Shown piece after piece: positions 1 through 42,434 of a stretch of DNA of 42,434 nt; positions within the stretch are counted from its first letter, which is position 1; every line of letters begins with the position of its first letter. The position numbers and the translations under genes are program-made. Under the pieces are notes generated by a model. That model had not been told where the DNA came from. It did not search any database and worked only from the letters and a program-made list of their open reading frames with translations. The stretch is from Enterococcus phage vB_Efm3_KEN20, in the sequence record PP582174.1. One strand, written 5' to 3'.

Positions 1-127
1 TTAAGTTCAATTGTAGTAATCCACCAGAAAGTTGTGCGCTACTCTCACTCGTTTTAGTACCTTCTTCATTGTACAGTTTTTGTCTAACTTCCAGAGACCC
101 TCTAGTCAAGTATGCTTCATTGTCTGC
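1..127. repeat. Exact direct repeat of 42308-42434 (contig circularisation overlap)
   Basis: Bases 1-127 read identically to the last 127 bases; the reading frame of the minus-strand gene is continuous across the junction. Confidence 0.9.
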
Positions 128-535
128 TAATAAATATAAGCGTTCGCCTTCTGTGTTTACCAGATAATAAGATGCTATTTCAGATAACGCACCTTTTGAA
201 ATAGATGTTTTACCATCACTCACAACATTAACGCCTGCAACAACATTGTTAAAGGCGTTGGTAAATTCAGAACCATTGATAGTTGTTCCGTTGATTTCCC
301 CACCTGTGATGATTTTACCAACGATATTTTCTGCAATAATGCTACTATCAAATGCGACTTCCACCCATTGTCCATTTTCAGCACTATACGCGTTTGTTGC
401 TTTACCATTAACTAACTTGAACCACACGTCACCATCTTTAAATGTTGACGGTTCTTGCTCCTGCATAAAAACTGTTCCTGTAGATGTTTCAATTATCATA
501 TTGTTTAATACTGTTTTTCCATTAACAATTGCCAT
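1..535 (-). CDS. Tail fibre / receptor-binding protein, N-terminal part of a gene that wraps the contig end (continues at 42307..41898; ~314 aa in total)
   Basis: ATG at 535 with GGAGG 7 nt upstream. Hand translation MAIVNGKTVLNNMIIETSTGTVFMQEQEP... stays open to base 1 and joins in-frame with ORF 41898..42416. Lies downstream of Tal. The ORF track omitted it because it is cut by the window edge. Confidence 0.6.
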   Translation of the reverse strand, partial: MAIVNGKTVLNNMIIETSTGTVFMQEQEPSTFKDGDVWFKLVNGKATNAYSAENGQWVEVAFDSSIIAENIVGKIITGGEINGTTINGSEFTNAFNNVVAGVNVVSDGKTSISKGALSEIASYYLVNTEGERLYLLADNEAYLTRGSLEVRQKLYNEEGTKTSESSAQLSGGLLQLNL

Positions 536-545
536 TGTGTACCTC

Positions 546-1952
546 CTAATCATTATTTGCTGAAACTTCATAAGTATAGCGCAATTCAGAGTCAGCAGTT
601 ACAGTTATAGATATTCCTGATTTAGTGAAATCACTGTCTAGTGTACCATCTAATTTATATCGTATCCATTTAAAATCATGAAACGATGACGTTACATCCA
701 AATTACCTTGCAAAATAGTAGCGGTTAATGTGATTGTACCCTCTCCATTAACAAAGAATGGTTCTGATTGTGTGATATTTACAGTGTATGGTACATTTTC
801 TTTTATTTTATTATTAAACTCAAGTGCCCAGTCACGCATAATGTCACTGATTCCACTTGGCACTTGAACAAAATCTCCCAATGTTAAAACTGTTTCTTTT
901 GTTAAAAAATCATATTCAATAATTTGTACTCTACTATTTAAAAATAGTTGTTCGTTTTCATCTACAATGTATAATGTATCTCCAACGGTTAAAGAAAACG
1001 GAACGTTAGCGATATCTACGATATAATTAACGATAGGTGTAGAATACTTTTTAAGGTCTGCGATAGCTGATTCTAATAATGATTTTTGTGTATTGGCAGT
1101 GTACGTTTTTAGTTGAAGATAATAACCATTGTTTGAATTTGGTCTGCGCCAGTGTACGATATTGGCTTTGTCATGTATAATACCTGTGGTTTCATCCAAG
1201 TAAAATCGTCCATCAGGGTCTGTCCATTTATATCCTTTTAACGTTAGTGGCTTATCTTGTCCATCAATAACGCTTCCTTCTGCTTTACTTGCATTGTACA
1301 TCTGGTATAAGTCTGTTTCAGTTGTAATAGAATGAATATCTTTGTCTACATATAATTTGTGAGATGTATCAGCACCCACTTTTTTTCGTATATCAATAAA
1401 CCACCTAATTACACTATTACCAGTTAATTCAAATCTGAACTCTAACTCAACCTCAAATTGTGTAGCCACAGATAGTATACGCTCTAGAGTAGTTACATTA
1501 CCGTCCCAACTCAGTGTCCTTTTGGCATTTGGAATCTCATTAACACCTATTTCAAAGCCACTATCGTATATGAAGTAATTTATATATTGAGCAATTGTTC
1601 TCTGGTCTCCTGGACTATAAGCACCCGTCGTTTCGTTTAGTAAGTCAAGTGATCCGCTCTCTAGTTCCATACTACGAATACCAGTTACTGGGTTATGACT
1701 AGCTTTCATGATAACCATTACGCTTGTTTTATTTTGAGAATCTTTATATATAATATAGTTACCAACAGAACACTGCTTACTTAATTCCAAAGAATCACTT
1801 TTTGAAAAATGTACATCTATTTGTAATGTTTTTGAGCTTGTACTTAGTGTTGTGGTTTCATGTGCTTTACTAACATGAAAGCGTGTGTTTCCATTTGTGG
1901 ATATGATAGTCTGTAGATTGAAATTACGGTCTGTTACATAAAAATCTGTCAA
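546..1952 (-). CDS. Tail-associated protein (Tal-like, baseplate hub), TTG start
   Basis: 468-aa ORF directly after the Dit-like gene. N-terminus MTDFYVTDRNFNL... is typical of siphovirus Tal/gp27-like N-terminal domains. RBS TAGGAGG 10 nt before TTG. Confidence 0.5.
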   Translation of the reverse strand: MTDFYVTDRNFNLQTIISTNGNTRFHVSKAHETTTLSTSSKTLQIDVHFSKSDSLELSKQCSVGNYIIYKDSQNKTSVMVIMKASHNPVTGIRSMELESGSLDLLNETTGAYSPGDQRTIAQYINYFIYDSGFEIGVNEIPNAKRTLSWDGNVTTLERILSVATQFEVELEFRFELTGNSVIRWFIDIRKKVGADTSHKLYVDKDIHSITTETDLYQMYNASKAEGSVIDGQDKPLTLKGYKWTDPDGRFYLDETTGIIHDKANIVHWRRPNSNNGYYLQLKTYTANTQKSLLESAIADLKKYSTPIVNYIVDIANVPFSLTVGDTLYIVDENEQLFLNSRVQIIEYDFLTKETVLTLGDFVQVPSGISDIMRDWALEFNNKIKENVPYTVNITQSEPFFVNGEGTITLTATILQGNLDVTSSFHDFKWIRYKLDGTLDSDFTKSGISITVTADSELRYTYEVSANND

Positions 1953-1974
1953 TATTATACACCTCCTAGTTAAT

Positions 1975-1985
1975 ATTATAACACA
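1975..1985 (-). promoter_or_regulatory. Extended -10 promoter TGTGTTATAAT (minus strand)
   Basis: Reverse complement of attataacaca, immediately 3' of a terminator hairpin and 5' of the Tal RBS. Confidence 0.5.
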
Positions 1986-2014
1986 ATATCAGAGGGTTGT
2001 ACACCCTCTGATAT
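1986..2014 (-). terminator. Intrinsic terminator hairpin (atatcagaggg-loop-ccctctgatat)
   Basis: 11-bp perfect inverted repeat just after the Dit stop, followed on the minus strand by a T-rich run. Confidence 0.6.
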
Positions 2015-2018
2015 TCTT

Positions 2019-5000
2019 TTAATTCCAAGAATCACGAACAACGCAAACCACGTCAGGATTATTGGCCCAGGTTGATAGTACAGGTTGGATAACTGTTTTA
2101 CCAACAGGCAAGATGAAACTTTCCCACTGATTGCCTACCACATTCAATTCATTATTGATAACACCATTTACAAATAAACTTCTACTTGCCACATCTATTT
2201 CTACAATATCTCCATCTTGAAAGTAATTTCTGATGTCTTGATAATATGATGTATTCAACCATCTGACTTGTATGTGTCTGATTACTTGAATTGCTACAGG
2301 TTGATTTGAATATCGTTGCGCCCACACTCCTACACGCATCCAATTCGTAGAATCATTCTCTTCAAGTGTCCAATTAAATGACTCTACGGTGTCTGCAATA
2401 ACTTGCGCATATGTTGTACCTTCATATTTAGCACGTTTTGTAGTGTGTACTTTAATAAAATTCCATTGTAGTTTTTTACCTCTACGCAACATTACAATTT
2501 CATATTCTCTACCACTAAATCGTGATTTGTTAAGACTAACTTCTCCAAGTTTACTACCTTTATACCATAATTCAAATTGAATAGTATTAGAAACGGCATT
2601 TGCATCACTAAGAATGGTTGTCATGATTGGATTTCCATTTTCATCAAAAACACTAAATTCATAGCGCCCACGTCTATACTTAACATCATTATCAAACATA
2701 AACGCCATTCGTGCTTCTACTTCATTGTTTCTATCGTTGTTATATGGTGGTTTGATATCCAGCATCATAGTAGGACCATGCCAAACACCAATATCACCAA
2801 CTCCTGCATAGTGAGGCGTTACGCTATTCACATTAGTTGTCATATCCCAAGAACCTCTCACCTCATTTGGTGGTGTTGGATTCCAAACTGATTTGAAACC
2901 AGTGTTCACTGCTATTTCTGGATTTAATGTGTTTCCCCAAAACGATTGATTTACACCTAATTCAAGTGATTTAGTAGTATCTTTTCCGTCTACGTTTTCA
3001 GGATTTCCGAATTGTAGTATAGACCCGTCTTCATGTAGTAAGCCAACTAGTCCATTTTCTCCATTCATGGTAAATGTGAATTGCGGATATGTTTCAGCAG
3101 TTCCATTGTTATATACTTCTATGATGTCAGAATATCCCGCATCACTTGGTACATATTCAACAGCGTTGATATATGAAGGGCTATATCCCCAATGATACTC
3201 TTTTGGATTATTTGATGGTGCTGGTGCGATTCCTTCATATTTGTAATATGGAATATTTGGGGTTCTTGTATCTCCCTTTTCAATCTTGAGCCAGTCAATT
3301 TGAACATTATCATATGTTGCAGAATTAGGTTTTTGCCATAACGCTACTTTAAGTAAATTTGTCATTTCACTAGTCTTTCTGGCTGTAAACGTGGCACTCC
3401 ACACATCTGTTAATCCTTCCACAGGACGTAAAGTGGCCTGATACTGCGACTGCAACTGCTGGTAATTTGCTTCTCCGTAGTATAAGTGGAATTCTTTAGT
3501 AGCTGGCTTAGTCCCTTTTAAAGATACCGTATAAGTTTCACCTATTGTTAATTCTTCTGAAATATCAAAACCAGAAATAGGGTTATTTGGTGTGTTAATT
3601 GGAAACTGAGCATTCGTTATCAAATTCTCACCCAAAGGCACCTTACTCAAATAATATGGTGCGTAAAGTAAATTAGGCTGGTATGGTGTGGCTGTTGAGC
3701 CTTCTTCAAGTTTAGCGTGTCTCAAACGTAGTTTGCCAGATAGGCTGTTATTAGCGTCCTTATTTTGTAGCATTATAAACCAGTGTTCAGCGTTATCACT
3801 CGTAGCAGTAATTTTAACGGTGCCAGTTAGTTTTTGCCATACACCCTTAGCAGTAGTTAATGTATTACGCGTATATAGTTCTGATACCCAGTTAGGCATT
3901 TTAACATATCTTAGGCCTATCTTACTAGGGTCTCCAGTGAAATCATCTTCTAACATAATTTCTACACTCATGGTATATGTTTTACCTATTAACAGGGCTG
4001 GTTGACTTTTCGCTTTGAATACCTCTAATTTATGGTTTGGATCAAGCGTGACCACTACCTCGTCACCATCATCCACAACAGATGAAGCACCAGTACCTTG
4101 CGAGAAGCTGTCAGCGTTTATATTAGCCATTAAATTCGGATTTCCACTATAATCATAGTCACCAAAGTTGATGCTGTTACTGTACGCCTTTGCGCCCACA
4201 CTTGGAGCGGTTACTGTATCCCCAAGTGGTGGAAGAAAACTAACCATTGGCTTACTCCATTTAATGAGGTTGCTTCCTATAAAACCATACTGTAAATTGA
4301 TAGCATTAGTTTTTTCGTTTTCAATCTTAACAACTGACCCATACTCAATGAATCCAGTAGTCACTTTTTTAGGGATATCAACAACGTGTCTCTTGAGTAT
4401 GGCTCCCTTCACTGTATCCCACTCTTCTAGTATTACTTGTCCAGCATACTCTTTGTTATTCTCTTCGTCAAGTGATACTACTTGTGCATATACACTGAAA
4501 TTGACTTCGTCTCCCACTTTTAACTTATTATTATGAATGGTTGTGGCTGGACTCCAGTTTAGCCAACGCTCATCTGAATTCTTATCATTTTCAAAATTCA
4601 ATGGAATACCATTAGTAAAATCAGCTTGAACCACGTTAGAGTTATTAAACTTCTCATCTAACTTCTGTACCCATGGCTTCAAGTATTTACCAATATGATT
4701 ATACTCACTATCCAACACCAAGTTTTTATTTGTTGCATATACATTTGTGTATGATGAGGGGTTTATATTATGTGCTAACCCATCAGGAACATCAAATGTT
4801 AACGTTAACGGTGTATACTTAGAGTCAGTTGCATCATATTCTTGCATGCCACTGTAGATAGCATTGAAATATCTGTTTGGGAACATATTAAAAATCAAAT
4901 GCTTGGGTTCGTTAGTGTTTATTATTCTTACTAATTCATCTTTAGTGTCATAGATGTTCATACCTGAGTTATCTTTAATCATGAATCCATCAATTTGAAT

Positions 5001-5168
5001 GGTGTTCGTTGTTCTACGTGTGTTTAAAAATGTTGAACCATTACTATTGCCTACTTGTAAGAGTTCATTTTCTTTTGATAGAAATGGTATTGTAACCTTA
5101 GCTATCTGAAATAAATGAGATGTTTCTTTACCATCAAAGCTAAAGTTTTTTAAAAATGCATACTCCAT
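2019..5168 (-). CDS. Distal tail protein (Dit-like), extended 1049-aa form, probably with inserted carbohydrate-binding modules
   Basis: First gene after the TMP; N-terminal ~130 aa resemble siphovirus Dit; very long beta-rich Asn/Thr/Ser-rich remainder; RBS AGGAG. Confidence 0.5.
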   Translation of the reverse strand: MEYAFLKNFSFDGKETSHLFQIAKVTIPFLSKENELLQVGNSNGSTFLNTRRTTNTIQIDGFMIKDNSGMNIYDTKDELVRIINTNEPKHLIFNMFPNRYFNAIYSGMQEYDATDSKYTPLTLTFDVPDGLAHNINPSSYTNVYATNKNLVLDSEYNHIGKYLKPWVQKLDEKFNNSNVVQADFTNGIPLNFENDKNSDERWLNWSPATTIHNNKLKVGDEVNFSVYAQVVSLDEENNKEYAGQVILEEWDTVKGAILKRHVVDIPKKVTTGFIEYGSVVKIENEKTNAINLQYGFIGSNLIKWSKPMVSFLPPLGDTVTAPSVGAKAYSNSINFGDYDYSGNPNLMANINADSFSQGTGASSVVDDGDEVVVTLDPNHKLEVFKAKSQPALLIGKTYTMSVEIMLEDDFTGDPSKIGLRYVKMPNWVSELYTRNTLTTAKGVWQKLTGTVKITATSDNAEHWFIMLQNKDANNSLSGKLRLRHAKLEEGSTATPYQPNLLYAPYYLSKVPLGENLITNAQFPINTPNNPISGFDISEELTIGETYTVSLKGTKPATKEFHLYYGEANYQQLQSQYQATLRPVEGLTDVWSATFTARKTSEMTNLLKVALWQKPNSATYDNVQIDWLKIEKGDTRTPNIPYYKYEGIAPAPSNNPKEYHWGYSPSYINAVEYVPSDAGYSDIIEVYNNGTAETYPQFTFTMNGENGLVGLLHEDGSILQFGNPENVDGKDTTKSLELGVNQSFWGNTLNPEIAVNTGFKSVWNPTPPNEVRGSWDMTTNVNSVTPHYAGVGDIGVWHGPTMMLDIKPPYNNDRNNEVEARMAFMFDNDVKYRRGRYEFSVFDENGNPIMTTILSDANAVSNTIQFELWYKGSKLGEVSLNKSRFSGREYEIVMLRRGKKLQWNFIKVHTTKRAKYEGTTYAQVIADTVESFNWTLEENDSTNWMRVGVWAQRYSNQPVAIQVIRHIQVRWLNTSYYQDIRNYFQDGDIVEIDVASRSLFVNGVINNELNVVGNQWESFILPVGKTVIQPVLSTWANNPDVVCVVRDSWN

Positions 5169-5196
5169 GTAATCACTCCTAATTATTTATATTTCT

Positions 5197-5206
5197 ATTA
5201 TAACAT
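5197..5206 (-). promoter_or_regulatory. Extended -10 promoter ATGTTATAAT (minus strand)
   Basis: Same 18-mer tttttATGTTATAATAG as at 9583-9597; precedes the Dit RBS. Confidence 0.5.
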
Positions 5207-5230
5207 AAAAAGGGGGTTTATCCCCTTTTT
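5207..5230. terminator. Terminator hairpin aaaaagggg-loop-ccccttttt (bidirectional in shape)
   Basis: 9-bp stem with flanking A/T runs between the TMP stop and the Dit promoter. Confidence 0.65.
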
Positions 5231-5235
5231 ATGTC

Positions 5236-8200
5236 TTATATTAATCCCATTTGTCTATTTCTAGTACGTGTTTCTGATTCTTGATACTTTGTAATTTCTT
5301 TACTTACCTTACGTCCATCAAGTTCAATTGTAGGTGACTTATCAAGTAACGCCATTAAGAGTTCATTTTGTTGTTGCATCAAATTAATCAAGATGGATAA
5401 GTCTTGATTAGAATTATTACCACTCAATGGTGTAGGTGTATCATTTTTTTTACCAAGTTTCTGATTTGCGTATGCTAATAGTTGCATAGCTCTTGAACGT
5501 TTAAGTCCTGAGCCTGTTAATGGAATTATAACCTCTTCTTTGTTGCCTTCTCCAACTCTTGCAATGTGTTCTTTTGTGACCCTTCCACCGTATTCGTAAC
5601 CAACTCCACGATAAGCATTTGTTAGTGAGCCATATCTTGACAAAGCATATCTAATTGAAGCTAAGATGTTAGATAGTGGGTCATATATATTACTGTTGAA
5701 TCCAGGCATTGCATACTGTCTGAATGTTGGGTCAATCACTTGGAGTAATCCTTTAGATGGCGTTCCATTCTTAGCATTAATATCCCAGTTGTTAATTGCA
5801 TTAGGATTACCATTTGACTCTGTACGCATTTGATTTAGTAATGCATTTAAGTTTGCAGTACTGTATTGGCCAGTCATTTTCAATGCTCTAATTGCTACAT
5901 TTCGCCATCTTTCTACTCCACTGCCTCCCACACTATCACCTGAGATTTGAGTGTTTTGTGGGTCTTTCACACCGTTTAAATGCACGTGGTCGTAGTGGTC
6001 TCCATCTGGCCATGGTCTCCAGTCATTATGAATACCTGTACCTGATTGTCCTGAACGGTCACGAACTTTACCATTAGTGATTACGTAACCAATCTTAGAG
6101 GCAAATTTATCAAACGCATAGTTTGCCGCTTCTGTGTAGCGTGGTGAGCCACCTGTAACACCAGGTAGTGCAATATCAATAGCATTACGTTTACCATGTG
6201 AATAGGGGTCACCTGGTCTATACCCACTAGTTACCATAAAGCCTGGGAATTTCTTCATTACTGATTTAGCTACATCTGCTAAATATTTATAGACACCATT
6301 TGTTCCTATAGAGGTATCTAGGTTACCAGACGAGAACAAATCAGTAATCTTTTCAGTCAGGGCACTTGTTGCTTTAGATAGAATACCTTTACCTACTTCT
6401 AATGGATACTTAGTTAATCCACCTAATACATCTAAGCCACCCAGTACTTTTCTAGCTAATGCGCCAGGGTCTGAAATGAAGTCCCACACGTCACCTACTA
6501 CATTTTTCAGTGTGTTTCCTACATTACCAGCAATATTTTTCACACTGTCCCACATGTTACCAAAGAAGTTAGTACCCTTTTTGTAACGGTATTTTGGTGC
6601 TTTTGAACCTTGAAGCTGAGCTGTTTCTTCTGCTGTCAAGACATGTGTTCCTTTTGGTGCATTTAATACCACGTTGCGCCCTTTAGGTATGAATGCTCTA
6701 CCATCTGGTGTGATAACTGTTTCTGCTCCTCGTCCATCATTAACCATCATTGGGCCATTAATTGGGTGACCACCTGCTGGTGTACCTGTCGCATATTGTG
6801 GTACGTCCCACTCTGTCAGAGGTTCAGCGCCTAATTTCTCAAGTACCCAAGAAGCTCCTTTGATAATACCATTTACTGGTTTACCAATGGCTCTTAGTGC
6901 TGCATTGAATACTTCCTTGAATGCTGCAACTACTGCGTTTTTACCACCCTTGATGGCTTCCACCATTCGTTGAGGTACTTTCGTGAAGATATCATACACA
7001 AAACCAGGTACGGCAAATAGTATACCTGTGATTGTCTCCCAAATGCCTTCAAAAATCTTTTTGTTTCTTTCGTAGAACTCGCCTAATGTGATAAGTATTT
7101 TACCTAAGAACGTGTTTTTAATACCACCCCAAATGGCTGCCCATATGCGATCACCAGTATTCTTAATTTCATCCCATGCTCTACTCCATTGTCCTGTAAT
7201 GATAAGTCCAAAGGTGTTTAGTATTCCTGCAATTGAGGCTGTTACTGTTTCGATAGTGATTTGTATGGCAATCATTATTGTTTTAACAATAATCCATAGT
7301 CCTTGGAACCTATCCTCCATTATTTTCCATGCTACAACAATAACTGTTTTAAATCCATTAGCAGAGTCACCTGTTGTTTTAAACATATCGCTCATACGTT
7401 TTAAACTGTCTGTCCATGATTGCATAAGCGGAAGAATGTCTGGCCCTACCTCTTCTGTGAAAAACTTATAAAGAGTATTAAACTCTTGATTTAGGTTATA
7501 CAAAGCTAGGTCTGCTAAGTCTAACACAACATCCTTTAAACCACTTAAAAATGTCTTAGTATTTTCTACTGCCGTTTCTAATCCAGTTATCTGATCTTGA
7601 GTCATTCCCAGTGTTCGCAACATGGAATAACCTTGCAATGAAGTGGCTTCATCGTTAGAAAATAGTTTCCAGAATCCTTGTACATACTCCCCAAATGTTT
7701 CTGCTTTTTCTTTAAAGACTTTGATGAAATCTTCTATTTTCCAAATCGTTTCATAATCAAGTCCTGCTAATCTTAGTAGATAATAGTCATTACTTTGTAC
7801 ATCACCACTCCACACTTTTTTAACAAAGTCCACCATTTGCGTGAAACCATTCTTGAAGTTGAATATGAAGGCATCCACTTCATCCATTGCATTTGCAAAA
7901 ATTTCTTTGAGTCCATCAAATACATCTCCAACCCAAACAAAGTTTTTTGCTATTTCTGGTAGCACCGCAGCAACTTTTTTCATGAAGTTTTCCATGTTTG
8001 TTCCAGCGTTTGTAATAAATTCGCTGATTGTTGGTAAGTTCATGTTTGCAAGCATTGCGTCCACACTCTTAATTAGTTCTGCTGTACCACGCACCATCGC
8101 TGTTTTAGCATTTGCTAGTGAGGTGCTGATACCTTTTGTAGAGTCTTTGGCAATCTGTTCTAATGACTTAAGACCGCCGCCGCCTTCTTTATCCATCTTA

Positions 8201-9549
8201 ATTAAGGCTGTTTGAAAATCTTTTACTGATATTTTACCTTCTGAAAGACCATCTTTCAACTCACCAGTCGTTTTACCCATCTGCTTAGCTAATGCGTTTA
8301 AAGTAGGCCCAAGTCCTGAGTTAATCATGGAGTTCCAAGTTTGAGCGTCTATTTTACCATTAGAAAATGATTGAGACAACTGAACAATGGCATTGTTTGC
8401 CATGTTTGCGTCTCCACCAAAACCAAGGATTGCATCGTTTAATGCCTTATAAACATCTACAGATAAATCTAAGTCTCCTGTTGAGGCAGCTAATAATTGA
8501 ACGTTTGATACAGAATCATCTAACGCTGTTGGTAATCCTTCAATTGCTTTAGAGATGTTTTTCATTGCTTTAGCTGTGTTATTAGCGTCAAATCCCATAT
8601 TCTGGAAGGCTCTTGAAGAGTTTGCTAAGGTGTCAATACGTTTAATGGCTGAATCTATGTTTGATGAAACGGCATTAAACGCTTTGTTACCAATAGTTAG
8701 TAACGCACCCAATCCAACTTTACCTACAACTTTACCAATCCCACCAAGCATGCTCCCCAAACCAGAAGTTACTTTTCCTAACCCATTTACTGCCTTTTTA
8801 GAAGCTGGTTCAGATTTGGACATTTCATCATTTAACCCACGAAAAGCATTAGATGACTCCTTCAGTCCTTTGTTTGTTCCTTCTATCTGCTTACTTGTTA
8901 TTTGTTGTTGTCGCTTAAAGGTTTCTAGTTTTTCTTTAGCACTAGCAACTTGTGTTGAGTTTTCACCAAATTGCTTGGTCATTTGTTTTACTACGTTTTC
9001 CTGAGCTTTAATTGCTTTTGTTGTTAACTCTTCTTGTTTCAGTAAACCTTGTTTTTGTGCTTTATATGCTCCTACCTTATCGCCAGCACTACGTAAGGCA
9101 CTAATTTCATCTTTCATGGCTGATTCATTGTTCTTAATAGCCTTACTATATTTATCTACACCACTTGAAGCGATAATATGTGCCTGTTTGTTTTTATCAA
9201 TCTCTTTATTGTACTGGTTGTATTTTGTTGAGGCTTTGTTAATTTGGTCAACTGTTCTAGCAACGGCTGCTGATTCAGCACCATGTGCTTTGATTTGTTC
9301 TTCTTTTCTTTTTTCTAGTAATGCAATTTTTTTAGCTTGTAATTCATATGCTCTCGTTAAATCTGCTTCTGCACGTGCGTAGTCAGAGGCGGTTTTATTA
9401 CCTTTGTCCATTGTAGAAATGTTTGTTTTCATTGCTGATTCTGTCTGTTTAATTGCTCTATTTAACTTATCTAATGTATTTAAAGACTCATCTAAACCAT
9501 CAAATCCAACCCCAAATTTCATATTTCCTATAGGTCTATCTTGTGCCAT
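5236..9549 (-). CDS. Tail tape measure protein with C-terminal LAS/M15-type zinc peptidase motifs and a lytic transglycosylase (SLT) domain
   Basis: Huge coiled-coil/Gly-rich ORF. Motifs SGYRPGDPYSHGKRNAIDIA and DGDHYDHVHL (SxHxxGxAxD...DxHxH, LAS peptidase) fall near 5980-6235. SLT-like segment ESNGNPNAINNWDINAKNGTPSKGLLQV falls near 5590-5880. Start set at MAQDRPIG (ATG 9549, RBS AAAGGAG 8 nt upstream). The ORF-track start at 9630 lies inside the upstream terminator hairpin. Confidence 0.8.
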   Translation of the reverse strand: MAQDRPIGNMKFGVGFDGLDESLNTLDKLNRAIKQTESAMKTNISTMDKGNKTASDYARAEADLTRAYELQAKKIALLEKRKEEQIKAHGAESAAVARTVDQINKASTKYNQYNKEIDKNKQAHIIASSGVDKYSKAIKNNESAMKDEISALRSAGDKVGAYKAQKQGLLKQEELTTKAIKAQENVVKQMTKQFGENSTQVASAKEKLETFKRQQQITSKQIEGTNKGLKESSNAFRGLNDEMSKSEPASKKAVNGLGKVTSGLGSMLGGIGKVVGKVGLGALLTIGNKAFNAVSSNIDSAIKRIDTLANSSRAFQNMGFDANNTAKAMKNISKAIEGLPTALDDSVSNVQLLAASTGDLDLSVDVYKALNDAILGFGGDANMANNAIVQLSQSFSNGKIDAQTWNSMINSGLGPTLNALAKQMGKTTGELKDGLSEGKISVKDFQTALIKMDKEGGGGLKSLEQIAKDSTKGISTSLANAKTAMVRGTAELIKSVDAMLANMNLPTISEFITNAGTNMENFMKKVAAVLPEIAKNFVWVGDVFDGLKEIFANAMDEVDAFIFNFKNGFTQMVDFVKKVWSGDVQSNDYYLLRLAGLDYETIWKIEDFIKVFKEKAETFGEYVQGFWKLFSNDEATSLQGYSMLRTLGMTQDQITGLETAVENTKTFLSGLKDVVLDLADLALYNLNQEFNTLYKFFTEEVGPDILPLMQSWTDSLKRMSDMFKTTGDSANGFKTVIVVAWKIMEDRFQGLWIIVKTIMIAIQITIETVTASIAGILNTFGLIITGQWSRAWDEIKNTGDRIWAAIWGGIKNTFLGKILITLGEFYERNKKIFEGIWETITGILFAVPGFVYDIFTKVPQRMVEAIKGGKNAVVAAFKEVFNAALRAIGKPVNGIIKGASWVLEKLGAEPLTEWDVPQYATGTPAGGHPINGPMMVNDGRGAETVITPDGRAFIPKGRNVVLNAPKGTHVLTAEETAQLQGSKAPKYRYKKGTNFFGNMWDSVKNIAGNVGNTLKNVVGDVWDFISDPGALARKVLGGLDVLGGLTKYPLEVGKGILSKATSALTEKITDLFSSGNLDTSIGTNGVYKYLADVAKSVMKKFPGFMVTSGYRPGDPYSHGKRNAIDIALPGVTGGSPRYTEAANYAFDKFASKIGYVITNGKVRDRSGQSGTGIHNDWRPWPDGDHYDHVHLNGVKDPQNTQISGDSVGGSGVERWRNVAIRALKMTGQYSTANLNALLNQMRTESNGNPNAINNWDINAKNGTPSKGLLQVIDPTFRQYAMPGFNSNIYDPLSNILASIRYALSRYGSLTNAYRGVGYEYGGRVTKEHIARVGEGNKEEVIIPLTGSGLKRSRAMQLLAYANQKLGKKNDTPTPLSGNNSNQDLSILINLMQQQNELLMALLDKSPTIELDGRKVSKEITKYQESETRTRNRQMGLI

Positions 9550-9582
9550 CAAGTTCACTCCTTTTGGTTGCTTTCTTAATCT

Positions 9583-9592
9583 ATTATAACAT
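9583..9592 (-). promoter_or_regulatory. Extended -10 promoter ATGTTATAAT (minus strand) for the TMP
   Basis: Motif between the terminator hairpin and the TMP RBS. Confidence 0.5.
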
Positions 9593-9597
9593 AAAAA

Positions 9598-9628
9598 GAG
9601 ACACTCTAGCTGTGTGCTAAAGTGTCTC
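9598..9628 (-). terminator. Hairpin gagacact-loop-agtgtctc followed by a T-run (minus strand)
   Basis: 8-bp stem; overlaps the 3' end of the frameshifted chaperone reading frame. Confidence 0.5.
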
Positions 9629-9823
9629 ACCTTTTACTTTTGCCATATCTTGTGGACTCATAAATGTACCAAAGAAATCTATTGGGTCTTGCAGTTTTTC
9701 TTTTTTAGGCTTATTGTCTTTTGTAAATAGTTCCATTAGTAAATTATAGTCTGCGTTGTTAATTTCTGATAGAGACCATGTTCCAGACTCACTGGATAGA
9801 AGGTCAGTGTACATCTTATCCAT
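9617..9823 (-). CDS. Tail assembly chaperone, -1 frame extension (gpT-like part, expressed as a G-T fusion)
   Basis: This frame is open upstream into the slippery site at 9871-9877; no convincing independent RBS. Confidence 0.55.
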   Translation of the reverse strand: MDKMYTDLLSSESGTWSLSEINNADYNLLMELFTKDNKPKKEKLQDPIDFFGTFMSPQDMAKVKGETL

Positions 9824-9846
9824 TGCTTCAAGATGTTCCTCCCAAC

Positions 9847-10176
9847 TTATTTCTGAGAGGTCTTTTTCTCCTTTTTTGCTGGTGCTGCTTGTCCACCACC
9901 AATATCGTCAAATACACCACCAAGTACTTCTTCTAGTTTATCTGCTTCAACACCATCAATGATGTTTTCAAAGTTTACTTCTGGATTGTCAAATACATCC
10001 GCTACTAACATAATCATTGTGTCAATCTGTTCTAAGGCTGACATTTCTTCCTCTCCAGATTGTACCTTTTCCATACGTGCTTGGAATTTCATCATTTCAC
10101 GCATTGTGCGCACCTTAACTGATTTTTGTTTAAACTCTTTTGTTTTTCCGTCAATTTCTAATTTTAGTGTAATCAT
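9847..10176 (-). CDS. Tail assembly chaperone (gpG-like)
   Basis: 109-aa acidic ORF between the major tail protein and the TMP; RBS GGAGGA; ends ...GGGQAAPAKKEKKTSQK right after a slippery heptamer. Confidence 0.7.
   Translation of the reverse strand: MITLKLEIDGKTKEFKQKSVKVRTMREMMKFQARMEKVQSGEEEMSALEQIDTMIMLVADVFDNPEVNFENIIDGVEADKLEEVLGGVFDDIGGGQAAPAKKEKKTSQK
9871..9877 (-). promoter_or_regulatory. Programmed -1 ribosomal frameshift slippery heptamer A_AAA_AAG
   Basis: Minus-strand sequence GCACCAGCAAAAAAGGAG; shifting -1 here joins the 109-aa frame to the 9617..9823 frame (..KKGEKDLSEISWEEHLEAMDKMYTDLL..). Confidence 0.6.
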
Positions 10177-10215
10177 TTCATTTCCTCCAATTTTTTTTTA
10201 ATTCTTTTCTATTTC

Positions 10216-10225
10216 ATTATAACAT
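10216..10225 (-). promoter_or_regulatory. Extended -10 promoter TATGTTATAAT (minus strand)
   Basis: Motif 3' of the terminator hairpin and 5' of the chaperone RBS. Confidence 0.45.
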
Positions 10226-10244
10226 AGATTCACTTACTTGTGCA

Positions 10245-10274
10245 AATAAAAAACCTAGTCGTAATTGACTAGGT
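10245..10274 (-). terminator. Terminator hairpin aacctagtc-gtaatt-gactaggtt with flanking A/T runs
   Basis: 9-bp perfect stem just after the major tail protein stop (10282). Confidence 0.6.
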
Positions 10275-10281
10275 TTAGTGG

Positions 10282-10860
10282 TTAAAGACCCTCTGATACG
10301 TTGTTAACTTTGTTAATGAATTTTTCTAGTGTTAATTTGCTAGCTTCTTCCACGCCACTCATATAAGCAATACCACGTGAATCCGTTACAAATGAACCTT
10401 CAATTGTTTCTGTATTTGGTTCTGTTCCACCAGATTCTGTAGTATTCAAGGCTAATTCTGGATGTGAGAATCGTCCTTTTGTTAAGCCAAGGAACATCTT
10501 CTTACCATCTGCTGTGCTTGATACAAATACTACTGATACATAAGGTGCTTCCGTATCTTGTCCAACCATTGCAACTCCATCTGCGTCACGTGTAATACCC
10601 ATAATACGCTCATAAACGTTGTTTTTGTAAAGGTCAAATACGTTTAATGAAGCTGTTAACTCACCAACTCCTTTAGCTGAAACCCAGATAGGTACGTTTG
10701 ACGCATATACGGTTGTTTGGTCTGGTGAAATTCCTGATATATTTGCCTCAATTGTACCTCCACCTGTTTTATCAATTACTAATTGGTCTAAGCCTTCTCC
10801 GCCTACTTTTGGTACAGAGATAATGGCTTTCTCGAATCCTACTAATGCGATAATAATCAC
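10282..10860 (-). CDS. Major tail protein (TP901-1/phi13-like family)
   Basis: 192 aa; position and composition typical of a major tail protein; start codon uncertain (GTG at 10860 sits only 1 nt from AAAGGA). Confidence 0.65.
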   Translation of the reverse strand: MIIIALVGFEKAIISVPKVGGEGLDQLVIDKTGGGTIEANISGISPDQTTVYASNVPIWVSAKGVGELTASLNVFDLYKNNVYERIMGITRDADGVAMVGQDTEAPYVSVVFVSSTADGKKMFLGLTKGRFSHPELALNTTESGGTEPNTETIEGSFVTDSRGIAYMSGVEEASKLTLEKFINKVNNVSEGL

Positions 10861-10889
10861 GTCCTTTGTTTTATTTTGTTTCTACAGTA

Positions 10890-10900
10890 ATTATAGCACA
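10890..10900 (-). promoter_or_regulatory. Extended -10 promoter TGTGCTATAAT (minus strand)
   Basis: Motif upstream of the major tail protein gene. Confidence 0.45.
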
Positions 10901-10921
10901 TTATTAAGCCCTTGTGTTTGA

Positions 10922-11287
10922 TTACAATACACGCTGTGACAACACATAGCGCTTAATAATCCTACGGCCTTCTTTCAAGTCCTGGTCTTGTGTTTCTTCT
11001 GTGTATGCACATTGAATGTTTTGATCTCTCATGATTTTATCAAGTAAAAAGTAATACTTGTTTGATTCTTGTACATCACGCACCCACACATCTACCTGAA
11101 CACTTGTTGTTAGATAATTAGGTTGCTCTGAGGCATAATCTACATAGTCACCAGATAGCTCTACAATACGTCCTAATGGATAGGGTGGATTTACTCTTTT
11201 TTCTTCTTCAATTTGATTAACAAACCAGTTTATTTCTGGAATAGCTTCCTCCAGTACTTCTGCAATCATTAGAATTGGTAATTTCAT
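10922..11287 (-). CDS. Tail terminator / tail completion protein (DUF3168-like position)
   Basis: 121 aa between the HK97 gp10-like gene and the major tail protein; RBS GGAGGA. Confidence 0.45.
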   Translation of the reverse strand: MKLPILMIAEVLEEAIPEINWFVNQIEEEKRVNPPYPLGRIVELSGDYVDYASEQPNYLTTSVQVDVWVRDVQESNKYYFLLDKIMRDQNIQCAYTEETQDQDLKEGRRIIKRYVLSQRVL

Positions 11288-11658
11288 TATTTCATCCTCC
11301 TCATCATTTCACTTTGAATAATATTTGCTACTTTGTTTTCTATATCTTTCATGGTTGTCTCTATAAATGGCTGTGGGTCTTGATTAATCGTTCCAAACTC
11401 TACAAAGTGTGCTCTCCATGCTACTTGTTTATCAAAACCAACTTCTGATAATGGTTTGTTTACCGTTGGTTTACTATACACAATATGATCTCTCATGTGT
11501 GTTTTTGTATCATAGTCAACTGGTGTTTTTACTCGTAAATATCTTGACGCGTATTCTCCACCAGCTTCAACTGCTTTGACTGCTGCTTGTTTAAACTGCT
11601 TTTCCGTTTTCCCTATCGCTTTATAGGCTGAGCTAAAATCAACATAATTCTTTTTCAT
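11287..11658 (-). CDS. HK97 gp10-like tail-component/neck protein
   Basis: Start moved to MKKNYVDF (ATG 11658, RBS GGAGGA 6 nt upstream); the longer ORF-track start has no RBS. Confidence 0.55.
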   Translation of the reverse strand: MKKNYVDFSSAYKAIGKTEKQFKQAAVKAVEAGGEYASRYLRVKTPVDYDTKTHMRDHIVYSKPTVNKPLSEVGFDKQVAWRAHFVEFGTINQDPQPFIETTMKDIENKVANIIQSEMMRRMK

Positions 11659-11660
11659 AG

Positions 11661-11996
11661 TTAATCCTCCACTTGTTTGCATACTAATGTAGTGAAGTCT
11701 CTATCAAATGAACCTTCTAGAATATCCTCAATTCTATACTGGTTACCTTTAAACTCAATACGATTAGACTTTGAAACCTTTCGTCCTGTATCATATCTAA
11801 TTATAAAGTTTGTTGTATTGGCTAACGTTGTCCCATAAGTATCTTGATAATCTTTAAAATACTGTTGTTTGACTGAACACCATATTTTTCTATCTGGATT
11901 CCATGTTTCAATCCACTCAAAGAACTCATTTCGTGACCGTGTCTTGACTAGCAGTGTAATCCGCTGATTCAACTTGGATGTTTTGATATTCGCCAT
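11661..11996 (-). CDS. Head closure / head-tail joining protein (SPP1 gp16-like)
   Basis: 111 aa MANIKTSKLNQRITLLVKT...; canonical position; RBS GAGGGGG. Confidence 0.55.
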   Translation of the reverse strand: MANIKTSKLNQRITLLVKTRSRNEFFEWIETWNPDRKIWCSVKQQYFKDYQDTYGTTLANTTNFIIRYDTGRKVSKSNRIEFKGNQYRIEDILEGSFDRDFTTLVCKQVED

Positions 11997-12276
11997 GATT
12001 TAACCCCCTCAACTGATGAATCATTGCTGTAATGGTGAATGGTACTTGTTGCTGTAGTGCATTTGTAGCTGGAACACGATTTTCATACCATAAGGATACT
12101 AGCATGAATACCAAGGTGTTTGTTTTTGGGTCGTCTGGTAACACCGTCACTTCAATACTCCCTAAAATATAGAGTTGTGCTGCTCCAAGTAGCATTTCTA
12201 GGTAGGTGTCATCCTCATCATAGTCAATACGTAAATTGTTTTTAATTTCTTCTACTGTAATCATTGACTTTATCAC
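11926..12276 (-). CDS. gp6-like head-tail connector protein
   Basis: 116 aa directly after the capsid gene; RBS AAAGGAG. Confidence 0.55.
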   Translation of the reverse strand: MIKSMITVEEIKNNLRIDYDEDDTYLEMLLGAAQLYILGSIEVTVLPDDPKTNTLVFMLVSLWYENRVPATNALQQQVPFTITAMIHQLRGLNHGEYQNIQVESADYTASQDTVTK

Positions 12277-12339
12277 TCCTTTATCATATAATAAAAGAGA
12301 GATGAGGCATGAGCCCCACCCCTCTTAAGAATGTTTATA

Positions 12340-13566
12340 TTATTCTCCTAATCCTGCTGCCGCAGCTGTATCAAGAGTTAAGAATTTACCCGCTGCTGCG
12401 TCTACTGTTTTAACGTCAAAACGCATTGCTGCTGCTAGAATTTCTCCATAATGTTGATGTTCTTGCCAGCGAACAGCCATTTCATTACGGTCAAAGAATG
12501 ATGTAAATCCAGCTGGATCACCCAAGAAGGCTACTTTTTTATTTGGAGCTTCTCCAGCCAACAATTTATCAGACAGAACTGTTACATTCAAACCAAGTAG
12601 AGATTTGCCTGACTGAGCAGTGATTGAAGGTTGTAACAGGTAACGTCCTTCATTATCTTTCATTAAATCTACTTCATTATAGAATGATTGAGAAACTACA
12701 AATTGTAGGTTGTAAGCTGGGTCAAATTCAGTATTGATGATTGTTTTGATTTCATCCAAATTCTTAACAGTTTTAGCTGTTGCTGTTTTCAAGTTTTCAA
12801 CAATTTTAGCGTTTGCTGTGTTTAATACAATACGTTGAATATGACGAGCAATCAATGCACCTAGATCTTCATCTGAATCATCTAAAGATTCACGAGACAC
12901 TGGAATTTGTCCACGATAAGTATCTACATCATACAATACATTTTCAAATTGTGGTTTGTCCAAGTCTGGATTTGCTTCAAGTTCTTCCACAGTATGCATT
13001 ACAGCTTCTGTTGATTTCAAGATAGGGTATTTACCAGTTGGAGTGCTTACTTTCACTGTTTGAACTAGATTTCGTAAATCTACAACTGTTTCAGGTAACA
13101 TTTTTGTTTTTGTAACAATGTCTTGAGGAATAATAGCACCCACATCAGTTGATTTTACACCTTCTGGAAGCGCTCGCAAGTCCATCTTAGGGTTATGAGA
13201 ACGTACATAATTTAAAAATCCACGAACTTCTGTTTCTGGCTGAGAGATTTCTTTTCCATCTAACACTACTTTTTCCATATTTTCTTCTTCTCCTTCTTGC
13301 TCTAATGAGCGTTTTTCTTCATCTTTTGGTTGTTCTTCAGGTTGTTTTTCAGGTTGTTTTTCTGGCTCTGATTCTTTTTGGTCTTCTTTTTCTTCGTCTT
13401 TTGTTTCTTCAATAATTTTATCTTCTTCAGGCTGCTCTTCAGAAGCTTTATTTTCTAACTCTTCTGCATCATGTTTCTTAATTGCGTCAACTAAACTGCG
13501 TGCTTCCTCGAATTTGCCTTCTGACAATAAATCATGTGCTTTTTTGATTTGCTCTTCACGATTCAA
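12340..13566 (-). CDS. Major capsid protein (HK97 fold) with Glu/Lys/Pro-rich N-terminal delta/scaffold-like region; TTG start
   Basis: 408 aa downstream of the prohead protease. TTG is the first codon after an in-frame stop, with GAAGGAG 9 nt upstream. The N-terminal ~100 aa are highly acidic with an EKQPEKQPEEQP repeat (tandem 12-nt repeat near 13337-13372). Confidence 0.8.
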   Translation of the reverse strand: MNREEQIKKAHDLLSEGKFEEARSLVDAIKKHDAEELENKASEEQPEEDKIIEETKDEEKEDQKESEPEKQPEKQPEEQPKDEEKRSLEQEGEEENMEKVVLDGKEISQPETEVRGFLNYVRSHNPKMDLRALPEGVKSTDVGAIIPQDIVTKTKMLPETVVDLRNLVQTVKVSTPTGKYPILKSTEAVMHTVEELEANPDLDKPQFENVLYDVDTYRGQIPVSRESLDDSDEDLGALIARHIQRIVLNTANAKIVENLKTATAKTVKNLDEIKTIINTEFDPAYNLQFVVSQSFYNEVDLMKDNEGRYLLQPSITAQSGKSLLGLNVTVLSDKLLAGEAPNKKVAFLGDPAGFTSFFDRNEMAVRWQEHQHYGEILAAAMRFDVKTVDAAAGKFLTLDTAAAAGLGE

Positions 13567-13599
13567 TCAATCTCACTCCTTCACTAGCTTTCTGTTTTA

Positions 13600-13610
13600 A
13601 TTATAGCATA
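13600..13610 (-). promoter_or_regulatory. Extended -10 promoter TATGCTATAAT (minus strand)
   Basis: Motif between the protease stop and the capsid RBS. Confidence 0.45.
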
Positions 13611-13635
13611 CATATTAGAAGTTGTGGGCTTTAAA

Positions 13636-14193
13636 TTACAAGCCCAACAGCTCCAATTCAACTTCTAACCGTTGTTTCTCTAACTCGTTAACAGCTTCTT
13701 CTAGTGATCGTGTAGCAACTCGTACATCAGTGTCATCATATGCTGGAATTGATACTAGAGAAATTTCTAATAATGAACCAATTTTATTGATTGAGCGTTT
13801 CATAATGTCTTTACCTTTTATCCAGTTGTCTTTAGCCACTGTGTAACCAAACGAGCATTGATTCAGGTCACCACGTTTCACAAGTTCCATTGCGTCACGC
13901 CCGTTACTTGTGTCAGGAAGTACACAACGAAAATGTAAACCAATGTCATCTACATTCAGTTGCAGTGTTCCGCTTGACGTGCGTCCTAATAATTTACTAG
14001 AGTCGTGATCCATAAAACAACGTACGTCTGTCAAGTCTACACCTTCTAATGCTTCTGGTGAAATTGTCTCCACGAATCCACCTAAATTACGTGATTCTTT
14101 ATTAAATTTTAATGCGTATCCTTCCACTACATTATCCTCTGTCTTCTCCAGTGTCTGTAGGGCTCTGATTTCCAAGTTCTTCTTCATTAACAT
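13636..14193 (-). CDS. Prohead maturation protease (HK97 family, S78-like)
   Basis: 185 aa between portal and capsid genes; overlaps the portal 3' end. Confidence 0.7.
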   Translation of the reverse strand: MLMKKNLEIRALQTLEKTEDNVVEGYALKFNKESRNLGGFVETISPEALEGVDLTDVRCFMDHDSSKLLGRTSSGTLQLNVDDIGLHFRCVLPDTSNGRDAMELVKRGDLNQCSFGYTVAKDNWIKGKDIMKRSINKIGSLLEISLVSIPAYDDTDVRVATRSLEEAVNELEKQRLEVELELLGL

Positions 14194-15337
14194 TCACATC
14201 CTGTTCTGTTTTATTGTCACTTGTTTCTGGTGTTTGACCAAGCAAGGATTCTCCTCCTTCAATCTCAGTAAAACCAAGATACTCACGTGCGTCATTTACC
14301 GTTAAAGCTTGTGCAAATTCAGACTTCACTCTTCCTTCTGCAATTCTGCGCAGTCTATCTTCTTTTGTATCTTGACGTAGTTTAGATAAATCTAATTCTA
14401 ATTCTACTCCTAATTTTAGATTCAACTCGTCACAGATAGATGATTCGTACATCGCTATAGTACTTGCAATATAGATATCATTCTGACTGGTGTCAGATGA
14501 GTTTACCAATTCTTGACCAAACCTACTTACTGGAATTCCTAATACTTTAGCAATCTGCTGGGTACTAAATTTATTGGCTTGAATTAATTTTAGTACTTCT
14601 GTATTGATTTTATTATCAGTGAACTCTTGCGAGTCATCTATTACGATAACTCCACCGCTTCCATTCACTGCTTCAAAGTCATCTCTAATTTGTTTCTTAG
14701 CACTGTTGTTTACTGTACCATTTAATAATTTGAGAATACCTCCAGAGAATACTCCTTTTGAAAAGAAATTATTTAGTACTTTTAGTCCATTAGTTTGTAA
14801 TGATATTTCTTCATTTAATGATAGTAATGGTGAGCGTCCTAGCCAGCCATCTGTGGTGCTTAGTTTGAAGTGTAAAATGTCACGTGGGTCACATTTGTAC
14901 ATAATATTCCCATATGGCATATTAACCTCATATCTGTATAAGCCTGTCACCAAGTCTCTGATAACATTAACCTGTTGTGTTTCTACAAACTCTAACTCTT
15001 TTACACTATCGTCATTATTTCTATGAATGAGGACATAGGCGTTTCCTGTTAAAATAAGGTTGGAAACCACTGCATACATCATGGTGTAGTGGGATTGATT
15101 TTTCTTTGGTTCTTTATTTAATATGTGCAACAAACGTTCATCCACCGTTGTAGTCTCTGCAGGTTTAAATGGACTTTGAGCAATGTCTCCAGCAATGATG
15201 TTGACTCCAGTATAAATATCTGAGTTTGTCAATGCTTTTAGGCCTGTAAAGTTGGTAGTGTAAACTGTTCCAGTATTGATATAATCAATAAATTGTTGCT
15301 CTGTTACTGGATTTCCGTTGTTTATGAATAATCCCAT
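14132..15337 (-). CDS. Portal protein (HK97-family)
   Basis: 401 aa after TerL; acidic C-terminus; RBS GGGAGG. Confidence 0.8.
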   Translation of the reverse strand: MGLFINNGNPVTEQQFIDYINTGTVYTTNFTGLKALTNSDIYTGVNIIAGDIAQSPFKPAETTTVDERLLHILNKEPKKNQSHYTMMYAVVSNLILTGNAYVLIHRNNDDSVKELEFVETQQVNVIRDLVTGLYRYEVNMPYGNIMYKCDPRDILHFKLSTTDGWLGRSPLLSLNEEISLQTNGLKVLNNFFSKGVFSGGILKLLNGTVNNSAKKQIRDDFEAVNGSGGVIVIDDSQEFTDNKINTEVLKLIQANKFSTQQIAKVLGIPVSRFGQELVNSSDTSQNDIYIASTIAMYESSICDELNLKLGVELELDLSKLRQDTKEDRLRRIAEGRVKSEFAQALTVNDAREYLGFTEIEGGESLLGQTPETSDNKTEQDVNVNEEELGNQSPTDTGEDRG

Positions 15338-15340
15338 TTA

Positions 15341-15517
15341 TTATGACCTCCCTTCTCCTGAATTAGTGGCTTCATGATACAATACAATGGTTGGAATCAT
15401 GAATAATATACCACAGGTAAATAATCCTATGATATTTGATACTAAAAACGCTGATAAAGCGATAAATACTGCGCTAATTATATACAAAACAGCTACAATA
15501 ACCGCAACAAATTTCAT
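15341..15517 (-). CDS. Small two-TM membrane protein (58 aa) between TerL and portal
   Basis: Hand translation MKFVAVIVAVLYIISAVFIALSAFLVSNIIGLFTCGILFMIPTIVLYHEATNSGEGRS; AAGGAG 8 nt upstream; below the ORF-track length cutoff. Confidence 0.4.
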   Translation of the reverse strand: MKFVAVIVAVLYIISAVFIALSAFLVSNIIGLFTCGILFMIPTIVLYHEATNSGEGRS

Positions 15518-15610
15518 GTTTTCACGCTCCTTTTGCGATATTTCTAACTCTATTTTAACACAAAATATAAGAAAAAAGTATGCTGTTTAGGCATACTTTC
15601 GTGTGTTGTA

Positions 15611-17386
15611 TTAGTAACCAAAGCCAAACTCTCCGCTATCTAGTAAATCTTGCAATGTTGGCGCGTCATAATCATGATATTGAGCGTCACTCATCGCATT
15701 TATTATGGCGTCAAGTGAGTCGATTTTATTTCTGTTTATTTGCTTATCAATTGCAACGCTGTCATTGTACTCTTTGATTATAGCATTGTATGCCGCGCGA
15801 TTCAATAAAGGATTATTGGTGTGCATTACTTCACCTCTGCGAATTAACTCACGCAATGCTCTTGTTGGTGAAGATAAATAGTTTATTTTCTGTGGCACTT
15901 CAATTAGTTTTTTGGGATAGGTTTTACTTAGATTAATTAACGCTTTATCCATCATAAATGGATCATAATAGATTCCAATCAGTTGTAAATCATTATAATC
16001 TATAAAGTCACGTATCCAATCACACATCTCTTCTGTGTCTATTAGGCCATCCTCACGTTGGGATATATGAATGAGCTTCATTGACTCATATTGTCTGTAG
16101 GGTATTTTGTCAATTGACTGCTTATGGTCAATACCTCCCACTGATGATACAAAGCCATGTGTGTCTAGTAATAATTTGTGCTCCTCTTCTATTGGAATAA
16201 TCCATGAAACCGCGGTCATGTCTGATGTTCTGGCTAAGTCAATACCAATGTATACTTTTCTACCTCTAATATCATAATTATTAGTTGCTTTCACTGCGTC
16301 CCATTCTTCTTTGGTTACAAAGCTATCTTTGGATGATTGAACCCAGAAATTCATTTCTTTAGTTAACCAGCCAGATAAATCCATTTTACCTTTGTACTCA
16401 TCTAAAGAGTTGTTTTTGTGTTCCATCATTGAATCCCACGCTTCTGGAATTTCAAATAATGGATTGGATTTGATCCAGTTTGTAGGATCATCTACCTCAG
16501 CAAGTGAGTCCATTTCCCAACAAAGAGCCAAATAAGCGTCACCTTTTACTTCTTCATTTAACAACTTCTCTACAAATGGATATTCTTCTGTATGCATGGG
16601 TCCATTTAAATTTTTTGTAGTGGTTGAAATAATCATGATTAAGCCTTCAACCTGTTGTGCTTGTGAAGATTCTAATACTTGAATAATATCTGATGTTTTA
16701 GCTTCTCCATACTCATCCAGAATACCGCATAGCACATCTAATCCATCTAATGTTTCTGCGTCACTTGACAACTGTTTCATAGTTGAAAAGTCTGATAACT
16801 CTACCCCCTCACGTTTTGTGATTTTACTTCGTTTCTTAACCTCTGGTGATACATTACGCAGTGCATATAGATACTTTACTAGCATTCCATATACAATACC
16901 TGCTTGATCTTTTGTGTTTGCTGCTGCCACTACCTGTCTAGAAGCTTTTGGATTTTTACCAAATAGCAGCTCATATAGTGCAATCCCTGCTACGAGAATA
17001 GACTTACCATTCTTACGTGCTAATGAAATATATGCTTTTCTAAAACGTCTGGTATTGTCTTTCTTTTTTCTCCATCCATAAATCAAACCAACGATGAATT
17101 TCTGAAACGTTGCTAACTTCATTGGCTGACGTGATTTGGGGTCTGGTAACATTTCAATAAAGTTCACTACTGGCACAGCTTCTTCTGGTCTATAAATATA
17201 TGGATACGATTTATCTTCAGATTTTTTCATATCCTTTTGATGTCTCTCGATTGCTTGTTTGATTTTTTTACCAACTCTGATTTCAACCTTGATAGGTTTA
17301 TAATAATCTTCTTCTACTATATATTTACGTCCTTCAATCCATCCTGTTTCAATAAGATTAATATAGTCTTGTACATAGTCTACCAT
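15611..17386 (-). CDS. terL: Terminase large subunit
   Basis: 591 aa, ATPase plus nuclease organisation; RBS AAAGGAGG. Confidence 0.85.
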   Translation of the reverse strand: MVDYVQDYINLIETGWIEGRKYIVEEDYYKPIKVEIRVGKKIKQAIERHQKDMKKSEDKSYPYIYRPEEAVPVVNFIEMLPDPKSRQPMKLATFQKFIVGLIYGWRKKKDNTRRFRKAYISLARKNGKSILVAGIALYELLFGKNPKASRQVVAAANTKDQAGIVYGMLVKYLYALRNVSPEVKKRSKITKREGVELSDFSTMKQLSSDAETLDGLDVLCGILDEYGEAKTSDIIQVLESSQAQQVEGLIMIISTTTKNLNGPMHTEEYPFVEKLLNEEVKGDAYLALCWEMDSLAEVDDPTNWIKSNPLFEIPEAWDSMMEHKNNSLDEYKGKMDLSGWLTKEMNFWVQSSKDSFVTKEEWDAVKATNNYDIRGRKVYIGIDLARTSDMTAVSWIIPIEEEHKLLLDTHGFVSSVGGIDHKQSIDKIPYRQYESMKLIHISQREDGLIDTEEMCDWIRDFIDYNDLQLIGIYYDPFMMDKALINLSKTYPKKLIEVPQKINYLSSPTRALRELIRRGEVMHTNNPLLNRAAYNAIIKEYNDSVAIDKQINRNKIDSLDAIINAMSDAQYHDYDAPTLQDLLDSGEFGFGY

Positions 17387-17418
17387 TTATGTATCCTCCT
17401 TTTATGCTAGTCACTTAT

Positions 17419-17429
17419 ATTATAGCATA
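17419..17429 (-). promoter_or_regulatory. Extended -10 promoter TATGCTATAAT (minus strand) for terL
   Basis: Motif 3' of the terminator hairpin and 5' of the terL RBS. Confidence 0.5.
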
Positions 17430-17436
17430 AAAAAAT

Positions 17437-17463
17437 ACCCACTAGTTAGCTAGACTAGTGGGT
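17437..17463 (-). terminator. Intrinsic terminator acccactagt-tagctag-actagtgggt plus T-run
   Basis: 10-bp perfect stem, followed on the minus strand by TTTTTTT. Confidence 0.7.
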
Positions 17464-17903
17464 ATTGGTAGTATCTGCTAGTACACACGCCCTACGTTAA
17501 GAGTGTACTAGCTTTCTGTGTGCATGTCATCAAGTAGGGTCATACTATCACACTTTACGCCAGATACTGTGGCAAAGCACTCTTTTTTTAGAGAGGTGGT
17601 GTATCCTCTATTAAGTATTAAGCCAGTTTTGGGAGGATCTGTAAACCTCTATTGTCCGCTGACGGTTAAGGTTTCCAACTCCGTCACAGTGCAGATTTTA
17701 TGGCCTGTTTTTCCACACGTTTTGGTGTCTCATGCTTGCGGTGTCACACGAGCGGAATTATCACACCACCTACTATGTACATCCTACACCACGCATGATG
17801 TAGGACAAGCGCAATCCGTAGAAATACGCCTCAATTGTAAATTCATTGCCACGTATGGTGCACATAATATCCTTGAATATCAGTGGGTGTCACGTGTACT
17901 AGT
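17437..17903 (-). ncRNA. Candidate ~470-nt structured non-coding RNA with its own promoter and terminator between terS and terL
   Basis: No minus-strand ORF over 60 aa. GC clearly above flanking DNA. Many local hairpins, plus a possible end-closing pairing CTAGTACAC (17479-17487) with GTGTACTAG (17893-17901). Bracketed by the promoter at 17910-17920 and the terminator at 17437-17463. Confidence 0.45.
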
Positions 17904-17909
17904 AAATAT

Positions 17910-17920
17910 ATTATAACACA
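17910..17920 (-). promoter_or_regulatory. Extended -10 promoter TGTGTTATAAT (minus strand)
   Basis: Its 5' half is the 3' arm of the terS terminator hairpin. Confidence 0.5.
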
Positions 17921-17938
17921 AAATCCGACTTTTGTGTT
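17915..17938 (-). terminator. Hairpin aacacaaaa-tccgac-ttttgtgtt after terS
   Basis: 9-bp perfect stem. Confidence 0.5.
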
Positions 17939-18009
17939 ATTTAGTGTATCTAATGTTTACCCCTTATTTGCTATATACATTATACCACATCTATTTAGTT
18001 TTGTGTAGG

Positions 18010-18468
18010 TTATCCCTCAAACATTTTTGCGAATGGGTCAAGTACTTCTTTTTCTTTCTCTGCTGGAAGAATAATCTTCATTCTTGAGTTGATTGTTAAT
18101 CCAAGGTCGTTGGTGGAAGTTTTAAGCTCTTTTGAGTAGGAGTTAACAATATCAACTAGTGGGTTCTTTTTGCCATCTGGAGTGATTGCACCTTCCATAT
18201 CTAAACGTTCAACCGCTTCTGCATACAAATATGTGTAATTACAATAACGAATCATGGTATTCATATCTAGCTCGCTGATTGGTAAGTCTCCAATATATGA
18301 GCCAATACGTTGCCATTCGTTGAATGCTCCTTTCAATAATCCTGGTGGGAAGTAGCTGAAGTCTAGTTTCTCATAATTATAAAGCACTTCTTCTTCTTTT
18401 TCTTTTGCTTCTCGTTCTTCAATTGTTAAGTGTTTACTCGTTGCATTCAATAGTTTACGTGGGCGCAT
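18010..18468 (-). CDS. terS: Terminase small subunit (P27-family-like)
   Basis: Start set at MRPRKLL (ATG 18468, AAGGAGG 10 nt upstream). Conserved WQRIG...YCNYTYLYAEAVERL...GKKNPLV pattern of P27-type TerS. Confidence 0.75.
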   Translation of the reverse strand: MRPRKLLNATSKHLTIEEREAKEKEEEVLYNYEKLDFSYFPPGLLKGAFNEWQRIGSYIGDLPISELDMNTMIRYCNYTYLYAEAVERLDMEGAITPDGKKNPLVDIVNSYSKELKTSTNDLGLTINSRMKIILPAEKEKEVLDPFAKMFEG

Positions 18469-18473
18469 AATAA

Positions 18474-18992
18474 TCACACCTCCTTATATTTGAATGTGTA
18501 TCCTTTTGTTTGCTTTTGTTTACCTAAACATACATCACAAATACTCCTCCTAGATACACCTAGTTCTTCACTCGCATAACGAGCGTTGATATAGACTTTT
18601 CCTGTTTCAACACAATATACTTCCTTAGACATTTTAATTAGTGCTGTACGAGTTCTATTTCCGTGATTAATATTCTCTTTTCTAGTCACCCATTCTAAAT
18701 TTGATACTTTATTGTTAGCTTTGTTCTCGTCAATATGATTAATTTGTGGCTTATTTTCTGGGTTTGGTATGAAAGCTTGTGCGACTAAGCGATGAACTGA
18801 ATATCCCTTACTTTTACTGTTCTTACATAGAATAACATTTTCATATCCATTGGGTCTAATTGAGGTTGATTTAATTCTACCTTTCAATCTATGATTTGCG
18901 CTATCTAACCTATCTACACTTCTAACTCTACCTAAGTTGCTAATTTGATACAACCCGTCATATCCTTTTATATCTTTCCAAACTTCTTCCAT
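18474..18992 (-). CDS. HNH homing endonuclease (NUMOD4/HNH_3 type), paralog A
   Basis: MEEVWKDIKGYDGLYQISNLGRV...HRLVAQAFIPNPENKPQINHIDENKANNKVSNLEW...GYTFKYKEV. Start moved to ATG 18992 (RBS AAAGAGGAGG). Own TGTGCTATCATAAT promoter upstream. Its 3' end encodes the terS RBS. Confidence 0.8.
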   Translation of the reverse strand: MEEVWKDIKGYDGLYQISNLGRVRSVDRLDSANHRLKGRIKSTSIRPNGYENVILCKNSKSKGYSVHRLVAQAFIPNPENKPQINHIDENKANNKVSNLEWVTRKENINHGNRTRTALIKMSKEVYCVETGKVYINARYASEELGVSRRSICDVCLGKQKQTKGYTFKYKEV

Positions 18993-19048
18993 AAATAAAA
19001 CCTCCTCTTTCATACTATTATGATAGCACAAATAAAGGAGGTTGTCAA

Positions 19049-19234
19049 CTATTTTTGTTCGTCCTTCATTTCGATAATCTCATAATGACGGTTGCGACCG
19101 CCTAGCTTTGTGCGAACGTCTTTAAAGTAGCCAAATTTTTTCCCATAAAATTCATCCGCAGCGAACTGTGACTTAAACTTTCTGGATTGTCCGGTAGCTA
19201 AATCTTTAACGATGATTGGTTTTGGAGCACCCAT
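19049..19234 (-). CDS. Small protein resembling the C-terminal DNA-binding domain of the HNH paralogs (remnant?)
   Basis: 61 aa; PIIVKDLATGQSRKFKSQFAADEFYG resembles PIIATNLKTGESREFYGSNECARQL of the HNH C-terminal domains; RBS GGGAGG. Confidence 0.45.
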   Translation of the reverse strand: MGAPKPIIVKDLATGQSRKFKSQFAADEFYGKKFGYFKDVRTKLGGRNRHYEIIEMKDEQK

Positions 19235-19593
19235 GTGTTTCTACCTCCCTTACTTTAGTTTGTTGAGTTAAACAAAACTCCCTTACATACCTTATTATAT
19301 CATATAAAAAGAACCCTGTGTAAAGAAACCAGGGGTCAATCATGTTTATAGGGGGAACAATCGTATAAGCGAAATAACATACTATATATAGTATGAATCC
19401 TTGATTTTCAACACAAGAAACCAGTTTTTAATTACATTTTACGAGGGAAAAGGACGTTTTTCAAAGTTGGTTTGGGGACTTTTATGTGAAGAAGAGGGGG
19501 CAGCGATTAATTCGTTATAAAAAGGTGGGCGGGTAAAAACATTTTGGTCTCCCTAAAAATATTTTTGTCTGCGCGCTTGTTTATTTAGCGCTG
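19235..19593. other. Candidate cos / packaging-recognition region
   Basis: ~360-bp non-coding stretch between the packaging HNH and the terS cluster. Strand-biased purine/G blocks (gaagagggggcagcg 19488-19505; ggtgggcggg 19524-19533). 18-bp perfect palindrome catactatatatagtatg at 19378-19395. Confidence 0.35.
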
Positions 19594-19977
19594 TTACCTA
19601 CCTCTATTTTTCCAACTGTAGCTATGTTCTTCCTTGTTGTGACACTCGTAACAGATTGACTCTAAGTTATTTAAATCAAGTCTATGTTTCCATCCATTTG
19701 GACTTCTTAATTCAATTATATGATGCACAAGGTTTGCGTTGGTGTACTTGCCTTGTGCCAAGCATACCTCGCATAGTGGTTGCTCCATTAGCTTAGCTTT
19801 ACGTGCGTTCCTCCATTGGGTTGAATGATAGAAGGTACTGTACTTCTTGTTGTCGTCATTGTATCTTACGTGCTTATTGTATTGGCTATTGTTGTACCCT
19901 TGATGTGCGTCACAGTAGCGCTCAGGTAGCGTAACATAGTTACGACAAGAAGATACAGCACACTTGCGTTGTCTCAT
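19594..19977 (-). CDS. HNH endonuclease (packaging-associated, zinc-ribbon N-terminus)
   Basis: Classic HNH motif HHIIELRSPNGWKHRLDLNNLESICYECHNKEEH. Start set at MRQRKCAVSSC (ATG 19977, RBS GAGAGGAG). Location next to cos/terS is typical of cos phages. Confidence 0.8.
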   Translation of the reverse strand: MRQRKCAVSSCRNYVTLPERYCDAHQGYNNSQYNKHVRYNDDNKKYSTFYHSTQWRNARKAKLMEQPLCEVCLAQGKYTNANLVHHIIELRSPNGWKHRLDLNNLESICYECHNKEEHSYSWKNRGR

Positions 19978-20009
19978 TGCGTTACTCCTCTCTACTATTA
20001 TATAGAAGA

Positions 20010-20034
20010 AAAGACTACTATTATTTAGTAGTCT
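20010..20034 (-). terminator. Hairpin aagactact-attattt-agtagtctt, then a TATATAAT -10 element on the minus strand
   Basis: 9-bp perfect stem overlapping the stop of the 66-aa gene. Confidence 0.5.
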
Positions 20035-20221
20035 TCTTTGTTTTAACAACGATCTTGTCTGTTGGTTGTTCTACATTGACTGATTCAGATTCTTTACGTG
20101 TTAGATCTGACGCTTTGATGTCTTGTTCAAATGGTGTATGTTTAGCACAGTATTGTGCTGGTAGCTTAACTGTTTCATTACATCCTTGTTGGTTGCAGTA
20201 CATGTATGGCAAGTGGAACAC
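20021..20221 (-). CDS. Small zinc-ribbon protein, paralog of the N-terminal Cys motif of the packaging HNH
   Basis: CNQQGCNETVKLPAQYCAKH versus CAVSSCRNYVTLPERYCDAH in the HNH; start ambiguous (GTG at 20221, TTG at 20212, ATG at 20203). Confidence 0.5.
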   Translation of the reverse strand: MFHLPYMYCNQQGCNETVKLPAQYCAKHTPFEQDIKASDLTRKESESVNVEQPTDKIVVKTKKTTK

Positions 20222-20244
20222 CTCCCTTCAGTATTAAATACGTG

Positions 20245-20412
20245 CTAGAAATTATAGTACTGTTTCTTACGTACAATCATATCATGATTCTTTACTATCT
20301 TAATGGCGTCTTCAAGTGTTGGCTCTTGATTGGATTTAGATGCTTCTAGTTTACGATACTCTTTTAATAGGTCTGTTTTATTTAGTGCTAGTAGTTGTTT
20401 GTCTGTCTTCAT
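20245..20412 (-). CDS. Hypothetical 55-aa protein, alternative or additional ORF
   Basis: Hand translation MKTDKQLLALNKTDLLKEYRKLEASKSNQEPTLEDAIKIVKNHDMIVRKKQYYNF; TTGGAGGA 7 nt upstream; overlaps ORF 20378..20566 in another frame. Confidence 0.35.
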   Translation of the reverse strand: MKTDKQLLALNKTDLLKEYRKLEASKSNQEPTLEDAIKIVKNHDMIVRKKQYYNF

Positions 20413-20566
20413 TGTTTAAGTCCTCCAATAAACCAGTAATATAATAAGTAACTTCTTCTAAATTATCTGTTGTAAATCCTTGTTGATTATTTTCGCTTTC
20501 ATAGTATTCAACAAAATATTTGTTTTTATCAGTGTCTAAATTGATATTGATATTTATCTTTATCAT
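20378..20566 (-). CDS. Hypothetical 62-aa acidic protein
   Basis: RBS TAGGAGG upstream. Confidence 0.45.
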   Translation of the reverse strand: MIKINININLDTDKNKYFVEYYESENNQQGFTTDNLEEVTYYITGLLEDLNNEDRQTTTSTK

Positions 20567-20754
20567 TTACGATTACCTCCTAATAACCAGCTCCATACGA
20601 TAACCAGTTGTGCAATGGCAAAAGCCCAATCACCTTGCTGGAATAATTGATATGGTAACTTCATACCTAAATATATAGCAATGTACCCAAAACCAATGAT
20701 AATCAAAACACTTAATATGATTGATAAAATAGTTGTCAATATGTCTTTCATCAT
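20563..20754 (-). CDS. Small two-TM membrane protein, first gene of the leftward arm
   Basis: 63 aa hydrophobic; RBS GAAGGAGG; TGATATAAT extended -10 upstream. Confidence 0.55.
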   Translation of the reverse strand: MMKDILTTILSIILSVLIIIGFGYIAIYLGMKLPYQLFQQGDWAFAIAQLVIVWSWLLGGNRK

Positions 20755-20759
20755 ATCTC

Positions 20760-21260
20760 CTCCTTCTCTTTGTTTCTATTATATCATAGATAAGGGATAC
20801 TGTGTTGGTTAACGGAACCAGTTGGCTTTATTAATTAAATAACAAATTTAAAATGTTGCGTTTTTAATAATGACGTAAAAATGTCAGTGGTAAAATGCTT
20901 TAATATCAACTATTACAGCTATTATTCTCTAATGAATGACATACGAATGACAAACGGAAAATGGCTGTATCCTTTCTCTCCCATAGCTTTTAATATGTTA
21001 TTGACATTATGACATATTATACTTATAAAAAATAAAATATAATAATACATTATCATGTAGTAACTATATATTTCCGTTTAAAATAAAATGGGGTGTCATT
21101 TTGTCATCATATCAAACATGGTCTCTCAAATGTTGATAACTCAACGTTTCTTACATTTATAATTAATGACAAAAAAGTCATTAATTATTTAGATGAGATA
21201 ATAGTTGACAATTGTATCAATAGATGGTAACATTGGTTTATAAATTAAAAGGAGGAAACA
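20760..21260. promoter_or_regulatory. Divergent early control region with an array of TGACA/TGTCA half-sites (operators or origin iterons) and divergent promoters
   Basis: AT-rich 500 bp between the two arms. Half-site pairs at 20871-20887, 20937-20952, 21002-21015, 21095-21108, an 18-bp palindrome aatgacaaaaaagtcatt at 21165-21182, and 21204-21220. Leftward TGATATAAT promoter near 20790-20800. Confidence 0.5.
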
Positions 21261-21263
21261 AAT

Positions 21264-21551
21264 ATGACTTTCAATATAATTGAGTTCAGTAATTATGAAG
21301 TAACTAAAGGAGGCATTGTATATAATAGATACCATAAACCTATTAGGCGAAAATGGGTTGGTAATAATATATACACAAAAATATATGATAGTGACAAGAA
21401 AGCACGCACAGTAAGAGTTGATAAATTAGTCTATCAAACATATGTACAAAATCCACCTTATAACTATGAATTAGAACATATTGATGGTAATCAAGCTAAC
21501 TGTAAATTAGAAAATTTAAAATATATATCACCCAAGAATAAAGTAAAATAG
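21264..21551 (+). CDS. Small HNH_3-like protein (truncated homing-endonuclease-like)
   Basis: 95 aa; ...NYEVTKGGIVYN...ELEHIDGNQANCKLENLKYIS resembles the NUMOD4 + HNH core; RBS AGGAGGA. Confidence 0.45.
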   Translation: MTFNIIEFSNYEVTKGGIVYNRYHKPIRRKWVGNNIYTKIYDSDKKARTVRVDKLVYQTYVQNPPYNYELEHIDGNQANCKLENLKYISPKNKVK

Positions 21552-21563
21552 GAGGACTAAACA

Positions 21564-21851
21564 TTGGAAGTAACATTTACTGGAACACCACACGAAATCA
21601 TGCAACAATATGATCACTGGCTAAAAACACTTGACCTTGAACAAACGCTACTATATAATAGAATCATAATCACAGGTAATAAAACAGACAAAGTACCATT
21701 ATCAGAGTATAAAAAAGTAATTCAACAAATTGCAATTAATAATGGAGGAGGAATAAAAAATATTGACAATGAAATCATGAGCTGCTACAATGTAGAAAAG
21801 AAACGATTTAGCAATGGTTTTTATATCACAGGAATCAAAATAAAACAATAA
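21564..21851 (+). CDS. Hypothetical protein (TTG start)
   Basis: 95 aa; RBS TAGGAGG 8 nt before TTG. Confidence 0.45.
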   Translation: MEVTFTGTPHEIMQQYDHWLKTLDLEQTLLYNRIIITGNKTDKVPLSEYKKVIQQIAINNGGGIKNIDNEIMSCYNVEKKRFSNGFYITGIKIKQ

Positions 21852-21856
21852 ACCAG

Positions 21857-21885
21857 TTGACACTGGTTTCAACTCATGCTATACT
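21857..21885 (+). promoter_or_regulatory. Sigma-A-type promoter TTGACA-N17-TATACT with palindrome AACCAGTtgacACTGGTT over the -35
   Basis: Exact consensus -35 and 17-nt spacer; followed by gaggagg RBS and ATG 21917. Confidence 0.6.
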
Positions 21886-21916
21886 TAATTCATAAGTTAA
21901 GAGGAGGAATAAAACA

Positions 21917-22201
21917 ATGACAAACACAGTATCAGTTTTAATCAAATCAAGCAAGAAAGAAACTCAATATAGATACGGTAAAGAACTTATCAATATTGAT
22001 CGCAGAACATTACAGCAAATTAATGGTACAACAAGCCAAGTTTTCGTAGCCAGCGAACCTCAACGATTGCTTAAAGACGTTAGTGAGTTCAGAGACGGTC
22101 TAACATATTCTCATACAGAAAGTATTAAAATAAACCCTCAATTTATTTGGTACGTTGATGACATGCCAAATATGAGAAATTATGGCAATCTTTTCAAATA
22201 A
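21917..22201 (+). CDS. Hypothetical protein
   Basis: 94 aa; RBS GAGGAGGA. Confidence 0.5.
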   Translation: MTNTVSVLIKSSKKETQYRYGKELINIDRRTLQQINGTTSQVFVASEPQRLLKDVSEFRDGLTYSHTESIKINPQFIWYVDDMPNMRNYGNLFK

Positions 22202-22205
22202 AAAG

Positions 22206-22234
22206 TTGACACAGATCAACAAGCATGCTATACT
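22206..22234 (+). promoter_or_regulatory. Sigma-A-type promoter TTGACA-N17-TATACT
   Basis: Same architecture and same downstream 5'UTR (ta(g/a)ttcataag(a/t)taagaggagga) as the promoter at 21857. Confidence 0.6.
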
Positions 22235-22265
22235 TAGTTCATAAGATAAGAGGAGGAAAACAACA

Positions 22266-22505
22266 ATGAACACAATGACACACGAAAAATACAACGAATT
22301 ACAAAAGAAAATGGACATGCTTTACAGCGATTTTATTGACTTAGCAGCAGACGCTGAAGAAAGTAACGAAGGTTTTAGTAAAGTTTCAGACTGGCTAGAC
22401 AACGAGATAGAAGCCATTTTAGAATGGGCTGACACAAATGATAGCACAATTTTAGCTGAATTAGCCATTGACTACTCAAAACTGAAAGGAATGTTAGCAT
22501 GTTAG
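22266..22505 (+). CDS. Hypothetical acidic protein
   Basis: 79 aa; RBS GAGGAGGA. Confidence 0.5.
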   Translation: MNTMTHEKYNELQKKMDMLYSDFIDLAADAEESNEGFSKVSDWLDNEIEAILEWADTNDSTILAELAIDYSKLKGMLAC

Positions 22506-22825
22506 CAAAATATTACACTGATATCATGAAAATACAACTTAGAGAGTTTAAACGACTCTCTAAGGCTCATGATAAGGCAACTGAACGGTTAATGAAGATG
22601 AATGAACCAGATAACATGCAAAGCCACACCACACAACGGTATTGGCAGACACTCAACAAAATAGAACAATGTGAAAAAGAAATGCGCACCATAATTGAGG
22701 AGCTAAATGAGTTAGAAAAGCGCTTTCACTGGTTAGATAACTTACACCAAGAACGCTTTCATTTTCTAACTAAAGACGCAGAGTTATTTCAGAAAATTGT
22801 CACACTAATGGATATTTACAAATAG
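22499..22825 (+). CDS. Hypothetical coiled-coil protein
   Basis: 108 aa; overlaps the upstream stop. Confidence 0.45.
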   Translation: MLAKYYTDIMKIQLREFKRLSKAHDKATERLMKMNEPDNMQSHTTQRYWQTLNKIEQCEKEMRTIIEELNELEKRFHWLDNLHQERFHFLTKDAELFQKIVTLMDIYK

Positions 22826-22836
22826 GAGGAAATAAA

Positions 22837-23154
22837 ATGAAAAAACTATTATTAGCAACAGAAGAGTATATTATGGTAACACCTGAATTATTTAACGACT
22901 TAACTAACGTGAAAGTTAATCTACCAAACACCCAAAATCCATATATTGTGAAAATACCTAGTGAGTTACCTACAACAGTATTAGGAATGGAAGTAAAAGT
23001 TATGGACTATGAGGATTGGACAAAGTATGATGGTATCACTCAAGAAAAGTTAAAATTAGACGTGAAAACACGCTTATATGAGGCAGAAGAAGAATTTAAT
23101 AAACAGCAAAAACACTACAACACAATTCTAAAACAATTGGAGGAATGGAAATAA
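22837..23154 (+). CDS. Hypothetical protein
   Basis: 105 aa; RBS TAGGAGGA. Confidence 0.5.
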   Translation: MKKLLLATEEYIMVTPELFNDLTNVKVNLPNTQNPYIVKIPSELPTTVLGMEVKVMDYEDWTKYDGITQEKLKLDVKTRLYEAEEEFNKQQKHYNTILKQLEEWK

Positions 23155-23155
23155 A

Positions 23156-23317
23156 ATGACCACATTTATTATTCTAGCAAAAAGACACACTCAAACTATT
23201 CAATTAAGCTACCTAGCAGAAACGATGAGAGCAGCAATTAATGAATTTCGCTTGACATATCCCAAAAAGCATTATAAAATTATTGACTGTAAGGAAGCAA
23301 CAAATTATAATAGATAG
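23156..23317 (+). CDS. Hypothetical 53-aa protein
   Basis: Hand translation MTTFIILAKRHTQTIQLSYLAETMRAAINEFRLTYPKKHYKIIDCKEATNYNR; GGAGGAATGG upstream; below the ORF-track cutoff. Confidence 0.35.
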   Translation: MTTFIILAKRHTQTIQLSYLAETMRAAINEFRLTYPKKHYKIIDCKEATNYNR

Positions 23318-23328
23318 GAGGCAGTAAA

Positions 23329-23541
23329 ATGTATATTGTAGAAATTATTGATCCAGAAAAAGCAGAGTTAGCATACAGTCCAGAAGTTTTCAGCAATCAA
23401 GAAGAAGCAGAAGAGTATCTACAAGAAGTGTGTGAAGATACACATGATTTAGAAGGAATAATAGTATCAGCACTACTAGAAGAGGCTGTTTTCAATAATA
23501 GAAAGATTCTTGTATCAGCAGACATTGTACATCACACATAA
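23329..23541 (+). CDS. Hypothetical highly acidic 70-aa protein
   Basis: RBS TAGGAGG; Glu/Asp-rich. Confidence 0.5.
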   Translation: MYIVEIIDPEKAELAYSPEVFSNQEEAEEYLQEVCEDTHDLEGIIVSALLEEAVFNNRKILVSADIVHHT

Positions 23542-23608
23542 TATGTAACAAGCACACTAATAAATAGTAAAATTAGTAGTGTAATCATAACATAGGAGGA
23601 AAAAAGAA

Positions 23609-23986
23609 ATGACAATATTAAAACGGTACAAATGTATAAAATCAAATGATGAACAAAGATTTGCTGTGGGAGAAATATATCCATTATATAATAACGGTTA
23701 TAAAAATTACGTTGTAGCGAATAATAATGTGAATTGGTATGAAAATGAATTTCCAATTATTAAACGAGACTATGGTATTGAATTTGAGGAGGTAAAAGAA
23801 AAAATATTTGATCTAAACAAACTGATCACATTAACCAGAATTGATGAAAACACGGTATATGTAAACATTAATCACATTGCAGCTTTCTATCACAACAAAG
23901 CTTGGGAATATACTATTGTTATACTGTCAGACGGTACTCAATTAGATATAAAAGACTCAGTAGAATCAATTGCTAACTATTTTTAA
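23609..23986 (+). CDS. Hypothetical protein
   Basis: 125 aa; RBS TAGGAGGA. Confidence 0.5.
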
Positions 23987-24015
23987 TCAAAAGTATAGCA
24001 CAAATGAAAAGTTTG

Positions 24016-24024
24016 TGTTATACT
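24016..24024 (+). promoter_or_regulatory. Extended -10 element TGtTATACT ahead of HNH paralog B
   Basis: Matches the -10 TATACT of the early promoters; no clear -35. Confidence 0.35.
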
Positions 24025-24047
24025 CATTACATAAGGGGGAATTAATA

Positions 24048-24557
24048 ATGAATGAAATTTGGAAAGATGTTAAAGATTATGAAGAACTCTATCAAGTGAG
24101 TAATTTGGGAAGAGTTAAGCGAGTTAATACTAACCGTATTTTGAAGGGTAGTAAAGAACCAATAGGCTATCTAAGAGTTAGATTATCTACAAACGGTATT
24201 GTATCTACTAAGAAAATCCACCGTCTAGTAGCAGAAGCATTTATCCCAAACTCTGAAAACAAACCACAAGTAAACCATATTGATGAGGATAAGACAAATA
24301 ACATGGTTTCAAATCTTGAATGGTCTACAAGTAAAGAAAATAATAACCACGGAACACACAATATAAGATCGGCTAAAACGCGAGGTATTCCAATCATTGC
24401 AACTAATATAAAAACCGGAGAATATCAAGAGTTCTATGGAACAGCTGAATGCGCTAGACAATTAGGTTTACATCAACAAAATATCACATCAGTATTAAAA
24501 GGTAGACTGAATCAAACTGGGGACTACACGTTTAAATATAAGGAGGAATTAAAATAA
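24048..24557 (+). CDS. HNH homing endonuclease (NUMOD4/HNH_3), paralog B
   Basis: [26 protein letters not shown]...[35 protein letters not shown]...[12 protein letters not shown]. Start at ATG 24048 with AAGGGGGA RBS. The ORF-track N-terminal extension lacks an RBS. Confidence 0.8.
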
Positions 24558-26143
24558 TGAATGAACTAACAAAAATAGATTATTCAGCACCTGTTGAGGA
24601 ACTACTACCTGTTTCAAATAAAAACTTTCCAAGTGAGGAATTTGTGGACTTCAATTCAGAATTAGGAAGGATGTATTACGGAGGTAAAGACGGTACACAA
24701 GCCAAATTTGAGATTCAACAGGAATTATTTATTGATAAATTCAACCAGCTAGCCTATGTGTACGCTCACCCTAACTTAAACGCTCCATATGTATACAACG
24801 CAGACACACGTATCTGGTCTGAGGTAAATCTAGGTAGTTACAAATATTCAGATTGGTATTTTGAGAACATACTAGCACCAAAATTCACACCACAATTTAG
24901 AAATCCAGAGTTTGGGAATGAAATTCGTAAAGAAATGAAGAAAATAGCTCCTGAGTTAGCTAATCGCTCCATGACACGTGGCGAACATGCCCCATTAGGT
25001 GATAACCCTAACCCAAATATTATAGCCTTTGAAAATGGAACATATGACTTTAAAACAAATGACATTAGAGAGACCAGGTTAGAAGATTATCATACTCTTC
25101 AATTGCCATATCCGTTAATTAAAACAGATGAGACAGATGAATTACTCGCAAAACAATGGATTGACTATTTGCTGAAAGACCAAGCTCAGACATTGTATGA
25201 GTATATTGGTTACATGTATTATAGAGAGTACAAATATCAATCTATTTTATACCTATTGGGTAATGGGTCAAACGGTAAATCGTATGTAGGTGGATTTATC
25301 ATGAACAAATTAATTGGGTTCAAAAACAGTTCAGCAGTTGGTCTAGACAGCTTAGCAGATAAAAATAACCGTTTTGACAAAGCTTCATTACACCATAAAT
25401 TACTAAACTTTGAAGCAGACTCAAGCGCCAACTTTGTAAAGGGTACAGAGACACTGAAAAAGCTTTCAGGCGGTCTTGACGCTGTCCACGCTGAGAAAAA
25501 AGGTAAAGATGCGTTTAGTTTTACCAACTATGCAAAACTAATGTTCTCCATGAATGAATTACCTGCATTTAACGACCGCACAAATGGATGGTATAGACGT
25601 ATTTTGATTTTAAATTTCAATACCAATCTTGACACAGCAGAAGCACGTGAGCGCATTAATGAGTTCAACAAGCAACGTGAGGAACGTGAATCAAAAGAAC
25701 AACTAGGTAAATTCGCATGGTTCTGTATTCAGCAATTTAAAAAGATTTTAGACACAGGTGCAAATGGTGAAAACCCATTTACAGAGACAGAGGATATGAT
25801 TGAATTTAAGAAAGCTTATATTGAATCAAATGACCCATCTAAAGAGTTCTTGAGTGAAGTACCTGTCATTGTGGAAGATGAAGAAGGTACTGTTAACCTA
25901 ACACTGTTGAAGAATATTTTTAATGTGTACACTAAAGAGAACAATATCAATAAATCAATGAACTGGCGCACAATGAAGGAGCTACTGTTGAAGCAAGGTT
26001 TTGAAGAAAAGCGTACAAGTAAAGCTCGTGTACTCACTGGTCTCAAAATCGCACGTAACGGAGATAACGAATCCATTAGACCTTATCTAATGAACGCACT
26101 CGCAGGGACAGAGTATGTAAACATTTTCAATGATATACAGTAG
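24557..26143 (+). CDS. DNA primase-helicase (D5_N / P4-type C-terminal SF3 helicase domain)
   Basis: 528 aa; Walker A LLGNGSNGKSY; D5/P4-family arrangement; RBS AAGGAGGA supplied by the 3' end of the upstream HNH gene. Confidence 0.7.
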   Translation: MNELTKIDYSAPVEELLPVSNKNFPSEEFVDFNSELGRMYYGGKDGTQAKFEIQQELFIDKFNQLAYVYAHPNLNAPYVYNADTRIWSEVNLGSYKYSDWYFENILAPKFTPQFRNPEFGNEIRKEMKKIAPELANRSMTRGEHAPLGDNPNPNIIAFENGTYDFKTNDIRETRLEDYHTLQLPYPLIKTDETDELLAKQWIDYLLKDQAQTLYEYIGYMYYREYKYQSILYLLGNGSNGKSYVGGFIMNKLIGFKNSSAVGLDSLADKNNRFDKASLHHKLLNFEADSSANFVKGTETLKKLSGGLDAVHAEKKGKDAFSFTNYAKLMFSMNELPAFNDRTNGWYRRILILNFNTNLDTAEARERINEFNKQREERESKEQLGKFAWFCIQQFKKILDTGANGENPFTETEDMIEFKKAYIESNDPSKEFLSEVPVIVEDEEGTVNLTLLKNIFNVYTKENNINKSMNWRTMKELLLKQGFEEKRTSKARVLTGLKIARNGDNESIRPYLMNALAGTEYVNIFNDIQ

Positions 26144-26155
26144 GAGGTTTTATTT

Positions 26156-26653
26156 ATGAAAGAAATTTGGAAAGATATTGAAGGATATGAAGGCGTTTAT
26201 CATGTGAGTAACTTAGGACGAGTGAAGAGAGTTGCAACAAATAGAGTTTTACAACCATATAGAAACAAAGTTGGCTATTTACTAGTTTATTTATGTAAAA
26301 ACGGTAAGCGTAAAACTCATAGAATCCACCGTTTAGTAGCACAATCTTTCATACCAAACCCAGAAAATAAACCAGAAGTTAATCACCTAGATGAAAATAA
26401 GATTAATAATATGGTTTCAAATCTAGAATGGTCAACTAGAAAAGAAAACTGTAACTATGGAACGCGTAATGAAAGACTGAGTATCCCAATCATAGCAACT
26501 AATCTAAAGACTGGTGAATCTAGAGAGTTCTATGGATCAAATGAATGTGCTAGACAATTAGCATTAAATACCGCACACATTACAAGTGTTCTAAAAGGTA
26601 GATTGAAACAAACAGGTGGATACACATTCCAATATAAGGAGGAAGAGGAATGA
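26156..26653 (+). CDS. HNH homing endonuclease, paralog C
   Basis: [26 protein letters not shown]...[35 protein letters not shown]...GGYTFQYKEEEE. Confidence 0.8.
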   Translation: MKEIWKDIEGYEGVYHVSNLGRVKRVATNRVLQPYRNKVGYLLVYLCKNGKRKTHRIHRLVAQSFIPNPENKPEVNHLDENKINNMVSNLEWSTRKENCNYGTRNERLSIPIIATNLKTGESREFYGSNECARQLALNTAHITSVLKGRLKQTGGYTFQYKEEEE

Positions 26654-26874
26654 ACAAATATTATGTATACACCGTAAATAGTGATGAGCCATTTATCGTA
26701 AGGACAACAAGTGACTTACAACAAAACTATATATCTGCCATTGTAAAAACAAAAGGTCAAGGTGTATGGCGTTTTGAGTATGAGGGTGAAGAAAAACCAG
26801 GCAGAACACCAACCAAGTATGATAGTGTATTTAGAGTAGAGCACATTGTGTCTATTGTAAAAATAATTGAATAA
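26650..26874 (+). CDS. Hypothetical protein
   Basis: 74 aa; RBS AAGGAGGAAG is inside the HNH 3' end. Confidence 0.5.
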   Translation: MNKYYVYTVNSDEPFIVRTTSDLQQNYISAIVKTKGQGVWRFEYEGEEKPGRTPTKYDSVFRVEHIVSIVKIIE

Positions 26875-26889
26875 TTTTAAACTTTACCC

Positions 26890-26918
26890 TTGACTTATTG
26901 TTGAGGGTATTGTATTAT
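26890..26918 (+). promoter_or_regulatory. Promoter TTGACT-N17-TGtATTAT with the shared 5'UTR motif attatataaatataga
   Basis: -35/-10 spacing of 17 nt; the same UTR motif recurs at 35388-35403. Confidence 0.5.
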
Positions 26919-26944
26919 ATAAATATAGAGAGGGAGGAATTGAA

Positions 26945-27139
26945 ATGACATATCAAGAATTAATTGAACACAAGAACACATTGCAGGGTAAAATAAATGA
27001 GATAAATAAAACAATAGAGTATTTTAAAAGCATTGGAGTAAACAACTTTATAGACACATTAGATGATACTCGTGAACGTTTAACTCAGTTAGTAGACATT
27101 ATTGACACAGAACTATATAAAAAGGAGGAATTAAAATGA
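26945..27139 (+). CDS. Hypothetical coiled-coil protein
   Basis: 64 aa; RBS GGGAGGAA. Confidence 0.5.
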   Translation: MTYQELIEHKNTLQGKINEINKTIEYFKSIGVNNFIDTLDDTRERLTQLVDIIDTELYKKEELK

Positions 27140-27231
27140 CATTTATGATGGTTGGCTTATTATTTATTGGAGCAGTAATTTACGGAGCAGGAGTACTTAT
27201 CAACTGGTTAGAAGAAGGAGGAGGATATTAA
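27136..27231 (+). CDS. Putative 31-aa membrane peptide
   Basis: MTFMMVGLLFIGAVIYGAGVLINWLEEGGGY; AAGGAGGA upstream; very short. Confidence 0.3.
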   Translation: MTFMMVGLLFIGAVIYGAGVLINWLEEGGGY

Positions 27232-27232
27232 G

Positions 27233-27448
27233 ATGGATAAACTGAATTACACAAAAGAACTAACAACAGTAATTGATGAGCGAGTTCGAGTTGCAACGTA
27301 TGACAATGATAAAGATATTTACATTAGATTATTTGATAATAATAACGACTGTGCTATTGTAACATTAACACGTAAAGAGGCACAACGTGTGAAGCGCTAT
27401 TTAGAAGACGCTATCACAACTCACATTATAAATTGGGAGGAAGAATAA
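27233..27448 (+). CDS. Hypothetical protein
   Basis: 71 aa; RBS GAAGGAGGAGG. Confidence 0.5.
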   Translation: MDKLNYTKELTTVIDERVRVATYDNDKDIYIRLFDNNNDCAIVTLTRKEAQRVKRYLEDAITTHIINWEEE

Positions 27449-27657
27449 TGAATGCAGAAGAAATCACTAATTTTGAAAATTCAGTTGACATTCAATCAAT
27501 TGATGTTATAACGGCTGACGAGGATAATCATGTTTATATTAGAGTTGTAGATGAAGAGACATCTACAACGATTCAACTAACATTACCAGAAGCCATTGAC
27601 TTCATAGAATGTTTAGAACTAGCGGTTCACAAAAATATGATGAATGGAGGATTTTAA
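27448..27657 (+). CDS. Hypothetical acidic protein
   Basis: Start set at ATG 27448 (GGGAGG upstream); the ORF-track start at 27433 is a TTG without an RBS. Confidence 0.5.
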   Translation: MNAEEITNFENSVDIQSIDVITADEDNHVYIRVVDEETSTTIQLTLPEAIDFIECLELAVHKNMMNGGF

Positions 27658-27750
27658 GAATGTTAACAAGTGATGAAATATTCACTAAGGAAGAGCAGTT
27701 GTGCTACTATCATAATATAATAAAATCTTTGATGCAAAAATGGAGGAAGA

Positions 27751-27987
27751 ATGATGTTAACATTAAAAGAATGGGATGATATTGCAACGAGATTAGAACC
27801 AAAGGTATTCTCAAAGTACGGAGAGGAAGAACAAACATTACTGTGGGCACTATATGGTGGGCTATTGCAACACATGAAAGATTCAGGCATGACAATTGAT
27901 GAAGTATTATTAATTTGTGAAGAGAAAGCAACAGGTAAAAAGAGAGAGGATTGCGTGAGAAGTCATGAAAGAAAATCAGTTCAGTAA
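27751..27987 (+). CDS. Hypothetical protein
   Basis: 78 aa; RBS TGGAGGAAG. Confidence 0.5.
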   Translation: MMLTLKEWDDIATRLEPKVFSKYGEEEQTLLWALYGGLLQHMKDSGMTIDEVLLICEEKATGKKREDCVRSHERKSVQ

Positions 27988-28315
27988 ACAAGTTGTCAAA
28001 CATTTGAAAGACAAAGGTGCATTAGTGAACGTTAATACTGCAAACATGTTTGATAAAGTGGGTAGAAGTGATGTAGAATGTTGTTACAAAGGTTATTGGA
28101 TTAGTTTAGAATTGAAAGTTGGTAGCTACCAGCCAGATCCGTTACAAATTAGTTACTTACAAAAGGTAAGAGAAGCTGGAGGATTTGGATTAATTTTGCG
28201 TGACAATATTCATGAGCTCATGGTTTTATTGCATTGTATTGATAATTGTGTTGAAAGACAATATAAACAACCAGACTTGCCAGAAATTAAAGTGGAGGAG
28301 ATTGAGTATGATTGA
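27965..28315 (+). CDS. VRR-NUC domain nuclease (PD-(D/E)xK)
   Basis: SDVECCYKGYWISLELKVGSYQPDPLQISYLQKVREAGGFGLILRD fits the VRR-NUC D...E.K...Q pattern. Confidence 0.6.
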   Translation: MKENQFSKQVVKHLKDKGALVNVNTANMFDKVGRSDVECCYKGYWISLELKVGSYQPDPLQISYLQKVREAGGFGLILRDNIHELMVLLHCIDNCVERQYKQPDLPEIKVEEIEYD

Positions 28316-28493
28316 ACTACGAGACTATCTAAGTTGTGTGGATATTGATGAAACAATTTTAGAAATTAATGGGATAGAGTATTTACCACAACAATTAGTA
28401 AGCTCGTTCTTTTCAGATCAAATTGATTTTATGAAAGTATATAATATTTATGTGAACTCAAATAATATGATAACGGCGGTGATTCAATTTTGA
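28308..28493 (+). CDS. Hypothetical 61-aa protein
   Basis: ATG 28308 with GGAGGAG RBS; the longer ORF-track version (28200) is read mostly inside the VRR-NUC gene. Confidence 0.4.
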   Translation: MIELRDYLSCVDIDETILEINGIEYLPQQLVSSFFSDQIDFMKVYNIYVNSNNMITAVIQF

Positions 28494-28657
28494 TTAAAAA
28501 CTATTTAATTACGTATGAAAAGAAGACATATGATGGACGTTATATTGAGACAACTACTCACCAAATACGAATTCCAGCATTAACACTTTTTGACGCTGTA
28601 GACTACGCACACAATACCCTAGAACTAGAAGGAATCAAGGAGGTACGTTTAGCATGA
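28490..28657 (+). CDS. Hypothetical 55-aa protein (TTG start only)
   Basis: Open frame LIKNYLITYEKKTYDGRYIETTTHQIRIPALTLFDAVDYAHNTLELEGIKEVRLA; weak RBS. Confidence 0.25.
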   Translation: MIKNYLITYEKKTYDGRYIETTTHQIRIPALTLFDAVDYAHNTLELEGIKEVRLA

Positions 28658-28770
28658 GTTGGATTATGAAAGCAAAAATATTGAATATACAACAGGCGTC
28701 AGTATACGCAGCAAATGAAGAGTATATGAAGTTAGTAAATATATGGTATAAATGGGAGGTATTAAGTTGA
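28654..28770 (+). CDS. Hypothetical 38-aa protein
   Basis: MSWIMKAKILNIQQASVYAANEEYMKLVNIWYKWEVLS; GGAGG 10 nt upstream; its stop overlaps the helicase start. Confidence 0.3.
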   Translation: MSWIMKAKILNIQQASVYAANEEYMKLVNIWYKWEVLS

Positions 28771-30044
28771 AGCTGTTTGACTATCAGAAAGAGGCAATTG
28801 AAAATTTTGAAACTAAACCTCTGAATCTATCAGATGTTGGAACTGGAAAGTCATATATGAGTATTGGCTCATATATAAAAAGTGAGTGTACTAAACTACT
28901 AGTGATTTGTTTAGCTCCTAAAGTGCTAGACTTTGTAGAAGATGGAGAAGCATTTGGTTTGGAGATGACAGCACTCAACAAGGGCACAAAGAAAAACAAA
29001 GAGTTACTATCAGACTCAAATCATGTAGCAATCAGTTTTGAAAGCTCATGGCGCTTAACTGAGTTATTGAAATGGGTAGACAAAGACACATTCATTATCA
29101 TTGACGAAAGTCACAAAGTTGGTGTATCTAAATCTAAGGTAACCAAGTTCGTTATGCAGCTAAGTAAGAAAGCAAAGTACACGTATTTATGCACAGCAAC
29201 GCCTGTAAGTAATGGTAAGCTTGAGAATTGGTACTCACAATTATATATAGCAAACGTGTTCAGAAAGCCTAAGAAAGAGTTTGAACAGCTATTTGTTATT
29301 AAGCAGATGAGGCAAATGGGTTCAATGCGCTTCATGGATGTGGTTGGCTATCGCAATGAACACCTGTTACAACAAATGATTGATGAAGCAAGTGTGAACT
29401 ATAAGCGTGACAAAGGCTATCTTCCGCAAGATTATGTTTATAAAACTAAGAAGCCTGCGTATTATAATAAGTTGAAAAAGAACAGAATTTACAAAGATGA
29501 CTTTGATCACATTGTTGAATTAGATAATGCTAGTAATCTATTTAATAGACTCAGACAAGTCAGTCATGGTTTTCTAGAAGGGGTAGTAAAACCAGTATCC
29601 AAAGAACCTTTTGAACGTTTAGATGCAATTCTTGAAACGCATAATAATGAACGTGTGGTGATATTCTATAATTACAAAGCAGAGTATTTAATGCTAAGAA
29701 TGTTACTAGACAAACTAAAAAGACCATACGGTGTGTATAACGGAAGTATGAAGGAATTAGATAACTTCAAACGAAATGAAAATGGAGTAGTTTTAGCACA
29801 ATACAAGTCAGCCTCAACAGGCATAAATGACTTTGTGATTAGTAATGTGATGATCTTCAATAGTTTACCTTTAAGTTCAACAGAATACTTACAGGCAAAA
29901 GGTAGAATAGATAGACATAATCAGACTAAAACCCCATTATATTATACAATCGTTCCAGATACACCTATTGAGAAAAAAATCTTTGAAACAGTTACAAATG
30001 GACAAGATTTCACGAATGAAATGATTGAGGAGAGTGTGAAATGA
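28767..30044 (+). CDS. SNF2/DEAH-like superfamily-2 DNA helicase
   Basis: Walker A DVGTGKSY and motif II IIDESHKV. TTG 28767 has GGGAGG 7 nt upstream; the ATG at 28752 in the ORF track has no RBS. Confidence 0.65.
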   Translation: MKLFDYQKEAIENFETKPLNLSDVGTGKSYMSIGSYIKSECTKLLVICLAPKVLDFVEDGEAFGLEMTALNKGTKKNKELLSDSNHVAISFESSWRLTELLKWVDKDTFIIIDESHKVGVSKSKVTKFVMQLSKKAKYTYLCTATPVSNGKLENWYSQLYIANVFRKPKKEFEQLFVIKQMRQMGSMRFMDVVGYRNEHLLQQMIDEASVNYKRDKGYLPQDYVYKTKKPAYYNKLKKNRIYKDDFDHIVELDNASNLFNRLRQVSHGFLEGVVKPVSKEPFERLDAILETHNNERVVIFYNYKAEYLMLRMLLDKLKRPYGVYNGSMKELDNFKRNENGVVLAQYKSASTGINDFVISNVMIFNSLPLSSTEYLQAKGRIDRHNQTKTPLYYTIVPDTPIEKKIFETVTNGQDFTNEMIEESVK

Positions 30045-30196
30045 AAAAGAGATATAAAGGATACTTCAAGAAGCCAACACGTACGCTACCTAATATTGAA
30101 TTTAAAAAGCAAGTGATTAAGTCATTCAACTTCACAGAAAAACCACGTGTAGGACTGTGGGTAAAGACGTATCTAAAATATATTAATAAGTTGTAG
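30041..30196 (+). CDS. Hypothetical 51-aa basic protein
   Basis: MKKRYKGYFKKPTRTLPNIEFKKQVIKSFNFTEKPRVGLWVKTYLKYINKL; ATGA overlap with the helicase stop. Confidence 0.35.
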   Translation: MKKRYKGYFKKPTRTLPNIEFKKQVIKSFNFTEKPRVGLWVKTYLKYINKL

Positions 30197-30203
30197 AAAT
30201 TAG

Positions 30204-30232
30204 TTGACACCCCTTAAATGGGGTGTTATACT
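30204..30232 (+). promoter_or_regulatory. Sigma-A-type promoter TTGACA-N17-TATACT with spacer palindrome CACCCCttaaatGGGGTG
   Basis: Exact consensus and spacing; perfect 6-bp inverted repeat inside the spacer. Confidence 0.6.
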
Positions 30233-30260
30233 TAGTACATAAATAAGAGGAGGAAGCAAA

Positions 30261-31001
30261 ATGAAACAATTAAGACTGAAGAAGAATGGTAAAGCACCAC
30301 TAGTGGCTGGAGCGTTCAATGGAGAATCAGAAGAGTTAATTCAAAAATGGATACAAGAAGGGGGTAACGTTGGAACACTAACCGGGTCAAAAAGTGGCAT
30401 TGCAGTCATTGACATTGATAATCATAATGGAGTGGATGGTCTTGGTAACTTGAAAGAGTTCTTAGATACGTATGACATCACTTTACCAAAAACGCAAGTC
30501 ATTAAAACTCCAAGTGGTGGACTACACTACTACTTTAAATTAGATGAAAAATACAATGACACGCAATTCATTCAAAACCATTCACAACTTGCAGGGGTTG
30601 ATTTCCAAGTCCACGGCAGGTACGTTGTAGCACCACCTAGCCAAATTGATGGTAACTATTATAAGGTAGTACGTGACGTAGAAATGGCAGAATTACCTGA
30701 GAAATGGTTAGAAATATTCACAGATAAAAGTATTACTAAAAAGAATAAACCTCGCGAGAAGAAATGGACTGGTCAATTAATGGAAAGTATACTTACTGGC
30801 GCAGGAGCAGGGTCAAGGAATATATTTTTAGCCTCAACAATTGGCAAGCTATTCGCAACAGGAATGGATCATGACGCGGTTAGGGTATGGAGTTTATACG
30901 TAAACCAGATTTCATTAAATCCACCACTACCAGAAGAGGAGGTATTACGAACATATGACTCAGTTAGAAAACGTGAATTACGAAGAATGGCGGACAATTA
31001 A
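30261..31001 (+). CDS. Prim-Pol type DNA primase (bifunctional primase/polymerase N-terminal domain)
   Basis: [10 protein letters not shown]...GGLHYYF...GRYVVAPPS pattern typical of the Prim-Pol catalytic domain; RBS GAGGAGGAAG. Confidence 0.6.
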
Positions 31002-31488
31002 AGGATATGAAGGTATTTATGAAATAAGTAGTTTTGGTAGAGTTAGAAGTTTGAATTACAATAACCAAAAAGGAAATATAAAAGTTAGACCAAGTGTTCC
31101 TCATAAACATGGGTATAGACAAATTAAACTAGGTAATAAAAGCAAATTAATACACCGCTTAGTAGCAGAAGCATTTATCCCAAACCATGAAAATAAACCT
31201 TGTGTTAATCATCTGGACGAGGATAAGACAAATAATAGAGTTGATAACTTAGAATGGGTAACAAAGAAAGAAAATAACAATTATGGTACTAAGAATATTA
31301 GAAGCGCATACAAGAATAAATACATTTCTGGAAACTTCAAATCCGTTATATGCTCAAATGGAGTAGAGTATTTTAGTGTGTCAGAAGCTTGTCGTCAATT
31401 AGATTTAGACCCAAGTACTGTCGTAAAAATTCTAAAAGGTACACGTAAAAGTACAGGAGGCTACACATTTAAATATAAGGAGGAGTAA
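30955..31488 (+). CDS. HNH homing endonuclease, paralog D (overlaps the 3' end of the Prim-Pol gene)
   Basis: ...[24 protein letters not shown]...[35 protein letters not shown]...[10 protein letters not shown]. Confidence 0.75.
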
Positions 31489-31691
31489 TGATGGATAAGC
31501 AATTATTTAACACAGAGTTTACAAATGGATATTGTGTGACAGTATTTAGTCAATCAAGATTTGAGTTAAAATATTATGTAGAGGTTTTCCATGTTAATGA
31601 ACCACAAGATACTCATAGAGTTGAATTTCATACAGCGCGCGAGGTTTTTGGATATTTATCAGATATTCAAAACTATAAACAAAAAGACTAG
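31488..31691 (+). CDS. Hypothetical protein
   Basis: 67 aa; RBS AAGGAGGAG comes from the HNH 3' end. Confidence 0.5.
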   Translation: MMDKQLFNTEFTNGYCVTVFSQSRFELKYYVEVFHVNEPQDTHRVEFHTAREVFGYLSDIQNYKQKD

Positions 31692-31707
31692 TCAATTGAC
31701 TAGTCTT
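31684..31707 (+). terminator. 24-bp perfect palindrome AAGACTAGTCAATTGACTAGTCTT
   Basis: Overlaps the stop of the 67-aa gene; followed by a purine-rich tract rather than a T-run, so its role as a terminator is uncertain. Confidence 0.45.
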
Positions 31708-31767
31708 AACGAGAGGAGGGAGGAGGAATCCCTATAATTAATTATAGCATAAAATAAAAGTTTTGTG

Positions 31768-31796
31768 TTGACATTGAAACAATATTATGTTAAGAT
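31768..31796 (+). promoter_or_regulatory. Promoter TTGACA-N17-TAAGAT (TGt-extended)
   Basis: Consensus -35 and 17-nt spacer; preceded by the 16-bp palindrome CTATAATTAATTATAG at 31732-31747. Confidence 0.45.
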
Positions 31797-31828
31797 TGAG
31801 ATAGTTAAACGAGAAAGGATTTGATAAA

Positions 31829-32140
31829 ATGTTTAATGAATCTGAAGAACTACAGAATACACTTGATAAAATAATACAGGGTTCACGTATTACAGGCAGT
31901 GTATTTGAACCTGAAGAATTAAAAAATACAAAACGCTACAAAACCAGCTCAGGTAAACAACTCTTTGACGTGCTAGAAGATGATTTACTAACTTATGAAG
32001 AATTACGTGGTTTCTACAAAGCGAACATTTACAAATATACACACAGATATAAACAAAAAAACGGCATTGAAGATTTGAAAAAAGTAAAGGTCTATGTAGA
32101 TCAACTAATAAAACTGGAGGAAAAACAAGATGAGATTTGA
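31829..32140 (+). CDS. Hypothetical protein (possibly DUF3310-like)
   Basis: 103 aa; the segment LFDVLEDDLLTYEELRGFYKANIYKYTHRYKQKNGIEDLKKVKVYVDQL resembles small conserved phage proteins; unverified. Confidence 0.4.
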   Translation: MFNESEELQNTLDKIIQGSRITGSVFEPEELKNTKRYKTSSGKQLFDVLEDDLLTYEELRGFYKANIYKYTHRYKQKNGIEDLKKVKVYVDQLIKLEEKQDEI

Positions 32141-32600
32141 ACCATTAAACGAACCCTATGATATGTATGCAATAACAGATGAAGGTCACGTGTTTCATTT
32201 AGACAAAGAACGATATGAACAAGAAATAGTTGATCCAAAAAATGGAAAGATGTATGTAGTACTTAACGGATCACACAAAAAGTCACGTAAATTCTACGTC
32301 TCTCAATTAGTAGCAGATATGTTTGTTAGAAATGAGCATAACTTAGGATATTTATATTTCAAAGATGGTAACGTACAAAATAGTCATTACACAAATATTG
32401 GTTACGCTATTAATCCAAAAGAAGGGGTAGAACGTGTGGCACGTCCTTTCAGAAATAAAGTAGAGCCAAAACGCCATGCCTTGATTGTTGCTATTGGAGA
32501 AGCGTGTGAGAAAAAGGATTGGAAAGAAGCTAATAAACTAGGAAAAGAACTTTGGCAATTGGAGGGCGCATCGTATGAAAACAGAAACCATGAGTTTTGA
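32130..32600 (+). CDS. Degenerate HNH_3-like protein (catalytic His replaced)
   Basis: VSQLVADMFV...LYFKDGNVQNSHYTNIGY parallels HRLVAEAFI...[15 protein letters not shown] of the HNH paralogs but lacks the first His; RBS GGAGGA. Confidence 0.4.
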   Translation: MRFEPLNEPYDMYAITDEGHVFHLDKERYEQEIVDPKNGKMYVVLNGSHKKSRKFYVSQLVADMFVRNEHNLGYLYFKDGNVQNSHYTNIGYAINPKEGVERVARPFRNKVEPKRHALIVAIGEACEKKDWKEANKLGKELWQLEGASYENRNHEF

Positions 32601-33336
32601 TATTCACTATACAGGAAGTAAAGGTAACTGCGCTTCTATCTATTACGATAATTTAGGATTCTTAATTGACATAGGGCGGCCATATAAATATATTGAGCCA
32701 TATTTATTCAACAAGCAATTTATTTTACTAACTCATCGTCACCAGGATCATCTTGTATATACAACATACAAGAAAATACGTGAGAACTTTCCACACATTA
32801 AAATATTAGGAAACCAGGAAGTGAATGAGAATATAGTTAAACGTAAATTACCTGAATTAGATATTATCTTCAAAGATGACTTCCAATTTCAAATCGGAGA
32901 GGTAAAATTCACAACACTTCAGAATTATCATGGAGCTGGTGAGGAATACACAGAAACGCATGGTTTCATACTAGAGAGTCCTTCTCAGAATTTATTGTTT
33001 GCTACAGATTTAAGTACTTTAGTAGATTACGAAGAATATTGCTTGACAAATAAAATTAAGTTTGATATTATTCTTTTAGAGGCTAACTATGATCCGCAAG
33101 TAATAGGGTTATCAGAATACATGAAAATACACAGTGGGTATAACACATTCAACAACGGGTCATATCGTCACTTGAGTACAATTGATAGAGAGGAGTTTGT
33201 AACTAAATTTAAGAACCCAGGCGCTATTGATATTGAACTTCATGTTTCAGAACGCTATCGCAGCTTTGAAGGATTGATGAAGTTAGAAAAAGGAAAAATT
33301 ACCCAAAAAGATGTTGACAACTACTTAAATAGATGA
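32575..33336 (+). CDS. Metallo-beta-lactamase-fold hydrolase
   Basis: 253 aa with LLTHRHQDHL (HxHxDH motif); RBS GGAGGG. Confidence 0.65.
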   Translation: MKTETMSFDIHYTGSKGNCASIYYDNLGFLIDIGRPYKYIEPYLFNKQFILLTHRHQDHLVYTTYKKIRENFPHIKILGNQEVNENIVKRKLPELDIIFKDDFQFQIGEVKFTTLQNYHGAGEEYTETHGFILESPSQNLLFATDLSTLVDYEEYCLTNKIKFDIILLEANYDPQVIGLSEYMKIHSGYNTFNNGSYRHLSTIDREEFVTKFKNPGAIDIELHVSERYRSFEGLMKLEKGKITQKDVDNYLNR

Positions 33337-33371
33337 TACAATTAAAACATAAAGACAGAGGAGGAAGAAAA

Positions 33372-33599
33372 ATGAGCTATCAATATGGAGATCTAGTAAA
33401 ATTCACAAACAATTATGGAATGCACGCATCACAAGGTGATGAAGGAACAGTGCAACACATTGACAAGTATGGAAATATCTTAGTGCTAGTTGAGTCAGGA
33501 GAGTTTGCAGCACGCTTTGAGGAGGTACGTGACGAAGATATTGAACTGATTGACCGTTTGAGTGATGAAGATTTGGATTTATTGAAGGAGGAGCTGTGA
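33372..33599 (+). CDS. Hypothetical acidic protein
   Basis: Start at ATG 33372 (AGAGGAGGA upstream); the ORF-track start at 33333 has no RBS. Confidence 0.5.
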   Translation: MSYQYGDLVKFTNNYGMHASQGDEGTVQHIDKYGNILVLVESGEFAARFEEVRDEDIELIDRLSDEDLDLLKEEL

Positions 33600-33601
33600 G
33601 A

Positions 33602-33769
33602 ATGAACTATAAAACACTATTAAAGTTAGATTATGGATACACTGAAAACCAGTTGTTTGATTTAATTGAGAAGTATAAATGGTTATTCAAATTAAATTAT
33701 ACGATTGATGAACTTTTTGCAGTAGAGTATAAACGCCTTAAGATGGAGGATGAAAAACATGGCATTTGA
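33602..33769 (+). CDS. Hypothetical 55-aa protein
   Basis: MNYKTLLKLDYGYTENQLFDLIEKYKWLFKLNYTIDELFAVEYKRLKMEDEKHGI; RBS AGGAGG inside the upstream gene end. Confidence 0.3.
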   Translation: MNYKTLLKLDYGYTENQLFDLIEKYKWLFKLNYTIDELFAVEYKRLKMEDEKHGI

Positions 33770-34568
33770 ATTATCAATTCAATCTACAGGTAAACATGAA
33801 ATACAATTCATTGGCTATGAAAAAACACTTGATGATGTTAGGAGATTAGCGGAGCGTATGAAAGAGCAAGAAGTGACTGAGGAAAACATTATTGAAAACA
33901 AAAAACTTCTTGCTGAAATTCGTAAAGAAATTAAAAAATTAGACTCAGAACGTCTAGCTGTTAAGCGTGAAATTATGACACCCTATGATGAACTAAATGA
34001 AAAAATAAAAGTATTGAAAGATGTACTTGGTGAAGGTGAGGGTCATATAAATGCCCAAATTAAAGAGATTACTGCACGCGAACAGGAGCAGAGGAAAATA
34101 CAAATCAATGACTTATTTAAGAAGTATCAGAAGTCATATAACGCTCCACAGTGGCTTACCTTTGATAAGTTCATTGCCAAAAATCCAACACTAATTACCA
34201 ATAAGGCAACAAGTAACAAAAAGATACGTGAAGCAGTGGTTTCTTATTTTGAAACATTTAAACAGGACTATGACCTATTAAAAACACAATATCCAGACAA
34301 GGATGATCGTTCTGCCATTTTGATTGCCTACTCTAAAAATGGTCATAATATGCAAGACGCAATACTTGACTATACAAGCATGATTGCAGAGAAAGAGCGT
34401 CTTGAGATTGAGCAAAGACGAGTGAAAGAAACGAAAGTTCCAGATATTGTTATTATCACTGGCAACGAGCAAAAACAGGAGGCTGCGAAACCAGTTGAAT
34501 ATGTAACAATTAATATTAAGAAAGAAGACTTGAAGAAACTTAAAATTGATTATGAGATTGTAAAATAA
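33759..34568 (+). CDS. Hypothetical coiled-coil protein (DUF1351-like position next to the SSB-tail protein)
   Basis: Start at MAFELSIQ (ATG 33759, GGAGGA 9 nt upstream); Lys/Glu-rich coiled-coil. Confidence 0.45.
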   Translation: MAFELSIQSTGKHEIQFIGYEKTLDDVRRLAERMKEQEVTEENIIENKKLLAEIRKEIKKLDSERLAVKREIMTPYDELNEKIKVLKDVLGEGEGHINAQIKEITAREQEQRKIQINDLFKKYQKSYNAPQWLTFDKFIAKNPTLITNKATSNKKIREAVVSYFETFKQDYDLLKTQYPDKDDRSAILIAYSKNGHNMQDAILDYTSMIAEKERLEIEQRRVKETKVPDIVIITGNEQKQEAAKPVEYVTINIKKEDLKKLKIDYEIVK

Positions 34569-34593
34569 ACTACAACACAAATAGGGGAATATA

Positions 34594-34602
34594 TGTTATA
34601 CT
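34594..34602 (+). promoter_or_regulatory. Extended -10 element TGtTATACT
   Basis: Same -10 hexamer as the early promoters; no clear -35. Confidence 0.3.
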
Positions 34603-34641
34603 TATTAAGTAATAAAAACAAATTAATTGGAGGAAATTAAA

Positions 34642-35334
34642 ATGTCAGAATTGAAAAAAGTAATTATTGTTAGCGCAGAGGAAGATGATATCAGTGTGAA
34701 ATTACAGGTGGCCAGTGAGGATTACAGCGCTATCTATGAAGCAGCAGTTTTTAAACAAACATATGACAAAGACTCTAAAACGTGGAATGACTTCACAGAT
34801 GAAGATACAAAAGGTAAAGAACGACTAGCTAAAGCATTAGAAATTTTAGGTGGCTCGTTTGACAACTTGGAAGATAAAGAGTTAGAAATGTATGTAGACG
34901 AAGAGACGGGAAAAGCCTACTTTGAAGAAGGAAGTTCATTTAAGAAAATTGAGAAACCACTGGTTTCACTAAAACGTTTGAAACAAGTACCAATTGTTGA
35001 AATCAAAGATAGTGCCAAAGGACGAGCAGTAGTTGTTGAGCATGACGGAAAATACTACTCATTTAATTTCAACTCAGGCGTATATATTGAGAAATTGAAC
35101 AAATTTATTCCAAATCAAGCGAAACTTGCAAAAGCTAAGGCACGCTTCAATGAATTATTTGAAGATGTAAATGTAACATGGGATACTGCTGACATGGCAG
35201 TTGGAATGATTGTAGATTGTACAGTTAATAAGAATATGTTAGACCCAAAATCTCCTTACGGTTGGTTGGAGGCACAAGCTCTTGATCCAAACGACCAGAA
35301 AGAAGTAGTATCAGACGAAGAATTACCATTTTAA
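34642..35334 (+). CDS. Non-canonical ssDNA-binding-like protein carrying an SSB-type acidic C-terminal tip (..SDEELPF)
   Basis: 231 aa; the C-terminus DEELPF mimics the bacterial SSB tail (DDD[I/L]PF); no canonical OB-fold SSB N-terminus recognised; RBS GGAGGAAA. Confidence 0.45.
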   Translation: MSELKKVIIVSAEEDDISVKLQVASEDYSAIYEAAVFKQTYDKDSKTWNDFTDEDTKGKERLAKALEILGGSFDNLEDKELEMYVDEETGKAYFEEGSSFKKIEKPLVSLKRLKQVPIVEIKDSAKGRAVVVEHDGKYYSFNFNSGVYIEKLNKFIPNQAKLAKAKARFNELFEDVNVTWDTADMAVGMIVDCTVNKNMLDPKSPYGWLEAQALDPNDQKEVVSDEELPF

Positions 35335-35363
35335 AATAAAGTAAAAAGAGTTGACCTTATGTG

Positions 35364-35393
35364 TTGACTCTTTTCTTTTATCATGCTATTATA
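35364..35393 (+). promoter_or_regulatory. Promoter TTGACT-N18-TGcTATTAT with the shared 5'UTR motif attatataaatataga
   Basis: Tandem GTTGAC motifs (35350-35369); same -10/UTR block as at 26911-26926. Confidence 0.45.
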
Positions 35394-35422
35394 TAAATAT
35401 AGAAATAAGGAGGATGAATAAA

Positions 35423-35935
35423 ATGAAAGAAATTTGGAAAGACATTGAAGGGTATGAAGGATTATACCAAGTAAGTAACTTGGGGAGAGTGAAAAGAGTT
35501 ACAACAGGTAGGATTTTGAAAGGTGGTAAAGATAGAGGTGGCTATCTAATAGTTAGCTTATATAAAAACAATATTGAATCTAAAAAGTTAATTCATCGTC
35601 TAGTAGCTCAAGCTTTTATACCAAACACTGAGAATAAACCACAAGTTAATCATATAGACGAAGATAAAACAAATAATATGGTTTCAAATCTAAATTGGAT
35701 GACAGCTAAAGAAAACTCAAATCATGGAACACATAATGAAAGAATGAGTAAAACGAAAAGTATTCCAATCATTGTAACTGATATTAAAACTGGTGAATCT
35801 ACAGAGTTCAATAGTGGTAAAGAATGTGCTAGACAATTAGGTCTGCATAAGCAAGGTATTAGCGCAGTTCTAAAAGGTAAACTCAGACAAACTGGAGGCT
35901 ACACATTCAAATACTTAAATGAAGGAGTAGACTAA
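35423..35935 (+). CDS. HNH homing endonuclease, paralog E
   Basis: [26 protein letters not shown]...[35 protein letters not shown]...GGYTFKYLNEGVD; start at ATG 35423 (AAGGAGG). Confidence 0.8.
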   Translation: MKEIWKDIEGYEGLYQVSNLGRVKRVTTGRILKGGKDRGGYLIVSLYKNNIESKKLIHRLVAQAFIPNTENKPQVNHIDEDKTNNMVSNLNWMTAKENSNHGTHNERMSKTKSIPIIVTDIKTGESTEFNSGKECARQLGLHKQGISAVLKGKLRQTGGYTFKYLNEGVD

Positions 35936-35936
35936 C

Positions 35937-36155
35937 ATGACAATGAATATTGGAAACGTGGTAGAGTTAAAACGAGATAATTTAAACGGACTAGGCAATA
36001 AAGGCGATAAAGGAGTGCTATTATATAAGCTGTATGAACCAGTTGATGGATGGGAGCATATGGTTAAGTTATACAGCGGTTCAACAGAAGCCTTCCTAGA
36101 ACAAGATTTAAAATTAGCGGTTAAACACATTGACAAAGTGAACATTGCATGGTAA
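35937..36155 (+). CDS. Hypothetical protein
   Basis: 72 aa; RBS GAAGGAG. Confidence 0.5.
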   Translation: MTMNIGNVVELKRDNLNGLGNKGDKGVLLYKLYEPVDGWEHMVKLYSGSTEAFLEQDLKLAVKHIDKVNIAW

Positions 36156-36191
36156 AATTAACTCATAAGATAAAGAGAGGACGTAATTAAA

Positions 36192-36524
36192 ATGACTAAA
36201 CAAAATCCAGTATTAGAAACATTGAAGAAAATGAACGCACCACAACAGGAGGAAAAAGAAATGACTAACGATCAATTACAAAACGAAATCTTGAAGGAAA
36301 AATTAGCACAACTTAAAAGTATGAAAGAGGATTCTAATAAGCCAAGTTTGACTGTTTATTTATTGCTAGCACTCTTTTTAGGAGGTATTGGTGCGCATGA
36401 TTTCTACGTTGGTAAACCAGTAACAGGAGTTATCAAACTAGTGTTCTGTTGGACAGGCATTCCATCAATCGTAGCATTGTTTAATATTATTGGCGCTTTG
36501 ATGCACAAAGAAAATTTTAAATAG
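36192..36524 (+). CDS. TM2-domain membrane protein
   Basis: LLLALFLGGIGAHDFYVGKPVTGVIKLVFCWTGIPSIVALFNIIGALM matches the TM2 signature (two TM helices, GxHxFY). Confidence 0.5.
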   Translation: MTKQNPVLETLKKMNAPQQEEKEMTNDQLQNEILKEKLAQLKSMKEDSNKPSLTVYLLLALFLGGIGAHDFYVGKPVTGVIKLVFCWTGIPSIVALFNIIGALMHKENFK

Positions 36525-36537
36525 GAGGGAAAGTAAA

Positions 36538-36696
36538 ATGATTGGTGATTTTATTTTATGGCAAAAAAGAGTTTGGCACGAAATGTTCTGCATTCACGAC
36601 TACCATTGGGTGAGTGTTGAAGACAAGCCACATTTTCACCCAGTGATTGCTATATTAGTTTGTAAGAAGTGTGGAAGAAAACCAAGAGGCTATTAG
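36538..36696 (+). CDS. Hypothetical 52-aa Cys/His-rich protein
   Basis: MIGDFILWQKRVWHEMFCIHDYHWVSVEDKPHFHPVIAILVCKKCGRKPRGY; RBS TAGGAGGGA. Confidence 0.35.
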   Translation: MIGDFILWQKRVWHEMFCIHDYHWVSVEDKPHFHPVIAILVCKKCGRKPRGY

Positions 36697-36709
36697 GAGG
36701 GAAATTAAA

Positions 36710-36916
36710 ATGATGTATGTAGATAATTTAATTTTAACAGCTAAGGAAGAAGATGGGGTTATTGTAAATAGACACTTCAACGAGGTCTATATCAAAATTG
36801 ATGCAACTACAATTAGTGTTTTCAATCGCAAAAAAGAGGTTGCTAGATATGACTTAGATGATATCCTGTATATGCAAACACAAGTCCATCCCAGACAGTT
36901 TAGAATGTTCCAATGA
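36710..36916 (+). CDS. Hypothetical protein
   Basis: Start at ATG 36710 (GGAGGGAAA upstream); the ORF-track start is a GTG without an RBS. Confidence 0.5.
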   Translation: MMYVDNLILTAKEEDGVIVNRHFNEVYIKIDATTISVFNRKKEVARYDLDDILYMQTQVHPRQFRMFQ

Positions 36917-36976
36917 GACACTCAATAGAGAGTTTCATAGAGTTTATACTTTGCACTTGTGTATTAGCAATTGATG

Positions 36977-36985
36977 TGGTATACT
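36977..36985 (+). promoter_or_regulatory. Extended -10 element TGgTATACT upstream of the polymerase gene
   Basis: Same -10 hexamer as the early promoters. Confidence 0.3.
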
Positions 36986-37017
36986 ATATTATATTCAAAC
37001 GAGAGAGGAAGTAAGGA

Positions 37018-39297
37018 ATGAAAAATATAGCAGAATTTAAAGGTGCTGAAAAGTTAGCAAGTAAGCTGTTAGAAATATTTGCAGCACTTGCTGGCAATGG
37101 TAAAAGCTTTGATCCACTAGTAGAAGGTGTCCACCAAGTTGTAGTCATTAAATCAGAGGAACGCTTATCTGCAAAAGGTAAAAAAATGCGTGAGATTAAA
37201 GTACGCAGCACAAAAGATGGACGTGACGCAACGTTTTATATCATGAAGTTTCGTAAACAAGACTGGAAAACGTGGGAAAATATTGAAGTAGGTCAGGAGT
37301 TAAACATTACTCTAAAATACACCAATGGTTTCCCCAACGTAACCATTAACCAAAAAGGATCAGTTATTGACATCTTACCTGATAAACCAAACACAGCCTT
37401 AACAAATCAAACTATTTATATTTATGATATTGAAGTATTTAAAAAAGATAATTTATTTGTTTTCAGAGATTACTTTACAAAAGAGTGGACAGTTATTCAT
37501 AATGATTTAGACGCTTTACGTAAGTTCTATCTTGCGAATAGAGATTCATTGTTTGTTGGGTATAACTCACACTCATATGATTCTAATGTCATGCGTGCAT
37601 ATTTACAAGGTAAAAACCCCTTTCATGTGTCAAAAGCAATCATTGAAAGTGATGATAGAGGGTTAGTTTATAAGATGTTTGATACTAAGAAAACACCACT
37701 TTTTGGAATGGATTTATATCAAGACAATAGAGGATTCAGCTTAAAAGAGCATAGTGCTTTCATGGGTATCAACATTAAAGAAACTGAGGTGGATTTTGAT
37801 TTAGATAGAGAACTTACAGAAGAAGAGCAAGTATTGAATGAACTTTACTGTAAGAATGATGTGTTAGCTACTGAAAAACGTTTTGAACAAAATATAGGCA
37901 TGTTAGTAGCTAAGGCTGCAATTGCCTTATACTTTGGTTTAGATAAAATGGCTCTGTCAATGACAAACGCAAACTTGACTGCTGAACTATTAGGAGCAGA
38001 AAAGACGCCTGATAGAGGTGATGAGTTAGATAAGTATGAACTACCAGAAGGATTTAAAATTGAATCAGAGACCATCCGTCAGGCGTTTATGACAGATGAA
38101 TTTGAAGCTAATGATAAAGGACATGCTAGTATTTCATTAGATGTACCACGTAGAGACGTAACAGAGGTTTTAGGGGTAGGTGGGATACACGGTGCTAAGG
38201 AGTCATTTATTCATGTAGGTAACTTCCATGCACGTGACGTAGGTTCTCTATATCCAAACACAATGGTATTGTTTGACTACTTATCAAGAAACATTCCAGA
38301 AGATAAACGGCATATCTATCAAATGTTATTAGATGAACGCATGGAAGCCAAGTATTCTAATAAAGAATTTACTGAAATTAAAGGCGTTCAAATTCCAACA
38401 AAGTTGCTAATTAATGGTTATAAACTACCTTTAAACACGAAATATGGTGCAATGGGAGCTGAGTTTAATAAACTGTATGATCCACGTATGCGGTTGTTAG
38501 TATGTATCACTGGTCAGATGGCAATGTGGGATTTGCTAGAAAAGATTGAAAACCATGCTACTATTATTCAATCAAACACAGACGCACATTATTATATTCC
38601 ATTTAGTGAGGAAGATGAAAAAGCCATTGATGAGATTGCAAATGATTGGATGAAACGGACAGGGTACACCTTAGACGATGATCCATTTAAAGCTATTTTC
38701 CAGAAGGATGTAAATAATTACTTGGCAGTTACATCAGATGGTAAAGTGAAATTTAAAGGCGCTATTGGTTTAACAAATGGATTGAAGGTGTCTAAAGCCA
38801 TTGTGTCAAATGCGTTTATTAACTATGTCGTATCAGGAAAAGATTATAAAGAATTTATTTATGAGTGTGACGAACTACGTCAGTTTCAAATGATTACTAA
38901 AACTGGCTGGACGTTTGATGATACTATTGTACGTGATAGTGAAGGTAATGAAATGAAAGCACAAAAAGTGAATCGTACCTTTGCAATAAAAGACCCTAAT
39001 AAAGCTGTTGAAATATTCAAGGTGAAACGAGGAGCTGTAATTGAAGAGGAAGGCACAACGATTGTTGGTGATGATTCATACACTAAAGGATTAGCTAACG
39101 CACCTGAGTATTATGCGATTGACAATGAAGCTATTTGTGAAGGATGGATTACTTTAGATGATATTGATAAAGAGTACTATATAAACCAAGTGGAAGACCT
39201 ATTATTGCTATGGTTTGGCACAAATTGGCAAGAGCGTATTGAACAGGCGCATAGTCAGATGAAAGAATTTCCAGAAGTTAAAAATTATATTGACTAA
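37018..39297 (+). CDS. DNA polymerase with 3'-5' exonuclease and family-B-like polymerase motifs
   Basis: 759 aa; exonuclease-like IYIYDIEVF / FVGYNSHSYDSNV / YCKNDV; pol motif A DVGSLYPNTM, motif B KLPLNTKYG, motif C-like QSNTDA. Confidence 0.6.
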   Translation: MKNIAEFKGAEKLASKLLEIFAALAGNGKSFDPLVEGVHQVVVIKSEERLSAKGKKMREIKVRSTKDGRDATFYIMKFRKQDWKTWENIEVGQELNITLKYTNGFPNVTINQKGSVIDILPDKPNTALTNQTIYIYDIEVFKKDNLFVFRDYFTKEWTVIHNDLDALRKFYLANRDSLFVGYNSHSYDSNVMRAYLQGKNPFHVSKAIIESDDRGLVYKMFDTKKTPLFGMDLYQDNRGFSLKEHSAFMGINIKETEVDFDLDRELTEEEQVLNELYCKNDVLATEKRFEQNIGMLVAKAAIALYFGLDKMALSMTNANLTAELLGAEKTPDRGDELDKYELPEGFKIESETIRQAFMTDEFEANDKGHASISLDVPRRDVTEVLGVGGIHGAKESFIHVGNFHARDVGSLYPNTMVLFDYLSRNIPEDKRHIYQMLLDERMEAKYSNKEFTEIKGVQIPTKLLINGYKLPLNTKYGAMGAEFNKLYDPRMRLLVCITGQMAMWDLLEKIENHATIIQSNTDAHYYIPFSEEDEKAIDEIANDWMKRTGYTLDDDPFKAIFQKDVNNYLAVTSDGKVKFKGAIGLTNGLKVSKAIVSNAFINYVVSGKDYKEFIYECDELRQFQMITKTGWTFDDTIVRDSEGNEMKAQKVNRTFAIKDPNKAVEIFKVKRGAVIEEEGTTIVGDDSYTKGLANAPEYYAIDNEAICEGWITLDDIDKEYYINQVEDLLLLWFGTNWQERIEQAHSQMKEFPEVKNYID

Positions 39298-39301
39298 ACA
39301 C

Positions 39302-39330
39302 TTGACACCTCTTAACTGAGGTGTTATACT
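39302..39330 (+). promoter_or_regulatory. Sigma-A-type promoter TTGACA-N17-TATACT with spacer palindrome ACACCTCttaacTGAGGTGT
   Basis: Exact consensus; 7-bp inverted repeat in the spacer; shares the 5'UTR ttaat(a/t)aagttaagaggagga with the other early promoters. Confidence 0.6.
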
Positions 39331-39359
39331 TAATTAATAAGTTAAGAGGAGGAATTAAA

Positions 39360-39545
39360 ATGAAAAAAGTGTATATTGTAATTGATACAGAAATTTGGTG
39401 TAACGTTGCAGTAGGTTTTACTGAAAAGCAAGTCATAGAACAGACAATGAAGCAGGATGTTTATTTTGCAACAGAGCAATCCTTCCATGAAAATTTTGGA
39501 GATAGATACTGTGTAGAAACTTGGGAAGTTGAGGAGGAAGAATAA
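39360..39545 (+). CDS. Hypothetical acidic protein
   Basis: Start at ATG 39360 downstream of the promoter; the ORF-track start lies upstream of the predicted transcription start. Confidence 0.5.
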   Translation: MKKVYIVIDTEIWCNVAVGFTEKQVIEQTMKQDVYFATEQSFHENFGDRYCVETWEVEEEE

Positions 39546-39766
39546 TGATTAAAATTTATACTAAAAACAACTGCATGCCTTGCAAAATGACGAAGAACTG
39601 GTTTAAAGGCAAAGGACACACCTTCACTGAGGTGAATGTAGATGATAACCTAGAAGGGTTAAATGAATTACTTACTATGAACCTAAGAACACTACCTGTA
39701 GTGTTTAAAGATGATGAGTTTGTGAGTATGGGGTTTGCACCAAATAAATGGGAAGAATTTAAGTAG
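39545..39766 (+). CDS. nrdH: NrdH-like glutaredoxin (CxxC redoxin)
   Basis: 73 aa, IKIYTKNNCMPCKMTK...LPVVF thioredoxin-fold pattern with a CMPC active site; RBS GGAGGAAG. Confidence 0.6.
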   Translation: MIKIYTKNNCMPCKMTKNWFKGKGHTFTEVNVDDNLEGLNELLTMNLRTLPVVFKDDEFVSMGFAPNKWEEFK

Positions 39767-39808
39767 GGAGGAAGATTAGTGTTGAAGAACACACTTATTT
39801 CTCTAAAA

Positions 39809-39846
39809 AAGTGTGTTCTTCACGAGCATTCTAAGCACTTTAAATT
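39809..39846. repeat. Direct repeat R1 (~38 bp) at the 3' flank of the lysis cassette; partner at 41553-41589
   Basis: agtgtgttcttcacgagcattctaagcacttttaaatt versus agtgtgtctctcacgagcattttaaggcgtttaaatt; cores TCACGAGCATT and TTTAAATT are identical; R1 also forms an inverted repeat with 39783-39793. Confidence 0.6.
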
Positions 39847-39882
39847 AATCAAACAATGTAATTACCCAATTAAATACAAAAG

Positions 39883-39910
39883 AAAACCACTGGACTAACC
39901 AGTGGTTTTT
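39883..39910. terminator. Bidirectional intrinsic terminator aaaaccactgg-actaa-ccagtggtttt at the convergence of the two arms
   Basis: 11-bp perfect stem flanked by A-run and T-run between nrdH (+) and the endolysin (-). Confidence 0.75.
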
Positions 39911-39912
39911 TG

Positions 39913-40890
39913 TTATAAGCTCAAATAGATTGAGTCAATTCGTACATCGTTTACTGCACCTTCACCATTAGATTTATTAGCTCTACGTAAAATCACATCT
40001 ACTTTTTTACCTTTGAACTGGTTCTTATTGACTGTTACATCAAAACCAAGTTCTTGTCCACCTTGATAACCGTATGCTTTCTTCACGTCTGGGCGTTTAA
40101 TGCCAGCAGATTGAACACGTGTCAACTCTTTACCAGTGCCATGTTGCATAAAGATGACATACGCATATTTTCCAATTGGACCTTGTGGTTTATCAGGAAC
40201 TAACCAACCAGCCACACGAATTTGGTCTTTACCATGACCATTAAAGTAATCAAGTTTACCCCATGCATTACCTTGATGTTTTGCTGGACTTGCAGCTACT
40301 GCCTTATCATGTTGACTAGGTGTTGAAGGCTTAGATGGTGTTGGTGCTGGCGCTGGAGAAGGTTTGTTGTTACTTTTAGCGTTAGCCACATCACTTCTAA
40401 ACTGAGCTAGATTGATACCCCATTTAGCAAGATATGGAATAGGGTCAACATGGTCAGAACCATTATTTGGTTGATTATGTGTTGCATAGTTATGTGTGAT
40501 GATACCAGTGTTACCTTGGTCAACGGTGGTAGGTAAGCCTGCTTGTTTTGCTAAGTCATGCAATAACTCACAATAAATCTTATAATCACGCATGAACTCA
40601 TCTCTATTAGAGTGGGATTCAATTAATTCAACTGAAGCATAACCCCATTGATTCCAACCTCCACCAACATCCCATGCGCCACGATTAACTTCAGCTAGTT
40701 GGATTACACGTCCATTACCTACAAGGTGAGTATAAAAACCAGTGTTGATGTCTTTAGTCTGAAAATAATCTGCCTCGTTTTGTGCTGTACTACGTGGGTT
40801 ACCTGTACTGTGGGCGTGTACTTGACCATATGGAGCATATCCAACTTGAGGCAACCCTGGTCTAATTCGTCTTTCTACTTTATAAGCCAT
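39913..40890 (-). CDS. Endolysin: N-acetylmuramoyl-L-alanine amidase (Amidase_2/PGRP domain) with Pro/Ser/Ala linker and C-terminal cell-wall-binding domain
   Basis: 325 aa; N-terminal PGRP-like catalytic region (..HSTGNP..), linker [16 protein letters not shown], distinct C-terminal domain; last gene of the lysis cassette. Confidence 0.8.
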
Positions 40891-40906
40891 ATTATCACTC
40901 TCTTTC

Positions 40907-41188
40907 TTATTTCTTTGGTTCTGTATAATTTAATGCTTTTTCACTATCTGTAATACCTTTAGTTGTTGGGTCTGGAATCATGTTCAATGCATTAATCACC
41001 GTTAGTCCTAAAACGTATGGGTTACTAATTGCACGAACCAACACATCTAACAATGTATCAAAGGATGTAATATCCTCAAACTTCAAACCAAAGTAAGCTA
41101 GGATAGGTACTGCTAATGCTCCAATAAAACGCAAGATAAATGTTAGGTTGTCTTTGCTAAAACGAACTTTCCAGTTGATTTTTTTCAT
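40907..41188 (-). CDS. Holin (LL-H/phage_holin_1-like, 2 TM)
   Basis: 93 aa; ...[38 protein letters not shown] is a characteristic C-terminal region of this holin family. Confidence 0.6.
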
Positions 41189-41200
41189 TCTACATCACTC

Positions 41201-41488
41201 CTATTTCATAAATAAGGATAAACCAATACTAATTAATGCACCAATAACTGCGCCAACAGTTGTACGTGTTAGCCATGTATAGCTGTTTTTGAGGTCAGCT
41301 AATGCCTCTCTATTCTGCATGGACATGCTATACGCCTTATCTGCTTTCTCAGATTGGCGTTCTAAGCGGCTACCATACTCTTTCAAGTCAGCTTTAATCT
41401 CAGGTATATCATTCAACTTTACCTCAATTCTTGCTAACTGTTCTTTCAATGAAACAAACTCCTTATCATTTAAGTTCATAGCAAACAC
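41201..41488 (-). CDS. XhlA-like holin/hemolysin-family membrane protein
   Basis: 95 aa; N-terminal coiled-coil and single C-terminal TM (TTVGAVIGALISIGLSLFMK); RBS AGGAG. Confidence 0.5.
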   Translation of the reverse strand: MFAMNLNDKEFVSLKEQLARIEVKLNDIPEIKADLKEYGSRLERQSEKADKAYSMSMQNREALADLKNSYTWLTRTTVGAVIGALISIGLSLFMK

Positions 41489-41528
41489 TCCTATTCATTT
41501 ATCACCTCGTTTCCTAGGTCTGTAATCA

Positions 41529-41537
41529 TTATATCAT
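41529..41537 (-). promoter_or_regulatory. Extended -10 promoter TGaTATAAT (minus strand) for the lysis cassette
   Basis: Same -10 as the leftward early promoter at ~20790; lies ~15-25 nt downstream of repeat R2. Confidence 0.4.
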
Positions 41538-41552
41538 CTATATAAGCGAAAT

Positions 41553-41589
41553 AGTGTGTCTCTCACGAGCATTTTAAGGCGTTTAAATT
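41553..41589. repeat. Direct repeat R2, partner of R1 (39809-39846), at the 5' flank of the lysis cassette
   Basis: See R1; occupies roughly -60 to -25 relative to the lysis promoter. Confidence 0.6.
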
Positions 41590-41626
41590 TTGTTAGGTGA
41601 GTGATTATGCGTTTAAAAGCAAATAA

Positions 41627-41651
41627 AGAACTCTCATTTAGAGAGTTCTTC
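41627..41651 (-). terminator. Hairpin aagaactctc-attta-gagagttctt
   Basis: 10-bp perfect stem overlapping the stop of the 81-aa gene. Confidence 0.5.
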
Positions 41652-41879
41652 TAGTTCGTTAATTCTTTTTTCTAAGTCTGTAATACGCTTATTAAGAACG
41701 CTAACTTCGTCACTAACCCATTCTCCTTTTAACCAATCAAATCTTGGATTAATTAGTGAAGAGGCTGGCTTTAATCTTGTGAATGGATAACTAACTGGCA
41801 AGCTTTCAGGTACAATATAAACATTATAATATTTACCTTCTTCATTCATATTGTCTAAAGTTTCATAAATTTCAATCAT
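41634..41879 (-). CDS. Hypothetical 81-aa protein downstream of the receptor-binding protein (XkdX-like position)
   Basis: RBS AAAGGAGAG; C-terminal coiled-coil LNKRITDLEKRINELEELSK. Confidence 0.5.
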   Translation of the reverse strand: MIEIYETLDNMNEEGKYYNVYIVPESLPVSYPFTRLKPASSLINPRFDWLKGEWVSDEVSVLNKRITDLEKRINELEELSK

Positions 41880-41897
41880 TAATATCTCTCCTTTTTA

Positions 41898-42434
41898 TTA
41901 TGCTAAAGCCCAAGCTTGATTAGTAAAATAAGTTACTGATCCTTGATAGCTCTCAGTACTTGTTGACCCTCCAGGTACTGATGGAATATAAATAAAGTTG
42001 AATGAAGGATCAGTATATAATGAAACAAATGAGCCACGATTACCCGTTGAAGCTAGATAGGTTGAGGAATCAAGATAACTATATGGTCTATACCCGTTAG
42101 GAATGTTTGATAATGTGACCCATCCGTTTGCGGTTAATCTGTCAAACTTAATAGCAGCTGTCACTATTTGTCCAAAACGTCTATACTCAATACGACCGTT
42201 AGCGTAGTTTGTTGTATTTGGAATTGTTACAATCCGTTGCTTAATACCACTCATTGATTCTAATAACTTAGCATCTAACACGCCATTATACGTACCAGTG
42301 CTATCACTTAAGTTCAATTGTAGTAATCCACCAGAAAGTTGTGCGCTACTCTCACTCGTTTTAGTACCTTCTTCATTGTACAGTTTTTGTCTAACTTCCA
42401 GAGACCCTCTAGTCAAGTATGCTTCATTGTCTGC
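41898..42434 (-). CDS. Tail fibre / receptor-binding protein, C-terminal part of the wrap-around gene that starts at 535
   Basis: Frame continuous with 1..535 through the 127-bp duplicated ends; the ORF-track 'start' is an internal TTG. Confidence 0.6.
   Translation of the reverse strand, partial: ADNEAYLTRGSLEVRQKLYNEEGTKTSESSAQLSGGLLQLNLSDSTGTYNGVLDAKLLESMSGIKQRIVTIPNTTNYANGRIEYRRFGQIVTAAIKFDRLTANGWVTLSNIPNGYRPYSYLDSSTYLASTGNRGSFVSLYTDPSFNFIYIPSVPGGSTSTESYQGSVTYFTNQAWALA

Follow-up and report, generated by a model that had tools for sequence, protein, structure and literature searches.

The abiF RNA (RF03085; RCd22 of C. difficile, AbiFr of Prevotellaceae) is the antitoxin of the AbiF/Abi_2 type III toxin-antitoxin systems, and the AbiD/AbiF family is now regarded as the Cas13 ancestor. 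In ToxI, 36-nt pseudoknot repeats are arranged in tandem and processed by the toxin, and the pseudo-ToxI RNA of the Pectobacterium phage PhiTE reportedly defeats ToxIN by antitoxin mimicry. Phages also carry morons, accessory genes with their own promoter and terminator located between late genes, as in HK97. RNAs with the abiF motif bind and neutralise AbiF in cis and in trans (PMC12373285; PMC13064643; PMC12737573), and at natural loci they also act in cis via premature termination (PMC12373285). In a study of IMG/VR, Fremin and Bhatt (2023) presented 14 candidate structured RNAs consistently located upstream of the large terminase (PMC10690425).

The window analysed in this work is the whole stretch of 42,434 nucleotides from Enterococcus phage vB_Efm3_KEN20 (PP582174.1). 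The gap between its terminase genes was compared with those of related Enterococcus phages, giving a set of 45 distinct terS-terL gaps (the window's and 44 others) that span 95 to 1927 bp.

The region between terS and terL

The initial annotation had described two intact terminase genes about 620 bp apart, separated by a GC-rich unit with its own promoter and terminator and no sense ORF longer than 60 aa, followed at once by a terL promoter. The measurements agree with this description. Both genes are intact, separate and complete, present Pfam domains and are 623 bp apart (17387-18009); GC content rises from about 0.30-0.39 in the flanks to 0.425-0.455 across 17500-17899; and the longest sense-strand open frame in the gap has 46 codons. 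The terS annotation is also present in vB_Efm3_KEN18, a 100%-identical phage. In database records, the terS-terL gap is left empty or given tiny spurious ORFs. The features of the region are as follows.

18010..18468, minus strand: terS (terminase small subunit), upstream flank; Pfam Terminase_4, E = 4.8e-13
17979..18006, minus strand: P1, promoter-like, ACACAA box and extended -10 TGTGGTATAAT, directly past the terS stop codon; consensus scan and motif listing
17938..17978, minus strand: short conserved element GUAUAUAGCAAAUAAGGGGUAAACAUUAGAUACAC... between P1 and P2, seen in alignment A1
17910..17937, minus strand: P2, promoter-like, ACACAA box and TGTGTTATAAT; consensus scan and motif listing
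17518..17916, plus strand: antisense 132-aa ORF, judged spurious; no Pfam/PHROG family, not conserved
17428..17466, minus strand: intrinsic terminator, 13-bp stem, loop CUAGCUA, U-run; terminator scan
17395..17429, minus strand: P3, extended -10 TATGCTATAAT right behind the U-run, then the terL ribosome-binding site AAGGAGG (17395-17401); motif listing
15611..17386, minus strand: terL (terminase large subunit), downstream flank; Pfam TerL_ATPase and TerL_nuclease

Candidate promoters were defined by the sigma-A extended -10 consensus TGnTATAAT and are known from sequence alone. Three conserved matches were found, at 17979-17987 (TGGTATAAT), 17910-17918 (TGTTATAAT) and 17419-17427 (TGCTATAAT); the first two would give the unit a promoter of its own and the third would serve terL. 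P1 has homologues in 18-22 of the 44 other unique gaps, and the short element behind it in 13-17, while P3 is invariant in alignment A1. The transcription start, as set by P2, would fall near 17903, and the -10 of P2 aligns with the -10 upstream of host Abi-associated hairpins. This promoter design occurs at about a dozen late-region sites, at four of which a terminator is followed by a promoter; the junction of a terminator with a P3-type promoter is also present at 9591, 5205 and 1983.

An 11-nt inverted repeat at 17913-17940 had been taken for the terS terminator hairpin. The repeat is real, but it has no T-run and was not called by the terminator scan. Since, in addition, the ACACAA box that forms its 5' arm also stands about 17 nt ahead of TGnTATAAT at many further promoters of the late region, this arm is better read as a -35-like element. 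The one site given by the scan for this region runs from 17466 to 17434 on the minus strand and has 13 pairs (5 G-C), a 7-nt loop and a T-run; it qualifies as a strong Rho-independent terminator and corresponds to the one proposed ahead of terL. Its sequence is almost invariant among E. faecium-type phages; its stem covaries, with CCCAC/GUGGG exchanged for CUCAC/GUGAG and CUCCC/GGGAG; and it is present even in L279, a relative without RNA modules.

The ORF at 17518-17916 is open for 132-134 codons and was labelled hypothetical by the depositors of KEN18. It is hardly credible that the gap has no RNA gene and holds instead a small-protein gene such as this one, or a decayed gene such as an HNH remnant, even though the junction attracts HNH and methyltransferase insertions in relatives. 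The frame is broken or shorter in all relatives, with a counterpart of only 43-109 codons and varying extent in most related E. faecium-type gaps; it has no match in Pfam or PHROG; and the substitutions are compensatory in helices, not codon-like. A search of both strands of the related gaps found no conserved ORF, and a protein-coding gap was rejected for either strand, given the lack of a protein family and of a conserved frame. The antisense ORF is considered spurious, as already suggested in the initial annotation.

Structure and covariation of the predicted RNA

The comparisons establish in the gap a predicted minus-strand noncoding RNA gene, with a transcript of about 470 nt (about 17903 to 17428) and a separate terL promoter next to it. 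That this RNA is large and structured is strongly supported by its predicted fold, with a minimum free energy of -146.5 kcal/mol (z = -4.5 against shuffled sequences), and by the compensatory base changes found among the 45 gaps throughout the predicted transcript, three pseudoknots included. The counts of G-U against A-C (38:8 and 39:1) favour the minus strand, and this asymmetry argues for selection on the RNA strand and not on duplex DNA. Covariation is present in every module, which demonstrates that the predicted base pairing of each is maintained by selection. From the 5' end, the modules are:

17848..17896, minus strand: M1a, variant of the abiF-type hairpin; best match of model R2 in the window
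17782..17832, minus strand: M2, hairpins 17807-17832 and 17782-17805, both predicted by RNAalifold from 11 sequences
17655..17767, minus strand: domain B, pseudoknotted, closing stem GGUGU/ACACC; covariation in relatives
17592..17649, minus strand: M4, small hairpins 17633-17649 and 17592-17609; in alignment A1, GAGG/CCUC is exchanged for GUGG/CCAC
17470..17574, minus strand: core domain, double pseudoknot; covariation in 26 sequences, model R1

In M2, CCUACA/UGUAGG is replaced by CCCCAG/CUUUGGGG in relatives. Domain B contains hairpin Bb (17729-17752), whose loop ACCGC (17738-17742) pairs with GCGGA (17655-17659) to form the pseudoknot, a variable hairpin, and hairpin Bd (17660-17686) with the invariant loop AGUUGGAAACCUUA. 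The pseudoknot occurs in three covarying and fully different versions (ACCGC/GCGGU, UUCCUC/GAGGAA and ACCUCA/UGAGGU), and the Bd stem, whose pairs also covary, likewise in three. For M2 and Bd together, 15 of the 29 RNAalifold pairs are compensatory.

The core is formed by H1 (17558-17574), H2 (17517-17554) and H4 (17477-17512), with the pseudoknots PK1 (17563-17568 with 17470-17475) and PK2 (17534-17539 with 17490-17495), both backed by covariation. In the alignment of 26 sequences, pairing holds in 94.4% of cells, and two-sided changes occur in 17 of the 45 pairs; shuffled controls gave 10.4 +/- 1.5 such pairs, with 0 of 500 reaching 17, and slid controls gave at most 3. Model R1, built for the core, recognises it in the window as a single copy (159 bits).

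The three stem-loops named in the initial annotation exist, at 17592-17609, 17782-17805 and 17660-17686, and the last two covary in relatives. The long-range helix that was supposed to close the whole domain fared differently: it is present in the window (15 nt, 87% complementary), where it competes with the covarying hairpin 17477-17512, but it is lost in L009 and L033, which share the window's 5' module and carry a different 3' domain. The arrangement as a mosaic of modules and not one closed domain, and the kinship of M1 to abiF-type hairpins, had been missed.

Rfam 15 matched no family at gathering score in the whole window, and in the gap at E <= 10 it returned only a stray 16-nt fragment of an intron/ribozyme model (11.7 bits), which is noise. 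The models for ROOL, GOLLD, OLE, HEARO and raiA found no match in the window at gathering score, in the gap at E <= 10 or in 14 related loci at E <= 0.5. Group I/II introns and self-cleaving ribozymes were rejected, as there is no true Rfam match and terS and terL are separate complete genes; the screen proposed earlier, which covered ROOL, GOLLD, group I/II introns and HEARO/OLE, is thus negative throughout. ARAGORN found no tRNA in the window, so that the structured unit is not tRNA-adjacent. Tandem Repeats Finder, with a minimum score of 30, gave no rows for the region, where direct repeats are limited to short matches in two copies. A repeat array of the type III antitoxins, in which units of about 34-40 nt follow one another directly, was discarded for this lack of tandem repeats. 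A reverse-transcriptase-linked ncRNA array, of the type in a 2026 preprint, was also discarded, with no reverse transcriptase among the larger window proteins scanned against Pfam/PHROGs; the 759-aa protein is a DNA polymerase. The predicted RNA belongs to a class absent from Rfam, as the initial annotation had considered possible, and its double-pseudoknot core and domain B are new, well-supported predicted structures whatever their function.

The module mosaic in related phages

Of the 45 unique gaps, 14 contain M1, 20 contain domain B and 28 contain the core. Modules are duplicated in KEN21 and L015, and the M4 slot is filled by other modules in many relatives. Phage L279 has no modules, and L017 has the M1 hairpin only, between a promoter and the terminator; the existence of these two relatives indicates that the RNA is accessory. 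Sequence comparison shows the RNA as a mosaic: its modules fold independently, and from phage to phage they are gained, lost, duplicated or swapped. The terS-terL junction is an insertion hot spot in relatives, receiving HNH, methyltransferase and small ORFs.

The RNA was found in 14 IMG/VR contigs, all from one phage clade. No counterpart of domain B or the core was found in 185,579 representative genomes or in plasmids; searches of bacterial genomes with the terminator 19-mer and with the gapped core pattern gave none, nor did plasmids for the whole RNA. Matches of the invariant 15-mer GAGTTGGAAACCTTA in phages of ~57 kb lie inside a protein-coding ORF and were rejected as chance, as were matches of a 16-mer core pattern outside the clade, none of which was confirmed by model R1. 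The literature gave no description of the RNA, the candidate list of PMC10690425 left aside.

The structured RNA lies directly upstream of the terminator and terL, and the 3' strand of PK1 is 3-10 nt ahead of the terminator stem; in addition, abiF-type RNAs naturally act through premature termination in cis (PMC12373285). A cis-acting leader of the late/packaging operon could be proposed from this, either an attenuator or riboswitch controlling read-through of 17434-17466 into terL or a put/EAR-like antitermination RNA. We consider such a leader unlikely. A conserved near-consensus P3 and a ribosome-binding site follow the terminator, so terL needs no read-through, and the late region is split into many terminator-then-promoter units. 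Moreover, relatives have whole genes (HNH, 86-aa ORF) between terminator and terL, the terminator arm showed no conserved alternative pairing with the RNA, and free module swapping is atypical of a sensor.

A role in packaging, for which the initial annotation had suggested a cis-acting element, appears very improbable, whether as an RNA of the terminase/portal like phi29 pRNA or as a DNA site for terS. The order HNH-terS-RNA-terL-portal is kept across two phage groups whose terS and terL share only 60-70% identity, and the complementary loops of PK2 could in principle pair between molecules, as those of pRNA do. However, the modules are wholly different between these two groups, L279 and L017 carry the same terS/terL genes without core or domain B, and the selection on the pairing of one strand, G-U pairs included, is that expected for RNA. 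Some relatives' records begin ~260-450 bp upstream of terS, which suggests that the genome ends are there and not in the gap. A pRNA of the phi29 type was rejected on the lack of a Rfam match and on the relatives without the RNA.

The abiF-type hairpin and comparison with known systems

M1a has the outer stem CACGUG/UACGUG, the inner stem CAC/GUG and the 3' bulge CACCA. Its loop is expanded into a sub-hairpin and has 23 nt, against 11 nt in abiF, while stems, spacer and bulge are kept. Model R2, built from phage copies only, has its best match in the whole window here (17844-17906, 16.7 bits, E about 0.4); the Rfam abiF model gave no match to M1a at E <= 10 and its gathering score (37 bits) was not reached. 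M1a is 86.8% identical to the phiSHEF2-type copy, which itself scores 32.6 bits with R2. Among Rfam families, abiF ranks first for the homologous module of three relatives, with 31.1 bits (L026), 21.3 bits (L024) and 19.9 bits (L002, partial), all below the gathering score. The relatives' modules M1b and M1c fit abiF, with a 6-bp outer stem, a spacer, a 3-bp inner stem, the 11-nt loop CCUCUYAACRAU and a 5-6-nt 3' bulge.

On the host side, R2 finds a hairpin just upstream of plasmid Abi_2 genes, with 28.2 bits for E. hirae and 27.1 bits for E. faecium (E about 1e-3 in 121 kb). The alignment score of M1b with the E. faecium plasmid hairpin is 45 (shuffles 18.4 +/- 3.9), and that of M1a with a hairpin of similarly expanded loop that precedes Abi_2 on an E. 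faecalis plasmid is 39 (shuffles 21.5 +/- 4.0, 1 of 2000 reaching it). Phage and host hairpins share sequence beyond the stems (AAGCGAGU..G CGC C..GCG UACCA..GCC), and a match that covers unpaired flanks is hard to credit to chance. The relation is visible only by eye and with the phage-derived R2; upstream of three Enterococcus plasmid Abi genes the Rfam abiF model did not reach E <= 1. The plasmid proteins downstream of the hairpins belong to Pfam Abi_2 and have relatives on 55 Enterococcus plasmids, while in the window a tblastn search with four Enterococcus Abi_2 proteins gave only noise (E >= 0.08); it has no Abi_2 gene, and terL is the next gene downstream. The M1 module of the window is thus, as far as these alignments tell, related to abiF-type antitoxin hairpins.

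Then, we propose, with a probability of roughly 0.4, that the noncoding RNA is an orphan antitoxin mimic, a decoy against host defence that works in trans. The antitoxin hairpin ahead of Abi_2 toxin genes (AbiD/AbiF, HEPN RNase) on Enterococcus plasmids would have an orphan copy in the 5' module of this RNA. The phage promoter would yield abundant RNA, and the host toxin would stay bound and inactive while host transcription fails; the other modules could act in the same way on other toxins under RNA control, or could stabilise the transcript. With M1 in only 14 of the 45 gaps and the core the commonest module, the decoy idea covers at most one module. In addition, the divergent loop and low R2 score of M1a speak against it, as does the absence of a plasmid or genome counterpart for domain B and the core. 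A region of Lactococcus phage sk1 is said, from the title of a report of 2000, to protect against AbiF; neither Rfam nor R2 finds an abiF-like motif in sk1, so this older result gives the decoy idea no support.

The same divergence of M1a, and the same lack of a host counterpart for domain B and the core, would suit a trans-acting ornate RNA of the ROOL and GOLLD kind, unrelated to Abi, that might serve as a sponge for proteins, scaffold an assembly or act as a ribozyme; the abiF-like hairpin would then be a 5' stabiliser or a product of chance. This is possible rather than probable. The double-pseudoknot core is the most widespread (28 of 45 gaps) and most intricate part, and phages of Lactobacillales carry large structured RNAs of unknown function (PMC5737381). 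On the other hand, nothing like ROOL, GOLLD or another Rfam family appears even at E <= 10, a single integrated machine would not be expected where modules come and go freely and some relatives do without the RNA, and the match of M1 with the host Abi upstream regions reaches unpaired flanks.

A broader form of the decoy proposal, which we regard as doubtful, would make the locus a modular RNA anti-defence array. Each module (abiF-type hairpin, domain B pseudoknot, core) would decoy a different RNA-controlled host toxin or immune effector, and the terS-terL junction would be the place where phages reshuffle, duplicate and replace these decoys, in an arms race with Abi systems carried on plasmids. 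If true, the core and domain B would point to undiscovered Enterococcus RNA-antitoxin systems.

Enterococcus siphophages of this kind, with genomes of ~40-43 kb, are being isolated for therapy against vancomycin-resistant E. faecium, and the RNA, if an antitoxin mimic, would be a host-range determinant. It would also represent only the second kind of RNA-based escape from type III toxin-antitoxin defence, here AbiD/AbiF. A concrete testable pair is formed by the phage RNA and Abi_2 loci of plasmids, for example that of WP_002293769.1, carried by a conjugative plasmid of E. faecium. Orphan hairpins of abiF structure are seemingly common in viral contigs, often by terminase genes (among 31 downstream ORFs, one encodes Abi_2 and five encode terminase subunits), and the phenomenon may therefore be general.

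Among the known systems, the locus resembles abiF in its layout, a promoter and then a hairpin. The outer stem of the hairpin has 5-6 bp, the spacer 1 nt and the inner stem 3 bp (CGC/GCG or CAC/GUG); the loop begins CUCU/CCACU, and the 3' bulge has 5-6 nt. The locus differs in that no Abi_2 gene adjoins it or occurs anywhere in the window, and in that M1a is followed by ~400 nt of further structured modules and not directly by a terminator and toxin gene. The concept, an orphan antitoxin RNA of a virulent phage directed against an abortive-infection toxin, would be that reported for PhiTE, although the gap RNA, unlike ToxI, has no tandem repeats, and the presumed toxin family is HEPN Abi_2 and not ToxN. 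With ROOL and GOLLD (PMC5737381) it shares a length of hundreds of nucleotides, richness in pseudoknots, association with phages and variable domains; it is set apart by the lack of a Rfam model match at E <= 10, the absence of tRNA neighbours and a far narrower distribution. The study of terminase-linked candidates (PMC10690425) proposes cis-regulation and gives neither module anatomy nor a link to abiF; IMG/VR includes members of this phage clade. Finally, as in morons, the unit has its own promoter and terminator, is wedged between essential late genes and is dispensable in relatives, but its predicted cargo is a noncoding RNA and not a protein gene.

The transcription unit between terS and terL

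The gap between the two terminase genes (17387-18009) holds an independent, highly structured, modular RNA gene. The window belongs to an Enterococcus faecium siphophage; the same gap, 100% identical, occurs in vB_Efm3_KEN18 and KEN22, and the 36 phage records similar to it are all from Enterococcus phages. The initial annotation had described intact terminase genes about 620 bp apart, enclosing a GC-rich, foldable unit with its own promoter and terminator and no sense-strand ORF over 60 aa. This description is accurate, since the gap measures 623 bp and Pfam domains were found in both proteins; GC content is 0.425-0.455 across 17500-17899 against about 0.30-0.39 in the surroundings; a consensus scan matched TG-extended -10 sites and a single terminator in the region (17466..17434, minus strand, 13 pairs plus T-run); the longest open sense frame has 46 codons; and the minus strand of 17430-17905 folds at -146.5 kcal/mol (z = -4.5 against dinucleotide shuffles).

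Terminase genes and recurring promoter and junction motifs
18010-18468, minus strand, terS (Pfam Terminase_4)
15611-17386, minus strand, terL (Pfam TerL_ATPase and TerL_nuclease)
20786, 19302, 17987, 17918, 13608, 10898, 10224, minus strand, ACACAA box plus TGnTATAAT (motif listing)
17427, 9591, 5205, 1983, minus strand, terminator hairpin, T-run, then TGnTATAAT (motif listing)

The terS terminator hairpin that had been placed before P2 (promoter-like site 17910-17937) was reinterpreted. An inverted repeat is present at 17913-17940 but has no T-run, and its 5' arm is an ACACAA box. Since this box recurs about 17 nt 5' of TGnTATAAT at 20786, 19302, 13608, 10898 and 10224 in the minus-strand late region, and no T-run is present, the repeat is read as a putative -35-like element of a promoter class. 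Judged by these motifs, the late region appears to be divided into short transcription units, the RNA gene among them, by two recurring designs, the ACACAA-box promoter class and the terminator-then-promoter junction. Between P2 and the preceding promoter-like site P1 lies an element of about 40 nt (17938-17978, minus strand, GUAUAUAGCAAAUAAGGGGUAAACAUUAGAUACAC), with homologues in 13-17 of the other 44 gaps; it would extend a transcript at the 5' end or make a very short one of its own. The terminator hairpin (17434-17466, minus strand) reads CCCACUAGU-CUAGCUA-ACUAGUGGG, contains two ACTAGT sites and is nearly invariant in sequence and loop; it is kept at 393-428 of L279, a relative without any RNA module, and may have a second role, e.g., as a protein-binding or processing site.

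A protein-coding gap is given lower weight. An antisense frame is present, with 134 codons in the window and 43-109 codons in most related E. faecium-type gaps, and had been judged spurious; consistent with that, its length and extent vary among relatives and the 132-aa ORF matched no Pfam or PHROG family. Sense frames have at most 67 codons in gaps without an inserted gene, and the gap RNA is non-coding.

Mosaic gaps of related phages

The terS-terL junctions taken from GenBank phages, IMG/VR and metagenomes yielded 45 distinct gaps, 95 to 1927 bp long. All share a frame, in which the terS stop codon is followed by a TGnTATAAT site, the next-to-last element is a terminator hairpin with T-run that hardly varies, and a TGCTATAAT site with the ribosome-binding site for terL comes last. 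The interior is a mosaic that varies between relatives. The 3' core occurs in 28 gaps and domain B in 20, all from E. faecium-type phages, and the M1 hairpin, the first module after the promoter, in 14 gaps across both phage groups. In vB_Efm8_KEN21 (L032, 2868-3193) core and terminator are tandemly duplicated, giving two cores; in L015 (4600-5345, same gap as L278) a D12 methyltransferase gene precedes three B domains and two cores, all apparently on one transcript. At the other extreme, the 95-bp gap of L279 holds only the terminator and terL promoter, and the 173-bp gap of L017 only an M1 hairpin and terminator. In some relatives the junction contains protein-coding genes (D12-class methyltransferase, NUMOD4/HNH endonuclease, an 86-aa ORF). 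Since modules are gained and lost, these gaps are reduced and genes are inserted, the RNA gene is an accessory one, and the junction is a hot spot for insertions.

An RNA acting in cis as terL leader has lower weight, because it is separated from terL by P3 (the terL promoter-like site after the terminator) and, in relatives, by inserted genes; a packaging cofactor is likewise weighted low, since relatives without the RNA exist.

The E. faecalis-type phages (phiSHEF2-like; terS and terL 60-70% identical) keep the layout with different module sequences, and R1, the covariance model of the core, matched none of their gaps. In these phages (L023-L030, L281-L286) the junction carries another set of covarying RNA modules, unrelated to the first, and some of their gaps hold an extra mini-unit of terminator, ACACA..TGTTATAAT, about 30 nt and terminator. 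At least seven genes in the 42-kb genome of the window encode homing endonucleases of HNH type (Pfam NUMOD4/HNH_3/HNH; PHROG 59/959), and homing-linked gene conversion may drive the mosaicism of the junction.

HNH-type genes of the window (Pfam/PHROG)
18474-19031 and 19594-20049, minus strand
23970-24557, 26156-26653, 30955-31488, 32130-32600 and 35351-35935, plus strand

Structure and novelty of the RNA

The model of the core (17470-17574), proposed on 26 distinct sequences, has six helices.

Helices of the core model, minus strand
H1, hairpin
PK1, pseudoknot of the H1 loop AGUAUC with GAUACU, shortly before the terminator
H2, stem
PK2, loop-loop pairing of CCCUAC with GUAGGG
H4, 12-bp hairpin
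terminator

Standard pairs occupy 94.4% of cells in the 26 sequences. Both sides are changed in 17 of 45 pairs, compared with 10.4 +/- 1.5 in shuffles (0/500 reach 17) and at most 3 in slid-partner controls; the structure was derived from the same, related sequences, so independent events are fewer than the cell counts imply. Each helix has at least one compensatory pair, PK1 just one. In domain B (17655-17767), a hairpin loop pairs with 4-7 nt after the hairpin bearing the invariant loop AGUUGGAAACCUUA. This pseudoknot exists in three versions (ACCGC/GCGGU, UUCCUC/GAGGAA and ACCUCA/UGAGGU), as does the adjacent stem (UGACGG/CCGUCA, UGUGAG/CUCACA and UAGGAG/CUCCUA). An independent RNAalifold run on 11 sequences predicted 29 pairs, 15 compensatory, in module M2 and the domain B hairpin (17660-17686). 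The structured RNA suspected at first is thus borne out in homologues by compensatory changes in the core, domain B, and M2 with this hairpin. The core has 38 G-U pairs against 8 A-C mismatches, and the second alignment 39 against 1; therefore, the folded molecule is the minus-strand RNA, not duplex DNA. The suggested long-range closure of the whole domain is not conserved: in the window a 15-nt pairing joins the 5' end with 17472-17486, but it is not kept in L009 and L033, which have the window's 5' module and a different H4, and it competes with the covarying hairpin H4.

Comparison with Rfam 15, the route indicated for recognising a known class, gave no match for the whole window at gathering score and only noise for the gap at E <= 10. 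No tRNA was found in the window (ARAGORN), nor any tandem repeat in the region. R1 finds one core copy in the window (159 bits), and elsewhere matches only terS-terL gaps of the same phage clade. A gapped core pattern occurred in 14 IMG/VR contigs, 14/14 from this clade. Neither this pattern nor the terminator 19-mer occurred in 185,579 representative genomes of bacteria and archaea; blastn found no counterpart of the RNA in 72,556 plasmids. An 18-bit R1 match at 39764-39915 (plus strand) was rejected as a second copy, because the sequence there is a bidirectional terminator (AAAACCACUGG..CCAGUGGUUUU) that separates convergent genes 5' of the endolysin gene. A literature search for a description of the gap RNA found none. 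A catalogue of viral structured-RNA candidates from 2023 reports 14 candidates upstream of large terminases and may list part of this RNA (PMC10690425). Both the core and domain B represent new RNA structures.

The 5' module and abiF antitoxin RNAs

The sole Rfam family appearing in related loci is abiF (RF03085), always as the first module after the promoter. None of the matches reaches the gathering score of 37: L026 has 31.1 bits (E = 0.0013 locally), L024 21.3 and dArtagnan 19.9. The match spans the outer stem, 3-bp inner stem, loop CCUCUUAACAAU and 3' bulge. AbiF/Abi_2 HEPN toxins, which belong to type III toxin-antitoxin abortive-infection systems, have the abiF motif as their antitoxin RNA, and it binds and neutralises them in cis and trans (PMC12373285; PMC13064643; PMC12737573).

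Enterococcus plasmids often carry Abi_2 genes (55 records, E. faecium conjugative plasmids among these). In E. hirae and E. faecium plasmids, a promoter and then a hairpin, AAGCGAGU-CUUACC-G-CGC-CUAUCGAUGAA-GCG-UACCA-GGUAAG-GCC-U run, stand immediately 5' of the Abi_2 gene; the M1b variant of dArtagnan and KEN21 reads AAGCGAGU-AUGGGG-G-CGC-CUCUUAACAAU-GCG-UACCA-CCCCAU-GCC. R2, a covariance model built only from six phage M1b/c copies, retrieves these plasmid hairpins (28.2 and 27.1 bits; E about 1e-3 in 121 kb) and the M1a variant of phiSHEF2-type phages (32.6 bits). In the resulting alignment, fitted to the model and thereby favouring structure, 96.4% of cells are paired, with 50 compensatory cells against 15.7 in shuffles. 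The window's M1a (17848-17896), 86.8% identical to the phiSHEF2 copy, reaches only 16.7 bits with R2, yet is the best match in the window and lies at the expected place. Its loop is enlarged to a sub-hairpin, similar to that in a hairpin 5' of an E. faecalis plasmid Abi_2 gene (alignment score 39 against 21.5 +/- 4.0 in shuffles; 1/2000 reach it). No Abi_2 protein was found encoded in the window.

Two tRNA observations were made in the compared records. E. faecalis plasmid pBE65_2 (L424) has a tRNA gene at 726-799 (71 bits), about 100 nt upstream of an unannotated Abi_2-like region, and Lactococcus phage sk1 (L428) has tRNA-like matches at 27505-27575 (55.9 bits) and 27645-27717 (39.9 bits), unannotated in the record, between ORF54 and the middle-transcript terminator.

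An abiF pattern gave at least 127 matches in at least 120 IMG/VR loci (L302-L421); among the matches listed, 86 have the full stem architecture. Such hairpins are a common find in viral contigs of many environments and mostly lack a following Abi_2 gene. Of 31 non-redundant ORFs downstream of the matches listed, 1/31 was Abi_2 and 5/31 were terminase subunits, the remainder including HNH, capsid and Dam proteins; several of the listed hairpins lie directly 5' of terS, terL or HNH genes.

We tentatively propose, at a probability of roughly 0.4, that the phage uses the 5' module as an orphan antitoxin mimic, a decoy that would hold host AbiD/F-type toxins inactive during infection. Such a role would account for the promoter-RNA-terminator layout, the missing cognate toxin gene, the presence, absence and swapping of modules, and the minimal unit of L017. 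The proposal leaves the core and domain B, both more widespread than M1, without an explanation. A trans-acting function unrelated to Abi systems is held to be somewhat less probable than the decoy, and more probable than a leader, a packaging cofactor or a coding gap.

Phage mimicry of antitoxin RNA is a known kind of counter-defence. The decoy reading of the 5' module is drawn by analogy with the pseudo-ToxI of phage PhiTE, reportedly a phage mimic of an antitoxin RNA; if true, a mimic of AbiF type that forms part of a larger, modular RNA would add a new form of such mimicry.

Follow-up and report, generated by a model that had tools for sequence, protein, structure and literature searches.

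Results

Five HNH genes of one family

The window analysed here is the whole 42,434-nt stretch of DNA from Enterococcus phage vB_Efm3_KEN20 (PP582174.1). It is 99.9% identical to Enterococcus phage vB_Efm3_KEN18, and KEN18 is used as its name in the comparisons, which covered nine phage genomes (KEN18 and eight relatives) and on which the mobility reading rests. Five paralogous ORFs had been proposed in a sequence-only reading of this DNA, and all five were confirmed: HNH-A (18474..18992, minus strand), directly upstream of terS; HNH-B (24048..24557, plus strand), directly upstream of the primase gene; HNH-C (26156..26653, plus strand), between the primase gene and the ORF at 26650; HNH-D (30955..31488, plus strand), the first 47 nt of which overlap the 3′ end of the Prim-Pol gene in another frame, as had also been proposed; and HNH-E (35423..35935, plus strand). 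GenBank already annotates all of them as HNH endonucleases. Pfam detected NUMOD4, HNH_3 and I-HmuI_NUMOD-like domains in each protein, above the gathering scores for PF07463, PF13392 and PF22083, and the parts follow one another as an N-terminal NUMOD4, the HNH nuclease domain and a C-terminal helix-turn-helix DNA-binding domain.

The pairwise amino-acid identity of the five proteins is 42–77%; B, C and E are 65–72% identical to each other and have conserved 5′ and 3′ gene ends in common. The 5′ ends of C and E, taken by eye to be about 85% identical, measured 76% in the first 120 nt and 73% along the full length of the gene. The dN/dS between copies was 0.13–0.31, values low enough to indicate functional proteins under maintained function. 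As no group I intron was found in the window with Rfam, and as the ORFs abut or overlap intact neighbours, the five genes are free-standing and not intron-encoded.

I-HmuI and I-HmuII are HNH nicking endonucleases encoded in DNA-polymerase introns of the Bacillus phages SPO1 and SP82. In the structure paper of I-HmuI, His75, Asn87 and Asn96 are reportedly the catalytic residues of the beta-beta-alpha-metal fold and Asp74 a metal ligand. The KEN18 copies match I-HmuI over its full length (PDB 1U3E; E 8e-24; residues 5–165 against 3–171 of 174), with the same three-part architecture and the C-terminal GYTF(K/R)Y. Equivalents of His75, Asn87 and Asn96 are conserved in A–E and in the truncated ORF at 21264 described below. 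In contrast, the equivalent of Asp74 is Asn in the KEN18 proteins, their genes are intergenic whereas I-HmuI lies inside a group I intron, and their nuclease activity is predicted from sequence.

A different HNH gene, of the packaging type (PF01844), lies at 19594–20049 on the minus strand and is present in all nine phages; it is the true member, in this window, of the terminase-associated HNH genes of cos phages. HNH-A resembles that group in adjoining terS, but it is an HNH_3 protein with NUMOD4 and is not conserved in all relatives, being absent from RG1 and IME-EFm1, and a role for it as a packaging factor was rejected. Together the five genes account for 5.9% of the genome, or 8.1% with three putative relatives, and even when the unrelated packaging-type gene is added (9.2%) the total stays below the tenth of the genome once described as HNH-derived.

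Putative decayed relatives

Of the three ORFs that had been regarded as decayed copies, only the one at 21264..21551 (plus strand, 95 aa) proved to be a true truncation. It retains NUMOD4 and the HNH motif with the catalytic His and Asn, lacks the C-terminal DNA-binding domain, and was clearly assigned to the family (hhalign probability 99.7%, E 1.6e-25; PHROG 959, E 2e-17). Among the nine phages it was found only in KEN18 and KEN22, with a dN/dS of 0.23.

The ORF at 32130..32600 (plus strand) is an HNH-like core gene without the catalytic His (PHROG 959, E 2e-11; hhalign probability 54%). All nine phages have it, at 85–95% amino-acid identity and with a dN/dS of 0.04–0.13, so it is not decaying; it is a relative of the family under strong purifying selection, and neither a mobile nor a decaying copy. 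The ORF at 19049 showed a marginal likeness to the C-terminal domain (hhalign probability 58%, E 1e-4) and is a conserved small gene of unassigned function (PHROG 10805).

Shine–Dalgarno sequences in the gene tails

In all five genes AAGGAGG or GAAGGAG is found in the last codons, 5–12 nt before the next start, in agreement with the proposal that the C-terminal codons form the Shine–Dalgarno sequence (SD) of the next gene. The tail KYKEE, thought to be present in every copy, is exact in B and D and not in A, C or E: up to the stop codon, the C-termini read KYKEV in A, KYKEELK in B, QYKEEEE in C, KYKEE in D and KYLNEGVD in E. These codons come directly after the last domain motif, GGYTFKY. The SD-encoding tail is also kept beyond this genome, in about 83% of the 120 closest homologues and over three reading frames. 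The tails of these homologues start with KE (56), KG (21) or xN(E/K)G (about 20), which are AAGGAG, AAAGGAG and GAAGGAG translated in different frames. Hairpins sequestering the ribosome-binding site (RBS) were not found at these genes, unlike at I-TevI and mobE.

An SD inside the upstream ORF is, however, the normal packing of this phage. It was found in 28 of 72 non-HNH gene pairs (39%), so that five out of five represents only a mild enrichment, and 43 of 77 gene pairs are separated by 15 nt or less. The claim that each copy is built so that its insertion does not break host gene expression was therefore overstated, and it implies design. The embedded SD may be a consequence of tight packing and not an adaptation: sequence after the last constrained codon would be free to become an SD, and the overlap would be generic instead of a property of the element. 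This explanation is a real possibility, if somewhat short of probable. It is consistent with the empty site A, where a small ORF without any endonuclease gene beside it ends in PKED on the terS SD, with the variation of the tails in amino acids and reading frame, and with sites G, H, I and J of relatives, where the family members have no SD-encoding tail. Against it, each of the five copies lies tight against the next gene, at −4 to +5 nt, versus upstream gaps of −47 to +88 nt, and further evidence on this side comes from the insertion sites.

Junctions at the five insertion sites

The proposal that the cassettes supply a replacement RBS to the downstream gene held at A, D and E, where SD and spacer at the 3′ end are unlike those of the empty sites, which also argues against generic packing. 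At B, where a repeat flanks the gene, and at C, where the junction falls inside the SD, the downstream SD may have come either from the element or from the site.

At site A, the tail SD (AAGGAGG, 18479–18485, minus strand) precedes the terS ATG at 18468. A degenerate sequence, GAAGGACGAACAAAAATAG (19049..19067, minus strand), aligns with CCAAAGGAGGATTAAACAAATGG of the empty sites and, on that alignment, would be what remains of the native terS SD with its spacer; this stretch, upstream of the cassette, is now the 3′ end of the small ORF 19049–19234. The terS SD thus appears to have been supplied by the element, the native one surviving only as this relic. The same SD and spacer, AAGGAGTGATAAC, stand at site A in Aramis and KEN21 even though the genes there are only 45% identical, and such sharing by unrelated lineages again speaks against packing as the explanation.

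At site E, HNH-E has taken over the native promoter (35364–35392) and the SD and ATG of the downstream gene. At its 3′ end lie a new SD, GAAGGAG (35921–35927), and a new ATGACA (35937), with the native ATG at 35943. The empty E sites of IME-EFm1, EF36P1, LG62 and KEN22 keep the promoter, the SD and ATGAAT, and the new GAAGGAG and extra ATGACA are absent from them; the 3′ SD at E is, on this comparison, apparently element-borne.

At site D, where the tail SD lies at 31477–31483 and the next ATG at 31488, two kinds of empty site were found, and one of them is the scar of a deletion that spared the tail. In IME-EFm1 and EF36P1 this scar reads CGAAGAATGGCGGACG[T/A]TTAAATATAAGGAGGACAACTGATG, which joins the left end of the endonuclease gene directly to its tail. 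A mutation has turned the native GGAGGA into GGCGGA, and the TATAAGGAGGA tail of the element is the only SD in these two phages. The 3′ SD at D is therefore also element-borne, and the retention of the tail in the scar is not what generic packing would predict.

The Prim-Pol gene upstream of HNH-D is a mosaic. Its 5′ part in KEN18 is 95–97% identical to that of KEN21 and dArtagnan, which are empty at D, whereas its last 150 nt are 81–85% identical to those of phages occupied or scarred at D and only 69–71% identical to those of the D-empty RG1, LG62, dArtagnan and KEN21. HNH-D thus seems to be inherited together with its own allele of the Prim-Pol 3′ end, a clear co-conversion signal at this site. 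The flank alleles at terS and primase do not track occupancy.

HNH-B is flanked by an imperfect direct repeat of 26–28 nt that comprises SD, spacer and ATGAATGAA (left copy 24031..24056, plus strand; right copy 24538–24565), for which the repeat search gave 15 nt at 93% plus 13 nt at 100%. The tail SD is at 24540–24546 and the primase ATG at 24557. Site B is empty in RG1, KEN21, EF36P1, Aramis and dArtagnan. HNH-B is 100% identical to the KEN22 copy, within a tract of 98–100% identity upstream; the co-conversion signal is suggestive but weak, because these phages are mosaics generally, with other 100%-identical tracts. HNH-C has AGGAGG at both ends (26142–26147 and within 26637–26643), and a single TAGGAGG is present in dArtagnan and KEN22, where the site is truly empty.

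Several copies had been said to bring their own promoter, and this stood for A, not for B and E. The A promoter is of the sigma-70 type (19020..19048, minus strand; TTGACA, 17-nt spacer, TATCAT and extended −10 TG; 11/12 match in the promoter scan). It sits in a block of about 64 nt that the six promoter-bearing occupied A sites all share and the empty sites lack, and is the only cassette-borne promoter among A, B and E. The extended −10 TGtTATACT just upstream of HNH-B and the E promoter (10/12 match) are native, because they are also present in phages with empty sites.

Occupancy and family tree

Target sites without the genes were looked for in relatives, and each of A–E is empty in at least one of the eight. 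The count is 2–7 of 8 per site when site-C loci with a different small ORF are included, and the relatives with empty sites are 83–88% identical. RG1 has no family member at all, and the rest of the relatives differ in which members they have. Taken by themselves, the presence/absence patterns at B, C and E fit gain as well as loss.

In the family tree the members do not group by insertion site. One clade of 65–85% identity occupies five sites (A, B, C, E and F), a single site can hold members only 35–54% identical, site D holds two lineages, and site A holds at least four endonuclease lineages in relatives. Identity within sites is close to that between sites, at 62% versus 59% for the N-terminal part and 50% versus 44% for the C-terminal part. 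The nearest relatives of E, B and C lie elsewhere: Aramis-E (77%), KEN21-A (73%) and EF36P1-F (72%), respectively. Members have moved between sites and, at a given site, have taken each other's place, and in this comparative sense the HNH genes are mobile.

The same data bear on the possibility that these genes are retained, host-beneficial nucleases, acting in competitor exclusion, packaging or the initiation of replication or recombination, and that the differences among phages reflect modular recombination and loss. The low dN/dS, the positions next to replication and packaging genes, the mosaicism widespread in this phage group and the fixation of the HNH-like 32130 gene as a core gene are all compatible with it, as is the marker exclusion that Skunavirus homologues give when expressed (PMC12724721). 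Marker exclusion is, however, itself a signature of homing endonucleases. None of the genes is essential, given RG1 and the differing subsets; the packaging-type HNH is a separate gene, and the truncated copies and the deletion scar fit a cycle of invasion, decay and loss. A beneficial role of this kind is unlikely as the explanation. Duplication within this genome and divergence in place, with no transfer between phages, fits the mutual identity and common ends of B, C and E, but is highly improbable, as for every copy other phages carry relatives that are as close or closer, often at a different site, B is identical in KEN22, and occupancy differs at every site.

Discussion

The five KEN18 genes are best read as a population of free-standing, I-HmuI-like HNH homing endonuclease genes that would move from site to site and from phage to phage and insert at SD and start-codon sequences, a reading to which we give a probability of about 0.8. 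That they are free-standing homing-endonuclease genes of one family, as the sequence-only reading had it, agrees with the domain architecture, the site polymorphism and a tree that does not track site. They are selfish nuclease genes of a well-known kind, and their coming, going and swapping is ordinary biology seen in unusually clear detail.

By analogy with I-HmuI and the T4 mob and seg genes, when a relative with an endonuclease-free allele infects the same cell, that allele is probably nicked or cut by the enzyme close to the site at which the endonuclease gene inserts, and recombinational repair would then copy the gene with the adjacent flank. Each insertion falls exactly at the SD or start codon of a downstream, often essential gene (terS, primase, the gene after Prim-Pol), and in relatives the helicase likewise has an insertion at its SD/start codon. 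After insertion, one SD would serve the endonuclease gene and a second, tail-encoded SD the host gene; at A, D and E the second would have arrived with the element, the original SD having since decayed or passed to the endonuclease gene. Microhomology-mediated recombination at SD/start-codon sequences is probably the route into new sites, and occupied sites probably swap cassettes through the conserved 5′ and 3′ gene ends. The embedded SD may keep the insertion nearly neutral and penalise imprecise deletion.

A wider rule for compact Gram-positive phages can be put forward only tentatively. Free-standing I-HmuI-like genes would colonise by recombining at the SD/start codon of the target, with an SD at both cassette ends, their own at the 5′ end and another in the codons that follow GGYTFKY at the 3′ end, and the host gene would come to depend on the tail. 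The native RBS, and sometimes the promoter, would pass to the endonuclease gene, and the host gene would obtain an RBS, sometimes also a start codon, from the element. The native SD would then decay, and only precise deletions that keep the tail would survive; the IME-EFm1/EF36P1 scar looks like one. If true, this would amount to a translational ‘addiction’ combined with a neutral-insertion rule, analogous to the embedded promoters of the T4 seg and mob genes.

The embedded-SD arrangement has an analogous precedent in T4, where some free-standing endonuclease genes are promoter-less cassettes and host promoters are embedded in endonuclease genes, which favours their retention (PMC2988022). The KEN18 genes resemble T4 mob (HNH) and seg (GIY-YIG) in their multiple intergenic copies, each oriented like its neighbours, in variable occupancy among related phages, and in comprising cassettes that lack a promoter and use those of the host (B, C, D and E) besides one with its own (A). 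They differ in HNH subfamily and in the embedded signal, which is a promoter in T4 and in KEN18 the SD of the following gene, in some cases with its start codon.

The lactococcal Skunavirus phages (936 group) present the same general picture as the KEN18 group (Yu et al. 2025, PMC12724721). In these siphoviruses of about 30 kb, one to eight I-HmuI-like HNH genes stand free in each genome, at 11 sites in all, mostly in the replication module and at recurrent positions, together with truncated remnants and a separate, universally conserved packaging-type HNH; marker exclusion was demonstrated. In that study, the Skunavirus endonucleases cluster by insertion site, whereas in the KEN18 group one clade spans five sites.

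The I-HmuI-like HNH family in KEN18 and KEN20

The window, from vB_Efm3_KEN20, matches KEN18 (PP582173.1) at 99.9% identity and is described below under that name. KEN18 is a 43.3-kb siphovirus of E. faecium, whose record coordinates are converted to those of the window by adding 16161. All five ORFs, HNH-A (18474-18992(-)), HNH-B (24048-24557), HNH-C (26156-26653), HNH-D (30955-31488) and HNH-E (35423-35935), were present as described from the sequence alone, and GenBank already labels them 'HNH endonuclease', together with the ORFs at 21264, 32130 and 19594. The NUMOD4, HNH_3 and I-HmuI NUMOD-like domains scored above the Pfam gathering thresholds in each of the five, and HNH-E gave a full-length alignment to I-HmuI (1U3E, E 8e-24) in which the catalytic His, Asn and Asn are kept. 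At the amino-acid level B, C and E were 65-72% identical to one another; A and D each matched the other copies at 42-50%. The dN/dS values of 0.13-0.31 indicated purifying selection on the copies.

Alignment of the five genes delimited the cassette, with nucleotide homology running from the Shine-Dalgarno sequence (SD) upstream of the ATG to AAATATAAGGAGG and unrelated flanks on both sides. Two estimates of the sequence-only reading were too high: C and E, judged by eye to be about 85% identical at their 5' ends, measured 76% there, and the five genes account for 5.9% of the genome, against the tenth or so said to be HNH-derived. An Rfam search detected no group I introns around the HNH genes, and RBS-masking hairpins such as those of T4 I-TevI/mobE were not found, the 5' UTRs folding much like shuffled sequence (z-scores 0.2-1.4). 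HNH-A was also considered as the packaging HNH and rejected: its family is a different one, and relatives can do without it.

Occupancy of the sites among relatives

To follow the distribution of the family, a tblastn search with the five proteins was run against nine whole genomes, those of KEN18 and of eight relatives with 83-88% nucleotide identity (Aramis, KEN21, dArtagnan, KEN22, EF36P1, LG62, IME-EFm1 and RG1). The search returned 28 family members at ten sites (A-E in KEN18 and F-J in relatives), and none in RG1. Empty target sites were found for every KEN18 locus in at least one relative. Site A was empty in RG1 and IME-EFm1; site B in every relative but KEN22; site D in six relatives, IME-EFm1 and EF36P1 having the second type of 'empty' allele described below; and site E in five. 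Site C was cleanly empty in dArtagnan and KEN22, and none of the eight relatives had an HNH gene there.

The family tree did not track the insertion site. A single clade of 65-85% identity spanned sites A (KEN21, LG62, EF36P1), B, C, E and F (EF36P1), while site A held at least four lineages that were 35-54% identical and site D held two that were 43% identical. Clustering by site was not restored when the nuclease and DNA-binding halves were analysed separately.

The primase-polymerase gene (Prim-Pol), whose 3' end overlaps the start of HNH-D, was mosaic. Its 5' part in KEN18 was 95-97% identical to that of the D-empty phages KEN21 and dArtagnan, whereas its last 150 nt were 81-85% identical to those of the D-occupied KEN22 and Aramis and of the scarred IME-EFm1, but only 69-71% identical to those of the D-empty RG1, LG62, dArtagnan and KEN21. 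Such a mosaic is the trace that would be expected from co-conversion. The 100% identity of HNH-B in KEN22 lies within a tract of 98-100% identity and is a weaker point, as equally identical tracts exist elsewhere. The evidence supports homing-type mobility, short of demonstration.

Flanking alleles linked to the endonucleases were also sought at terS and the primase gene, and this candidate was discarded: the terS classes were independent of site-A occupancy and the primase gene was patternless. The first ~300 nt of terS (18010-18468 (-)) and its orthologues fall into two allele classes, 59-72% identical between classes, and the 3' part is 77-97% identical.

Downstream of Prim-Pol, Aramis carries at ~31705-32213 (-) an intact 169-aa family member, unannotated in a 466-nt gap of the GenBank record, that is 93% identical to the site-D copy of KEN22. 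Further homing-endonuclease genes, of other types, lie in the structural module of relatives (KEN22 13515-14180 and LG62 6294-7013): one, a 'homing endonuclease', precedes the tape-measure gene, and the other, an 'intron-associated endonuclease', is found within the neck genes. The LG62 protein has the I-HmuI-like DNA-binding domain at its C-terminus in common with the family.

Junctions at the Shine-Dalgarno sequence and start codon

Comparison of empty and occupied alleles allowed the junctions to be read at base level. At site C, empty alleles read ..GTAGAATAGGAGGAAGTAGAATGAAC and KEN18 reads ..ACAGTAGGAGG/TTTTATTTATG..HNH..CAATATAAGGAGG/AAGAGGAATGAAC (slashes, junctions), so that the junction falls within the SD and leaves it duplicated. 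At site B, an imperfect repeat of 26-28 nt (SD, spacer and ATGAATGAA) stands on both sides of HNH-B, which starts with MNE, as does the primase. At site E, the promoter, SD and ATGAAT retained in empty sites drive HNH-E in KEN18, and the 3' end of the element adds GAAGGAGTAGACTAACATGACA ahead of the native ATGAAT.

Empty alleles of site A carry CCAAAGGAGGATTAAACAAATGGCAAGA, of which occupied ones have just a degenerate relic, GAAGGACGAACAAAAATAG (CCAAAAGAAGAATTATAAAT in Aramis). After the relic come a conserved block of ~64 nt with a near-consensus promoter, at 19048-19020 in the window, and an SD, then the endonuclease gene, and finally a new SD, a spacer and the terS ATG. At site F, which is occupied in relatives, the endonuclease gene contains at its 3' end both the start codon and the SD of the helicase gene; the GG codons of its GGY motif make up this SD.

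A deletion scar at site D

Site D showed three kinds of allele. In the first type of empty site, Prim-Pol ends ..RRMEE(E/D) on ATGGAGGAAGAATGATG. In occupied sites it ends ..RRMADN, with GGAGGA changed to GGCGGA, and the EEWRT of the endonuclease N-terminus is encoded by the same bases as the Prim-Pol end, in another frame. The second type of 'empty' site (IME-EFm1 31690-31776; EF36P1 23255-23341) reads CGAAGAATGGCGGACG[T/A]TTAAATATAAGGAGGACAACTGATG, that is, the endonuclease gene with its left end fused exactly to its tail via ATTAAA/TTTAAA microhomology, so that its first codons run into its last (..GGCGGACGTTTAAATATAAGGAGG..). The Prim-Pol allele of these two phages is of the occupied-site type (..RRMAD*). 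Judged from the sequence, this second type is the scar of a deletion, and its downstream gene would now rely on an SD derived from the element.

Ribosome-binding sites and promoters

The SD of the next gene lay in the final codons of all five copies, 5-12 nt before the following start. The KYKEE ending attributed to every copy held for B and D only, the others being QYKEE (C), KYKEV (A) and KYLNEGVD (E). The proposal that the cassettes are built so that insertion spares expression is too strong, because an embedded SD is the normal packing of KEN18: in 28 of 72 ordinary neighbour pairs the first ORF contains the SD of the gene that follows, and at empty site A a small ORF itself terminates on the terS SD.

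The overlap was nevertheless conserved beyond KEN18, as ~83% of the 120 closest homologues had an SD-type tail (the last codons, after GGYTFKY) beginning KE, KG, xNEG or NGG. These tails are one SD read in three frames, so that the constraint is on the nucleotides. Family members at sites G to J lacked an SD-encoding tail. A wider survey in a library of 50%-identity representatives was abandoned, since most of its best 150 matches were proteins of 245-966 aa made of 2-6 tandem units; single-unit proteins numbered only 16, about half with KE- or KG-type tails, a sample too small to generalise. The proteins with 2-6 tandem NUMOD4-HNH units could be read-through tandem arrays or true multi-unit proteins. 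Sites A, D and E show the cassettes supplying a replacement RBS to the gene behind them; for the other sites we only infer it.

Of the promoters that the sequence-only reading had assigned to the cassettes, those at B and E are native, since the extended -10 before B and the TTGACT/TATTAT before E occur in phages with those sites empty. Only the promoter at A is missing from empty sites and moves with its cassette. At the native promoter driving HNH-E, a terminator-like 12-bp hairpin (35344-35374 (+)) overlaps the -35 hexamer, an arrangement also seen in relatives with an empty site.

Relation to known systems

The family is very large, with at least 7,919 close homologues and 153,978 representative clusters, and 2,038 of 50,697 phage records contain a match; the basic phenomenon is already known. 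The seg and mob genes of T4 follow the same logic: they lie between genes in the orientation of their neighbours, often lack a promoter, and have embedded host promoters that favour their retention (PMC2988022). The junction data widen these embedded host signals from promoters to ribosome-binding sites. Lactococcal Skunavirus phages give the same population picture as the KEN18 group, with marker exclusion shown experimentally (PMC12724721). Their C-terminal DNA-binding domains are reported to cluster by insertion site; in the KEN18 group this association was only weak (50% identity within versus 44% between sites), and the idea was dropped. The base-level evidence of insertion at the SD or start codon, the scar and the mismatch between site and lineage may be new. 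The observation of a cassette family was largely real, and its interpretation partly supported.

Among the main sources of mosaicism in therapeutic and dairy phages are free-standing HNH homing endonucleases present in multiple copies. This E. faecium group, in use for phage-therapy work (PMC11210271), is a compact, well-sampled example, with five to ten recurrent insertion sites, same-site cassette replacement, and empty, occupied and scarred alleles. HNH elements shape which genes the group carries, as well as its alleles of terS, Prim-Pol and further neighbouring genes. Cocktails of related phages will swap these elements, and engineered deletions of HNH genes must keep the embedded RBS of the downstream, often essential, gene.

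Putative decayed copies and other HNH-type genes

Three further ORFs had been proposed as decayed copies. Of these, the 21264 ORF is a genuine family member in truncated form (probability 99.7%), shared with KEN22 only and with a dN/dS of 0.23. The ORF at 32130-32600 (+), which overlaps the start of a metallo-hydrolase gene, does lack the catalytic His and is HNH-related (PHROG 959, E 2e-11), but decay does not fit its presence in all nine phages with a dN/dS of 0.04-0.13; on its conservation it is a fixed, functional core gene of the group, possibly a domesticated endonuclease that is catalytically dead. An unrelated gene that the sequence-only reading had not listed, the HNH at 19594-20049 (-) upstream of the terS region, is of the cos-phage packaging type (PF01844/PHROG-144) and is kept in 9/9 phages.

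The ORF at 19049, read as a C-terminal-domain fragment, reached an hhalign probability of only 58% and had no Pfam match even at E 10; being conserved in all nine phages, it was taken as a small gene in its own right, located before terS. In EF36P1 (32646-32829) and dArtagnan (263-446) the counterpart of this 61-aa gene (19049-19234) appears to be frameshifted, tblastn having recovered it as two pieces in different frames.

Follow-up and report, generated by a model that had tools for sequence, protein, structure and literature searches.

The closest described systems to the one considered here are the replication origins of the SaPI elements. SaPI Rep proteins are self-loading SF3 helicases whose C-terminal winged-helix domain reads iterons of five or six nucleotides, 6-12 to an origin; the middle of such an origin is AT-rich and is flanked to the left and to the right by two or more iterons, set in opposite orientation (PMC9371898). 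Neither the binding nor the melting of these origins by the Reps requires ATP, and every Rep shows specificity for its own origin (PMC9371898). An origin of this general kind has already been proposed in silico (2026) for a phage, the Efquatrovirus Abitsa, which encodes a PriRep5-like self-loading helicase and in which seven iterons of 10 bp surround an AT-rich region close to a terminus of the genome; that paper contains no comparative analysis of co-variation (PMC13517437). For the group of Enterococcus faecium phages discussed below, no published origin was found in the literature searched.

The DNA analyzed, which we call the window, is 42,434 bp in length and is 99.9% identical, over the region compared, to E. 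faecium phage vB_Efm3_KEN18. Phages of the KEN18 type are lytic siphophages of about 42 kb whose two arms are transcribed in opposite directions, and the non-coding gap between the arms (Table 1) holds an array of short TGACA-type sites. The preliminary description of this region left two readings side by side, an operator array or a replication origin; of these, the comparison with related phages favors the origin, and the operator array is the weaker reading. On sequence grounds, we think it probable that the array is the replication origin of the phage, that this origin is of the SaPI/PICI type, and that it is bound by the phage's own SF3 helicase. The idea of such an origin is shared with the Abitsa proposal; what is new here is a series of apparent specificity pairs between helicase and iteron.

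The likeness to SaPI and PICI origins (SaPI1, SaPIbov1, and SaPI5) begins with the proposed initiator, a D5-like SF3 helicase, which in the SaPIs has a DNA-binding domain at its C-terminus and in the window is predicted to have one. The window has ten short sites, which falls inside the range of 6-12 iterons; the pairs TGACAttaTGACA and TGTCAtttTGTCA flank an AT-rich core in opposite orientation; no separate loader gene is present; and the repeated word appears to track the variant of the helicase. The differences concern placement and domain content. In SaPIs the origin lies directly downstream of rep, whereas the array of the window lies 3.3 kb upstream of the helicase, between the divergent arms and two promoters of a lytic 42-kb phage. 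Unlike SaPI5 PriRep5, the helicase has no fused primase, and the gene for a prim-pol follows 4 kb later. The position of the array affects strict membership in the SaPI type, not the mechanism.

The genome plan of Abitsa, in which there are two arms, the cos ends are 3′ and HK97-like, and the putative origin is close to a terminus, is also that of the window (PMC13517437). Abitsa belongs to another genus and infects E. faecalis; its helicase, at about 31% identity, and its word, of the AGAACA type, also differ from those of the window, both being judged from the related phages IME-EF4 and PMBT2. In the satellite phage P4, the alpha protein is a primase-helicase of the P4 family (D5_N type) whose C-terminal winged-helix domain reads short repeated iterons; alpha has its own primase domain and requires a second site, crr, in addition to ori, whereas the window contains no second cluster of the array word. 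The iteron origins of lambda and of the plasmids pPS10, F, and R6K likewise place the sites of the initiator beside an AT-rich unwinding element, and in the plasmid origins inverted repeats near a promoter serve autoregulation. Lambda O and the plasmid Rep proteins recruit the DnaB helicase of the host; in the window, by contrast, the proposed site-specific binder is the replicative helicase itself.

Architecture of the gap between the arms

The leftward arm, after its first gene, runs through small open reading frames, an HNH gene, cos, the terminase, and the structural genes. The cos site was placed through the record-end junction of dArtagnan and IME-EFm1, which maps to window positions 19200-19805; in IME-EFm1, a 9-nt 3′ overhang has been demonstrated experimentally (PMC4445525). 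With cos at this position, the gap is approximately 1.5 kb from the genome end. Two open reading frames annotated in the gap of KEN18 (window equivalents 20881-21012 and 21093-21230) are taken as spurious, since they lack a Shine-Dalgarno sequence and the records of Aramis, SSBHU, GEC_S_9, and DELF1 annotate nothing there. An Rfam scan of 20500-21500, judged by E value, gave a single sub-threshold chance match and no known RNA family, and a scan of the region for terminators found none.

Table 1. Coordinates (window numbering) of the gap, its sites, and the genes discussed in the text
Feature	Position	Strand	Remarks
cos site GGGGCAGCG	19497-19505	.	9-nt cohesive end; placed by homology with dArtagnan and IME-EFm1
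First leftward gene	20563-20754	-	Left border of gap
Non-coding gap between arms	20755-21263		509 bp
PL, putative leftward promoter, extended -10 TGATATAAT	20778-20786	-	Sequence reading
Outer-left inverted site pair TGACg-N-TGTCA	20871-20886	.	TGAC-N8-GTCA
Direct pair AATGACAtacgAATGACA	20937-20952	+	11-bp pitch
Inner-left iteron pair TGACAttaTGACA	21002-21014	+	8-bp pitch; faces AT-rich core
AT-rich core, presumed DNA-unwinding element	21015-21093	.	79 bp, 17% GC
Weak dyad TACATTATCATGTA	21046-21059		Inside AT-rich core
Inner-right iteron pair TGTCAtttTGTCA (ATGACAAAATGACA on - strand)	21094-21106	-	Faces AT-rich core
Perfect 30-bp palindrome ATAATTAATGAC-aaaaaa-GTCATTAATTAT	21159-21188	.	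Two inverted sites; 12+6+12, arms 100% complementary
PR, rightward promoter, TTGACA-N17-TAACAT	21205-21233	+	TG at -15/-14; 10/12 matches
First rightward gene (HNH gene)	ATG 21264	+	Heads early/replication arm
D5-like SF3 helicase, 528 aa, proposed initiator	24557-26143	+	Annotated "DNA primase"
Separate prim-pol primase	30261-31001	+	PHROG 695 DNA polymerase/primase

The word TGACA/TGTCA occurs nine times in the 501 bp from 20760 to 21260, where 1.24 occurrences would be expected from the 105 copies in the whole 42,434 bp (Poisson P = 6e-6), and in 20,000 first-order Markov simulations of the region a count of nine was never attained. Among the 512 reverse-complement classes of 5-mers, this one ranks first for enrichment there (P = 3.4e-6, or about 2e-3 after correction). 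Genome-wide, the densest 500-bp window is the gap region, with 10 copies as against 5 in the runner-up. Longer versions of the word are enriched as well (TGACAwww, 6 observed versus 0.29 expected; dTGACAww, 7 versus 0.5), and the site consensus is roughly (A/T)ATGACA(A/T)(A/T), approximately AATGACAww with a wGACr core, which is longer than the half-site proposed at first. Ten wGACr sites lie between 20755 and 21263, one of them being the -35 sequence of PR, and the AGTCA arm of the palindrome is additional to these. In an unbiased scan of the genome for the most densely repeated word, the gap merely ties with two windows of coding sequence because the sites of the array are rather degenerate in the window; the arrays of relatives are less so, with up to nine copies of TGACAAAA.

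All six of the TGACA elements listed in the preliminary description are in the sequence, with small corrections of position. The outermost inverted site has a spacer of eight rather than nine nucleotides and ends one base earlier than had been given (20886, not 20887); the mirrored TGTCATttTGTCAT pair occupies 21094-21107, one base to the left; and TTGACAattgtaTCAA begins at 21205 rather than 21204 and extends to 21220. The direct tandem, TGACA-N6-TGACA, stands as described, and the 18-bp palindrome turned out to be the core of the longer, perfect one listed in Table 1. The string TTGACA (21001)-N17-TATAAA (21024-21029) is likewise present. Its status as a promoter is not supported: promoter-like matches in the region number 11, compared with 11.1 +/- 3.7 in shuffled sequences, and the string is without a counterpart of workable spacing in relatives of the SSBHU/dArtagnan type, so that we keep it only as a string.

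The array is arranged symmetrically around the duplex that should open most readily. Calculated over 60, 80, and 100 bp, the least stable duplex of the entire 42.4-kb window starts at 21014, 20991, and 20989, respectively, and the shortest of these segments (21014-21074, 11% GC) is bracketed by the inner pairs. The two putative promoters, both of the sigma-70 type, lie at the outer limits of the gap: PL is just upstream of the ribosome-binding site and ATG (20754) of the first leftward gene, and PR is followed by the ribosome-binding site AGGAGG and the ATG of the first rightward gene.

For comparison, we used twelve GenBank genomes and about ten to twelve IMG/VR contigs that share the PL block. 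The Nonaheksakonda locus (L034) was left out, its sequence ending short of the gap. At the same place, these relatives have a gap of 450-625 bp in which PL and PR are conserved throughout. Of 13 aligned relatives, 12 keep the block CTATTATATCATAGATAAGGGATA at PL, among them those that use a different word, and the TTGACA of PR is invariant in all lineages, again including those in which the word has changed. From this invariance, we take the TGACA at 21205 to be a -35 box and not an iteron; conversely, since the PR -35 and PL -10 sequences stay constant while the word changes, the sites of the array are not promoter boxes.

Between the promoters, the gaps fall into subtypes that can barely be aligned with one another and that nevertheless keep a common plan: an inverted pair on the outside, direct pairs, two pairs that face inward, and additional sites ahead of PR. 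The preliminary description had proposed looking for the layout of half-sites in related phages, and the plan of the array is indeed conserved across them. The outer-left inverted pair is retained in nearly all relatives of the wGACr type, with spacings from N5 to N8, and the direct pair is also found in Aramis, EFm5, and the contigs L024 and L030. An equivalent of the inner-left pair occurs at the same place in every subtype, written in the subtype's own word, and the mirrored counterpart on the right is kept as well; the inward pairs of relatives are separated by 70-90 bp, and the AT-rich core between them bears a dyad. The sequence of this dyad differs between subtypes, and its dyad form persists. 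At the position of the large palindrome, relatives also have sites, in varying orientation.

Most of these arrays use wGACr, and gaps of the SSBHU/dArtagnan type contain TGACAAAA nine times. In IME-EFm1, LG62, and contig L028, the equivalent places are occupied by G(G/T)ACACAAAA or GTACACAAAA. When five words were counted in thirteen gaps, the resulting word-by-locus matrix was nearly diagonal.

IME-EF4 and PMBT2, whose helicases are 97-100% identical, had been expected to provide a clean point of co-variation. Instead, the gap of IME-EF4 has an extra dominant word, GTGTAGACA (eight copies), that is missing in PMBT2 while the helicase is unchanged; such gaps can thus hold sites for a second binder.

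The preliminary description also pointed to GC skew as a check on the origin. The cumulative skew does reach its minimum at 20-21 kb; since this turn coincides with the switch in gene strand, it is not independent evidence for an origin.

The helicase and the word that accompanies it

The gene of the proposed initiator starts 3.3 kb downstream of the array and is directly followed by an HNH gene. Pfam assigns D5_N and DUF5906 (E = 3e-20 for DUF5906) to its product, which together make up an SF3 helicase core, and a primase domain is absent; the label "DNA primase" is a mis-annotation. The best sequence match in the PDB, found with phmmer, is the SaPI5 primase-helicase PriRep5 (7OLA/7OM0; E = 2e-10), at low identity and in an alignment limited to residues 152-369. 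The AF2 model of the protein, which was built from an alignment of 15 sequences and is of moderate confidence (mean pLDDT 75), is matched by Foldseek to ASFV PrimPol, SaPI5 PriRep5 (7OLA/7OM0), MPXV E5, and vaccinia D5, with E values down to 1e-15. The Walker A motif, G237-x2-GKS242, is invariant. Toward the C-terminus, the model contains helices at residues 427-434, 448-461, and 470-479 and strands at 438-447, 483-486, and 491-498 (pLDDT about 83-85), so that residues ~427-498 are predicted to form a helix-strand-helix-helix-hairpin with a winged-helix-like topology. Homologues of the separate prim-pol in related loci have the Pfam domains Prim-Pol and PriCT_1, and we infer that at the origin this protein probably works together with the helicase.

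To follow the word through the group, we compared the 78 open reading frames of the window with the proteomes of four complete relatives (dArtagnan, DELF1, IME-EFm1, and LG62). In IME-EFm1 and LG62, most proteins are 85-99% identical to those of the window, the helicase is 29% identical, and the word is of the GTACAC type. In DELF1, most proteins are 50-85% identical, the helicase is 96% identical, and the wGACr word is kept; the helicase of dArtagnan, which is also of the wGACr type, is 97% identical to that of the window. Only the helicase, among the 78 open reading frames, is common to both wGACr phages and replaced in both GTACAC phages.

More distant loci extend the series. Two metagenomic helicases that are 82% and 79% identical to that of the window (L039 and L040) are accompanied by wGACA arrays and have the same predicted wing residues. 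A helicase 74% identical (L038) occurs with an array of CTACA/TGTAG in twelve copies, and one 58% identical (L035) with a GTAACA array, AAAGTAACA, also in twelve copies. In the Efquatrovirus type (IME-EF4 and PMBT2), the helicase is 31% identical and the common word is AGAACA(C). Thus five words, wGACA, CTACA, GTAACA, GTACAC, and AGAACA, track five types of helicase, and within a helicase type the word remains constant despite a diverged genomic background. Differences among the helicases are greatest at the N-terminus and over the last 130 residues. The segment predicted to form the wing reads EKRTSKARVLTGLKIA in the wGACA types and EKARVSAGMVYKGIKIA in the CTACA type, and it is different again in the GTAACA type.

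The distance between helicase and gap varies considerably. The two adjoin one another in IME-EFm1, LG62, and L038, and they are separated by 1.6 kb in L040, 3.1 kb in L039, 3.3 kb in the window, and 8.8 kb in L035. Because of this variation, linkage alone does not explain the pairing of word and helicase; linkage within a swapped module could contribute to the co-variation in IME-EFm1, LG62, and L038. The pattern argues that the iteron word is specific to the cognate helicase, with the number of independent word changes behind it being small, about four or five.

A similar relationship may extend beyond this group of phages. In 40 IMG/VR loci that encode related helicases, we looked for the most densely repeated hexamer. 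In PICI-like contigs of about 13 kb, an array of 9-12 copies, against a background median of 3, lies 200-600 bp after the helicase match, and its word differs from locus to locus. In loci of the KEN18 type, TGACAA, located in the gap approximately 3 kb upstream of the helicase, is the most densely repeated word anywhere in the locus. One of the PICI-like contigs, L058, shares the plan of the window in detail: palindromes lie on the outside, and pairs with a 9-bp pitch face each other across an AT-rich core. Another locus, L077, has TTGTGAAA in ten copies 3.2 kb upstream of a distant helicase; its context is unclear, and it was not used.

A probable origin and its alternatives

The observed enrichment of the sites, their symmetry around the least stable duplex, the conservation of the layout, the co-variation of word and helicase, and the family to which the helicase belongs suggest how an origin at this position would work. 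The winged-helix-like domain at the C-terminus of the helicase would bind iterons with a wGACr core, and two pairs of these stand opposed across the AT-rich core. Helicase bound at both sides would melt the core, two hexamers would then load themselves without a separate loader, the separate prim-pol would prime synthesis, and replication would proceed bidirectionally. Further binding capacity would come from the outer sites, among them the two inverted or palindromic ones near PL and PR; through the outer sites, the initiator may also influence early transcription.

An array that lies between two divergent promoters might instead consist of operators for a phage-encoded regulator that times PL and PR, either apart from replication or in addition to it. 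Two of the sites are palindromic, as would suit a dimeric regulator, and the larger of these ends 17 bp before the -35 sequence of PR; the second repeated word in the gap of IME-EF4, moreover, is not explained by the helicase. The geometry nevertheless speaks against this reading. No site of the array overlaps the -35 or -10 sequence of either promoter, the sole overlap being the invariant PR -35 itself; the nearest site is about 85 bp upstream of the PL -10, and the densest and most conserved pairs are in the middle of the gap around the core, approximately 200 bp from either promoter. A candidate regulator is also missing from the searches made: Pfam finds no HTH or other regulator domain in 17 small early open reading frames, and for 5 of these PHROGs gives none either, although a very small protein or one with a novel fold could have escaped such searches. 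The preliminary description, too, had recognized no repressor gene. That description looked to the small early proteins or to a host factor for the binder. In the proteome comparison, no small protein follows the change of word, and the SF3 helicase does; a host factor does not fit, since the word differs between close relatives whose host species is the same. We consider an operator array unlikely, although the outer sites may have regulation as a second function. Slightly less likely again, in our view, is that the sites are iterons of an origin or of a partition-like complex bound by some other protein of the helicase module. Two candidates can be named. A 74-aa open reading frame just downstream (26650-26874) adjoins the helicase in all types and is 32-33% identical in IME-EFm1 and LG62, and an extra small gene lies between gap and helicase in IME-EFm1 (IME_064) and in L038 (9574-9927). 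The 74-aa open reading frame is, however, also 33% identical in DELF1, which has the wGACr word and a 96% identical helicase, so that it fails to follow the word. A counterpart of IME_064 is absent from the window, and for helicases of this family binding to their own iterons is documented (PMC9371898).

There is very little likelihood, in our judgment, that the array is simply a set of sigma-70-type -35 boxes belonging to overlapping promoters, or a chance cluster. TGACA does make up five-sixths of the -35 consensus, and plausible promoter strings begin at 21001 (N17-TATAAA) and 21205 (N17-TAACAT). Promoter-like matches, however, do not rise above what shuffling produces, and the words found in relatives (GTACAC, CTACA, GTAACA, and AGAACA) are unlike a -35 sequence, while the -35 of PR stays TTGACA. 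The clustering exceeds chance, which is excluded by the enrichment statistics together with the conservation of the array.

Possible exchange of helicase and origin

The helicase and the origin may perhaps travel together. We tentatively raise the possibility that they form an exchangeable cassette, with at least five or six words in a single lineage of Enterococcus siphophages and with a PICI-like architecture that includes a shared non-iteron box, AAGGGATACAGC. Were this so, the diversification of the cassette could reflect competition between phage and satellite for the initiator at co-infection, and a recognition code for self-loading SF3 helicases could be read from the naturally occurring combinations of wing residues and iteron word. 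The palindromic outer sites beside PL and PR could, in the same event, couple early transcription to the occupancy of the origin.

The five natural pairs of helicase and iteron, with the changes in the wing that accompany them, offer an experimental handle on how SF3 helicases read DNA, and they bear on cross-talk or incompatibility among phages and satellites that infect the same cell. Fragments of such an origin might serve as plasmid-borne anti-phage decoys or in building phage-dependent replicons. For lytic E. faecium phages that are in development for therapy, the analysis names a probable origin and a probable initiator. In the GenBank records of this group, the gap is unannotated or is assigned doubtful small open reading frames, and the initiator is labeled "DNA primase."

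Dyad symmetry and additional repeats in the proposed origin gaps

The AT-rich core between the inward-facing iteron pairs contains a dyad, and by sequence comparison its sequence differs among subtypes of relatives while the dyad itself is kept at the equivalent spot (see table). A BLAST match between the origin core of EF36P1 (L014) and window 21032-21111 runs in the orientation opposite to that of the flanking EF36P1 genes, which fits dyad symmetry of the core and not a true inversion.

We also found a box, approximately CTTACTCTCCCAAGGGATACAGC, that is not an iteron and that recurs across the gaps irrespective of their iteron word, with the variants TATCAAGGGTTACAGC and the complement of TATCAAGGGTTACAGC. 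In the window the box is degenerate; the origin of a PICI-like contig (L058) holds it too, as CCACAAGGGATACAGCA. This element could be a priming site, or a site recognised by some shared factor of the host or the phage.

Two Efquatroviruses, IME-EF4 and PMBT2, encode helicases that are 97-100% identical and have the word AGAACA(C) in common in their gaps. Despite this, AAAAAGTGTAGACA, present eight times as the second dominant repeat of the IME-EF4 gap (L032 957-1581), is absent from the PMBT2 gap (L033 602-1104). This difference suggests that some such gaps may hold sites for a second binder.

Coordinates of features in the window and comparison loci
Feature	Locus	Position	Sequence
Non-iteron box	Window	20962-20987, 20903-20919	
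Non-iteron box	L003-L013, L038-L040, L032 (IME-EF4)		
Non-iteron box	L058 (PICI-like)	6290-6310	
Core dyad	Window	21046-21059	TACATTATCATGTA
Core dyad	SSBHU		TTACTACACTATAATGTAGTAA
Core dyad	dArtagnan		ATATGCGTATTAGCATAT
Core dyad	EFm1		TGGTATATACCA
Core dyad	L039 (wGACA type)		TGTATATGTATATATACATA
Small ORFs of KEN18	Window	20881-21012, 21093-21230 (+)	
SF3 helicase	Window	24557-26143	
Prim-pol	Window	30261-31001	
Probable cos site	Window	19497-19505	...GTGAAGAAGAG / GGGGCAGCG / ATTAATTCGTTATAAAAAGG
HNH/homing-endonuclease genes (examples)	Window	18474-19031, 19594-20049, 21264-21551, 23970-24557, 26156-26653, 30955-31488, 32130-32600, 35351-35935	

Annotation of the helicase and of the gap

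GenBank records throughout this phage group label the helicase gene "DNA primase"; its product has D5_N and SF3 helicase (DUF5906) domains only, and the true primase is a separate prim-pol. In the KEN18 record, "hypothetical proteins" of 43 and 45 aa are annotated within the gap. Neither of these two small ORFs has a Shine-Dalgarno sequence, and the same stretch is without any annotated ORF in Aramis, SSBHU, GEC_S_9 and DELF1; both are probably spurious calls overlying the proposed origin.

The 42-kb viral contig L077 codes for a distantly related helicase, 39% identical across residues 53-289. Upstream of this gene, at a distance of about 3.2 kb, non-coding DNA at 6600-6900 contains about ten copies of TTGTGAAA, adjoined by a G-rich tract. 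This region may be another type of origin.

The probable cos site and homing-endonuclease genes

Where the ends of the dArtagnan and IME-EFm1 records join, the sequence matches a stretch of the window that is, on this basis, the probable cos site. For IME-EFm1, a 9-nt 3′ overhang, there GGGTCAGCG, has been demonstrated by experiment (PMC4445525).

The window is rich in HNH or homing-endonuclease genes, with at least eight, an unusually large number. Several occur in only a subset of relatives, among them the first rightward gene, which adjoins the origin, and the genes on either side of the helicase.

Follow-up and report, generated by a model that had tools for sequence, protein, structure and literature searches.

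The lysis cassette of an Enterococcus phage is bracketed by two short and similar stretches of non-coding DNA in the same orientation, which raises the question of what these sequences do around the lysis genes. The DNA analysed here, referred to as the window, is the 42,434-nt record PP582174.1 of Enterococcus phage vB_Efm3_KEN20; it is complete and belongs to a siphophage of Enterococcus faecium in the IME-EFm1/Aramis group. Its lysis cassette, recognized from the open reading frame list and the annotation of relatives, occupies 39913-41479 on the minus strand and encodes an XhlA-like holin (41201-41479), a holin (40907-41188) and an amidase endolysin (39913-40890). A first-pass annotation of the sequence had offered two readings of the repeats: binding sites for a late activator controlling lysis timing, or recombination scars or sites that let the lysis module be swapped as a cassette.

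A repeat finder aligns the copy behind the endolysin, R1 (39806-39846), with the copy before the holin genes, R2 (41549-41589), without gaps and in direct orientation. The two are identical at 33 of 41 positions (80%) and share a TCACGAGCATT core and a TTTAAATT tail, which confirms the claimed direct repeat pair of about 80% identity. A degenerate consensus of this box matches the window twice, compared to 0.00 matches expected from 100 shuffles, and a weight matrix built from 21 distinct copies and scanned over both strands returns R1 and R2 as the sole sites, in agreement with the claim that the genome holds no further copies. When the genome was shuffled 25 times with its dinucleotides preserved, no 41-nt direct pair scored above 31 (best scores 28-31, compared to 33 for R1/R2); the only pairs outscoring R1/R2 in the window are HNH endonuclease paralogues, repeated early promoters and an assembly overlap. 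The homology also extends past the box. The two copies can be aligned without gaps over approximately 75-80 nt, up to the base of the terminator hairpin in each, the spacer homology resting on a gapless alignment of 46 elements; the length of about 38 bp first assigned to the repeats was too short. Both copies have the same layout, consisting of the box, a spacer of about 40 nt and a terminator, and the hairpins of the two terminators are not themselves homologous.

R1 is located, as had been described, between nrdH (stop at 39766) and a bidirectional terminator. It lies on the minus strand behind the endolysin, between the terminator of that gene and the end of the convergent early operon. 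The R1 spacer (39847-39884, minus strand) is homologous to the R2 spacer, holds the T-tract of the terminator T1 and contains GGTAAT at 39861-39866. T1 (39883-39909), which has an 11-bp stem and T-runs on both strands in a terminator scan, ends both the endolysin gene on the minus strand and the early operon on the plus strand. The R2 spacer (41590-41626, minus strand) holds the T-tract of T2 and the sequence CATAAT at 41604-41609 (candidate -10, P0), and the intrinsic terminator T2 (41625-41651, minus strand) marks the end of the tail-gene operon. The four-class spacer consensus reads T-tract..TG.aTAAtcACC. R2 does lie upstream of the lysis promoter, on the minus strand, and is placed here at about -28 to -68, compared to the -25 to -60 first given.

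The 11-bp inverted repeat that had been reported at R1 is real, but its arms (39783-39800 and 39805-39822) are 18 nt long and 94% complementary. As DNA they form a near-perfect hairpin (39783-39822; -15 kcal/mol, z = -7.2) composed of the remnant of a kinase gene 3' end and the left part of R1. This hairpin is restricted to the lineage of the window, KEN18 and KEN21, where it accounts for three clustered mismatches between R1 and R2 (TCT versus CTC), and it is a lineage-specific side effect rather than a feature of the element. An integron attC-like site was rejected, as no hairpin is conserved beyond this one lineage, and no integrase was present among the open reading frames inspected, which were not searched exhaustively. 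In the window R1 is also enclosed by a 39-codon open reading frame on the plus strand (39779-39898), an out-of-frame remnant of a dNMP kinase gene; comparison with Aramis and other kinase-bearing relatives traces it to a kinase deletion between ATTAG(T/C)G(T/G)TGA microhomologies.

R2 is present in all 14 close relatives as well as in DELF1, and R1 in 12 of the 14 and in all Efquatrovirus loci examined; R1 has been lost from EF36P1-3, EhiS268 and DELF1 with no visible consequence. Relatives with the same lysis genes therefore do not lack the repeat, R2 being found in every one examined, and searches of the window, a genome collection and metagenomes show that it is not a generic intergenic motif. 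The 17-mer core has nine matches in 185,579 species genomes (one genome per species), all in unrelated taxa and none in Enterococcus, and a host origin was rejected; a metagenome scan returned the same phage group only, plus chance matches in GC-rich contigs. When the window is compared with phage 9184 and EhiS268, the fourfold-degenerate sites of the adjacent holin genes are only 60-68% identical, and yet the 18-nt core of the box is identical at 17-18 of 18 positions in both copies, which shows the core to be under constraint. Additionally, among 16 relatives collected without reference to the box, no column of its first 30 nt contains more than one variant sequence.

Conservation of the pair crosses the boundary of the genus. 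PhiSHEF2 and 27 further Efquatrovirus contigs carry the same R1/R2 pair around the lysis cassette. Between the window group and Efquatrovirus, the block comprising R2 and the promoter is identical at 74 of 100 gapless columns, compared to a nucleotide identity of 45% for the 5' UTR, 58% for xhlA, 56% for the holin gene, 49% for the lysin gene and 63% for nrdH; the corresponding lysis proteins are 36% (XhlA), 27% (holin) and 32% (lysin) identical. R2 is located within the most conserved non-coding block of the lysis region. The copies change in concert, both copies in the window group carrying TCGTGAGAG and both Efquatrovirus copies TCCT(A/G)TGAA, and CATCCAAA is common to all three copies in phage 9184. 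An unrelated Enterococcus phage of 72 kb has an identical 26-nt core within an extended non-coding stretch, and its relative EH802P2 keeps ACGAGCATTCT in a diverged box; no box was found in the lysis cassette of the 72-kb phages. The single box copy in 42 kb of EH802P2 led us to reject an iteron or replication origin, and a cos or pac site was rejected because the cos of IME-EFm1 (PMC4445525) maps to 19497-19525, approximately 20 kb away. We assign a negligible probability to the pair being a similarity by chance or the neutral remnant of an ancient duplication. The sequence is short and AT-rich and most of the relatives are closely related; nevertheless, chance is excluded by the shuffle tests, and neutral decay is contradicted by a core that stays intact next to holin genes diverged to this degree at fourfold sites, and by the conservation across genera.

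The conserved box would act as DNA, and not as RNA or as coding sequence. Coding constraint was rejected because the box is read in three different frames or is untranslated: the kinase frame runs through it as ..SRAF*, the remnant open reading frame and one in phage 9184 as ..SHE.., and the stops of the PnuC, GH13 and SHEF2 nrdH genes fall in its left part. Small open reading frames in the element (MRLKANK.. on the plus strand, MLVRD.. on the minus strand) were dismissed, as their length is not conserved and they have no ribosome-binding site. It is quite improbable that the element works as RNA, whether as a 3' UTR or small RNA on the plus strand (box, spacer and terminator) or as a leader on the minus strand. 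The plus-strand order of box, spacer and hairpin does outline a small RNA of about 100 nt, and the early-operon transcript includes R1 at its 3' end; yet RNAalifold yields zero consensus pairs on either strand (46 sequences in the early sense and 24 in the lysis sense, from two genera), and Rfam searches of the window region and of the non-coding region of the 72-kb phage returned sub-threshold noise only. Furthermore, T2 has no conserved T-run on the plus strand, no conserved plus-strand promoter lies upstream of R2, and the core is not complementary to other phage sequence; in a collection with one genome per species, none of the Enterococcus genomes matches it exactly on either strand. A Rho-utilisation-like C-rich tract was also discarded, the C/G skew being opposite in the two spacers (as judged by eye, not computed), and resemblances to CIRCE, MotA box, cre, WalR and sigma-54 sites do not hold when spacing or second half-sites are considered.

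Read along the minus strand, each copy presents the same order of terminator, T-tract, xATAAT, about 25 nt and CTTAGAAT-GCTCGTGAGAGACAC. The lysis operon has a control region of about 100 bp, of which R2 supplies the upstream three quarters; the box is followed, after 17 nt, by the extended -10 TGnTATAAT of the proximal lysis promoter, P2 (41528-41536, minus strand). The extended -10 of P2 is TGATATAAT, with a TG extension; there is no -35 hexamer, CACTAT occupying the -35 position. As a mutant design for P2, CCATATAAT is an altered form of TGATATAAT. P2 is present as TGnTATAMT in both genera at equal spacing from the box. R1 carries only the first 74 nt or so of this region and has no promoter at the distance equivalent to P2.

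The box contains a hexamer resembling a -10 element (P1), which reads TAAAAT in R2 (41571-41576, minus strand; TAGAAT in relatives) and TAGAAT in R1 (39828-39833, minus strand), where it is a candidate -10 with TTGTTT 17 nt upstream. CTTAGAAT is conserved to at least 90% in the 80 unique copies, which come from two genera, and their invariant stretch is gCTTAGAAT. In these copies the A at position 2 of the hexamer is invariant, the T at position 6 is nearly so, and variation concentrates at position 3 (TAAAAT or TATAAT), which is the conservation pattern of a sigma-A -10 element; three relatives have CAGAAT in its place. A promoter scan does not call this hexamer because it lacks a TG at -15/-14 and its -35 position is weak and variable (TTGTTT, TTACTT, CACCTA). 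Conservation of the 15 nt that lie downstream of this hexamer exceeds what a plain promoter normally shows, pointing to a bound factor. A search of the literature found no transcription start, transcriptome or binding data for these phages.

The late operon of the window contains five compact terminator-promoter junctions, in which TGnTATAAT begins 1-10 nt after the T-run, and the other late promoters have nACACA 14 nt upstream of the TG. The lysis element resembles these junctions, and tandem sigma-A promoters, in its placement right after the terminator T-tract and in the presence of xATAAT, TAGAAT and TGnTATAAT on the transcribed strand. It differs in that the lysis junction is the sole late junction with an insert of about 89 nt, composed of spacer and box. 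Only this insert is duplicated, and the ACACA at the lysis junction is 4 nt out of register.

These observations suggest that a non-coding DNA module controls transcription of the lysis operon and that R1 and R2 represent the conserved cores of its two copies, a reading to which we assign a probability of roughly one half. The module is most likely promoter or regulator-binding DNA, and old, and it is not a new kind of element. Each copy begins right after an intrinsic terminator on the minus strand, T2-R2 before the lysis cassette and T1-R1 behind it. The box would be an upstream promoter, with TAGAAT as its -10, in tandem with P2, or the docking site of a putative phage or host factor, or both, and would set the timing and strength of holin-holin-endolysin transcription separately from the tail operon. 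R1 would represent a long-kept paralogue without the proximal promoter, pointing into the 3' end of the convergent early operon. Since two genera have retained it and its changes parallel those of R2, R1 probably binds the same machinery; it may thereby drive antisense or interfering transcription, or serve as an insulator or a second operator at the meeting point of the early and late transcripts. The sequence comparisons show the repeat with its extent and conservation, the lack of RNA structure and the breakpoints; promoter or operator activity, a role for R1 and the existence of a binding factor are what we infer. Against the explanation count the absence of a gene for R1 to drive, the loss of R1 from several relatives, the weak -35 position of the box hexamer and the three relatives with CAGAAT. 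Moreover, the similarity of R1 could be maintained through gene conversion from R2 without R1 having a function of its own.

The first-pass interpretation as a whole is borne out in part. With regard to the repeats as sites of a late activator, the placement of R2, the conserved block and a promoter without a -35 are consistent with the proposal, without proving it, but no activator gene is recognizable, the box is itself -10-like and R1 lacks a promoter at the corresponding distance. Late or lysis promoters that depend on an activator and lack a -35 include the C-dependent Plys and Pmom of phage Mu, A3 of phi29, which is activated by p4, and Plate of the lactococcal phage TP901-1, activated by Alt. 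The lysis control region shares with them a good (extended) -10, the missing -35 and a conserved upstream block at approximately -30 to -70, and differs in having no nameable activator gene, no dyad or tandem sub-repeats, a second copy without a promoter and a block with -10-like hexamers of its own. When 20 small early open reading frames were searched against PHROGs, no regulator or activator gene could be recognized, a missing annotation being weak evidence in such a case.

A related possibility is that the two boxes form an operator pair for one dedicated DNA-binding protein, an activator or a repressor, which loops out the 1.7-kb lysis cassette or blocks polymerases coming from the convergent early operon, and that the likeness of the hexamer to a -10 is incidental; we regard this as doubtful. 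The core is non-palindromic, 18-26 nt long and conserved beyond the needs of a -10, with its centre near -49 relative to a promoter that lacks a -35 hexamer, and the co-oriented copies change in concert within each genus, all of which would suit an operator, as would the identical core in the 72-kb phage and its diverged version in EH802P2. Nevertheless, the PHROGs search provided no candidate protein, the box contains no internal direct or inverted sub-repeats, three relatives live without R1, and the 72-kb phages do without a box at their lysis cassette.

The edges of the boxes coincide with mosaic breakpoints. T2 is a breakpoint (41630-41650) in seven of the 14 relatives and KEN22 has a breakpoint at 39810, and what has been exchanged is, on the left of R1, a slot for accessory genes and, beyond T2, the genes for the tail fibre. 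The left edge of R1 is the precise end point of four different gene contents: a dNMP kinase, a longer kinase together with PnuC, a 400-aa GH13-like protein, and the kinase remnant. A joint arrival of R1 and the kinase gene was considered and discarded, because the Efquatrovirus R1 directly abuts nrdH. Chimeric boxes exist, including an R1 in LG62 with an R2-type left half and several R2 copies with an R1-type right half. In phage 9184 a third copy, comprising box and spacer without a terminator, lies at the 3' end of a two-gene insertion that splits the DNA polymerase gene. The lysis cassette itself is not exchanged as a unit: the catalytic domain of the endolysin has been exchanged in eight of the 14 relatives, with breakpoints at 40330 and 40910 that lie inside the cassette and not at the repeats, and the holins are 87-95% identical among close relatives. 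The suggestion of cassette exchange thus holds for the box edges and the chimeric boxes, but not for a swap of the lysis module. As the control module proposed above is conserved next to variable genes, it would also provide a homology patch for accessory-gene exchange.

The promoter-early stem-loop (PeSL) elements of T4-type phages are reportedly mobile regulatory cassettes that mediate modular shuffling. The sequences described here resemble them in that a stem-loop terminator precedes promoter-like sequence, direct repeats (T2-R2 and T1-R1) bracket a gene module, variable genes and breakpoints adjoin the copies, and the third copy ends an inserted cassette in 9184. They differ in that the module between the repeats is not the variable one, there are two copies (three in 9184) instead of dozens, the phage is a siphophage of a Gram-positive host, and about 60 nt of conserved non-promoter sequence separate the terminator from the proximal -10. 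Moreover, the pair is fixed around the lysis cassette in two genera and not scattered in hyperplastic regions.

It is conceivable, if unlikely, that recombination is the primary role of the pair, as a mobile or linker regulatory cassette of terminator and promoter-like sequence comparable to PeSL, and that regulation is secondary. Such a role would be in keeping with the four gene contents that stop at R1, the breakpoints on either side and the chimeric boxes; the third copy in 9184 is what would be expected if an excised one-copy circle had re-inserted, and Aramis and dArtagnan recombine readily in the laboratory (PMC11210271). However, only two copies are present per genome, other variable slots (methyltransferase and HNH genes) have no box, and the cassette between the copies does not move as a unit. 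Recombination alone would also leave unexplained an invariant core of 9-18 nt and a 100-nt block that outconserves the neighbouring genes across genera, and conserved DNA beside variable DNA always resembles a breakpoint. It is very improbable that the box is the recognition site of a free-standing HNH homing endonuclease, its conservation and the gene turnover arising from cleavage and repair. Five paralogous HNH endonucleases are encoded in the window, homing enzymes recognize long, asymmetric sites, and in the 72-kb phage an HNH gene belonging to this family is found about 200 nt away from the box; yet in the window neither R1 nor R2 has an HNH gene beside it, the distribution of HNH genes among relatives does not follow that of the box, and a genome with the enzyme and two intact sites would cut itself.

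Conserved sequences that bound or link modules at the junctions of mosaic phage genomes belong to the modular theory of Botstein and to subsequent studies of lambdoid and dairy phages. R1 and R2 are similar in being short conserved non-coding DNA at the edge of an exchangeable module, where breakpoints coincide, and dissimilar in being duplicated within one genome and in showing a position-specific constraint beyond the needs of recombination homology. In its most far-reaching and quite tentative form, the control module would consist of operators for a putative factor that bridges R1 and R2 or blocks convergent early transcription, and would constitute a lysis-timing switch in at least two genera as well as a portable accessory-gene joint, the latter in view of the third copy in 9184, where the polymerase gene is split.

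Phages of the IME-EFm1 group and Efquatrovirus are therapy candidates against vancomycin-resistant enterococci. Around their lysis genes, no other non-coding sequence is conserved as well as this element, which surpasses even the lysis proteins in conservation and is useful for understanding lysis timing. It offers a handle of about 100 bp for promoter mapping, for factor pull-down and for engineering lysis time or burst size. Finally, the slot just left of R1 is where accessory metabolic genes are gained and lost, and it is useful both for reading mosaicism in these phages and for placing payloads.

The 42,434-nt record is the complete genome of an Enterococcus faecium siphophage of the IME-EFm1 / IME-EFm5 / Aramis group, and over the repeat and lysis region Aramis, KEN18 and dArtagnan are 92-96% identical to it. 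Bases 1-127 are an exact copy of 42308-42434; this duplication is a k=127 assembly overlap from circular assembly, the true genome being 42,307 bp, and the same 127-nt artefact has been removed from related phages (PMC11210271). The cos site and termini of IME-EFm1 were determined experimentally (PMC4445525), and cos lies in KEN20 at 19497-19525 (GGGGCAGCG followed by ATTAATTCGTTATAAAAAGG), with one mismatch to those termini. Numbered from cos, the packaged linear genome has the lysis cassette and the two repeats at its midpoint. The + strand carries the early and replication genes (~21.2-39.8 kb) and the - strand those for packaging, head, tail and lysis; the two arms meet at a bidirectional terminator, T1 (39883-39909). 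The last late module, located between the repeats, comprises an XhlA-like holin (41201-41479), a holin (40907-41188) and an amidase (39913-40890).

The first-pass annotation had described direct repeats of ~38 bp bracketing this module, with nothing similar elsewhere in the genome, and both points hold. The box behind the endolysin (R1, 39806-39846) and that ahead of the holins (R2, 41549-41589) are in direct orientation and identical at 33 of 41 positions without a gap, and scanning the genome with a weight matrix from 21 distinct copies gives no third site. The best score in dinucleotide-preserving genome shuffles (n=25) was 28-31, never 33, and the degenerate consensus of the repeat has a chance expectation of zero. 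In an alignment of 46 copies from relatives, the R1/R2 homology runs gapless for ~80 nt, to the base of the terminator hairpin. The hairpins next to R1 (T1) and R2 (T2, 41625-41651) are mutually unrelated and differ from phage to phage. On the - strand each copy consists of the hairpin, a T-tract (TTTATTTGCTTTTAAA), xATAAT-CACC, ~25 variable nt and CTTAGAAT-GCTCGTGAGAGACAC, with the continuation ACTATTTCGCTTATATAGA-TGATATAAT present in R2 only. TGATATAAT is an extended -10 promoter (41528-41536) without a -35 hexamer, ~50 nt 5' of the holin start; relative to this promoter R2 spans about -28 to -68, near the first estimate of about -60 to -25.

The late promoters other than that of the lysis genes conform to nACACA-N14-TGnTATAAT, a weak -35 with an extended -10 (- strand; 20786, 19302, 17987, 17918, 13608, 10898, 10224 and others), and the late operon is cut into segments by five compact terminator-promoter junctions (17427, 15560, 9591, 5205 and 1983) in which the -10 lies a few bases past the T-run. 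The lysis junction alone has ~89 nt between terminator and -10, and this insert is the sequence duplicated behind the endolysin. The early promoters belong to a different repeated family, whose pattern is TTGACA-N14-TGnTATACT followed by a common leader; the cassette, TTGACA-N14-TG(C/T)TATACT and then leader plus ribosome-binding site (TTAATTCATAAGTTAAGAGGAGGAA), recurs on the + strand at 21836-21900, 22185-22250, 30202-30250 and 39300-39360 (copies 34-37/41 identical), and repeated regulatory cassettes are therefore normal in this phage. Late-type promoters antisense to the early region are found on the - strand at 31749 and 24000 (ACACA-N13/14-TGCTATAAT or TGCTATACT) and could drive late antisense transcription of early genes. 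The early control region (20870-21260) contains several ATGACA/TGTCAT motifs, such as aatgaatgacatacgaatgacaaa, ttgacattatgacat and ggtgtcattttgtcatcat, which may serve an early regulator as operators and bear no relation to the R box.

R2 occurs in all 14 relatives fetched as well as in DELF1. Of the 14, 12 also have R1; it is missing from EF36P1 and EhiS268, and likewise from DELF1. In a set gathered independently of the box, no column of the first 30 nt of R2 has more than one variant sequence, and no other part of the intergenic region varies so little. In comparisons of phage 9184 and EhiS268 with KEN20, the 18-nt core is retained at 17-18 of 18 positions in both copies, beside fourfold-degenerate sites of the adjacent holin genes that are 68% (9184) and 60% (EhiS268) identical, so that the core is constrained or homogenised rather than merely young. 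Conservation across genera is the most informative result of the analysis. XhlA, holin and lysin of the E. faecalis phage phiSHEF2 (Efquatrovirus) match their KEN20 counterparts at only 36%, 27% and 32% protein identity, and this phage carries a 56-nt direct repeat, 5' of xhlA and 3' of the endolysin gene, that is homologous to R2 and R1; the same pair occurs in 27 more Efquatrovirus contigs. From the T-tract to the proximal -10 the two genera align gapless over 100 columns, with 74/100 identical between KEN20 and SHEF2, as against 45% in the 5'UTR, 58% in xhlA, 56% in the holin gene, 49% in the lysin gene and 63% in nrdH. Conservation above that of all the surrounding genes marks this non-coding block as functional DNA. 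Across all four classes (80 unique copies), the universal positions are T-tract..TG.aTAAtcACC....gCTTAGAATgcTC.T..GA.aCAc.

An RNA element was ruled out by the lack of a consensus structure on either strand, of a matching Rfam family, of a conserved + strand T-run at T2 and of any conserved + strand promoter. Coding sequence was excluded, the box being read in three frames or none, as were host sequence, a cos site and an iteron, which leaves a signal at the DNA level, on the lysis-sense (-) strand. CTTAGAAT is invariant, with a conservation pattern like that of a -10 hexamer: A at position 2 of its hexamer is invariant and T at position 6 nearly so, and the third position drifts, giving TAAAAT (R2 of KEN20, R1 of the related contig L034) or TATAAT (R2 of SHEF2, R1 of RG1). 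The -35 of this hexamer is weak and variable, and the 15 nt past it are conserved above the needs of a plain promoter. The two copies vary jointly by genus (TCGTGAGAG in the KEN20 group versus TCCT(A/G)TGAA in Efquatrovirus), and CATCCAAA is common to the three copies of phage 9184. Such concerted change fits either a bound factor that co-evolves with the boxes or gene conversion of one copy by the other. None of 20 small early ORFs was recognised by PHROGs as a regulator.

The inverted repeat at R1, first recorded with 11-bp arms, is genuine and longer, with 18-nt arms; its hairpin does not belong to the conserved element. Only in the KEN20/KEN18/KEN21 lineage is the hairpin strong (-15 kcal/mol, z = -7.2). 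Aramis and RG1 have weak versions (-7.0 and -6.6), and neither IME-EFm1 nor R2 has one. The left arm of the KEN20 hairpin is the remaining 3' end of a deoxynucleoside monophosphate (dNMP) kinase gene of Aramis, RG1, 9184 and others that is deleted in KEN20 (39767-39898) between two imperfect 11-nt microhomologies, ATTAG(T/C)G(T/G)TGA. A ribosome-binding site, a GTG start and an out-of-frame 39-codon ORF remain, the last annotated as "hypothetical protein" in KEN18 and KEN21. Template-switch correction of quasi-palindromes is a known mutational process, and the three clustered R1/R2 differences (TTCTTC versus TCTCTC), exactly those that perfect the complementarity of the right arm, look to us like its product.

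The repeats had alternatively been read as recombination scars, or as sites at which the lysis module is swapped as a cassette. This reading is half right: breakpoints do lie at the box edges. The left edge of R1 is the exact end of four different gene contents: a dNMP kinase gene with its stop codon at the TAA within CTAAG, a longer kinase with a PnuC-like transporter, a 400-aa GH13-like protein (LG62), and the out-of-frame kinase remnant (KEN20, KEN18, KEN21, IME-EFm1). In identity profiles, KEN22 shows a breakpoint at 39810, and 7 of 14 relatives show one at the T2 hairpin (41630-41650), past which the tail-fibre genes diverge. Some boxes are chimeric: the left half of R1 in LG62 is of the R2 type, and the R1-type CTAAGCAC is found in several copies of R2. 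The module between the repeats is not exchanged whole: the holins are kept at 87-95% identity among close relatives, and the endolysin catalytic domain is swapped at internal breakpoints (40330 and 40910). Because conserved DNA beside variable DNA always coincides with breakpoints, recombination is treated here as a consequence of the element's presence and not as its purpose. The catalytic domain (40330-40910) exists in close relatives as two unrelated versions, in proteins of 325 and 341 aa with the same C-terminal wall-binding domain, and the C-terminal part has 82-87% DNA identity to endolysins of 18-19-kb Enterococcus podophages.

Copies of the box also occur away from lysis genes. The third copy in phage 9184, partly decayed, retains box and spacer with no terminator. 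It is situated in frame, close to the 3' end of an insertion of two genes (ABC-type ATPase and GNAT-like ORF) that splits the family-B DNA polymerase at residues 670/687 (contig L006:11-1452; MT939242.1 22564-26080). The second inserted ORF carries the last ~73 polymerase residues of this phage as an in-frame fusion, and an HNH ORF occupies the same point of the polymerase gene in EF36P1 and SSBHU. A 72-kb Enterococcus phage contig, otherwise unrelated, has a 26-nt identity to the box core (GTGTCTCTCACGAGCATTCTAAGCAC) in a non-coding region of ~2 kb, ~200 nt past an HNH gene (matches in such phages at L033:4567-4592 and L048:4495-4520); EH802P2 has a diverged version, and the lysis cassette of the 72-kb phages has no box. 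KEN20 itself has five free-standing HNH homing endonuclease paralogues (23970-24557, 26156-26653, 30955-31488 and 35351-35935 on the + strand, 18474-19031 on the - strand), the source of most long repeats of the genome, and further HNH-like ORFs at 21264-21551 and 32130-32600.

The R1/R2 repeat is real, and on this comparative evidence it appears to be a cis-acting, long-conserved part of the control region of the lysis operon that has a paralogue on the far side of the cassette; no account of it turned up in the literature searched. A transcriptional mechanism is the likeliest, with a probability of about one in two: the box would serve as an upstream promoter, an operator or both, setting lysis-gene expression apart from that of the tail operon, and R1 would act on the convergent early operon or as a second site. 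The module is of the same kind as repeated phage regulatory cassettes and as the upstream elements of late promoters without a -35, and is not surprising in principle; it would give experiments on when therapeutic Enterococcus phages lyse their hosts a good and precise handle.
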